A stretch of 32,000 bases of DNA from Candidatus Electronema halotolerans (GTDB taxonomy: Bacteria; Desulfobacterota; Desulfobulbia; Desulfobulbales; Desulfobulbaceae). Numbering within the stretch: the stretch's first letter is position 1; each line of letters begins with the position of its first letter. A program made the position numbers and the translations under genes. Shown piece after piece: positions 1-32,000 of this stretch. The notes under the pieces were generated by a model that saw nothing but the letters and a program-made list of their open reading frames with translations, was not told the DNA's origin and made no database searches. The stretch is taken from assembly GCA_942493095.1 (NCBI GenBank), contig OW818675.1:2220001-2252000 (forward strand), in the 5' to 3' direction.

Positions 1-134
1 GCATTGAGGAAATCGCTTGGCGGATGGGCTACATTGACGCAGAGCAGGTGGAGCAGATTGCCCAGCAGATGCTCAAGAATCAGTACGGCCAGTACCTGAT
101 GGCCATACTCAGGGAGGAGGGTGCGAAGCAATGA
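1..134 (+). CDS. rfbA: Glucose-1-phosphate thymidylyltransferase, C-terminal fragment (5' end lies outside the window)
   Basis: Codons starting at nt 3 read IEEIAWRMGYIDAEQVEQIAQQMLKNQYGQYLMAILREEGAKQ*, with TGA at 132-134. The GYI-x-x-EQ...KN-x-YGQYL tail matches the conserved RmlA/RfbA C-terminus. There is an ATGA stop/start overlap with the next gene (rfbD). It is too short and truncated to appear in the ORF track. Confidence 0.7.
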   Translation, partial: IEEIAWRMGYIDAEQVEQIAQQMLKNQYGQYLMAILREEGAKQ

Positions 135-1012
135 AGCTGCTGATCACTGGCGCGGGCGGGCAATTGGGGCAGGACTGCGTCCAGCTCATGCTTGACCGGC
201 ACGAAATTTGCGCCCTGACCTCGCGCCAGCTTGACATCACCCAAGCTGAGGCGGTGCGGGAAGCGGTGGCCTGCATCCGCCCGCAGGTGCTGATCAACTG
301 CGCCGCCTACACAGCTGTGGATGCCTGCGAGACAGAAACCGAACGCTGCATGGTGGTCAATGCCCACGGCCCGGCCCATCTTGCCGCAGCCTGCGCTGAG
401 TTCGGCAGCCGCTTGATTCATATTTCCACCGACTATGTTTTTGACGGCAGCAAGCCAGTGCCGCAGGCCTACACAGAAGAGGATGCGGTCGGGCCGGTCT
501 CCGCCTATGGCCGGAGCAAGCTGGCAGGCGAGCAGGCCATTGCCGAGCGGCTGGATGATTATCTTATTCTGCGCACGGCTTGGCTCTACGGCATGGGCAG
601 CGGCAATTTCCTCAAGACCATGCTGCGCTTGGCAGTCGCAAAGCGTCCGCTCCGGGTGGTGGATGATCAGCACGGCTCGCTGACTTGGACCGCCTCCTTG
701 GCCCGGCAGATCGAGCAGGTTTTAGACGGCGGCTTGTGCGGCATTGCCCATGCCACGGCAGAGGGACACTGCACCTGGTTTGAGGGGGCAAAGCATTTTC
801 TTGAGGCCATGCAAGTGGAGTTTTCCTTGGAACCTTGCGTCACTGCCGACTATCCCACGCCAGCCCGGCGGCCTGCCAATTCCATTCTGGCCAACCACCG
901 CCTGCAAGCGCATGGCCTGAACGTGATGCGCGACTGGCGGGCGGATGTGGATGATTTTGTCCGTCTGCACCGGGAGGAGCTGCTGCGGAGGGAACATGCT
1001 GGATTCAAGTGA
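131..1012 (+). CDS. rfbD: dTDP-4-dehydrorhamnose reductase
   Basis: 293-aa ORF. It has the N-terminal Rossmann motif MKLLITGAGGQLG, STDYVFDG, the catalytic YGRSK and LRTAWLYG, all typical of RmlD. The start overlaps the rfbA stop. Confidence 0.9.
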   Translation: MKLLITGAGGQLGQDCVQLMLDRHEICALTSRQLDITQAEAVREAVACIRPQVLINCAAYTAVDACETETERCMVVNAHGPAHLAAACAEFGSRLIHISTDYVFDGSKPVPQAYTEEDAVGPVSAYGRSKLAGEQAIAERLDDYLILRTAWLYGMGSGNFLKTMLRLAVAKRPLRVVDDQHGSLTWTASLARQIEQVLDGGLCGIAHATAEGHCTWFEGAKHFLEAMQVEFSLEPCVTADYPTPARRPANSILANHRLQAHGLNVMRDWRADVDDFVRLHREELLRREHAGFK

Positions 1013-1263
1013 GCAGGGCATAGCCCATGATTTTCCATCAACCCCCTGTCAGTTTTTTCAAAGACCTCGGCCTGCTGTTGAGATTATCCACAGCACTCAG
1101 AACCTGCTGCACAGCAATGTCAAGCAGCTCCTGCCCTTCCTGTGAAAACGCGCTGCTTAACAATTGCCTTTCCCGGCAGCATCCTGTATTTTATTTTCAT
1201 CTGCCGGACATCATCTAAACTGCGCAGGGCAGTCTGTCCTTTTTTCAAACCTGCTGAAAAATC

Positions 1264-2304
1264 ATGCTGAACGTTGGCATTATCGGGGCTTCCGGCTACA
1301 CCGGAGTTGAACTGGCCCGCATTCTTTCCGATCATCCTGAAGTCCGGCTGACCGTGGCCACCTCGCGGCAGTTTGCCGGAAAACCGCTTTCCGAGGTCTT
1401 TCCCAACCTGCGCAAGCGGGTTGACCTGATCTGCGAAGACTTGACCCCAGAGCAGCTTGTTGACCGGGCTGATTTCTTTTTTGCCGCAGTGCCGCATAAG
1501 ACTGCGATGGCCTTGGTGCCGACCTTTTTGGCCGCAGGAAAAAAGGTGGTTGATCTGAGCGCGGATTTTCGCATCCGCGATGCAGCAGTGTATGAGCAAT
1601 GGTATCAGCCGCACAGCTGCCCGGAGCTGCTGGCCGAGGCAGTCTATGGTCTGCCGGAGCTGTATCGCGAGCAGGTGAAAAGCGCACGTCTGACAGCCAA
1701 TCCTGGCTGCTATCCGACCTCGATCATTCTCGGCTTGGCCCCCTTGCTGCGGGAAAAGCTGATCGACCCGGCCACTCTGATTGTTGACTCCAAGTCCGGC
1801 ACCTCTGGCGCGGGCCGTTCGCTCAATGTCGGCACCCTGTTCTGCGAGGTCACAGACGGCTTCCGGCCCTACAAAGTTGGCGGCGCGCACCGTCACATCC
1901 CGGAGATTGAGCAGGAGCTGTCCGCGCTGGCTGGCAGCGAGGTGATCATCTCCTTCACCCCGCACCTGCTGCCGATTTCACGCGGCATCCTCAGCACCAT
2001 CTACGCCAGCTTGAGCGGCAGCATCAGCGGGCAGGACATGCAGGACTTGTACGAAAGCGCCTATCAGGACGAGCTGTTTGTCCGCGTCTGTCCTGCCGGA
2101 ACCTTTCCGGCCACCCAGCATGTCCGGGGCAGCAACTGCTGCGACATTGGCGTGAAGATTGATCAGCGCACCGGGCGGGTGATTGTCATGTCAGCAATTG
2201 ACAACATTGCCAAAGGCGCGTCCGGCCAAGCAGTGCAGAACATGAACCTGATGAACGGCTTTGCCGAGGACTGCGCCATCCGGGGAGCCGCTTTCTTTCC
2301 GTGA
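1264..2304 (+). CDS. argC: N-acetyl-gamma-glutamyl-phosphate reductase
   Basis: 346-aa ORF. It has [18 protein letters not shown] at the N-terminus, the active-site ANPGCYPTS (catalytic Cys), and [17 protein letters not shown] at the C-terminus. Confidence 0.95.
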
Positions 2305-3077
2305 AGCAGCGCAACATCCTTCTGCGCATCGCCTACGACGGCACCGGCTTCTGCGGCTGGCAGCGGCAGGAGAATGGACCGACCATTCAGGGGATTGTAG
2401 AGGAAAAGCTGGCGGTCATCATCAAGGAGCCGGTTGATGTCATCGGCGCGGGCCGCACTGATGCCGGGGTTCATGCCGAGGCTATGACTGCCAATTTCCG
2501 CACCAGCGCAGCCATGCCAGCACCGGCTTTTCAAAAGGCATTGAACGCCTTGCTGCCCAAGGCGGTGCGCATTTTGGAGAGCTGCGAAGTGCCGCCGGAT
2601 TTTCATGCCCGCTTCTCCGCTGTCGGCAAAACCTACCGCTACGACTTTTTCACCGGCGCAGTGCAGAATCCTGCTGAACGCCTTTACCGAACCCACACGC
2701 CCTGCCGTTTCTCCCCAGAACAGGTGCGGCCCTGCTTGGAACTGCTCCTTGGCAGCCATGATTTTTCCAGCTTTGAGGCGGTCGGCAGCCGTGACCGCAG
2801 CCGCACCACAGGCCGGGGCGCAGTGCGGACCCTCTTTCTCGCCGAATGCGTGGCCGATGCCGCCCGGCCTGAGCACTTCTCCTTCCGCTTCAGCGGGGAC
2901 GGCTTTCTCCGCCAGATGGTGCGCAATCTGGCCGGAACCTTGCTCTGGGCCGGGGCGGGCCGCCTGAGCAGCGCAGATTTTGCCGCGATTTTCTCGGCAA
3001 AAGACCGCAGGCAGGCTGCTCCGACCGCTCCGGCCTGCGGTCTGTTCTTAGAGAACGTGCAGTATCCGGCAAGATAA
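2301..3077 (+). CDS. truA: tRNA pseudouridine(38-40) synthase TruA
   Basis: 258-aa ORF with [25 protein letters not shown] (catalytic Asp) and [11 protein letters not shown]. The GTG start overlaps the argC stop (GTGA). Confidence 0.92.
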
Positions 3078-3247
3078 AAAACTCGACCGCCTGTCAGTCT
3101 GAGCGGCAATGACCGCCACGCTGTGACTGCGGAAAGCAGCTATGCAGCTTCTTGATTTGCCGTCTGAAAAAACAGCGTCATGCAGAACTGGCCGCTGCTG
3201 GGCTTGTCTGGAAACCTGCCGCATTTCTGGGCAGCTAAGAAAAAAAA

Positions 3248-3275
3248 TTGATTTCGGGTGCAGATATGCTATCCT
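3248..3275 (+). promoter_or_regulatory. Candidate sigma70-type promoter upstream of the chemosensory cluster
   Basis: TTGATT (3248-3253), a 16-nt spacer, then TATCCT (3270-3275), preceded by an A-tract (aagaaaaaaaa). It lies ~110 nt upstream of the 3387 start. This is a pattern match only, with 4/6 matches in each hexamer. Confidence 0.2.
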
Positions 3276-3386
3276 TAATAACGGGGCTGGACAGGAATTG
3301 CTCCAGCGGAGCAGTCCGGTTCGGACCGGAGAGAACATCATCATTTTCCAAGCACTTTTCATGACGGTCGGACAAGCTGTCCTTTC

Positions 3387-5165
3387 ATGTCTTCTGATAT
3401 ATCAAAAATTCTGATTGTTGACGACGACCTGCTCTTTGTCAACGATCTCTATGAACTGCTGAAAATCTACGATCAGTTCGACGTGCAGACCGCCACCAGC
3501 CGGGGCGAGGAGCTTTTCCTGCTCAAGCAGGAAAAAATCGCGGTGCTGGTGGTCAACCTGCAAACCTCCAGCTTAGACGGTCTGGAGGTGCTCTCGCTTG
3601 TCTCCACGTCGTACAGGCATATTCAGTGCATCGTCATGATCAATGACGGGCATCCTGCCCAGCTAAGAGCCTTGGAGAATTGCCCCTGCAAAGACTCCGT
3701 GTTCCGCTGCCTTGTCAAGCCTGACAATCTGGAGGTCATTGGTTGCGCTATTTTGGAAAGCCTGCAACGGCTGGATGAGAACGACTATCAGCCAGGCATC
3801 ACGGCCAACAAAATTGTCTCTTTTTTTGAAATTCTGCAACGAACCGCCAGAATTTCCGTCCGTTTCGGCACCAAAAAGCACGCCCTGCTCGACTTTCACA
3901 ACGGCCAGTTGATCAACTCGATCTGCGAGAAAAAACAAGGTATTGAGGCGGCCTTGGAGGTTTTTGACTGGCCGCCGCTCGGCTTTATTATTGAAAACGG
4001 GGAACCAGGCCTGGAGCGGACCATCCATCAGAAGGACCTTGAGACAATTCGGATCACCTCAAGATTGAAAAGGGAGGCTGCTCAACAAAAAAGCGGCGCA
4101 GGAGAAGAGGGGATGAGCAAGTCGGAGCAGAAGATCAGCCTGTTCATTGTTGACGACTCCAAAATGATGCGGAAAGTGATCGCCAGCATTTTCAAGGATG
4201 ATCCCTTTGTGCAGGTGGTCGGCGAGGCGGAGAACGGCGAGGAGGCGTTGCAGCTCATTCCCCAGCTTAAACCGGACGTGGTCACGCTGGATGTGGAAAT
4301 GCCAGTCATGGACGGTCTGACCACTATCAAGCATTTGATGATTCAGTCGCCCACCCCGACCGTGATGCTCAGTTCCATGACCCAGGACGGCGCGGCAGTC
4401 ACCTTTGACGCGCTTAAATATGGGGCCGTGGATTTTGTCGCCAAGCCCTCCCGCAATGCTTCGGTTGATCTGGCCGAACAGACAAGGGAAATTGCCCGCA
4501 AGGTGCATTTAGCCTCAGAAGTGGAGCTGGATGCGGTGCGCTATGTCCGGGCGGTGAACAAGGACAAGCAGGCTCGTTTTCCGTCCGGCACCCGCTGCGA
4601 AAAAATTGTCGCCATTGGCGCAGCAGAGGGCGGCTATGGCGCCATGCTCAAAATCCTGCCGCATCTTTCCCCTGAAATTCCTGCGGCCTATTTGGTCATG
4701 TTCTACGCCTCGTCCAAGCATCTGGATTCCTTTGTTGAATACATGGATCGCTTCTCGCCGCTGCGGATCCGGCGGGCGGCCAATAACATCCGCTTGGAGG
4801 CCGGGGTCTGTTATTTTGCCTCTGGCGAGGAATATCTGACCGTGCATGAACGGGAGGACGGCCTGATTCTGCATCTCTCCGCCGCTCCGTTCGCCACTCA
4901 GCGCGGCTCCATCAACATGCTCTTTTTTTCTGTGGCTGAGGTGATACGGGATGATGCGGTGGCGGTCATTCTTTCCGGCGTGGGCGAAGACGGCACCGAA
5001 GGCATGGCCGAAATTTTGCGGGTGGGCGGCGCAGGCATTGTCCAAGATCCCTCCGGCTGCCTGTACCGTGACATGCCGTGGTCGGTGTCAGCACATTGCC
5101 GGGAGGCCGCTGTGCTGCCGGACGGAGAAATATCGGACACCATCAACGGCATTCTGGCGGCATGA
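3387..5165 (+). CDS. Four-domain chemosensory protein: pseudo-receiver (Asp->Asn), PATAN/DUF4388-like module, receiver, and CheB-type methylesterase-like domain lacking the catalytic Ser and His
   Basis: 592-aa ORF.
- REC1 (aa ~6-125) has ILIVDDD and LVKP, but the phospho-acceptor position reads VLVVNLQ (Asn57, AAC at 3555-3557).
- aa ~135-205 (FFEILQ...LLDFHNGQLINS...QGIEAALEVFDWPPLGF) resemble PATAN/DUF4388.
- REC2 (aa ~248-355) is canonical: FIVDDS, DVVTLDVEMPVMDG, MLSS, DFVAKP.
- The C-terminal domain aligns with CheB, but IGASTGG becomes IGAAEGG and TQHMP becomes MFYAS. SGVGEDG keeps the Asp. Confidence 0.85.
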   Translation: MSSDISKILIVDDDLLFVNDLYELLKIYDQFDVQTATSRGEELFLLKQEKIAVLVVNLQTSSLDGLEVLSLVSTSYRHIQCIVMINDGHPAQLRALENCPCKDSVFRCLVKPDNLEVIGCAILESLQRLDENDYQPGITANKIVSFFEILQRTARISVRFGTKKHALLDFHNGQLINSICEKKQGIEAALEVFDWPPLGFIIENGEPGLERTIHQKDLETIRITSRLKREAAQQKSGAGEEGMSKSEQKISLFIVDDSKMMRKVIASIFKDDPFVQVVGEAENGEEALQLIPQLKPDVVTLDVEMPVMDGLTTIKHLMIQSPTPTVMLSSMTQDGAAVTFDALKYGAVDFVAKPSRNASVDLAEQTREIARKVHLASEVELDAVRYVRAVNKDKQARFPSGTRCEKIVAIGAAEGGYGAMLKILPHLSPEIPAAYLVMFYASSKHLDSFVEYMDRFSPLRIRRAANNIRLEAGVCYFASGEEYLTVHEREDGLILHLSAAPFATQRGSINMLFFSVAEVIRDDAVAVILSGVGEDGTEGMAEILRVGGAGIVQDPSGCLYRDMPWSVSAHCREAAVLPDGEISDTINGILAA

Positions 5166-5419
5166 TGCCTTGGTGATTGCCACACCCCTGCGCACAAATT
5201 CATGGCGGAAAAACGCATTCCCCGCAACAGCAGACTTGCGGAAAATCGAATATCTCAATATAAATAGAAGCAACGTAATTTTTTTTTAACAGGAGGCTGG
5301 AGAAACAACATGGACGTGCGGCTGAGAGGAGCTTCCTGCGGCGGACGCAGGCAGCAGACAAAGGGCGGGCCGGTCTGTCGGTCTGCGGTTTTGAAACAGA
5401 GATTGAAGGAGAGGCAAGC

Positions 5420-8400
5420 ATGAAAAGAACGCAGCGATTCACCACCACGGGCTGGGGACTCCGGGGAAAGCTGGTCGCCCTGCTCCTTGTCATTGGACTG
5501 CTCCCCTTCGCCATCAGCGCGTTGGTTTCCTACTATCAGTCCTCCAACGCGCTTGTCCAAGCCGCGCAGGAGAGGCTGGAGGCCCTCCGGCAGCTCAAAA
5601 AAAATCAGATTAACAGCTACCTGACCGAGCGTGCGAACGACATCAGCACCTTGGCGGAAATTGTCCATTCGCTCCGTGCTGACGCTATTGCCAAGAACAA
5701 CGCGCTCATGGCGACCAAGAGAGCCGCGCTTGAACGGTACTTTGGCAAGCGTTTTGCTGAGATTCAAGGCATCGCCGACAGTCCGACCACAGTCAGCGCC
5801 ATGCAGGAGTTCAACAGCACCTTCCATGAGGAGGGCGACCGGGTTGGCGGCAGCATGTGGAACGGCTACAAGGAGAAGTACGCGCCGTGGTACAATGTCT
5901 ATTTGGACAAGCATGGCTACCATGACGTGTATCTGATTGATTCGGACGGCAACATCGTCTTCACTGCCGCCGGACTGGCTGACTTGGGCCAGAACGTGCT
6001 CAGAGGCTCGCTCAAGGAGTCCGGTCTGGGCCGTCTCTTTGCCAAGGCCACGAAAGAGCCGATCTTGGAGGACTATACCTCGTATGCTCCGGCAGGCAAC
6101 AAGCAGGTCATGTTCGTTGGCGCGCCGGTCATGGCCGATGGCGCGGTCATCGGCGTGGCCGCCCTCCAGCTCTCCACGGCTGAGATCAACGGCATCGTGC
6201 AGGAGCGCGAGGGCATGCGTTCCTCGTTTGAGACCTTCCTCGTTGGTGACAAAGCCAATCCGACCCTGCGCAGTGACCGCGTGGTCAATGCAGGTAAAAT
6301 CGGCGATCCCAAAAACGATCCCAAAAACGACAAGGAGTCGTACGAAGTTCTGTCCGGCAAGAGCGGTGTTGAATACAAGGTCGGCCCGCAAGGCGAGTTC
6401 CAGATCGCGGTTTATGAACCGGTCAATCTGCCGGGCCTGAACTGGGGCCTGGTCACCACAGGCACCTTTGCTGAGGCGGTTGTGCCGCAGGCGGCAGGCG
6501 AGGCTGACGACCTGCTGACCAAGGTCATGAAGGCCTATAACTACTATGACATCTTCCTGATCGACCCGACTGGCTTCATTTTCTACTCTGGTAAAAAAGA
6601 GGCTGACTTTGAGACCAATATCATGACCGGCAAGTACAGCAGCAGCAACTTGGGCCGGATAATCAACAAAGTTGCCAGCACCAGAAAGCTCCAATTTGCC
6701 GACTTTGAGCGCTATGCCCCGTCAGACAACGCCCCTGCCTCCTTCATGGCCGGGCCGGTTCTTGACAAGGGCGAGCTGGTGGCCATCTTTGCCGTGCAGC
6801 TGCCGACCTCGGACATCAACGAGATCATGACTGAGGCCACTGGTCTGGGTGAGACGGGTGAGACTTATTTGGTCGGCCCGGACAAGGTACTCCGGTCTGA
6901 CTCCCGTCTGGTCACTGATGCCAAAATTCTGACCAAAGAGATTGACACGAAGGCAACCCAGGCTGCGTTGAATGAGCGCAAGAGCGGTGTTGACATGATC
7001 ACCGACTACCGGGGCAAGGAGGTTCTTTCCGCTTATGCGCCGCTGGATTTGAAAGATGTTGTTGGCGCGGATTTTGAGTGGGCCATCCTCGCTGAGGTTG
7101 ACACTGCCGAGGCTCTTGCCGCTGCCAACCGGATTCGTAACTACTCCATCATCGGTGCTCTTGTCATTGGTCTTGTCGTGGCCATGCTGGCGTGGTTCAT
7201 CGGTGGCGCATTTGCCGCGCCCATCGTCTCCATCGCCGAAGTTGTCCGGCAGGTTGCTGCGGAGCGGGATTTGACCCTTGAGGTGCCTGTCGCTTCGGGT
7301 GACGAGGTCGGGCAGATGGCTGCTGAGTTCAACGCCATGCTCGCCGAGTTGAACAAATCCTTCCGCGAGGTTGAGCAGGTGTCGCAGAGGGTTGCCCGCA
7401 ACGCTCAGGACGTGGCAGGCCGCGCTTCTGCCAACCGTGACCGTGCTGAGATCGAGGTGAAGCAGTCTGAGAAAACTCGTGAGCTGATTCAAACAATGGG
7501 TTCCACGGCGGCGCAGGTTGCTGACGGTGCCCGCGCCCAGCAGCAATCAGCCCAGAAATCCCAGCGCACCATTGCCGAGCTGCTCAGTTCGATGAACACA
7601 GTTAGCGCGGCGGTTATCAAGCAGTCTGAAGAGGCCGAGACTGCCACCGACCGTGTGGCCGCAATGGGTCAGACAGGTGCGATGGTTGTGGCGACCTCTG
7701 GTGAGCAGGGCAAGATGGTTATGCAGGTGACTGCCTCCATGAACGAGATCACCTCTGCTGTACGGAACATGGGCAAGGCGGTTGACGATGCCACCCAGCA
7801 GGGTCAGGAATCGCTCAAGGCCGCCAACCAGGGTCGTGTTGCGGTTGAAAACACAGTTGCTGGTATGCGCGCCATTGCTGACTCCTCCGGTCAGATTTCT
7901 GAAATCATCGGCGTTATCACCGAGATCGCGGAGCAGACCAACTTGCTGGCTCTGAACGCCGCGATTGAGGCCGCCCGTGCCGGCGCGCATGGTAAAGGTT
8001 TCGCGGTTGTTGCGGACGAGGTTGGTAAGCTGGCCCAGCGTTCCTCTGAAGCTGCCAAGGAGATCACCCAGCTGATCAAGGACTCCACGGCCAAGGTTGA
8101 GGAGGGTACTCGCTATTCCGAGGAACTTCAAGGCGCGCTGGCATTGATTGACTCCAGCGGTCGTAACAACATGAAGTCAATTGAGGAAATCGCCTCGGTT
8201 GCCCAGGTTGTGGAGCGGGATATTCAGAGTGTTCAGGGCTTGGTTCAGGAGCTGAACAAACTGGCCGAGCAGATCTCGAAAATGGCTGGTGAGCAGGGTG
8301 ACCGTCGTAAAGCTGCTGAGGGTGCTCTCTCGTCCATGGTGCAGCAGTCTCAGATCATCAGTGCGCTGGTTGCTGAAGCCACCGCAGGCTCGTCCGCGAT

Positions 8401-8620
8401 TGACGGCGAGATGCGCGAGATTGTGACCCGCACTGAAAAGCTGACCGAAATGGTCGCGGCCCAGCGGGAGCGTTCCGCCAACGCGACCAAGATTGCCCAG
8501 CAGTCGTTCGAGGGTGCGCAGAAAACGGTGGAAGGAGCTGGTGTGGTTGTGTCGATTACCGACGATCTGACAAGTGCTTCCGCAAGGCTGCGGGAGCAGG
8601 TTGAGCAGTTCAAGCTGTAA
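5420..8620 (+). CDS. Methyl-accepting chemotaxis protein with a ~540-aa duplicated Cache-like periplasmic region, a HAMP domain and an unusually long signalling domain
   Basis: 1066-aa ORF with a GAAGGAGAGG Shine-Dalgarno 5-6 nt upstream. TM1 is [19 protein letters not shown] and TM2 is [31 protein letters not shown] domain follows ([13 protein letters not shown]). The hairpin core [41 protein letters not shown] is highly conserved. There is no C-terminal NWETF-type pentapeptide; the protein ends EQVEQFKL. Confidence 0.93.
6305..6330 (+). repeat. Perfect in-frame 12-bp tandem duplication (GATCCCAAAAAC x2, plus GA) inside the MCP sensor region
   Basis: Read directly from the sequence: 6305-6316 equals 6317-6328. 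It encodes DPKNDPKND. Confidence 0.9.
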
Positions 8621-8636
8621 TCCGCCTGTCCGCCGC

Positions 8637-8680
8637 GCTCCGCGTCTGTCTGTTCCGGCAGGCGCGGAGCAGCATGTTTT
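8637..8680 (+). terminator. Weak hairpin / possible attenuating terminator after the MCP gene
   Basis: GCTCCGCG (8637-8644) pairs with CGCGGAGC (8663-8670) across an 18-nt loop. A TTTT tract at 8677-8680 lies 6 nt beyond the stem. The geometry is poor for an efficient intrinsic terminator. Confidence 0.25.
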
Positions 8681-8736
8681 CACTTGGTAAAAAACGTTAA
8701 ATTCTGCGGAATGCCGCGCAACAAGGAGACCAATTC

Positions 8737-9249
8737 ATGGCTGAAGGATTTGCAGCCGACAGGACAGCTGACCGGGAAGAAAAAGAACAGCTCATGCAGC
8801 TGGTCGGCTTCACCATCGGCAAGGAACAGTTTGGCGTTGACATACTCATGGTGCAGGAGATCATCCGCTCCGCTCCGATCACCTCAGTGCCCAATTCTCC
8901 AGACTTTATTGAAGGAGTCATCAACCTTCGCGGCAACATCATTCCGGTCATTGAGCTGCGCAAGCGGCTGGGGCTTTTTCGGAAGGAGAGCGCGACTAAG
9001 GATTCTTGGATTCTGATTCTCGACATTGATGGCCGGGTCACGGGCTTTATTGTCGATTCCGTGACCAAGGTTCTGAAAATTATGGAAAGCACAATTGAGC
9101 CGCCGCCCGAGGTGGTCATGGCCGGTCTGGCCAACCGCTACATCAAAGGCGTTTGCGATATTGGCAACGCCCTCCTCATCCTCCTTGATTTCAACCGGAT
9201 TCTGATGGCGGATGAATTACGGAAGCTCAGTTCAATCAGCGGAGAATAG
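8737..9249 (+). CDS. cheW: Chemotaxis coupling protein CheW
   Basis: 170-aa ORF with an AAGGAGA Shine-Dalgarno 7 nt upstream. FTIGKEQFGVDILMVQEIIR...VPNSPDFIEGVINLRGNIIPVIELRKRLG is the canonical CheW signature. Confidence 0.93.
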   Translation: MAEGFAADRTADREEKEQLMQLVGFTIGKEQFGVDILMVQEIIRSAPITSVPNSPDFIEGVINLRGNIIPVIELRKRLGLFRKESATKDSWILILDIDGRVTGFIVDSVTKVLKIMESTIEPPPEVVMAGLANRYIKGVCDIGNALLILLDFNRILMADELRKLSSISGE

Positions 9250-9255
9250 ATCAAG

Positions 9256-9621
9256 ATGAGCAAACGGGTTCTGGTTGTCGATGACTCTTCGATGATGCGC
9301 AAGATGATTGTCAAGCTGCTCCAGCCGCCAGGGCACATTGTCGTCGGGCAGGCCAAGAACGGCATCGAGGCCATCCAGCTCTACAAGGAGTTGAAGCCGG
9401 ATATTGTGACTATGGATATCACCATGCGCGACATGGACGGACTTGAGGCGGCCAAGGAGATTCTCCGCCACGACAAGGATGCCCATATCATCTTTCTCTC
9501 CAATTTGGATGAGGAGATTTACCGGGCTGAGGTGGAGAAGCTCGGCGCGCTCGGTTTTGCCAGCAAGCACAAGGCCAAAGAGATTCTGGAAATGATTGAG
9601 GAGGAGGACGGAAAGCACTGA
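9256..9621 (+). CDS. cheY: Single-domain response regulator, CheY-like
   Basis: 121-aa ORF with VLVVDDSSMMRK, DIVTMDITMRDMDG (phospho-acceptor Asp), IIFLS and FASKHK. It starts 6 nt after cheW. Confidence 0.9.
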   Translation: MSKRVLVVDDSSMMRKMIVKLLQPPGHIVVGQAKNGIEAIQLYKELKPDIVTMDITMRDMDGLEAAKEILRHDKDAHIIFLSNLDEEIYRAEVEKLGALGFASKHKAKEILEMIEEEDGKH

Positions 9622-9623
9622 GG

Positions 9624-10268
9624 ATGGATGGGGAGGAGCGGCTGCCGCCTCAGAACGGCGGCCCCGCGCATCTGAAGAAACCTTGTCACGGATTTTCGCC
9701 TATGTCCACCTTGTTCCGGGCGGCAGAGAGCCTGAGCCTGAAGACGAGGGCCTTTTTTTTCTATGGCCTGACCGTCCTGCTGACCCTGCTTGCCGCAGCC
9801 GGGGTTGTCTATGAACACGGCCTGACTCTGCTGCTGCTCGCACTGCTCATAGCTGTTCAGACTGCGGCCTTGTTTGTTTTTCATCATTATGTGCTCAAGC
9901 CGCTTGCCCATGTCCATGCCGCCACCCGGCAGATGACAGACGGCCATCTGGACATCTTGGCCCGCATCGCCCGGCAGGATGAGATAGGCCGTCTGGGAGA
10001 GAGCATCAATGATCTGGCAGTTAACATGCAGGAAGTGCTGCTTTTTGTCTGGAACCACAGTCAGCAGAGCCGCGAACTGTTCGACCAGACCGCTGAACGG
10101 CTGGCTGCGCCGGAGCCGCTGCCGACCATTCAGGATAATTTAAAAAAAATGCGCCAGAACAACGAAGATTTGAAGGCCATTGTCCTGTCCTTCAGTTATT
10201 TTGAGATCCGGCTGGAGCATGAACGGATGCTGGCCGAATCTGACTGCGGCAATGACGGACAGGGCTGA
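9624..10268 (+). CDS. Membrane protein with two TM helices and a HAMP domain but no recognisable output domain
   Basis: 214-aa ORF. TM helices are FFFYGLTVLLTLLAAAGVV and LTLLLLALLIAVQTAALFVF. A HAMP-like segment follows (LKPLAHVHAATRQMTDGHLDILARIARQDEIGRLGESINDLAVNMQE), then a ~80-aa helical tail. The start is uncertain: ATG 9624 lies 2 nt after the cheY stop, and the alternative is ATG 9702 (MSTLF...). Confidence 0.65.
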   Translation: MDGEERLPPQNGGPAHLKKPCHGFSPMSTLFRAAESLSLKTRAFFFYGLTVLLTLLAAAGVVYEHGLTLLLLALLIAVQTAALFVFHHYVLKPLAHVHAATRQMTDGHLDILARIARQDEIGRLGESINDLAVNMQEVLLFVWNHSQQSRELFDQTAERLAAPEPLPTIQDNLKKMRQNNEDLKAIVLSFSYFEIRLEHERMLAESDCGNDGQG

Positions 10269-10359
10269 AAAAAAAGAGAACGCAGCGCAGCAGCCAGCAA
10301 GAGTCGCGCCGGAGAGGCCGTAACAACTCGGATTGTCAAACTGTACCAGGGTGATCAAG

Positions 10360-13300
10360 ATGATAGACACGTCAATGCTGCCTGATTTTATCATTGAGGC
10401 GCAGGAACATCTGGAGGAGATGGAAGGCAGCCTGCTTCGCCTTGAGCAGCATAAGGGCGGGGACTATCGGGAGATTATGGATGAAATCTTTCGCTCCGCC
10501 CACACCATCAAAGGCGCGGCCCAGTTTGTCGGCATTGACCGGATTGCTGAACTGTCTCACAAGCTGGAAAATCTGCTGGACCTGATCCGCAAGGGCGCGC
10601 AGTCGCTGACCCCGGCGGTCACAGACCTGCTGATTGAGGGCAAGGACCGAATCACCCAGTTGGTCGAGGAGCTGGAAAGCAGCCAGAATGAGGAGTCTGA
10701 GGTGGAGGATCTGCTGATCCGCATCCGCCGGATTGTTGAAGGAGATGCTGCCGAAGAGCCGGAGGAGACAGCTGAAGCAGTCCCGCCGGAGCCGCCTGCC
10801 GAGGAGGAGGAAGAGGAGCCGCAACGTGGCTCGCTGGCTGAAGAAAGCATGAATGAGGAGCATGATGAGGAGCTGTACAACATCTTCCTCCAGCAGCTCA
10901 AGGAAAATATCCCGTTCCTCTATGCGCAGACAGTCGAGCTGTCCCTGTCCGTTGACAAGCAGGATGTGCTCTACCGGTGCGGCGACTCCATCAAGAGCCT
11001 GAAGTCTTCAGCCAATTACATGGGCTATGAAAAGCTGGCCAAGCACTATTCCGACTGGCAGACGGAAATCAGCCGGGCCATTGAGCAGCTCTCCTCCGGC
11101 AAGATGCCTGATCTTGCCTTTATGCAGGAATATATTGATGAAATTATCCGTTCCTTCCCGCAGGCCATGGAAGGCTACGAGCAGGAGGAGAACAAGGGGT
11201 ATGAGGGTGGTCCTCTCCTCCGGCAGGATGAGGCGGCAGTGGAGTCGGATTTTGACCGCTTCTTTGATCAGTCCGATGATGAGGAAGATGAGGACGAAGC
11301 TGCCGCGCCTGCGGAGCCATTGGCCACGGATCTGGATGAAGCCTTGAAAAGCATCTTCTCTGAGGAGGATGAAGAGTCGGAGCTGCCTGCCTCGTCGTCG
11401 GCATTTGTTCCTGCCTTGGCTGAGGAAGAGGAGGAGGAGGACAGCCCTGCTGCTGCCGCGTCTTCTCCGGCGCAGGCGGCGGAACTTCCTCAACTGAAAC
11501 ATGAGATGGACGGGGAGGAGCATGACCAGGAGCTGGTCTCCATTTTTTTAAGAAAACTCCAGACAGATATCCATTTTATCAAGAGCCAGGCTGAACAGCT
11601 TCCTGCTGCTGCGGACAAGCAGGCGCTTGTGCAGGACTGTCAGGACGCGGTGGCTCGGCTGGCTTCTTCAGCCAATTACATGGAATATCAAAGTCTGGCC
11701 ACTTTTTGCAGCGTATGGCGGCAGGCCTTGCAGGAAGATGCGGAACGGCTGGACACTGATGAGGACACTGAACAGGCTGTTGCCACCCTGCGCCGTTTTG
11801 CAGAAGAAATTATTCGTGTTTATCCGCAGGCGGCGGAGAACGACAGAGCTGAGGAAAAACAGCCGCAGAAGGCTGAGGCCAAGGAGCCTGCTGCGGCCAA
11901 GGTTGAGGAGCAGCCGCCTGCCAGTGCTGCTCCGTCTGCTGAGGAAAAGCAGGACGACGCTGACGAAGAAGTGCCTCCGCTGCCGCCTCAACCTGCTGCT
12001 GAGGCTGAGGAGGAGCAGGAGGAGACAGCGGAAGATGATCAGGAGCTGTTCAGCCGCCTCAGCAGTGCCTTGGAGCAAAACATGTCCCAAAGCGGCACGG
12101 CCCTGCCTGATGATCATGTTGACAGCGTGATTGAGCAGATCATGGACAAGCAGGATGGCAAAGAGGTGGCTGCGCCAGTGCCTCCGCCTGAAGCGGATGA
12201 GGGAGAGGAGCTGGCTGAAGGAGCCGCTGCCCTGCTCTCCAAGCCGCAGCCTTCGCCAGCGGAAAAAAAGAAAAAAGCATTGCCAGCCGCTGTTGCTACT
12301 CCGCCGCAGGAGGAGAAGAAGGCGGATGCGCAAGAGCCGAAGTCTGAAGCCGAGAAAAAGGAGCAGGCGCAAGCTGATCATGCCGTGCCTGAGCCGCCTG
12401 CTGCGGCCAAAAAAGTCACGACAGACGAGAAGTCGGAACAGCCGCTTGTTCCTGATGCCTTGGAGGAAGAGGCTGGAGAGGAAGAGGCGGAAGCTGAAAC
12501 AGAGGAGAAGCAGGCCGCAAGCACTGCGAAAAAGCCGAGCGCCCGCAGCAGCATCCGAGTTGATGCCGACAAAATCGACTACCTGATGAATCAGGTCGGG
12601 GAGCTGGTTGTCAGCAGGGCCTATTTCGCCCAGTTAGTCAACGAGATGCGCAGCTTGCAGCAGGAGCTGATGGAAAAATCCCGTCTGAGCAAAGGCGAGA
12701 TGAAGCCGCTGCATGAATTTGCCTTCCGTCTCAGCGAGGCAGGCGTGCATCTGGGCCGGGTCTCGAACGAGCTGCAGGAAGGCGTGATGAAGATCAGAAT
12801 GCTGCCCATAGAGCAGCTCTTCAAGCGCTATCCCCGGCTGGTACGCGATCTGACCCACCGGACAGACAAGGATGTCCGCCTGATCACCAAAGGCGAGGAA
12901 ACTGAGCTGGATAAAATGGTCATCGAATCCATGTCTGATCCGCTGATCCATATTATCCGCAATGCGGTCGATCATGGCATTGAGACCACAACGGAACGGA
13001 AACAGCTCGGCAAGCCCGCGCAAGGCTCGCTGCTTCTCGAAGCCTACCACGAGAGCGATCATATTGTCTTGGAAATCACTGATGACGGCAGAGGCATCGA
13101 CCCGCAGCGCATCCGGGCCAAGGCGGCGGCAAAGGGCCTGTACACCAGCGAGGAGCTGGCCCGCATGTCTGATCTGGAAGTGCTCCGCATCATCATGGAG
13201 CCGGGCTTCAGCACTGCTGAGAAGGCCACCGAGACCTCAGGCCGGGGCGTGGGCATGGATGTGGTCAAAAAGAACATCGAACGCCTGAACGGCATGATCG

Positions 13301-13869
13301 AGATCAGCTCCAAGCCTGGCAAAGGCACGAGGATGCGGATCAAGATTCCGCTGACCATGGCCATCATCCAAGCCCTGATGGTCCGGGTGGGCCGGGAGAA
13401 ATTCACCATTCCGCTGACCACGGTTGAGGAGACCCTGCGCATTTTCCGCCATGAAATTTCCGTGATCGAAGGCGTGGATGTCATCCATATCCGCGACATC
13501 ACCATGCCCATTTTCCGTCTGGACAAAATTTACCATATCAACCGCGCCGAGGAGGATGAGGAGAAAATGTTCGTGGTCGTGGTCAGCACCGGCACCCAAG
13601 AAGTGGGTTTGGTTGTTGATGAGCTCCTTGGCCAGGAGGAGGTGGTCATCAAGCCGCTCGCTGACTACCTGCGGCAGGAAAGCGGTTTTGGTGGAGCCAC
13701 CATTCTCGGTGACGGCGGCATCTCGCTGATTCTTGACATTCCTGAATTAGTCAAGCTGGCTGCTGACGATCAGGCCGACAGGCAGGAGGAGCGGGCCAGA
13801 ACCTACCAGCGCAAACGGCGGAAACGGGCAGCAGGCACTGAGGCGGCGCAGGCGCAGACTGCGCAGTAA
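10360..13869 (+). CDS. cheA: Chemotaxis histidine kinase CheA with one canonical Hpt, two His-less Hpt-like repeats, a long low-complexity linker, and dimerisation, HATPase and CheW-like P5 domains
   Basis: The ORF track opens at TTG 10333. ATG 10360 (MIDTSMLPDF) is preferred.
- Hpt: FRSAHTIKGAAQFVG, with the His codon CAC at 10501-10503.
- Dimerisation domain: SIRVDADKIDYLMNQVGELVVSRA.
- N-box: DPLIHIIRNAVDHGIE.
- G1: ITDDGRGID.
- G2: TSGRGVGMDVV.
- P5: ALMVRVGREKFTIPL...VGLVVDELLGQEEVVIKPL. Confidence 0.93.
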   Translation: MIDTSMLPDFIIEAQEHLEEMEGSLLRLEQHKGGDYREIMDEIFRSAHTIKGAAQFVGIDRIAELSHKLENLLDLIRKGAQSLTPAVTDLLIEGKDRITQLVEELESSQNEESEVEDLLIRIRRIVEGDAAEEPEETAEAVPPEPPAEEEEEEPQRGSLAEESMNEEHDEELYNIFLQQLKENIPFLYAQTVELSLSVDKQDVLYRCGDSIKSLKSSANYMGYEKLAKHYSDWQTEISRAIEQLSSGKMPDLAFMQEYIDEIIRSFPQAMEGYEQEENKGYEGGPLLRQDEAAVESDFDRFFDQSDDEEDEDEAAAPAEPLATDLDEALKSIFSEEDEESELPASSSAFVPALAEEEEEEDSPAAAASSPAQAAELPQLKHEMDGEEHDQELVSIFLRKLQTDIHFIKSQAEQLPAAADKQALVQDCQDAVARLASSANYMEYQSLATFCSVWRQALQEDAERLDTDEDTEQAVATLRRFAEEIIRVYPQAAENDRAEEKQPQKAEAKEPAAAKVEEQPPASAAPSAEEKQDDADEEVPPLPPQPAAEAEEEQEETAEDDQELFSRLSSALEQNMSQSGTALPDDHVDSVIEQIMDKQDGKEVAAPVPPPEADEGEELAEGAAALLSKPQPSPAEKKKKALPAAVATPPQEEKKADAQEPKSEAEKKEQAQADHAVPEPPAAAKKVTTDEKSEQPLVPDALEEEAGEEEAEAETEEKQAASTAKKPSARSSIRVDADKIDYLMNQVGELVVSRAYFAQLVNEMRSLQQELMEKSRLSKGEMKPLHEFAFRLSEAGVHLGRVSNELQEGVMKIRMLPIEQLFKRYPRLVRDLTHRTDKDVRLITKGEETELDKMVIESMSDPLIHIIRNAVDHGIETTTERKQLGKPAQGSLLLEAYHESDHIVLEITDDGRGIDPQRIRAKAAAKGLYTSEELARMSDLEVLRIIMEPGFSTAEKATETSGRGVGMDVVKKNIERLNGMIEISSKPGKGTRMRIKIPLTMAIIQALMVRVGREKFTIPLTTVEETLRIFRHEISVIEGVDVIHIRDITMPIFRLDKIYHINRAEEDEEKMFVVVVSTGTQEVGLVVDELLGQEEVVIKPLADYLRQESGFGGATILGDGGISLILDIPELVKLAADDQADRQEERARTYQRKRRKRAAGTEAAQAQTAQ

Positions 13870-13938
13870 GCAGGCGGCTTGCTGGTGAAGACGCAGGCTT
13901 CGCCTGTTCATCGCATGGAGGCTGAAAACAGGAGCGGC

Positions 13939-14970
13939 ATGGACAGAAAATATAAAGTTCTTGTGGTGGATGATGCCACCTTCATGACCAAGGCGATCAG
14001 CGATCTGCTGGAATCTGATCCTGAGATCGAAGTCATTGGCGTGGCGCGCAACGGTCTGGAAGGGCTGAAAAAAATCAAGGAGCTGCATCCTGATGTCATC
14101 ACGCTGGACATTGACATGCCAGTGATGGACGGACTACAGGCCATCCGGCACATCATGATCGAGTCGCCAGTGCCGATTGTGGTGCTCAGTTCTTTGTTCA
14201 GTGACGGCTCCATCACCTTTGAAGCCCTGCGGCTGGGCGTGGTTGATTTTGTCGCCAAGCCTTCCGGGGCCATATCAAGCGACATTCATGTGGCCAAGCA
14301 GCAGATTGTCGGCAGGATCAAATTAGCCACTGCGGTCAATTTTCAAAACATCCGCCGGGTGCGGGTCAAACCGCAGCCGCAGCAGGCAGGAGAAAAGGAA
14401 AATTCCAGCTTCAGCTCCATGCTGGTCATTGGCACCTCGCTCACCGGGCCGAATTCCTTTATTCGGCTGATGACCCGGCTGGAGGCGGGCCTTTCCGCCG
14501 CCGCCGTGATCATGCTGGAGATTTCGCCCAAGATTCTCCATGCCTTTGTTGAACGCTTCAATGAGTTCACAAGCTGGAAAATTGCTGTGGCCGAGCATGA
14601 CAAAATTCTCAAGCGGGGAGTCTGTTATATTCAGTCCAACCTGCATTCGCTGACAGTGGCGTTCAACGAATACGGCGATCCCTGCTTCAAAACCGGCGCG
14701 CCGACAACCAATCCCTTGGACACCTTGTTTGTTTCCGCTGCCGAGATATTTGCTGAAAAAACCGTCGGGGTGCTGCTGACCGGGTACGGTGATGACGGCT
14801 CTGAGGGCTTTGCCGCCATTCAGGCCAAAGGCGGTACCACCATTGTCCAAAGCGTGGAGAGCTGCATCTATCCGAATCTGGCGGCAATGGCCATTCAACG
14901 CAAGCTGGTGGACATGGCTGTGGAAGAGGACAAACTTGCTGAAGCCATCAGTTCAGTCATAAAAAAATAA
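13939..14970 (+). CDS. REC-CheB-type protein with the catalytic His replaced (His190-equivalent is Glu)
   Basis: The ORF track opens at TTG 13879. ATG 13939 (MDRKYKVLVVDD) has a CAGGAG motif 4 nt upstream. The receiver is canonical (DVITLDIDMPVMDG, VVLSS, DFVAKP). In the esterase domain, IGTSLTG retains the Ser, TQHMPPGF is MLEISPKI, and TGYGDDG keeps the Asp. Confidence 0.85.
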   Translation: MDRKYKVLVVDDATFMTKAISDLLESDPEIEVIGVARNGLEGLKKIKELHPDVITLDIDMPVMDGLQAIRHIMIESPVPIVVLSSLFSDGSITFEALRLGVVDFVAKPSGAISSDIHVAKQQIVGRIKLATAVNFQNIRRVRVKPQPQQAGEKENSSFSSMLVIGTSLTGPNSFIRLMTRLEAGLSAAAVIMLEISPKILHAFVERFNEFTSWKIAVAEHDKILKRGVCYIQSNLHSLTVAFNEYGDPCFKTGAPTTNPLDTLFVSAAEIFAEKTVGVLLTGYGDDGSEGFAAIQAKGGTTIVQSVESCIYPNLAAMAIQRKLVDMAVEEDKLAEAISSVIKK

Positions 14971-15012
14971 ACAGCTTCCGAACATGCCGGGCAGGCGGCA
15001 GGAAACAAGATC

Positions 15013-15927
15013 ATGATCATCACATGTGAACAGTGCAAGACCAGATACAAGCTCGCTGACAGCATGCTGGACAAACCGGAGCTGAAGGTGCGCTGTCATA
15101 AATGCGGCTTCCGCTTCACCGTGCAGCGTCCTGCTTTGGCTGAAGAGTCGATTCTGCTCCAAGATGAGCTGCATCCTGACTACAGCCGGATCATTGCGGT
15201 CAGCAATCAGAAGGGCGGAGTGGCCAAGACCACCACCTGTCTCAATCTTGGCGCGGCCTTTGCCAAAATGGGCAAAAAGGTCCTGCTGATTGACTTTGAC
15301 GTGCAGGCCAATCTGACCGTTCTCCTCGGCCTGCGCGGCGTGAAAACCTTTTACGATGTCTTGAGCGGCGGTGTCAAAAAAATTGGCGAGGCTGTGGTGC
15401 GGACCAAATATCCCAACATTTCCCTGCTGCCCTCCAGCAGCAGAATGGCTCTGCTGAAAAAACAGTATCTCAGCCAGCACAACTTTGAATACCTGCTCCG
15501 CGACCGGCTGAAAAGCATCCAGGACAACTATGACCATATTTTGATCGATACGCCGCCCTCGATTGAATTTTTCACCCTCAACGCCTTGGTGGCCGCCAAC
15601 TTAGTCATCATCCCAACCACCTGCGAGTATCTCTCCATGCACGGAGTCAGTCAGGTGCATGACATCATCAAAGTGCTGAAGAAACGAGTCAACCAGGACG
15701 TGGAATGCAAGGTGCTGATCACCATGCGCAACTCCAAAAGCACCTCGGAAAAGGTGATTTACGGCAAGCTGCGCCAGACCTGCGGCGACAGTCTCTTCAG
15801 AAGCGTGATTGATGCGGATGACCAGATGCAGGAATCCCATATTGTCAATGCCCCGCTCAGTTATTACGCGGAAAACAGCCGGGCGGCCAAGCAGTACATG
15901 CAGCTTGCTGAGGAAATTGCCGGATGA
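15013..15927 (+). CDS. ParA/MinD-family P-loop ATPase with an N-terminal MJ0042-type CxxC...CxxC zinc ribbon
   Basis: 304-aa ORF. The N-terminus MIITCEQCKTRYKL...VRCHKCGFRFTV is a zinc ribbon. It is followed by the deviant Walker A IIAVSNQKGGVAKTTT, then VLLIDFDVQANLT and ILIDTPPS. Confidence 0.85.
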   Translation: MIITCEQCKTRYKLADSMLDKPELKVRCHKCGFRFTVQRPALAEESILLQDELHPDYSRIIAVSNQKGGVAKTTTCLNLGAAFAKMGKKVLLIDFDVQANLTVLLGLRGVKTFYDVLSGGVKKIGEAVVRTKYPNISLLPSSSRMALLKKQYLSQHNFEYLLRDRLKSIQDNYDHILIDTPPSIEFFTLNALVAANLVIIPTTCEYLSMHGVSQVHDIIKVLKKRVNQDVECKVLITMRNSKSTSEKVIYGKLRQTCGDSLFRSVIDADDQMQESHIVNAPLSYYAENSRAAKQYMQLAEEIAG

Positions 15928-16688
15928 GCGCGCTTGCTGAAAAAATCGCCCCCTTTCTCTCCTTTACTGTTCTGATCATTGCCTGGGAGCTGGCGGTCCG
16001 TCTCGGCGGCCTGAACACCAATTCCCTGCCCAGCCCCAGTCAGGTTTTTCTCAGCATGATTGAGCTGATCCGCAACGGAGCCATTTTCAAGCACACCGTG
16101 GCCAGTCTCTTCCGGGTCACTGCCGGATTTTATTTGTCCGCCCTACTCGGCATTCCCATCGGCATCATTCTTGGCCGAAGTCAGACCTTGGCCATGCTCT
16201 TCAATCCGATCATTCATTTTCTCCGGCCCATTTCTCCGCTGGCATGGATTCCTTTAGCCATGCTCTGGTTCGGCATCGGCGATCAGCCAGCCATTTTTCT
16301 CATCTTTCTGTCCAGCTTTTTTCCGATTGTGGTCTCCACTGCCGTGGCCGTGCAGTCCATCAATCCGACCTATTTTCATGTGGCTGCCAACTTTGACTTC
16401 AGCCGGACCGAGGTGATTGCAAAAATTGTCATTCCAGCAATTGTTCCCGACATCATCACTGCCCTCCGTCTGACCGTGACCATTTCTTGGATCGTGGTGG
16501 TGGCGGCGGAAATGATCGCGGTGCAGTCCGGGCTGGGCTATTTGATTCTTGATGCCCGCAACGGCCTGCGCATGGATTATGTCTTGGACGGCATGATTGT
16601 CATCGGCCTGATCGGCATTTTTCTTGATGCCATCATGCGGCGGCTGGGCCAGATTGATTCCGCCTCCTGGGGCATCCGCCAGATGTGA
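15924..16688 (+). CDS. ABC transporter permease, NitT/TauT (nitrate/sulfonate/taurine/bicarbonate) family
   Basis: 254-aa polytopic ORF of SsuC/TauC/NrtB type (six predicted TM helices, ...VVVAAEMIAVQSGLGYLILDA...). The start overlaps the parA-like stop (ATGA). Confidence 0.8.
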   Translation: MSALAEKIAPFLSFTVLIIAWELAVRLGGLNTNSLPSPSQVFLSMIELIRNGAIFKHTVASLFRVTAGFYLSALLGIPIGIILGRSQTLAMLFNPIIHFLRPISPLAWIPLAMLWFGIGDQPAIFLIFLSSFFPIVVSTAVAVQSINPTYFHVAANFDFSRTEVIAKIVIPAIVPDIITALRLTVTISWIVVVAAEMIAVQSGLGYLILDARNGLRMDYVLDGMIVIGLIGIFLDAIMRRLGQIDSASWGIRQM

Positions 16689-16699
16689 AGGAAAGCATA

Positions 16700-17494
16700 A
16701 TGGGACATATTCAAATATCAGGCCTGAACAAGGACTTTGTCAATCGCCGCCACACCAAGCGCGACGATGACCCGGCCCATTTTGGCCAAGTGGTGCCGGT
16801 GCTGGAGGACATCAACATTGAGATTGAGGACGGCGAGATGGTCTGCTTCCTCGGTCCCTCTGGCTGCGGCAAATCCACCCTGATGCGCATTGTCGCGGGC
16901 TTTGACCGGCAAAGCTCCGGTTCGGTCAAGATTGACGGCCAGGAAATCACCGGCCCCAGCTCAGACAACATCTTTGTTTTTCAGCACAGCGGCCTGCTGC
17001 CGTGGATGACAGTCTGGCAGAATGTGGAGCTGGGTCTGCGCAATATGGAGGACAAAAACGAGCAGTGCGAAAAAATTCAGGAATACATCGAAATGGTTGA
17101 GCTGGAAGGCTTTGAGGATCACTATCCGCATCAGCTTTCCGGCGGCATGCTGCGCCGGGCCGAGCTGGCCCGCGCCTTGGTGGTCAACCCGGACATCCTG
17201 ATCATGGACGAGCCGTTCAGCGGCCTCGACTTCCTCACCCACATGAAGCTGCGCGAGGAAGTGGTCAACATGCACCAGTTTCTTGGCAAGACCATTCTTG
17301 TTGTCACCCACGACATTGACGATGCCTTGGTCATGGGCGACCGAATTATTGTCTTCAGCCGCAGACCCTCGCAGATCAAGATGAACCGCAAGCTCGACTT
17401 TCCCCATCCGCGCAATTTCTTCAAGAAGAATCACGGATTAGCCAAACTGCGGGATGAGCTGTTCTTCATGCTGGGAGTGAACTATGCGGTTTAA
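16700..17494 (+). CDS. ABC transporter ATP-binding protein, NitT/TauT family
   Basis: Walker A is GPSGCGKST, the signature is LSGGMLRRAELARAL, Walker B is ILIMDEPFSGLD, and the H-loop is VTHD. ATG 16700 is preceded by AAGGAAAG. The ORF track opens at GTG 16685, overlapping the permease stop. Confidence 0.9.
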   Translation: MGHIQISGLNKDFVNRRHTKRDDDPAHFGQVVPVLEDINIEIEDGEMVCFLGPSGCGKSTLMRIVAGFDRQSSGSVKIDGQEITGPSSDNIFVFQHSGLLPWMTVWQNVELGLRNMEDKNEQCEKIQEYIEMVELEGFEDHYPHQLSGGMLRRAELARALVVNPDILIMDEPFSGLDFLTHMKLREEVVNMHQFLGKTILVVTHDIDDALVMGDRIIVFSRRPSQIKMNRKLDFPHPRNFFKKNHGLAKLRDELFFMLGVNYAV

Positions 17495-18587
17495 GCAGAA
17501 ATTGCTCCTCGGCTGGCTGAAGAGAATTGCTACGCTTTACAGGCTGGCGCTGACTTCTTGGCGAAAACTGGCCCAAGGCTGGCGGCTGACAGTCGGCGCA
17601 GTCGTCTGGCTGATCCTGATCTCAGTGCTTCATTTCTGGCTCAATTTTGATCACGGCAGCCGCCAGATTGTCGCAATGGGCTACATGCCGGTCATCACCA
17701 ATATGGCAGCCCCGCTTTTAGACTATGTGAGCAAGGACAAAGGCGATATTTATTTTAAAGCCCTCAAGTTCAGCGCCTTTGCCGAAATGGCCGAGGCCCT
17801 GCGCAATGACGAGATTCAGGCCGCCTTCATCATTGCCCCGCTCTCCATCGTGCTCCGGCAGCAGGGCGAGGATGTGAAGGTGGTCTATATCGGCAACCGC
17901 CATGAAAGCTCCTTGGTGGCGAGAAAAAGCCTCCACATCAGCAGTGAGTCCAGCGTGGCCGGCAAACTGCGCGGCCTGATCGGCAAAACCGTGGCTGTGC
18001 CCATGCGTTTTTCCGGCCATAACCTCAGTCTGCGGGAGCTGATGGACAAATATGGTCTGACTGGCCAGATCAACATTGTGGAGATGAATCCGCCGGACAT
18101 GGCTTCAGCCTTGGCCAGCAAATCTGATCTGGCTGCCTACTATGTCGGCGAGCCATTCGCCTCCAAAACGTTGAAGAACGATCTTTCTGACTTGGTCTTT
18201 CATGTGGAGGAGGTCTGGCCTTCGTTCATCTGCAATTTAGTCCTTGTCAAACAGAGCACCATTGACCGGGACCCGGAGGCAGTGCGGCGGCTGGTGGAGG
18301 GAGCGGCCCGCTCCGGCCTCTGGGCGGAAACGCATCAGGATCAGGCGGCGGCAATATCGGCCCAATACTGGTCGCAGCCTGCGGACTTGGTGAAATATGC
18401 GCTTCAGGGGAGAAAAGTGATTTTTGATCAATATCTTCCCAAAGAGAAAGAGATGCAGGAAATTGCCGACCTGATGGTCAAGCATGGCCTGATTGAGGAC
18501 AACAGGATTGACGGGCTGGTTGACGCTCACTTTGCCGCTGCGGTGAAAAAGGAGCCTGTTGACAGCTTGGATGCTATTTTGCCGTAA
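17484..18587 (+). CDS. ABC transporter substrate-binding protein (NMT1/SsuA/NrtA-like) with an uncleaved N-terminal membrane anchor
   Basis: 367-aa ORF with a TM anchor (VGAVVWLILISVLHFWL). It then reads VAMGYMPVITNMAAPLL...FAEMAEALRNDEIQAAFIIAPL, typical of NitT/TauT-family binding proteins. It overlaps the ATPase gene by 11 nt. Confidence 0.72.
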   Translation: MRFKQKLLLGWLKRIATLYRLALTSWRKLAQGWRLTVGAVVWLILISVLHFWLNFDHGSRQIVAMGYMPVITNMAAPLLDYVSKDKGDIYFKALKFSAFAEMAEALRNDEIQAAFIIAPLSIVLRQQGEDVKVVYIGNRHESSLVARKSLHISSESSVAGKLRGLIGKTVAVPMRFSGHNLSLRELMDKYGLTGQINIVEMNPPDMASALASKSDLAAYYVGEPFASKTLKNDLSDLVFHVEEVWPSFICNLVLVKQSTIDRDPEAVRRLVEGAARSGLWAETHQDQAAAISAQYWSQPADLVKYALQGRKVIFDQYLPKEKEMQEIADLMVKHGLIEDNRIDGLVDAHFAAAVKKEPVDSLDAILP

Positions 18588-18604
18588 CAAAAGGAAGATG
18601 GACT

Positions 18605-19027
18605 ATGACCGCTGTGAAAACGGAAAACAGACGCAAAGCTCCCAGACTTGAACGGCAGGCAGCCCTGCTCGTCACCAAGCTCCAGTATCCCATGACCAAT
18701 CTGGAGGCCAAGCCCGCAGTCACGAAAAATCTGGCTGAACACGGCCTCTGCTTCACGGCTGGCGAGCTGTATGAGCCAGGAGCGATCCTCCAGCTTGCCA
18801 TTGACCTGCGCGGCTGGCAGCAGTATCTGAACAATATTATTGCGGTGCTCGACACCGGCTCGGTGTCCAAACCGCTGACCGCCATTGCCGAGGTGATCTG
18901 GGCCCAGCAGCTCCAAGACAAGGAGCAGTACGAGATTGGAGTCCGTTTCAAGGATATTTACGAAGACGATTTGAAAGCCTTTAAACAATATTTGACCAAG
19001 CTGTTCAGTCAGCAGGAGCAGGACTGA
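18605..19027 (+). CDS. PilZ-domain protein (putative c-di-GMP receptor)
   Basis: 140-aa ORF. It has an RxxxR motif (RRKAPR) near the N-terminus. About 30 residues later comes N-L-A-E-H-G, which fits [D/N]-x-[S/A]-x-x-G. The C-terminal YEIGVRFKDI is typical of PilZ barrels. Confidence 0.65.
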   Translation: MTAVKTENRRKAPRLERQAALLVTKLQYPMTNLEAKPAVTKNLAEHGLCFTAGELYEPGAILQLAIDLRGWQQYLNNIIAVLDTGSVSKPLTAIAEVIWAQQLQDKEQYEIGVRFKDIYEDDLKAFKQYLTKLFSQQEQD

Positions 19028-19040
19028 CAGACTGAGCAGC

Positions 19041-19577
19041 ATGAATTTCCTTCCCAAAAGCGGCCTGCAGCGCCAGATGGGGTTTTATATTCTTTTCATC
19101 GGCATTGTCTTCCTGACCATGGCCGTGGAAATGGAACGCTTTCTTCGCGGCGACGAGGTGCTGGGCCTGCTTCAAGAACAGATGGGCAGCAGGCCGGCGC
19201 TGGAGCTGGTGGGGCTGATTCTGCTCAAAGTCCGGGTGATGGCGAGCATTCTTCTCTTGGCCATTGGTCTGGTGATGATGCTCTTCATCAAGCGGATACT
19301 TTTTCCCTTGGAGCAGATCATCGAGCGGACACGGGCGATGAGCGCAGGTGACTTTTCCGTGGCCCTGCCTGAAGAGAGCAAAGACGAGCTGGGCGAGCTG
19401 GCCCGGCATATCAATGATCTGAACGCCAATGAGCAGGAGCTGATCCTGTTGGTGAAAAACATGGCCGAGCAGCTCCGTCTGACCTTGGCGAAAGGCGACG
19501 TTGATGAGGCTATGGAGCTGCTCAACGAGCTGGACGAGACACTGGCTGAATTTGGCAGGAGCTTTTATCGGTGCTGA
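19041..19577 (+). CDS. Second membrane protein with two TM helices and a HAMP domain, no output domain (paralogue of 9624..10268)
   Basis: 178-aa ORF with TM helices FYILFIGIVFLTMAV and ILLLAIGLVMMLFI. The HAMP segment is LFPLEQIIERTRAMSAGDFSVALPEESKDELGELARHINDLNANEQE. It shares the pattern L-x-PL...TR-x-M-x-x-G...DE-x-G-x-L...INDL-x-x-N-x-QE with the 9624 protein. Confidence 0.68.
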   Translation: MNFLPKSGLQRQMGFYILFIGIVFLTMAVEMERFLRGDEVLGLLQEQMGSRPALELVGLILLKVRVMASILLLAIGLVMMLFIKRILFPLEQIIERTRAMSAGDFSVALPEESKDELGELARHINDLNANEQELILLVKNMAEQLRLTLAKGDVDEAMELLNELDETLAEFGRSFYRC

Positions 19578-20335
19578 TTGCGCAGATGAACTGGCTGATG
19601 CTGCCGGTCGGCATAGGCATCGCCGCAGTGGCCATGTTTTTCGGCTTGGGCGGCGGGGTACTCTGGATGCCGGTGCTGCTCACCTTCACATCTCTCCAGC
19701 CTGAGGAGGCGGTCATTTGCACCATAGTCATTCAAATGTTCGGACAGATGAGCGCCTCGGTCAGCAACAGCCGGGCCGGACTGGTGAACTGGCCGTTAGT
19801 CAGAATGATGGCCTTGGTCGGCCTGCCCTGTGTCGGCGCAGGGGTGCTGCTTTCCGCTGTCCTCCACCCAGTCTGGATCAAACTCTTCTTGGGCTTGGTG
19901 ATTTTTTTCATTGCTTATGCTTTTCTGCGGGGCGATGATTTTTTTGTCCAAGGTTCAGATCAGCCTGACTTGCAGGCCGCCCGGCAGGGCCGTCCGCTGG
20001 CGGCAATGGGCAGTGTGCTGACCGGATTTCTTGGGGTGGGCGTGGGCGACTGGCTGGTGCCTTTTTTCAACATGCGCTGCGGCCTGTCCATGAGCCGGTC
20101 TGTGGCCACCTGCATCGTCCTGATGCTGGTGCTTTCCACAGCTGCCTTGCTTGCCCATCTGCTGCTGGGCCGCAGCATTCCTTGGCCAGTGGCTCTGCCC
20201 GGCATCATCGGTGTGCTGCTCGGCGCGCAGCTTGGCGCGCGGCTGCTGCATCAGGTCCCGGAAACCCGTTTCAAAGAATTTTTTGTCCTCATGCTGGTGT
20301 TCATCGCCGCCCATGTCACCTTCAATGCCCTGTAG
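19571..20335 (+). CDS. TauE/SafE-family (DUF81) anion permease
   Basis: 254-aa polytopic ORF with the glycine-rich FFGLGGGVLWMPVLL and a second-half repeat (TGFLGVGVGDWLVP). The GTG start overlaps the previous stop (GTGCTGA). The alternative start is ATG 19586. Confidence 0.78.
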   Translation: MLIAQMNWLMLPVGIGIAAVAMFFGLGGGVLWMPVLLTFTSLQPEEAVICTIVIQMFGQMSASVSNSRAGLVNWPLVRMMALVGLPCVGAGVLLSAVLHPVWIKLFLGLVIFFIAYAFLRGDDFFVQGSDQPDLQAARQGRPLAAMGSVLTGFLGVGVGDWLVPFFNMRCGLSMSRSVATCIVLMLVLSTAALLAHLLLGRSIPWPVALPGIIGVLLGAQLGARLLHQVPETRFKEFFVLMLVFIAAHVTFNAL

Positions 20336-20347
20336 CTGCAAGCCACG

Positions 20348-21739
20348 ATGAAAAACTCCGCCGCCAACGGCTTTGTTGGTGAAATAGAAGGATTGAGCTT
20401 GGTGGATTTGGTCCAGTTCGCCTGCCTGTCCGGGGACGACCGCAAGTTGAGCGTTCTCAGCAGCGATGACAACTTGGGAGTGCTCTATTTTTCCGACAAC
20501 GAGATTGTCCATGCCGAATTCGGCGAGCTGACCGGCGAGGAGGCCTTTTTCCGCATCATGAGCTGGCCTTCCGGCACCTTCAGCATGCTCTTTGACCAGA
20601 CCGACCAGCGCACTATAGATTCCTCATGGAATTTTCTGCTCTTGGAAGCGGCCCGCCGTCTTGATGAGCAGCAGAAGAAAATCGCTCCCACGGAAGAAGA
20701 GAAAAAGAATATCCTGCCCAAAGTGCTGGTGGTGGATGATTCCCGTTTTTTCACCAAGGCCTTTGTCAAGCTCTTTGAAGATCAGATCAAGGCCAAGGTC
20801 GTGGGCACAGCCACTAATGGCAAGGAAGCCCTAAAGTTTTTGGAAATGCAGGTCCCTGATTTGGTCACGCTGGACATGAACATGCCGGTGATGAGCGGTG
20901 ATGCCGCCTTGAAGCACATCATGATCCGCTCGCCAGCACCAGTGGTGCTTCTCAGCAATTTCAGCGATGAGCATTCCTTCAGGATGATTGACTTCATGCG
21001 CTACGGGGCCGTGGATGTGGTGGCCAAGCCGGTCAATCCTGAATCATGGAATATGATAGGCCGCCGCCTTCAGTACATTCTCAGGAATGTCGGCGAACTC
21101 CGCTTTGACAATCTCAGCCGGGCTAAAAATCTCAAGCCGGCAGAGAGCAAAATCACCCCGGTCAAAGCGGCATCAAGGCTGATTCTGATTTTAAGCGGCT
21201 TGGGCGGCATGCTGGAACTGCAAAAGATCATTCCCGCCTTGGAGCCGGATGAGACAACAGCAGTGGTGGTGCTGCAAAATATGTATCCAGGCATGGCAAA
21301 ACACTTGGCCACCTATTTCAACAGCTTCACCGCCTACGCCGTGAGCAGGATCGCCTTGGGCGATGAGCTGCTCGGCGGGCAGTGCCGGATCGGCAACTGT
21401 CATGGCAGGCAGCAGTTCAGTCTTCATCACGGGGTGCCGATGCTCTCCGGCGAGGAGGATGAATTCCATCACAAGCCTTTGGACACAGACAACCTCCTGC
21501 ATTCCGCCGCTGAGGTCTTCAATGCCGAACTGACCCTGATTCTTCTCAGCGGGGTGGATGTTGATTTGAAGCTCGGCATGGAGGCTGTAAAAAACAAGGG
21601 CGGCAAAATCATCCTTCAAGACCCTGAATCAAGCCTGCTGCCCGGCCCGCTGGAGGGCTTGAAAACCTTGGCCCTGGAGGAATGCTGCCTCAAGCCGGAG
21701 GACATTGCCTCCTATCTGGCCGCCAAACAGCAGTCATGA
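20348..21739 (+). CDS. PATAN/DUF4388 - receiver - CheB-like protein with a degenerate catalytic triad
   Basis: 463-aa ORF.
- The N-terminus GLSLVDLVQF...GVLYFSDNEIVHAEFGELTGEEAFFRIMSWPSGTFSM fits the PATAN/DUF4388 signature.
- The receiver is canonical: VLVVDDS, DLVTLDMNMPVMSG, VLLSN, DVVAKP.
- The C-terminal domain is colinear with CheB, but ASTGG becomes SGLGG, QHMPPG becomes QNMYPG, and TGMGNDG becomes SGVDVDL. Confidence 0.85.
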   Translation: MKNSAANGFVGEIEGLSLVDLVQFACLSGDDRKLSVLSSDDNLGVLYFSDNEIVHAEFGELTGEEAFFRIMSWPSGTFSMLFDQTDQRTIDSSWNFLLLEAARRLDEQQKKIAPTEEEKKNILPKVLVVDDSRFFTKAFVKLFEDQIKAKVVGTATNGKEALKFLEMQVPDLVTLDMNMPVMSGDAALKHIMIRSPAPVVLLSNFSDEHSFRMIDFMRYGAVDVVAKPVNPESWNMIGRRLQYILRNVGELRFDNLSRAKNLKPAESKITPVKAASRLILILSGLGGMLELQKIIPALEPDETTAVVVLQNMYPGMAKHLATYFNSFTAYAVSRIALGDELLGGQCRIGNCHGRQQFSLHHGVPMLSGEEDEFHHKPLDTDNLLHSAAEVFNAELTLILLSGVDVDLKLGMEAVKNKGGKIILQDPESSLLPGPLEGLKTLALEECCLKPEDIASYLAAKQQS

Positions 21740-21852
21740 GCAAGTCCGGCGGCAGGAGGCTCCTGCGGTGCTCCACCCTTGCCTGACATCAAAAAGGTTG
21801 CGCCCGTTCAAACACAACTGAACAGGCACAATTCAACTTCACTGTAGAGATC

Positions 21853-21891
21853 ATGCGTCAGTTTTTCGGCATTGACGGACGGGAGCAGTGA
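21853..21891 (+). pseudogene. 12-codon remnant duplicating the glmM 5' end
   Basis: ATGCGTCAGTTTTTCGGCATTGACGGACGGGAGCAGTGA (MRQFFGIDGREQ*) matches the true glmM start at 25183 ([40 protein letters not shown]). Weaker similarity extends ~25 nt upstream of both ATGs. Confidence 0.55.
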
Positions 21892-21909
21892 ATCACTGCG
21901 CAACATTAC

Positions 21910-22862
21910 ATGAAAGATCAGCTTTATTACGGGGACAATCTCAAGATTCTGCGGGAATACATCCGGGATGAGAGCGTTGATCTGATTTATCTTGATCCGC
22001 CTTTCAACTCAAACCGCAGCTACAATGTCCTGTTCAAAGATGAAAGCGGGCAAGATTCCGAGGCCCAGCTCACCGCTTTTGAGGACACGTGGCATTGGGA
22101 TTTGGCTGCCGCTGCGGTGTATGAGAAGATCGTCACCAGCGCGCCGCCGCACGTGGCTTCCATGATCGGCGCATTGCGCGAATTCATCGGCACCAATCAG
22201 GTGACAGCCTACATCGTCATGATGACCGCCCGCCTGCTGGAACTGCACCGCGTTCTCAAACCGACCGGCAGTCTGTATTTGCATTGCGACCCAACAGCAA
22301 GCCATTATTTGAAAATTGTCTTGGATTCTATTTTCGGAATGCAGAACTTTCGCAACGAATTTGTTTGGAAACGTTCGTCAGCGCACAGTGATGCCAAACA
22401 AGGTTCAAAGCAGGGCGGAAGAATTCATGATACTATCTTTTTCTATACCAAAGGAAAAGAATGGACATGGAATCCGATCTATACCAAATATGATGACAAT
22501 TATATTAAGAAGAATTACAGATACACAGACAAGAAAAGCGGAAGAAAATTCTGCATAGATAATTTGACAGCAGCCAAGCCGGGTGGTGATACCAGCTATG
22601 AATGGCGCGTTAAACGAAAAAAAGACGGTAAAGCAAGCTGGGAAGCAGATTTAACTGAAGAGTATCTTTCTCAGAAGGAAGATTGGGAATACAAAGGAGT
22701 TCCTCCTTATAAAAAGAGATTTTGGGCATATTCTCAGAAAAACATGAGGGAATTTTCCAAGCAAGATAGACTGTATTATTCTGATTCAGGAATGCCACGC
22801 TATAAACGGTATCTTGATGAAATGCCCGGTGTGCCTTTGCAAGATTTATGGACAGATATTTC
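21910..22862 (+). pseudogene. DNA methyltransferase (N6-adenine/N4-cytosine, beta class), 5' fragment interrupted by an IS
   Basis: YYGDNLKILREYIRDESVDLIYLDPPFNSNRSYN contains the catalytic motif IV (DPPF). The reading frame runs into the IS left end, where a TAA stop is supplied by the IS (GTAAC...). Confidence 0.85.
22855..22862. repeat. Target-site duplication, left copy (GATATTTC)
   Basis: It is identical to 24349-24356 and immediately abuts the IS terminal inverted repeat. Confidence 0.9.
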
Positions 22863-24348
22863 GTAACTGATCACAGGGTGTCTCTAAAAAACACTGGCGC
22901 TTGGCATCGCAACTGGATAAATTGTGAGCAGTAATTTTTTCCGCAGGAGAAAGCTGTGACCGCCCCGTTCCATCGTGAAAATTTTGAGATAAGCGAGGAA
23001 GACCTTGCCGCTACACCTCCTGCGGTGCGGAAGCTGCTGTCTTTTTTGATCGCTGAGGTAACGCGGCTGAGAAAACGGGTCGAAGAGCTTGAGGCGAAAC
23101 TCGGCGAAGATTCCTCGAACTCGAACAGGCCGCCTTCTTCCGACTCTCCGTTTACAGAAAAACGGCAGAGAGATCAGGCGGGGAAGCCCCGGAAAAAGCG
23201 GCGTGGATATCGTCAGGAGCTGATGCCGCCGACAGAAACGCAAAAAATGTATCCTTCCGCCTGCTCCTGCGGTTGCGGCAAATTCAAAAACATACGGTCA
23301 TATTATACGCATCAGCATATTGAACTGCCGGAAATCGTGATGCAGGTCAGGCATTTCCTTCTTTATAAAGGGGAATGCGCCGCCTGCGGCAAAACCGTCA
23401 GAGGCTGTGTTCCCGATGAATTCAGAACCGGTTTCGGGGCGCGGTTCACCGCGCTGGTTGCCGAACTGAGCGGCATGGACGGCAGCAGCCGGGGAACTGT
23501 GCGGAAGTTCATCCGTTCCGTGCTCGGCGTTCATATCAGTGCCGGGGCGGTGCAGAAGATCATTGACAGGGCTTCGGCGGCTGTCGCGCCGCACTATGAG
23601 GCCATTTGGGCTGCCGTCACAAGCGGGGATGTCGGGCATATTGATGAAACGACGTGGAAAACTGGCGGCAGACTGCGCTGGTTATGGGTTATGGCGAACC
23701 GGCAGGCCGCGTTCTTCATGATTCATCCGAAACGCTCCAAGGAAGCGTTTGAAGAACTGATCGGCGCTTGGAACGGTATTCTCATCAGCGACGGATACAA
23801 CGTGTACCAAAAATGGGTCGGCAAGCGGCAGACTTGCCTCGCGCATCTTATCCGCCGGGCAGACGGCCTTGCGGAGCGCGCTGACCCTGAACTGGCTGCC
23901 TGCGGAAAATGGGCCGCTGCGGAACTGCGGCGGCTCTGCCGCATGGCGAAAGACCCGCCGACCAAAGGTGAATGGTCCGCATTTTATGCCCGGCTCTGCC
24001 GACTTATCCTACGCTGGCGCGATTGCGACAGTGATGCGGGGAGGTTTGTCCGTCATATTGACAAGGAAATGGAGGCGTTGTTCACTTTCTTGCTCGAAGA
24101 AGGCGTAGAGCCGACAAATAATCCAGCGGAACGGATGCTCCGCTTCGGCGTGCTGTGGCGCAAACGGAGTCAGGGCACTGACAGCGACAAGGGAAACCGC
24201 TGGGTTGAACGAATCCTTTCCCTCCGGCAGACATGCCTGCTTCGGGGAAAATCCACTTTCGAGGTGCTCACCGAGGCCATGCGCTGCTATTTCAGAGGAC
24301 AGATGCCGGATTTAAGCTGGGTCTGAGCGGTACCCTGTGATCGCTTAC
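22863..24348 (+). mobile_element. IS66-family insertion sequence, single-ORF type, 1486 bp
   Basis: Terminal inverted repeats are GTAACTGATCACAGGGTGTCTC (22863-22884) and the reverse complement of 24327-24348, GTAAGCGATCACAGGGTACCGC. They match at 17/22 positions and have the GTAA termini typical of IS66. The element is flanked by a perfect 8-bp direct repeat and contains one IS66-type transposase ORF. Confidence 0.9.
22956..24326 (+). CDS. IS66-family transposase (TnpC-like DDE enzyme)
   Basis: 456-aa ORF with a GTG start and AGGAGA 5 nt upstream. It has an N-terminal leucine-zipper-like helix (LIAEVTRLRKRVEELEAKL) followed by SSNSNRPPSSD. It also has a Cys-rich zinc-finger segment (CSCGCGKF...CAACGK) and a DDE core (HIDETTWK...LISDGYNVY...CLAHLIRR...TNNPAER). 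Confidence 0.9.
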   Translation: MTAPFHRENFEISEEDLAATPPAVRKLLSFLIAEVTRLRKRVEELEAKLGEDSSNSNRPPSSDSPFTEKRQRDQAGKPRKKRRGYRQELMPPTETQKMYPSACSCGCGKFKNIRSYYTHQHIELPEIVMQVRHFLLYKGECAACGKTVRGCVPDEFRTGFGARFTALVAELSGMDGSSRGTVRKFIRSVLGVHISAGAVQKIIDRASAAVAPHYEAIWAAVTSGDVGHIDETTWKTGGRLRWLWVMANRQAAFFMIHPKRSKEAFEELIGAWNGILISDGYNVYQKWVGKRQTCLAHLIRRADGLAERADPELAACGKWAAAELRRLCRMAKDPPTKGEWSAFYARLCRLILRWRDCDSDAGRFVRHIDKEMEALFTFLLEEGVEPTNNPAERMLRFGVLWRKRSQGTDSDKGNRWVERILSLRQTCLLRGKSTFEVLTEAMRCYFRGQMPDLSWV

Positions 24349-24356
24349 GATATTTC
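24349..24356. repeat. Target-site duplication, right copy (GATATTTC)
   Basis: It is identical to 22855-22862. Confidence 0.9.
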
Positions 24357-25140
24357 CCCGATCAGTTCATTAGCCGCTGAACGTCTTGGCTATCCCACCC
24401 AAAAACCAGTTGCTCTTCTTGAACGAATTCTTGCGGCCAGCAGCGATGAAGGTGATATCGTTCTTGATCCGTTCTGCGGCTGCGGCACGACTATTCATGC
24501 GGCGCAAAAGCTCAAGCGGAAATGGATTGGTATTGACATCACCCATCTTGCTATTGCTTTACAGAAATATCGTCTGAAAGATGCTTTCGGCATTGTTGAA
24601 AAAGAAGATTATGAGGTGATCGGCGAGCCGGAAAGTCTTGCTGATGCCAAGCAGCTTGCCAGCGATGACCGCTATCAGTTTCAATGGTGGGCTTTGTCAC
24701 TCATTCAGGCCCGGCCTGCTGGCGGAGAAATTGGCAGCAGACAAGGCAAAAAAGGCAAGGACAAAGGTATTGATGGTATCATCACCTTTATCGACGATGC
24801 AAGAAGTCGGCCAAAACGCCTTATTGTGCAGGTGAAGAGCGGCAAGGTCAAAAGCGGCGACATTCGTGATCTTGTCGGCACGATTGAACGTGAAAAGGCA
24901 GCCTTGGGAGTGTTCATCACCTTGGAGCAACCCACACGGGATATGAAAACTGAAGCGGCTTCAGCAGGCTTTTATCACTCTCTTGAATGGAACCGGGATT
25001 ATCCAAAAATTCAAATCCTCACCATTGAAGACCTGCTCGCAGGCACGGCAGTGCAGATGCCGGGCAGGGCGCAGACCTACAAACAGGCCCAACGGGAAAA
25101 AGAGCGGGCCGGGGTGCAGCAATCCTTGCAATGGGGTTGA
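24349..25140 (+). pseudogene. DNA methyltransferase 3' fragment (AdoMet motif I) fused to a C-terminal Mrr-type PD-(D/E)xK nuclease-like domain
   Basis: ERLGYPTQKPVALLERIL and IVLDPFCGCGTTIHAA are motifs of N6_N4 methyltransferases. The C-terminal GKDKGIDGIITF...RLIVQVKSGKV...LGVFITLEQPTRDM fits the Mrr_cat pattern. The ORF-track GTG at 24337 lies inside the IS right inverted repeat, so it is not the native start. Confidence 0.85.
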
Positions 25141-25182
25141 TCGCCAAGCAAGGCTATTCCAATTTTCCAACCACAGAGAACC

Positions 25183-26535
<1,353 letters not shown>

Positions 26536-26546
26536 CGAAAGCTGCC

Positions 26547-27743
26547 ATGCCTGCTGACACGCTGAAAAAAGCGGCACGCACCGCCTGCTGGTTTGCCTTC
26601 CTCACCTTTCCGCTTTTGGTGATTCAAGTCAATCCATATAAGGAAACCGTACACTGGCGGTGGCTGAACCTGCTCTATGCAGTTGCTGGAGTTTTTTTTG
26701 TCGCGCTGGCATATCATGCCCTTGCCCATTTCAAGGCGGACAAGGCCAAGACAGCTACATCGCAACAGCACCAGCTTTTTGCTGTTTTTGAAAAAAAAGG
26801 AGTCCGCGCTACCGGATTAGCTCTGCTTCTCATGGCAGCGGTCGTTTTTCCTTGGCAGGTTTCCGCCTATCAGATCAACATCATGATCACAGCCCTGCTT
26901 TATGTGATGCTGGGCCTGGGCCTGAATATTGTCGTCGGCATGGCCGGACTGCTTGACCTCGGCTATGTGGCCTTTTATGCGGTCGGGGCCTATTCCTACG
27001 CCCTGCTCAACCTGCATTTCGGCATTGGCTTCTGGACAGCTCTGCCCCTTGGCGGCCTGATGGCAGCAGGATTCGGCATCATCCTCGGCTTTCCCGTGCT
27101 GCGCCTGCGCGGCGACTACCTCGCCATTGTCACCCTTGGCTTTGGTGAGATAATTCGTCTGATTTTAGAAAATTGGACCGATTTCTCAAAGGGGCCGAGC
27201 GGCATCTCCGGCATTCCCCGGCCAAGCTTCTTCGGCATGGACTTGAACCTTGATCAGTCGCTCACCTATCTCTATTACCTGATGCTGGTCATGGTCGCGC
27301 TGACCATTTTTGCCACCAGCCGCCTGCAACATTCCCGCATAGGCCGTGCTTGGGCTGCCCTGCGCGAGGACGAGATTGCCTGCCGGGCAATGGGCATTGA
27401 CAAGACCAAGATCAAGCTGGCAGCCTTTGCCTCCGGCGCATTCTGGGCAGGCATGGCCGGGGTGATTTTTGCGGCCAAGACCACCTTTGTCAATCCTGCC
27501 TCGTTCACCTTCATGGAGTCGGCAATCATTCTCTGCATTGTCGTGCTCGGCGGCATGGGTTCCATTCCCGGCGTGATCATTGCAGCCTTGGTGCTGATTC
27601 TGCTGCCGGAATATCTCCGGGCCGTGGCCGACTACCGGATGCTGGTCTTTGGCGCGACCTTGGTCCTGATGATGCGCTTCCGGCCCGGCGGCCTGCTGGC
27701 CCCGTCACGGCGGCGGCGGCAGCAGACTGATGACACAGCATAA
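26547..27743 (+). CDS. livM: Branched-chain amino acid ABC transporter permease, LivM type
   Basis: It has LGLNIVVGMAGLLDLGYVAFYAVGAYSYALL, GFPVLRLRGDYLAIVTLGFGEI and LREDEIACRAMGID. ATG 26547 is preferred because the ORF-track start at 26502 would overlap glmM by 34 nt. Confidence 0.85.
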   Translation: MPADTLKKAARTACWFAFLTFPLLVIQVNPYKETVHWRWLNLLYAVAGVFFVALAYHALAHFKADKAKTATSQQHQLFAVFEKKGVRATGLALLLMAAVVFPWQVSAYQINIMITALLYVMLGLGLNIVVGMAGLLDLGYVAFYAVGAYSYALLNLHFGIGFWTALPLGGLMAAGFGIILGFPVLRLRGDYLAIVTLGFGEIIRLILENWTDFSKGPSGISGIPRPSFFGMDLNLDQSLTYLYYLMLVMVALTIFATSRLQHSRIGRAWAALREDEIACRAMGIDKTKIKLAAFASGAFWAGMAGVIFAAKTTFVNPASFTFMESAIILCIVVLGGMGSIPGVIIAALVLILLPEYLRAVADYRMLVFGATLVLMMRFRPGGLLAPSRRRRQQTDDTA

Positions 27744-27767
27744 TCTGTTCGGCAAGCACTACGCAAA

Positions 27768-27812
27768 GAAGCCGCTGAACGGGCAGTTCCCGTCCAGCGG
27801 CTTCTTTCTTTT
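27768..27812 (+). terminator. Rho-independent terminator between the convergent livM and psrC-like genes
   Basis: The stem pairs GAAGCCGCTG-A-ACGGG with CCCGT-C-CAGCGGCTTC: 15 bp with one A/C mismatch, around a CAGTT loop. TTTCTTTT follows at 27805-27812. On the other strand only a shorter U-run (TTTGCGT) follows. Confidence 0.75.
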
Positions 27813-27841
27813 GCAGCGGCAGAAACACTACAGCATCTGCT

Positions 27842-28819
27842 TCACATATATGCGCTGTAGCCGGAAAGCTGGCCCGCATAGACCAAGGCAAAACGGATGA
27901 CCGCGCCGCCCACTAAGACCAGCACCGCGCTGAAATTCATCATCATCAGGCTGGAGGTGGTCAGCTCCTCGGTGTGTTCGCCTGTCACCTCAAGGAATTT
28001 CAGGATGACCGCCAAGGGCAGGAAAGTGCCCAGTACGACAATGCTGAGGAAGTACGGAAAGAATTCATGCGAGGTGCTGAAAAAAGGCGCGATAGCCTGC
28101 TGATGCGCCGCATCGCCGACATAATGGCCGTAGAACATGAGCAAAAGAATGGTCAACTCGGCAATGATCAGCCAGACATCAATCTTGGTGAAAAAGAGCT
28201 TTGTTTCCTTGCTCTTGGCCAAGATGATCATCAAGGCCGCGCCAGTGCTCATGCCGCTGACCAAGAACAGAACCGGCAGGATGGGGGTGCTCCACAGAGG
28301 CCGGGCCACCAAGCTACTGAGAAGCACGCCAGTGTAGATGGCCAAGAGAACTCCGGCAATGATATTGGCCTTGGCCAGTTTGAGCAGATGCGGCTTGAGG
28401 TTCTCGGCTGCGTTTCTGATCGACGGATATTTGATCTTGCCCCTGATGTCATCCGGCAGGGCCGCCAAAGCATAAGCGATCAATAGTGGATAGATGATGA
28501 AGACAATCCACGCGCCCCAGCTCATCGGCGAGACCGGCTTGAAGGCCAAATAGAACCAGAAGGCGTGAAATGGTCGCTCCAGATCAAGGTTGAGAAAAAT
28601 CAGGCCAATGGTCAGCAGAATCGGGATCAGCACCGGAATCTTCCAGGCATTGACCGCGTCCGCGCTCTGCTTGCTGCTGGGCCGGATGTAGTTGACCGCG
28701 CTCATGGTCATCAGGCCGCCGCAGAGACCGCCGAGAAAAAGATAGCTGGCCACCCGCCAGTCCCAGACGTGCATGGCCGGATAGGTGATGGCATTGGTGC
28801 CGACAATATGCAGTTCCAT
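27842..28819 (-). CDS. NrfD/PsrC-family integral membrane quinol-interacting subunit
   Basis: 325-aa polytopic ORF. The N-terminus HVWDWRVASYLFLGGLCGGLM is the NrfD/PsrC signature. It is the last gene of an A-B-C operon. Confidence 0.85.
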   Translation of the reverse strand: MELHIVGTNAITYPAMHVWDWRVASYLFLGGLCGGLMTMSAVNYIRPSSKQSADAVNAWKIPVLIPILLTIGLIFLNLDLERPFHAFWFYLAFKPVSPMSWGAWIVFIIYPLLIAYALAALPDDIRGKIKYPSIRNAAENLKPHLLKLAKANIIAGVLLAIYTGVLLSSLVARPLWSTPILPVLFLVSGMSTGAALMIILAKSKETKLFFTKIDVWLIIAELTILLLMFYGHYVGDAAHQQAIAPFFSTSHEFFPYFLSIVVLGTFLPLAVILKFLEVTGEHTEELTTSSLMMMNFSAVLVLVGGAVIRFALVYAGQLSGYSAYM

Positions 28820-28831
28820 GCTTCTTCCTCC

Positions 28832-29389
28832 TTAGCTTTTGCGAGGAAACTGGTTGATGTAATAGACATGCGGCTTGGTGCCGACTTCCGGCTTCAGCGT
28901 CCGTGAACTGTGGTCGCGGAGAAGCTGACTGACATGGCTGTTCGGGTCGTCCAGATCGCCGAACATGCGCGAGCCGCCGACACAGGTGGCCACGCAGGCA
29001 GGCTCCTTGCCTTCTTCGAGCCGATGCTGGCAGAAGGAGCACTTGTCGGCATAGCCGTGCTCCGGGTTGATATAGCGGACATCATAAGGACAGGCTGTGA
29101 TGCAGGCCTTGCAGCCCACGCATTTTTTGCGGTCTATCTGGACCGTGCCGTCCGCCTCCTGATGCGAGGCCCCGGTCGGACAAATATGGACGCAGGGCGG
29201 ATTGTCGCAGTGATTGCACAGCTCAGAGCGCATCTCGGTGCGCAGCCGGGGAAACTCGCCCCGCACCATCTCCACCACCCGGGTTCGGTAGTGCTCTTCT
29301 GGAACATCGTTCTCGCGCTTGCAGGCCACCACGCAGGACATGCAGCCAATGCAGCGCGACTGGTCTATGACCATGACATATCTTGGCAT
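28832..29389 (-). CDS. 4Fe-4S ferredoxin-type electron-transfer subunit (PsrB/PhsB-like)
   Basis: 185-aa ORF starting MPRYVMVIDQSRCIGCMSCVVACKRENDVP, with further motifs CNHCDNPPCVHICP, CVGCKACITACP and CSFCQHR. An AGGAGG Shine-Dalgarno lies within the end of the upstream gene. Confidence 0.9.
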   Translation of the reverse strand: MPRYVMVIDQSRCIGCMSCVVACKRENDVPEEHYRTRVVEMVRGEFPRLRTEMRSELCNHCDNPPCVHICPTGASHQEADGTVQIDRKKCVGCKACITACPYDVRYINPEHGYADKCSFCQHRLEEGKEPACVATCVGGSRMFGDLDDPNSHVSQLLRDHSSRTLKPEVGTKPHVYYINQFPRKS

Positions 29390-29391
29390 TC

Positions 29392-31605
29392 TCAGGCCTC
29401 CTTGATCGTGACAAAGTTGACGCGCATTCCAGTGCCGCCAGTGATCGGATCCACTTTATAGCGGGTGATGAGCTGCTGATCGTCTGCGCCCTTGTTGTAA
29501 GCGCGGGTCAGGAGTTTGGAATTCTGGCCAAAGCCATGCACCATATAGACGCAGTCGCGGCGGATGCGCTCCGTCACCTTGACTCGAATCTTGTTGCTGA
29601 CCACTTTGTCCTGATTCTCCAAGACCACATACTGCTGGTCTTTCAGGCCAAGCCGGGCCGCCTCCTTGGTGTTGAGCCAGACCTGATTCTCCTTGTACAG
29701 CTCCCAGAGCCATTGGTCATTGACTGTCCGGCTGAAGGTGTGAACTGGGCTGCGGCCATAGACCAAACGGTACATGCCCTCTGGCGGAGGATCAACCTTC
29801 TCATACTTGGGAATCGGGTCAAAGTGCTTTTCGTCCAGCTCAGAGCTGAACAGCTCGATCTTTTTGGAAGGGGTTTTGAAAACCGGCTGATTTTCCGAGG
29901 TGATGTAGGGGGCCGCGCTGCCGGGGATGGTGACATAGCCCTCATCAGCCAGCTTGTCATAGTCAATTTTCCATGCCTTGGCCTGGCGCTTCATCCGCTC
30001 TTCCCAGCTATCCTTGACCGCGTACTCAGCCAAGCCCATTTTCTTGCACAGCTCGCTGCCGATCCACCAAGCCGGCTTGGTATCATACATCGGCTCAATC
30101 GCAGGCTGGCGCAGGGCCACGCCGGTTTCGCGGGTCTCAATTTTGAACAGGCCGTCATGCCGCTCCAAATAGGTGCATTCCGGCAGGATGACATCCGCCA
30201 TCATGACCGTGTCTGTGGGCAGGATGTCAACCGCGACCATGAAATCAAGGCTGTTGATCGCCCTTTTGGTCTCTTCCGGCGCAGGCAGGCTTTTGAGCAG
30301 ATTGGTGCCGCAGACAAACCACGCCTTGATCGGATAGGGCTTGCCGGTGATTGACACCTCCCGCACCACCTGAGTCAGGCCCTCACCGCCAGCAAAGGGA
30401 TAATTGCCTTTGATGATCGGGTCCTCATCAGGAATCGGGTATTCAGGAATGCCGTCATTAAACCAAGCCAGCTTGCTCTTGGGCGGCAGCCATATCCCGC
30501 CTTCCCGGCCCCAAGAGCCGAGGATGGCGTTGATGATCGCCATAGCCCGCGAACGCTGGGCATCATCGCCATACCAGGCAACGTGACGGCCTGGATGAAT
30601 CATGACATTGGGGGCATAGCGGCCAAGATCACGGGCCGCATCAATAATGTCGGCCTCATGCAGCTCGGTTTCCTTGGCGCACCATTCTGCGGTGTACTCT
30701 TTGACCGCCTCTTTCAGCTCCTCAAAACCGACCGTGTATTGGGCGACATAGTCCTTGTCATGCCAGCCATTGCTGATGATCAGGTTGATCCAGGTCAGGA
30801 GAAGGGCCGTATCTGTGCCTGGCTTGATCGGCAGCCAGAGCGAGGCCTTGGAGGCGGCAGTGGAGTAGCGGGGATCAACGCAGATGATTTTCGCGCCCCT
30901 GCCCACGGCCTCGGCAAACTCCTGATTCTGGGAATTGTGCATGTTCTCACCCAGATGAGTGCCAAAGAGAACGATGACCTTGCTGTTTTGCAGATCAACC
31001 CGCTCACAGCTTGAGCCGGGCTTGTGGCCGTAGGTCAGCTCCCAAGCAACATCACGGATGCCTTTGCACTGGGCAAAAGAGGGAAAGGCTATGTTGGCGG
31101 AACCTCTTGCCATGAGCAGGTTGGTGAAATAATCGCCCGGGGAGCCGTGCGAAAGCATGGCCAAGGCTTGCGCGCCGTATTTGTCAGCAACCTTATTGAG
31201 CTGCTCCGCAGTGTAACTCAACGCCTCATCCCAGCTCACCTCATCATACTTGCCCTCGCCGCGCTTGCTGCCCTTCTGGCGGATCATCGGCTTTTTCAGA
31301 CGGTTCTCATCATAAAGCTGGCCAATGCCTGCCTGCCCTCTGGCGCAAAGTTTGCCGTTGCTCTGGGGATGAAAGGGATTGCCCTCCAGCTTGACCACCA
31401 CATCCTCGCCTTTCCTGTTCTTCTTCACCTTGGCGATCACGCCGCATTTCCAGAAGCACATCTCGCAGCTTGTCGCCACATAGCGGACATCGCCGCCCTC
31501 AGCCTCGGCTCTGGCACGGGTCGAGAGAAAGGGCGTGTCGGCAATCAGGGTGCTTCCAGCGGACATGGCGGCCAATTTGAGAAAGTTCCTCCTCGAAAAA
31601 GCCAT
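29392..31605 (-). CDS. Tat-exported molybdopterin (bis-MGD) oxidoreductase catalytic subunit, polysulfide/thiosulfate-reductase-like
   Basis: The start is taken at ATG 31605 (MAFSRRNFLKLAAMSAG, a twin-arginine signal), preceded by AAGGAGAG. The ORF track extends to 31668. The N-terminal FeS motif is TSCEMCFWKCG...KLCARG. The size (~737 aa) and the A-B-C gene order fit PsrA/PhsA-type enzymes. The substrate cannot be assigned from sequence alone. Confidence 0.88.
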   Translation of the reverse strand: MAFSRRNFLKLAAMSAGSTLIADTPFLSTRARAEAEGGDVRYVATSCEMCFWKCGVIAKVKKNRKGEDVVVKLEGNPFHPQSNGKLCARGQAGIGQLYDENRLKKPMIRQKGSKRGEGKYDEVSWDEALSYTAEQLNKVADKYGAQALAMLSHGSPGDYFTNLLMARGSANIAFPSFAQCKGIRDVAWELTYGHKPGSSCERVDLQNSKVIVLFGTHLGENMHNSQNQEFAEAVGRGAKIICVDPRYSTAASKASLWLPIKPGTDTALLLTWINLIISNGWHDKDYVAQYTVGFEELKEAVKEYTAEWCAKETELHEADIIDAARDLGRYAPNVMIHPGRHVAWYGDDAQRSRAMAIINAILGSWGREGGIWLPPKSKLAWFNDGIPEYPIPDEDPIIKGNYPFAGGEGLTQVVREVSITGKPYPIKAWFVCGTNLLKSLPAPEETKRAINSLDFMVAVDILPTDTVMMADVILPECTYLERHDGLFKIETRETGVALRQPAIEPMYDTKPAWWIGSELCKKMGLAEYAVKDSWEERMKRQAKAWKIDYDKLADEGYVTIPGSAAPYITSENQPVFKTPSKKIELFSSELDEKHFDPIPKYEKVDPPPEGMYRLVYGRSPVHTFSRTVNDQWLWELYKENQVWLNTKEAARLGLKDQQYVVLENQDKVVSNKIRVKVTERIRRDCVYMVHGFGQNSKLLTRAYNKGADDQQLITRYKVDPITGGTGMRVNFVTIKEA

Positions 31606-31819
31606 GATATCTCTCCTTGATTGAAAAAAACATAACCACCTGACTGACCGGCCTGCCGCGCCGGTCAATCGGTTTGTAAGAAATGTTCAGATTTAATGAA
31701 CTATGCTTCTACACCAAATTGTGGCACCTGTCAACGAGCATAATGCGGCCTTTCTCCGTATGATACATGAACAGGCTGTTTTTGTTTTGCTTTTATTTTT
31801 ATGCCACAGTGTGTGCTGT

Positions 31820-32000
31820 TCAGGAGCGGAGGAAATGCCGCAGCACGGCGCAGAGATGCAGGCAGTCAGCGCAGGCGGCAGTCTCCCGGATGGAGTGCAT
31901 GGCCAAGGAGGGAATGCCGACATCCACAGTCTCAACCCCGATGCCGCTGGCGGTCAGCGGGCCGATAGTCGAGCCGCAGCCCATGTCGCTGCGGGAGACA
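31820..32000 (-). CDS. M18-family aminopeptidase, C-terminal fragment (5' end lies outside the window)
   Basis: The minus-strand frame reads ...[56 protein letters not shown], with the stop at 31820-31822. GSTIGP...TVDVG-x-P-x-L-x-MHSIRE is the conserved M18 (aspartyl aminopeptidase/ApeB) C-terminus. It is absent from the ORF track because it has no start in the window. Confidence 0.7.

Follow-up and report, generated by a model that had tools for sequence, protein, structure and literature searches.

Several chemosensory systems with which the present locus can be compared have been described. In the Wsp pathway of Pseudomonas, CheB and CheR form an active pair, REC-GGDEF provides the output and no transporter takes part; the Frz pathway of Myxococcus, associated with gliding and with MglA/MglB, also keeps an active pair (FrzG and FrzF). 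ParA-like ATPases are known from chemotaxis operons, as in Vibrio ParC and Rhodobacter PpfA, and a C-terminal receiver is typical of pilus-class CheA kinases. The cyanobacterial Tax/Pix systems, which belong to the pilus class, serve non-flagellar surface motility through an MCP-CheW-CheA core, CheY-like proteins and PatA-type (PATAN-REC) response regulators. In Synechocystis, PATAN serves as the output domain and binds PilB1, PilC is a further partner of PatA-type regulators, and these systems have neither CheB nor CheR (bioRxiv 10.1101/2021.06.11.447907). Cable bacteria are known to combine gliding with oxygen chemotaxis (PMC7873302, PMC12163305).

The window analysed here, 32,000 nucleotides of Candidatus Electronema halotolerans, carries at positions 3387-21739 an 18-kb cluster of 15 co-directional genes on the + strand according to Pfam annotation, and not 17 as counted in the initial annotation. 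The cluster shares with Tax/Pix the MCP-CheW-CheA core, the CheY-like and PATAN response regulators and the absence of CheR (here, at the locus), and a non-flagellar surface motility is proposed for it as well. Tax/Pix systems, however, have no CheB-like domain, whereas the present cluster joins PATAN-REC to a degenerate CheB domain and encodes three CheB-derived proteins, together with an ABC transporter, TauE, ParA, PilZ and HAMP-only proteins. We think it reasonably probable that the cluster encodes a methylation-independent chemosensory pathway in a cable-bacterium relative, with PATAN-type outputs to pilus-based gliding. If so, it would be an undescribed route for steering non-flagellar movement, with three rebuilt CheB copies and no methyltransferase partner nearby; no description of such a system was found in the searchable literature. 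The features are as follows.

3387..5165, + strand: CheB-1, REC-(PATAN-like)-REC-CheB_methylest (Pfam Response_reg twice, CheB_methylest)
5420..8620, + strand: chemoreceptor MCP, dCache-HAMP-MCPsignal, 1066 aa (Pfam)
8637..8670, + strand: hairpin, possible terminator or attenuator (pattern scan only)
8737..9249, + strand: CheW (Pfam CheW, 128 bits)
9256..9621, + strand: CheY-like single-domain receiver (Pfam; receiver residues; NCBIfam)
9624..10268, + strand: HAMP-only membrane protein 1, 214 aa (Pfam HAMP; sequence)
10333/10360..13869, + strand: CheA (Pfam; sequence; gene call in locus L001)
13939..14970, + strand: CheB-2, REC-CheB_methylest, 343 aa (Pfam; alignments)
15013..15927, + strand: ParA/MinD-type ATPase with N-terminal Zn-ribbon (Pfam AAA_31, Zn_ribbon_4/5; NCBIfam MJ0042_CXXC)
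15924..16688, + strand: ABC permease, NitT/TauT type (Pfam BPD_transp_1; NCBIfam)
16685..17494, + strand: ABC transporter ATPase (Pfam ABC_tran; NCBIfam)
17484..18587, + strand: substrate-binding protein, NMT1_2/SsuA-like (Pfam; NCBIfam SsuA_fam; sequence)
18605..19027, + strand: PilZ-domain protein, divergent (Pfam PilZ, 32.7 bits; sequence)
19041..19577, + strand: HAMP-only membrane protein 2, 178 aa (Pfam HAMP; sequence)
19571..20335, + strand: TauE/SafE-family anion permease (Pfam TauE, 145 bits)
20348..21739, + strand: CheB-3, DUF4388(PATAN)-REC-CheB_methylest, 463 aa (Pfam; CheB-structure alignment)

All 15 reading frames are intact. The start/stop overlaps reported at 15924/15927, 17484/17494 and 19571/19577 are real, and a fourth is found at 16685/16688; the intergenic gaps, described as mostly under 120 bp, do not exceed 116 nt except for the 254 nt that separate CheB-1 from the MCP. 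The hairpin at 8637..8670, with 14 pairs (10 of them G-C) followed by a T-rich tail, begins 17 nt past the MCP stop codon and is a possible terminator or attenuator between this gene and cheW. One insertion sequence is present in the window, just 3' of the cluster.

Among named organisms, the closest homologues of the three CheB-like proteins belong to Ca. Electronema (72-82% identity), followed by Electrothrix (64-78% identity); we take the cluster for a conserved chemosensory system in a member of the Desulfobulbaceae related to cable bacteria. Gene order is identical in Ca. Electronema aureum (both halves), Ca. Electronema nielsenii and Electrothrix, and is retained in a locus of about 40% identity (L010) where the sensor domain differs (CZB). 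The full gene set, including TauE and the HAMP-only proteins, recurs in Desulfatitalea alkaliphila (L036), near-complete sets occur in L092 and in L091, a genome of the Competibacteraceae, and Desulfonema magnum (L009) and L015-L017 have partial ones; orthologues of HAMP-only protein 1 occupy the same position in L008, L010, L036 and L092. Since the order recurs in other genomes, the cluster is not a chance juxtaposition, and the ParA, PilZ, HAMP and transporter genes, which had been regarded as merely embedded, are conserved members of the system in one family of Gammaproteobacteria and in two orders of Desulfobacterota. The Ca. Electronema aureum cluster has a transposase-like gene inside it.

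The three CheB-like proteins share with canonical CheB (Salmonella 1A2O, Pectobacterium 6YMZ) a receiver with its active site, the CheB fold and Asp286, and differ from it in an incomplete triad, in the additional PATAN and pseudo-receiver modules and in the lack of linkage to CheR. The triad assignments made by eye were reproduced exactly by phmmer against the structures 1a2o and 6ymz and by MAFFT. CheB-1 reads IGAAEGG / FYASS / GEDG (Ser164 to Ala, His190 to Tyr, Asp kept), CheB-2 reads IGTSLTG / LEISP / GDDG (Ser kept, His to Glu, Asp kept), and CheB-3 reads LSGLGG / LQNMYP / VDVDL (Ser to Gly, His to Asn, Asp kept), so that no protein has the full Ser-His-Asp triad. All three score under the NCBIfam CheB subfamily cut-off of 293 bits (283, 252 and 166 for CheB-1, CheB-2 and CheB-3). 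CheB-1 (592 aa) starts with a pseudo-receiver that has Asn at the Asp56 position, followed by a PATAN-like segment at about residues 137-215, a true receiver (250-358) and the CheB-like domain (405-588), while CheB-3 is composed of PATAN (11-108), receiver (126-232) and CheB-like domain (279-456). Of the PATAN modules announced in the plural, only that of CheB-3 is solid (57.5 bits); the CheB-1 segment is weak (hhalign against A1, E=0.0011, probability 20%), and Pfam PatA_N is present in CheB-1 homologues of 37-41% identity, including that of L010. The AlphaFold2 model of CheB-3 (mean pLDDT 85.5) has full-length CheB (6ymz/1a2o) as best Foldseek matches, with E about 1e-25 and TM 0.81; by this prediction, the CheB fold is retained by the CheB-like domains.

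Each of the three CheB-like proteins represents an old family of its own, maintained by purifying selection. They form separate clades outside canonical CheB, their triad substitutions are fixed among relatives down to 35-40% identity, and comparison of the esterase-like domains with those of Electronema species gives a dN/dS of about 0.06-0.10, at saturated dS. Ser and His are absent in 97/97 members of the CheB-3 family; in the CheB-1 family Ser is absent in 100 of 120 members (97 Ala, 3 Gly) and S/H/D is intact in only three of the 120. The alignments thus support nucleophile loss in CheB-1 and CheB-3 as a family trait and not a one-off event, and the retained fold together with purifying selection fits a pseudoenzyme or adaptor role. 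It had been proposed that all three paralogues are phospho-accepting pseudoenzymes, which fits CheB-1 and CheB-3; for CheB-2 the label is premature, since its triad positions read [S/T]-[E/D]-D in 120/120 members, with conservative swaps only, as is typical of constrained and not of drifting positions. CheB-2 may be a re-tooled enzyme rather than a dead one.

The receptor and kinase genes have features of their own. The MCP has a long signalling domain, its 15-residue hairpin-tip motif begins at residue 841 and its C-terminus is VEQFKL. The CheA reading frame opens at TTG 10333, the likely start being ATG 10360; its P1 Hpt domain carries the His (SAHTIKG) and is followed by two Hpt-like repeats without it, by acidic/Pro-rich linkers and by dimerisation, kinase and CheW-like domains. 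Unlike in Tax/Pix, no C-terminal receiver was found in CheA by Pfam or in the sequence, which counts against a pilus output. All four receivers (CheY and the three CheB-like proteins) have a complete active site, with residues corresponding to Salmonella CheB D10, D11, D56, S83 and K107, so that the phospho-acceptor Asp attributed to each CheB paralogue is indeed kept; the best NCBIfam match of CheY is the receiver of CheB.

In the mechanism that we propose, the dCache chemoreceptor and CheW would control CheA, which would phosphorylate the four receivers. PATAN, carried clearly by CheB-3 and probably by CheB-1, would act as output on the type IV pilus/gliding machinery, by analogy with the cyanobacterial PatA-type regulators, and the esterase-like domains of CheB-1 and CheB-3, devoid of nucleophile Ser and of His, would be receptor-docking or regulatory modules and not demethylases. 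Adaptation would then not follow the classical CheR/CheB methylation cycle, and would more likely arise from competition of the receivers for phosphate or from CheB-2, whose conserved Ser/Thr-Glu/Asp-Asp site may catalyse an altered reaction or serve in ligand binding. Positioning of the receptor array is the probable task of the Zn-ribbon ParA. The ABC transporter, TauE, PilZ and both HAMP-only proteins may supply the system with a transport-linked or c-di-GMP signal, or may themselves be under its control.

Methylation-independence agrees with the local absence of CheR. As initially stated, CheR, CheD, CheC/X and CheZ are missing from the window, in a Pfam scan of 35 reading frames (every long + strand gene and three - strand genes at 27842-31668), and the CheR profile, run on all six frames, matched nothing in the window even at E<=10 and nothing in the 348 kb of 20 system loci. 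CheR adjoins 25 of 32 canonical CheB loci and is found within 10 kb at none of 15 non-redundant system loci (CheR profile; Fisher p = 2e-7), which supports its being unlinked at every related locus examined. The methylation site noted in the MCP, ARAQQQSA, is located at residues 704-711 (nt 7529-7552) but does not match the strict consensus ([ASTG][ASTG]xx[EQ][EQ]xx[ASTG][ASTG]), which has no match anywhere in the protein, and orthologue alignment shows no conservation in distant relatives; a motif scan found no C-terminal pentapeptide tether for CheR or CheB. These data also argue against the persistence of classical adaptation, with CheB-2 as an active esterase or deamidase, CheR encoded elsewhere and only CheB-1 and CheB-3 non-catalytic. 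We regard this as unlikely, even though the invariant CheB-2 site might still allow deamidation or demethylation of the receptor, Asp286 is retained in all three proteins and sedolisin peptidases use working Ser-Glu-Asp triads; to our knowledge, a Thr nucleophile with a carboxylate base has no precedent in CheB.

The proposal of a non-flagellar output fits the gliding of the cable-bacterium relatives, the PATAN pilus-motor binding of Synechocystis and the neighbours of more distant relatives, in which compact clusters adjoin a Roadblock/MglB-like gene, a small Ras-like GTPase and a TPR-MshEN-T2SSE (PilB-like) ATPase. These neighbours recall Myxococcus Frz, likewise from the former Deltaproteobacteria; there is, however, no MglA/MglB pair in the window and the domain architectures differ. 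On the other side, neither the window nor the surroundings of the Ca. Electronema aureum cluster contain a pilus or gliding gene, and, unlike in Tax/Pix, no pil gene is adjacent at cable-bacterium loci. The system also occurs in Competibacteraceae, a group that we do not know to glide, which counts against a motility role.

A non-motility pathway with an alternative cellular function has also to be weighed, with the NitT/TauT-type ABC transporter and TauE as output or input (for example in sulfur, nitrogen or carbon anion uptake or export) and the CheB-like regulators acting on the transporter or reporting its state. CheB-2, sometimes with ParA, co-occurs with the permease-ATPase-binding protein trio in Desulfobulbales, Desulfobacterales and Competibacteraceae, a tight cross-phylum linkage that a pure motility role does not explain; in Desulfonema magnum it persists without CheA or MCP within 10 kb, TauE and the HAMP-only proteins recur in Desulfatitalea, and a REC-CheB-like-GGDEF fusion in a relative (P0114) indicates that outputs other than motility can lie downstream of such a domain. 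Nevertheless, the PATAN domains and the MglA/MglB/PilB-like neighbours of relatives indicate motility, cable bacteria depend on taxis and no other chemosensory cluster was seen here, and we know of no direct link between a CheB-like domain and an ABC transporter; we give this pathway a minor chance. It is most improbable that the genes are what is left of a flagellar chemotaxis operon in decay, its dead CheB copies being about to follow the lost flagella: none of the three copies has kept every triad residue and mobile elements lie 3' of the cluster in the window and within that of Ca. Electronema aureum, but this reading is contradicted by the 15/15 intact frames, dN/dS far below 1, substitutions fixed to 35-40% identity and gene order kept across orders and a second phylum.

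The accessory proteins of the favoured methylation-independent pathway present some further particularities. ParA shares with Vibrio ParC and Rhodobacter PpfA a deviant Walker A (KGGVAKTT) and its location in a che cluster, and differs in the N-terminal MJ0042-type zinc ribbon, in its place between CheB-2 and the ABC transporter and in that no ParP-like partner was seen. The best NCBIfam matches of the ABC permease (SaoP, NtrB, TauC, SsuC) are all under cut-off, as is that of the binding protein (SsuA_fam, 97 bits), which has an N-terminal hydrophobic anchor. HAMP-only protein 1 consists of two hydrophobic helices, almost loopless between them, HAMP and a helical tail. With Wsp the cluster has in common a Che-like core, response regulators of atypical output and a connection to c-di-GMP, namely the PilZ protein and the GGDEF fusion of P0114; this PilZ protein has the RxxxR motif (RKAPR), and its second motif reads NLAEHG, with Ala replacing Ser.

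On the forward strand between 3387 and 21739, 15 co-directional genes were counted, and not 17 as initially annotated. Their order is as follows:

3387-5165, + strand: CheB-1, the first of three CheB-like proteins (receiver, PATAN-like segment, receiver, CheB-like domain)
+ strand: MCP (dCache, HAMP and signalling domains)
+ strand: CheW
9256-9621, + strand: CheY
+ strand: HAMP-only membrane protein
10360-13869, + strand: CheA
13939-14970, + strand: CheB-2 (receiver, CheB-like domain)
+ strand: zinc-ribbon ParA
15924-18587, + strand: ABC permease, ABC ATPase and binding protein (NitT/TauT type), three genes
+ strand: PilZ protein
+ strand: second HAMP-only protein
+ strand: TauE permease
20348-21739, + strand: CheB-3 (PATAN, receiver, CheB-like domain)

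From cheW to the CheB-3 gene the intergenic distances range from -11 to 69 nt and four of the junctions overlap; larger gaps are found 5' (254 nt) and 3' (116 nt) of the MCP gene. Promoter and terminator scans, which report consensus matches only, brought out one notable hairpin, a G+C-rich stem of 14 pairs with a T-rich tail at 8637-8670, inside the 116-nt gap and 17 nt past the MCP stop codon. This element may separate the MCP gene from a cheW-to-CheB-3 transcription unit, or attenuate read-through; no RNA family was found in the window by Rfam. The upstream flank carries the housekeeping genes rmlD, a semialdehyde dehydrogenase gene and truA, and the downstream flank a DNA methyltransferase gene that an insertion sequence interrupts, followed by glmM-like and transporter genes.

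The complete Ser164-His190-Asp286 triad (Salmonella CheB numbering) is present in none of the three CheB-like proteins. The residues were read from phmmer alignments to the CheB structures 1a2o and 6ymz and from a MAFFT alignment numbered on Salmonella CheB, and they are Ala, Tyr and Asp in CheB-1, Ser, Glu and Asp in CheB-2, and Gly, Asn and Asp in CheB-3, exactly the residues that the initial annotation had assigned by eye. Its further proposal that each protein keeps a phospho-accepting receiver was also borne out, with equivalents of D10, D11, D56, S83 and K107 present in all three; the CheY active site is complete too, and in its additional N-terminal receiver CheB-1 has Asn in place of the phospho-acceptor. 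Pfam PF01339 (CheB_methylest) recognises the three proteins with 128, 122 and 78 bits, and CheB-1 and CheB-2 are predicted from sequence to have the CheB_methylest fold. For CheB-3, an AlphaFold2 model was obtained with a mean pLDDT of 85.5, and the structure that matches it best is full-length CheB (E about 1e-25, TM 0.81; 6ymz, 1a2o and 3sft matched), which argues that its CheB fold, as modelled, is intact. The NCBIfam CheB subfamily NF001965 scores 283 (CheB-1), 252 (CheB-2) and 166 (CheB-3) bits, all below the curated cut-off of 293 bits. A PATAN domain (PF14332) precedes the receiver of CheB-3 with 57.5 bits against a cut-off of 25; the PATAN-like segment of CheB-1 has no Pfam match and only a weak profile match (hhalign E=0.0011), and its homologues at 37-41% identity do match Pfam. 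In the current genome annotation all three proteins are labelled 'CheB', which would lead to wrong conclusions when adaptation enzymes are counted or chemotaxis systems classified in these organisms.

The nearest named homologues of all three proteins belong to Candidatus Electronema (72-82% identity) and then to Candidatus Electrothrix (64-78%), both of them cable bacteria of the Desulfobulbaceae; exact copies of the window's proteins were found on short metagenome contigs only. The window is therefore ascribed to an uncultured organism related to Electronema, and we infer that it forms cables. Among 97 CheB-3 homologues, all with the PATAN-REC-CheB-like layout or truncated forms of it, Ser164 is absent throughout (Gly in 96, Ala in one) and so is His190, at which the cable bacteria have Asn and remoter members mostly Asp or Gln, while canonical CheBs lower in the same match list keep Ser, His and Asp. 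The CheB-1 family, which includes many short REC-CheB-like proteins of Desulfobacterota, is more varied: its best 120 matches read A/Y/D (75), A/H/D (22), S/Y/D (17), G/Y/D (3) and the intact S/H/D (3), a pattern which suggests that the triad was lost stepwise from an active ancestor. In a neighbour-joining tree of the esterase-like domains, computed with no bootstrap support, each family forms its own clade outside canonical CheB.

The chemosensory core is complete: the MCP, CheW, CheA and CheY are all recognised by Pfam, and the P1 His of CheA, the kinase boxes and the hairpin tip of the MCP are legible as sequence motifs (in CheA, SAHTIKG, DDGRGI and GRGVGMD). CheA contains one true Hpt domain and two Hpt-like repeats (Pfam E=0.15 and 4e-5). 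The repeats, at residues about 175-290 and 395-500 (LKSSANYMG/ASSANYMEY), are devoid of the phospho-accepting His and have long acidic, proline-rich linkers between them; neither a recognisable P2 domain nor a receiver was found in CheA by Pfam or by reading the sequence. Among NCBIfam models, the CheB receiver matches CheY best (86 bits), ahead of any CheY model, suggesting that all four receivers of the system may share a CheB-type origin. CheAs of the pilus class (Tfp in the Wuichet-Zhulin scheme) typically carry several Hpt-type domains and a C-terminal receiver, whereas the window's CheA has a single true Hpt and no receiver. Type IV pilus genes were found neither in the window nor at the Ca. 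Electronema aureum locus; a PilB-like ATPase gene adjoins four of the system loci (L006, L007, L014 and L015).

Cable bacteria have to stay in contact with oxygen at one end and with sulfide at the other, which they achieve by gliding and taxis. Their gliding and their oxygen chemotaxis have been described (PMC7873302, PMC12163305), and pili are suspected of a part in their motility. In Synechocystis, the systems with PatA-type (PATAN-REC) regulators have no CheB and no CheR (bioRxiv 10.1101/2021.06.11.447907), whereas here the PATAN-REC unit is fused to a CheB-like domain. The complete core, the comparison with PATAN systems and the behaviour of cable bacteria (gliding, oxygen chemotaxis and suspected pili) together incline us towards a taxis pathway, whose outputs would be CheB-3, through its PATAN domain, and probably CheB-1 as well. 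Receptor docking or control of the PATAN output, and not demethylation, would then be the task of the esterase-like domains, and adaptation would proceed without methylation.

In the best 120 matches of the CheB-2 family, Ser (64) or Thr (56) occupies position 164, and Glu (101) or Asp (19), never His, position 190; Asp stands at position 286 in all 120. These conservative swaps, at otherwise invariant positions, indicate that the site is still in use, and it does not look like a relic; for that reason CheB-2 may be an enzyme that has been re-tooled, or a domain that binds a ligand. A metagenome protein of 531 aa, P0114, joins a receiver and a CheB-like domain, whose triad positions hold Thr/Glu/Asp, to a GGDEF domain, so a CheB-2-type domain is also used upstream of c-di-GMP synthesis.

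CheR was sought with a profile built from 11 CheR genes lying beside canonical CheBs in control loci (four of them Pfam-checked) and run on six-frame translations. Of 73 control loci the profile matches 26, and 25 of these belong to the 32 that hold a full-length canonical CheB. The window, as had been noted from the sequence, gave no match even at E<=10 in six frames, and the same was true of 19 other system loci (348 kb with the window). The contrast in CheR linkage between the system (15 non-redundant loci) and canonical CheB loci is significant (Fisher p = 2e-7). No match to the methylation consensus was obtained in the MCP either; the segment ARAQQQSA, initially proposed as a methylation-like site, falls outside the consensus and reads AKAQQESA in Ca. 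Electronema aureum, SLAQKEAA in the related locus L010 and AESSAALA in L007. The hairpin tip of the MCP is followed by about 209 residues up to its C-terminus, where no pentapeptide tether is present.

The closed genome of Ca. Electronema aureum (L008) has the entire gene order, with the exception of a small transposase-like gene between CheB-1 and MCP, and its different flanking genes mark the ends of the unit. That gene (L008 11784-12356) encodes a 190-aa Y1-transposase-like protein and lies where the window has the 254-nt gap. Among the matches listed, Ca. Electronema nielsenii and one Electrothrix genome share the downstream half. At about 40% identity, L010 reads PATAN-REC-CheB-like, REC-PATAN-REC-CheB-like, MCP (with a CZB sensor in place of dCache), CheW, CheY, HAMP protein, CheA and CheB-2. 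The cultured Desulfatitalea alkaliphila (L036) has CheB-1-like, CheW, CheY, CheA, CheB-3, CheB-2, ParA, HAMP protein, TauE and ABC permease genes, and Desulfonema magnum (L009) has CheB-2, ParA, CheB-1 and the ABC trio, with CheA absent within 10 kb. Outside the phylum, a Competibacteraceae locus (Gammaproteobacteria; L091) shows CheB-1-like, MCP, CheW, CheY, CheA, CheB-2, the ABC trio and PilZ, an order shared by a metagenome locus (L092) that includes the zinc-ribbon ParA. A compact variant (L006, L007, L013, L014) consists of HDOD, three CheB-like genes, CheY and CheA, and in L006, L007 and L014 it adjoins a Roadblock/MglB-like gene, a small Ras-like GTPase gene and a TPR-MshEN-T2SSE (PilB-like) ATPase gene.

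Since the same parts recur in distant genomes, the transporter, ParA, HAMP, TauE and PilZ genes are members of the system and not passengers. The ABC trio has family-level Pfam matches, with all NCBIfam equivalogs (SaoP/SaoA, NtrB, TauC, SsuA) below their cut-offs. ParA, which keeps its place between CheB-2 and the transporter in related loci, has a deviant Walker A motif, KGGVAKTT (pattern KGGxxK[ST]), and 181 bits to Pfam AAA_31. The PilZ protein scores 32.7 in Pfam against a cut-off of 22.5 and has RKAPR for RxxxR; its second motif, (D/N)xSxxG, reads NLAEHG, with Ser replaced by Ala. ParA may be an array positioner, PilZ a c-di-GMP input, and the transporter a co-sensor or a second output. 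A non-motility pathway centred on the transporter seems to us unlikely, and so does the persistence of classical adaptation through CheB-2 and an unlinked CheR; both readings overlap in part with the taxis pathway. Chance juxtaposition of transporter and che genes is rejected, given a linkage that recurs across phyla. A decaying operon is likewise contradicted by the intact frames, the deep conservation and purifying selection, the esterase-like domains having dN/dS of about 0.06-0.10 against two Electronema species, values that are rough because dS is saturated.

Returning to the taxis pathway, a wider proposal can be put forward tentatively, namely that cable bacteria share an unrecognised chemosensory class with other Desulfobacterota and with some Gammaproteobacteria. 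In such a class, three CheB-derived response regulators would have taken the place of the CheR/CheB methylation memory, two of them non-catalytic, receptor-docking and with PATAN outputs, and one with a new Ser/Thr-acid-Asp site; it would be hard-wired to an ABC transporter and be the means by which cable bacteria find oxygen and sulfide fronts. The parts are of known kinds and the combination is new: three conserved CheB-derived families lacking the canonical triad, PATAN fusions, no linked CheR, and a transporter travelling with the che core. The cable-bacterium genome paper (Kjeldsen et al. 2019, PNAS) reportedly mentions a chemotaxis operon. No account of this cluster or of degenerate CheB families was found in the searchable literature, a scope outside which that paper and the Wuichet-Zhulin classification paper lie. 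The cluster is the obvious candidate for the molecular basis of cable-bacterium gliding and taxis, testable protein by protein; on at least three occasions the CheB fold appears to have been put to a use that differs from that of the textbook demethylase, and a chemosensory core travels with a transporter across phyla.

Several smaller observations concern the related loci. Proteins with cyclic-nucleotide-binding and PATAN domains are encoded just upstream of the cluster in L008 (4444-6719) and L036 (1205-2719), two distant genomes, and may point to another PATAN input, dependent on cNMP, that reaches the same target; the window has no such protein. In Desulfatitalea, the CheB-1-like protein (L036 2960-4264) carries an MJ0042-type zinc ribbon at its N-terminus; the window's ParA contains a module of this kind, which NCBIfam also matches to the N-terminal part of GltJ, a gliding protein. 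The Competibacteraceae MCP (L091 2592-5835) is spread over four gene calls (dCache, unknown, HAMP, MCPsignal), which may result from frameshifts or assembly errors. Downstream of the window's cluster, the insertion sequence is an IS66-family element of 1486 bp (window 22855-24356; element 22863-24348) with one transposase gene (22956-24326); its terminal inverted repeats are imperfect and 17 nt long, and the duplicated target is the 8-bp sequence GATATTTC. It interrupts a gene for an N6/N4 DNA methyltransferase-Mrr-like nuclease fusion (parts 21910-22866 and 24337-25140), and the intact target duplication suggests that the insertion is recent.

Follow-up and report, generated by a model that had tools for sequence, protein, structure and literature searches.

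A conserved four-domain regulator with a CheB fold lacking its nucleophile in a che-like cluster of a cable bacterium

Results

A gene in the 32-kb window (the whole stretch of DNA analyzed, 32,000 nucleotides) codes for a protein that joins a pseudo-receiver (REC1), a PATAN/DUF4388-like domain, a canonical receiver (REC2), and a CheB-fold domain without the esterase nucleophile. The odds are about even, in our judgment, that this protein is a non-catalytic chemosensory response regulator, derived from a REC-PATAN protein fused to a REC-CheB-like protein that already lacked the nucleophile. The start codon is at the same position in aligned homologs. An AlphaFold2 model of the whole protein has a mean pLDDT of 85.8, with values below 50 over aa 233–247, around the linker between PATAN and REC2. 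The four domains of the original prediction, and every substitution that it named, were borne out by Pfam scans, alignments, and hhalign. The source of the gene is a cable bacterium, Candidatus Electronema. The gene and its parts are as follows.

3387..5165, forward strand: target gene, pseudo-receiver, PATAN, REC, and dead CheB domains, 592 aa, ATG start (ORF and domain scans)
3402..3776, forward strand: REC1, pseudo-receiver, aa 6–130 (Pfam and receiver alignment)
3795..4094, forward strand: PATAN/DUF4388-like domain, aa 137–236 (homolog profiles, hhalign, AlphaFold2)
4095..4133, forward strand: low-confidence linker, aa 237–249 (AlphaFold2 model)
4134..4517, forward strand: REC2, canonical receiver, aa 250–377 (Pfam and family alignment)
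4602..5159, forward strand: CheB-fold domain without nucleophile, aa 406–591 (Pfam, 1A2O alignment, Foldseek)

REC2 and the CheB-fold domain

The phospho-acceptor pocket of REC2 is intact. It retains Asp256, Asp257, Asp302 (GAT, 4290–4292), Ser329, and Lys353, none of which varies across the family. This full canonical residue set confirms the predicted true second receiver. C-terminal to this receiver is a CheB_methylest fold (PF01339, 127.6 bits). In alignment with Salmonella CheB (1A2O), the catalytic triad Ser164-His190-Asp286 reads Ala413/Tyr440/Asp535. Ser164 is replaced by Ala413 (4623–4625; GAAEGG in the target, GASTGG in CheB), with Glu414 in place of Thr165, and His190 is replaced by Tyr440 (4704–4706; FYAS versus QHMP), while Asp286 is kept as Asp535 (4989–4991; GEDG versus GNDG). 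The Ser-to-Ala and His-to-Tyr changes expected of this domain are thus both present. NCBIfam thresholds for CheB were not reached (NF001965, 283.4 versus 293 bits; NF009206, 244.9 versus 342 bits). REC2 and the CheB-fold domain superpose on full-length CheB (1A2O and 6YMZ) with target-normalized TM-scores of 0.86–0.88 and Foldseek E values of ~1e-30, and in the model REC2 packs against the CheB fold in a CheB-like manner. Overall, the target shares with CheB of Salmonella and E. coli a full-pocket receiver followed by the CheB_methylest fold, the modeled packing of the two, and a gene position beside MCP, CheW, and CheA genes. It differs from CheB in the two triad substitutions, an extra N-terminal REC-PATAN half, a score below the NCBIfam CheB cut-off (283 versus 293 bits), and the lack of a nearby CheR.

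REC1 pseudo-receiver

REC1 matched Pfam Response_reg over aa 8–93 (36.6 bits, E 5.4e-9) and was modeled with a pLDDT of ~90 over aa 6–130. It retains the acidic pair and the conserved Lys that had been read from the sequence (Asp12, Asp13, and Lys111). The acceptor position is occupied by Asn57 (AAC, 3555–3557), also as predicted, in the alignment column that holds Asp57 of CheY, Asp302 of REC2, the Asp of the CheY encoded in the window, and the REC1 Asp of distant homologs. A nearby Asp standing in for position 57 was ruled out by the same alignment, in which Asp64 is the ordinary 'MDG' position. REC1 therefore has a receiver fold without the acceptor Asp. One addition to the original prediction is Ile85 (3639–3641), which occupies the position of the switch Thr (Thr87). 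Comparison across the family suggests that Asp-to-Asn in REC1 is a later change, found mainly in cable bacteria. Myxococcus FrzS has a pseudo-receiver domain in a protein tied to surface motility; its likeness to REC1, a receiver fold without the phospho-acceptor, is one of analogy only.

PATAN/DUF4388 domain

The segment between the two receivers had been described as PATAN-like, which holds at the profile level and does not hold for the target alone at Pfam thresholds. When the full-length sequence was scanned directly against Pfam and NCBIfam, PATAN was not matched, and the isolated segment scored 13.2 bits against DUF4388 (PF14332, PatA_N; E 0.093), below the cut-off of 25. Homologs and profiles were needed for the assignment because the target alone is sub-threshold in Pfam. 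DUF4388 was matched at E ≤ 1e-3 by 18 of 33 full-length family members (best, 7.5e-8) and by all eight sampled distant four-domain members (E down to 1.5e-19). A profile of the middle domain aligned to the bona fide DUF4388 of a paralog in the window (20348–21739) with an hhalign probability of 96.8% (E 2.3e-10). We therefore assign the middle domain to PATAN/DUF4388 at the profile level and through homologs only. With these homolog matches to DUF4388 and the target's own match to CheB_methylest, both domain families named in the original prediction are represented.

Gly173, Leu175, Ala188, and Trp195 are invariant in the PATAN-like domain. Its predicted fold is alpha-beta-beta-beta-alpha-beta plus a long helix (AlphaFold2, pLDDT 81.9). 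Searches of PDB sequences with the domain profile returned nothing at E ≤ 10, and Foldseek searches of the PDB with the model gave no match at E ≤ 1e-3; those ranked highest, such as fragments of MutL and GyrB, were noise. No solved PATAN structure for comparison was found by either search.

Family, conservation, and origin

The four-domain architecture defines a family conserved in Desulfobacterota, with ~40 clusters at 50% identity, including one from Desulfonema limicola. A genome-collection scan with a single peptide pattern (ILIVDDDxxF) gives a lower bound on its taxonomic spread. The architecture had been flagged as unfamiliar, and literature searches indeed found no published description of a PATAN-CheB fusion or of a catalytically dead CheB, but it is no one-off given dozens of 50%-identity clusters.

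At the nucleophile position, every four-domain member of the target's subfamily has Ala or Gly, and nearly all of the wider set have Ala, Gly, Pro, or Asp. Loss of the nucleophile is family-wide, and Ser-to-Ala is, as far as these alignments indicate, ancestral to the four-domain family. The canonical S-T-H-D set occurs in 44 of 91 two-domain REC-CheB representatives. Two apparent four-domain proteins with S-T-H-D contain no PATAN and were rejected as members. Ala and Ser switch freely at this position among close short relatives, some of which keep Ser and a few of which (P0076 and P0089) keep Ser, His, and Asp together.

These patterns bear on whether the domain could be a non-canonical enzyme, in which a set such as Glu414, Tyr440 or His, and Asp535 hydrolyzes or deamidates receptor side chains or some other substrate. 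In the target's subfamily Glu414 and Asp535 are invariant and nearby glycine-rich loops are strongly conserved, which would fit such an enzyme, as would a low pN in the CheB domain and the short relatives that retain Ser or the whole triad. Against it stand the Ala or Gly of all four-domain subfamily members, the near-absence of Ser from the wider set, the free Ala/Ser switching, and positions 414, 440, and 535, which are not conserved in the wider four-domain family (patterns GANG, GITG, and GAAA). We consider this explanation improbable and retain the non-catalytic regulator as the preferred reading.

The target protein appears to be a gene fusion, since one locus (L057) carries both halves as neighboring genes, a REC-PatA_N protein (224 aa) and a REC-dead CheB protein (353 aa) that head the same operon. 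The latter is 62% identical to the C-terminal half of the target. The L057 REC-PatA_N protein and proteins at three other loci (L005, WOR-3; L006, Deferrimicrobium; L007, Desulfobacterales) share the target's N-terminal module of a receiver followed by PATAN. They differ from it in having true Asp acceptors and other or no C-terminal regions, without fusion to REC-dead CheB.

Values of pN are 0.03–0.19 across the four domains, compared to a saturated pS of 0.6–0.9. Purifying selection thus acts on all four domains, as judged from the pN and pS contrast alone, because dN/dS ratios are unreliable with saturated synonymous sites. Sequencing error or a pseudogene was rejected, as the substitutions are common to dozens of independent sequences. 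Loss of catalytic and acceptor residues could also mean that the gene is a duplicated CheB decaying without a function, but the ORF is intact, relatives range from 100% to below 40% identity in many lineages, each of the four domains has a pN far lower than its pS, and the AlphaFold2 model is confident. Such decay is extremely improbable and is effectively refuted by the conservation data.

Gene neighborhood

The target gene is the first of a che-like cluster with genes for an MCP, CheW, CheY, a HAMP protein, CheA, and two further CheB-like proteins. Downstream features are as follows.

5420..8620, forward strand: MCP (dCache, HAMP, MCPsignal; 1066 aa), next gene downstream of the target
8737..9249, forward strand: CheW
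9256..9621, forward strand: CheY, single REC domain
9624..10268, forward strand: HAMP-only protein 1, conserved within the cluster
10333..13869, forward strand: CheA (Hpt, dimerization, HATPase_c, and CheW domains; 1178 aa), presumed kinase of REC2
13879..14970, forward strand: CheB2, REC-CheB; Ser kept, His to Glu, Asp kept
15013..15927, forward strand: ParA/MinD-like ATPase with N-terminal zinc ribbon, syntenic with che genes
15924..18587, forward strand: ABC permease, ATPase, and SsuA/TauA-like binding protein, syntenic with che genes in distant relatives
19041..20335, forward strand: HAMP-only protein 2 and TauE/SafE-family membrane protein, also syntenic
20348..21739, forward strand: CheB3, DUF4388-REC-CheB; Ser to Gly, His to Asn, Asp kept

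The canonical triad is missing from CheB2 and CheB3 of the window and likewise from the orthologs of both. CheB3 and its orthologs share with the target a PATAN-REC-dead CheB core, a broken triad, and co-inheritance in one cluster, but CheB3 has no N-terminal receiver, is only ~27% identical to the target, and has a clear DUF4388 match (E 1.7e-15), unlike the target itself. The che-like system is conserved at four related loci (L001, L057, L058, and L059), and no CheR domain was found at these or in the window. Pilus genes were found neither in the window nor at any related locus examined, and no gliding genes adjoin the target gene or its counterparts there. Operon linkage is not universal, as the orthologs of the target in Electronema sp. 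PJ and E. aureum are not adjacent to the MCP gene.

This gene content would also suit binding-based adaptation or a phosphate sink without motor output. The phosphorylated target would bind the receptor array through its dead CheB domain and tune the kinase, replacing methylation-based adaptation without CheR, and PATAN and REC1 would only localize or oligomerize the protein. Binding-based adaptation is already known from CheD/CheC of Bacillus subtilis. In the cluster, one CheA is conserved alongside three CheB-like proteins whose triads are broken but whose receivers are intact, CheR is not found nearby, and a single-domain CheY is separately available for motor output. On the other side, PATAN is a demonstrated output domain in the only characterized relatives, and the REC-PATAN half stands independently in L057 and has other partner domains in L005–L007, which argues for an independent output role of this half. 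We view adaptation or a sink without output as rather unlikely, and favor a regulator in which PATAN contributes to output or localization.

Comparison with PatA-type regulators

The placement of PATAN (aa 137–236) directly before a phosphorylatable receiver (REC2, aa 250–377, Asp302) in a che-like locus is shared with PatA-type regulators (PixG, PixE, and PilG of Synechocystis; PatA of Anabaena). A PatA-type regulator usually heads its che locus, and such systems are without CheB and CheR (bioRxiv 10.1101/2021.06.11.447907). The target gene is likewise the first of a locus with a plain CheY and without CheR. The target differs by carrying a further (pseudo-)receiver at its N terminus and a dead CheB domain at its C terminus, by a divergent PATAN that is sub-threshold alone, and by its host, which belongs to Desulfobacterota rather than Cyanobacteria.

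PATAN binding to PilB/PilC and control of pilus motility are known only for the Synechocystis proteins. Anabaena PatA is located at division sites and binds divisome components, so PATAN targets can differ. Output of the target to cell-division or cell-junction machinery, as for PatA in a filamentous cyanobacterium, would link sensory input to filament growth or septum behavior. The family is represented in cable bacteria and in Desulfonema, both filamentous, and the ParA/MinD-like ATPase belongs to the cluster. Most members, however, are from metagenome-assembled genomes whose cell morphology is not recorded, which leaves the association with filaments anecdotal. The family is also part of a full che-type pathway that includes CheY, an arrangement typical of motility control. 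We give little credence to a division or junction output.

Discussion

In the regulator that we favor, Asp302 would be phosphorylated by CheA, and this would alter the interface between REC2 and the CheB-fold domain, as in CheB. Presumably unable to hydrolyze methyl esters, the dead CheB domain would instead bind a partner, probably the receptor array, under the control of phosphorylation. PATAN would be the output or localization module. Its partner, by analogy with the cyanobacterial PatA-type regulators, may be the motor of type IV pili (PilB/PilC) or some other component of gliding or polarity; a type IV pilus output of the target is put forward as an analogy. In cable bacteria, where REC1 has neither its acceptor Asp nor its switch Thr, it would be a phosphorylation-independent structural or interaction domain.

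More speculatively, and with low confidence, the cluster might belong to an undescribed chemosensory class of Desulfobacterota, including cable bacteria and Desulfonema, apparently without CheR. Three phosphorylation-controlled dead CheB domains would exchange methylation-based adaptation for reversible array binding, two PATAN domains would couple the array directly to gliding or type IV pilus machinery, and a sulfur-related signal would enter the same pathway through the conserved ABC transporter, HAMP protein, and TauE module.

In textbook accounts of bacterial chemotaxis, CheB is the enzyme of adaptation. The conserved family described here retains the phospho-regulated CheB fold, has given up the nucleophile throughout, and joins the dead domain to one known to talk to a pilus motor. 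It would clearly exemplify a signaling enzyme turned signaling adaptor and points to mechanisms of adaptation or output without receptor methylation.

Gliding positions the filaments of cable bacteria across oxygen and sulfide gradients, and the che-like cluster is a concrete candidate pathway for this behavior. Cable bacteria glide, have type IV pili, and move towards oxygen (PMC12163305); our literature searches on their chemotaxis genes yielded nothing specific. The idea is testable, since a family member is present in the cultured Desulfonema limicola.

Domain layout and receiver residues

The target ORF (3387..5165, + strand) encodes a 592-aa product in which a Pfam scan identified two Response_reg stretches and one CheB_methylest match (aa 408–586, 127.6 bits). 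Scanned alone, the N-terminal receiver (REC1) scored 36.6 bits for Response_reg. Matches to NCBIfam CheB models were confined to aa ~248–587 and scored 283.4 bits, just below the curated cut-off of 293. An AlphaFold2 model constructed from a family alignment of 33 sequences was confident (mean pLDDT 85.8) and has the following layout.

Domains of the target protein (+ strand gene) in the AlphaFold2 model
aa 6–130: first receiver, REC1
aa 140–236: middle domain, compact alpha-beta-beta-beta-alpha-beta plus a long helix
aa 233–247: disordered linker
aa 250–377: second receiver, REC2
aa 406–591: CheB fold

The original prediction of a four-domain product was recovered, with the two receivers and CheB_methylest matched by Pfam and PATAN (DUF4388) matched through relatives and profiles. 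In the receiver alignment, Asn57 of REC1 (AAC, 3555–3557) shares one column with CheY Asp57, REC2 Asp302, the Asp of the in-window CheY, and the REC1 Asp of distant homologs; the E. coli CheY sequence served solely as a ruler. No nearby Asp able to substitute as acceptor was found in this alignment, and the predicted Asn acceptor position stands. REC1 retains the anticipated acidic pair and Lys (Asp12, Asp13, and Lys111), with Ile85 as the equivalent of the switch Thr. In REC2 the full five-residue signature is present (Asp256, Asp257, Asp302, Ser329, and Lys353), as expected of a true receiver.

For the segment between the receivers, the target alone is below the Pfam threshold for DUF4388 (13.2 bits, E 0.093, cut-off 25), but 18 of 33 full-length relatives matched at E <= 1e-3 (top E 7.5e-8), and DUF4388 was clear in all eight sampled distant four-domain proteins, with E as low as 1.5e-19. 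A middle-domain profile also aligned with the DUF4388 domain of CheB3, a DUF4388-REC-CheB protein in the window (hhalign probability 96.8%, E 2.3e-10), where the domain is unambiguous (Pfam E 1.7e-15). We accept the middle domain as PATAN-like on homology. No solved PATAN structure was found for comparison, as a search of the PDB with the middle-domain profile was empty and Foldseek returned nothing at E <= 1e-3, in agreement with the view that the molecular function of PATAN is still unknown (bioRxiv 10.1101/2021.06.11.447907).

Loss of the CheB nucleophile

When aligned to solved CheB structures, the target has GAAEGG in place of GASTGG and FYAS in place of QHMP, and keeps the Asp in GEDG. 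The triad positions are thus Ala413, Tyr440, and Asp535, bearing out the predicted Ser to Ala and His to Tyr changes in a CheB-like domain. In every four-domain protein among the best 120 database relatives, the Ser position is occupied by Ala or Gly and the next residue is Glu, the His position holds Tyr or His, and the third triad residue is Asp. The family was extended by searching 1.84 billion representatives exhaustively with a profile; the best 150 matches were classified by alignment coverage, then spot-checked, and include ~40 four-domain clusters (50% identity). Ser is absent from almost all of these clusters, His and Asp are absent too in many, and REC2 is intact in all. Plain REC-CheB representatives differ, with the canonical S-T-H-D in 44 of 91. 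Two S-T-H-D proteins that had looked four-domain were actually CheR-REC-REC-CheB and REC-REC-CheB, with PATAN absent. Residual non-canonical catalysis is a rival reading for a domain that keeps Asp535. Since there is no nucleophile, the most plausible role of the CheB-fold domain is as a regulated surface that binds the receptor array.

Asn57 occurs in every sampled member of the Electronema/Electrothrix clade and in one other lineage (P0044, from locus L003). The acceptor Asp is retained by most members under about 55% identity and by P0033 at 64%. Across these sequences, the acceptor and the switch Thr tend to be lost together: of 18 Asp-type members, 16 have Thr at the switch position, and of 15 Asn-type members, 11 have Ile or Leu there. 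The nearest named relatives are Ca. Electronema (80–82% identity) and Ca. Electrothrix (64–68%), which assigns the window to a cable bacterium. Other members occur in cultured Desulfonema limicola (WP_207690186.1) and in Desulfobacterales and Deltaproteobacteria MAGs, a taxonomic spread that is under-sampled.

Comparison of the window gene with Electronema orthologs revealed saturated synonymous differences (pS 0.6–0.9) and low non-synonymous differences (REC1, 0.11–0.14; PATAN, 0.05–0.19; REC2, 0.03–0.06; CheB fold, 0.06–0.09). Judged by these values, both 'pseudo' domains are under maintenance. A dead relic is effectively excluded.

A che-like cluster with three degenerate CheB-like proteins

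The target gene is preceded by truA and is the first of a co-directional che-like cluster.

Cluster after the target gene, in order
MCP (dCache-HAMP), CheW, CheY, HAMP-only protein, CheA
13879–14970: REC-CheB gene (CheB2)
15013–15927: ParA/MinD-like ATPase with an N-terminal MJ0042-type zinc ribbon, directly after CheB2
15924–20335: SsuA/TauA-type ABC transporter, second HAMP-only membrane protein, TauE/SafE-family protein
20348–21739: DUF4388-REC-CheB gene (CheB3)

No CheR domain was found across the 32-kb window. Triad positions are Ser/Glu/Asp in CheB2 and Gly/Asn/Asp in CheB3, both proteins score under the NCBIfam CheB cut-off, and their orthologs in three other loci have the same or more degraded patterns. 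By sequence, the window encodes three CheB-like proteins with intact receivers, none with a canonical triad.

The gene set (MCP, CheW, CheY, HAMP, CheA, REC-CheB, ParA-like, ABC transporter, HAMP, TauE, and PATAN-REC-CheB) recurs in whole or part in loci L001–L004 at 37–66% identity, as it does in two distant loci, L058 (D. limicola) and L059. The MCP is dCache-type in most loci, the four-domain gene has no fixed place, and CheR is absent from every one of these six.

In another relative's locus (L057), the two halves of the target are separate neighboring genes heading the operon, with a stop-rich 147-nt spacer between them. One encodes REC-PatA_N (224 aa), whose acceptor is a true Asp, and the other a 353-aa REC-CheB protein, also lacking the nucleophile, with 62% identity to the C-terminal half. 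Hence the four-domain protein is the product of a gene fusion, and joint action of its halves is implied. The REC-PATAN module also occurs with different C-terminal partners in L005–L007.

Database labels for family proteins are 'CheB' or 'response regulator'. Neither a PATAN-CheB fusion nor a triad-less CheB family turned up in the literature searched. The component domains are of known kinds; how they are combined, the consistent joining of PATAN to a dead CheB domain, and the three-paralog context without a nearby CheR are new.

Proposed function

REC2 would be the sole phosphorylatable site, with phosphate expected from the cluster's CheA, and REC1 of cable bacteria would be a frozen, non-phosphorylatable module. 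Phosphorylation of CheB remodels the interface between receiver and catalytic domain, and the target is modeled with the same packing. Cyanobacterial PatA-type systems have neither CheB nor CheR, and in Synechocystis their PATAN binds PilB1 and PilC (bioRxiv 10.1101/2021.06.11.447907). Gliding, type IV pili, and movement toward oxygen are known from cable bacteria (PMC12163305). Given the lone REC2 site, the missing nucleophile, PATAN binding in cyanobacteria, and this motility, we favor a phospho-regulated adaptor that connects the array with a target in motility or polarity; a pilus link would be by analogy only. Rival readings are a PATAN that acts on a divisome target, as PatA does, and a binding-only adaptation or phosphate sink.

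Additional observations

CheA (10333–13869) is unusually long (1178 aa), with ~600 acidic, low-complexity residues separating Hpt from the dimerization domain; its L001 ortholog has 1578 aa. The ParA/MinD-like ATPase is conserved at 60–62% identity in L003 and L004 and resembles ParA-type ATPases that position chemoreceptor clusters. Linkage of the ABC transporter, HAMP-only, and TauE/SafE genes to che genes is kept in L003, L004, L056, L058, and L059, and these genes may belong to the sensory system, whose input could then be related to sulfur.

Divergent from the split operon of L057 is a hemerythrin-domain MCP (5510–7945, - strand) that may sense oxygen for this system. The Electrothrix locus (L002) encodes another PATAN protein, cNMP-binding-DUF4388 (3919–5001), ~5 kb upstream of the four-domain gene. 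In two close relatives, Electronema sp. PJ (L061) and E. aureum (L062), no MCP follows the four-domain gene, which adjoins a toxin (PemK) or transposase-like gene and thus has moved in some Electronema genomes.

Elsewhere in the window, an N6_N4_Mtase DNA methyltransferase gene (21910–25140) is apparently split by an IS66-family transposase (22956–24326), its downstream piece carrying the end of the methylase profile and an Mrr-type restriction-endonuclease domain. Three genes at 27842–31668 (- strand) code for the NrfD membrane, 4Fe-4S, and catalytic subunits of a polysulfide/thiosulfate reductase-like molybdopterin oxidoreductase.
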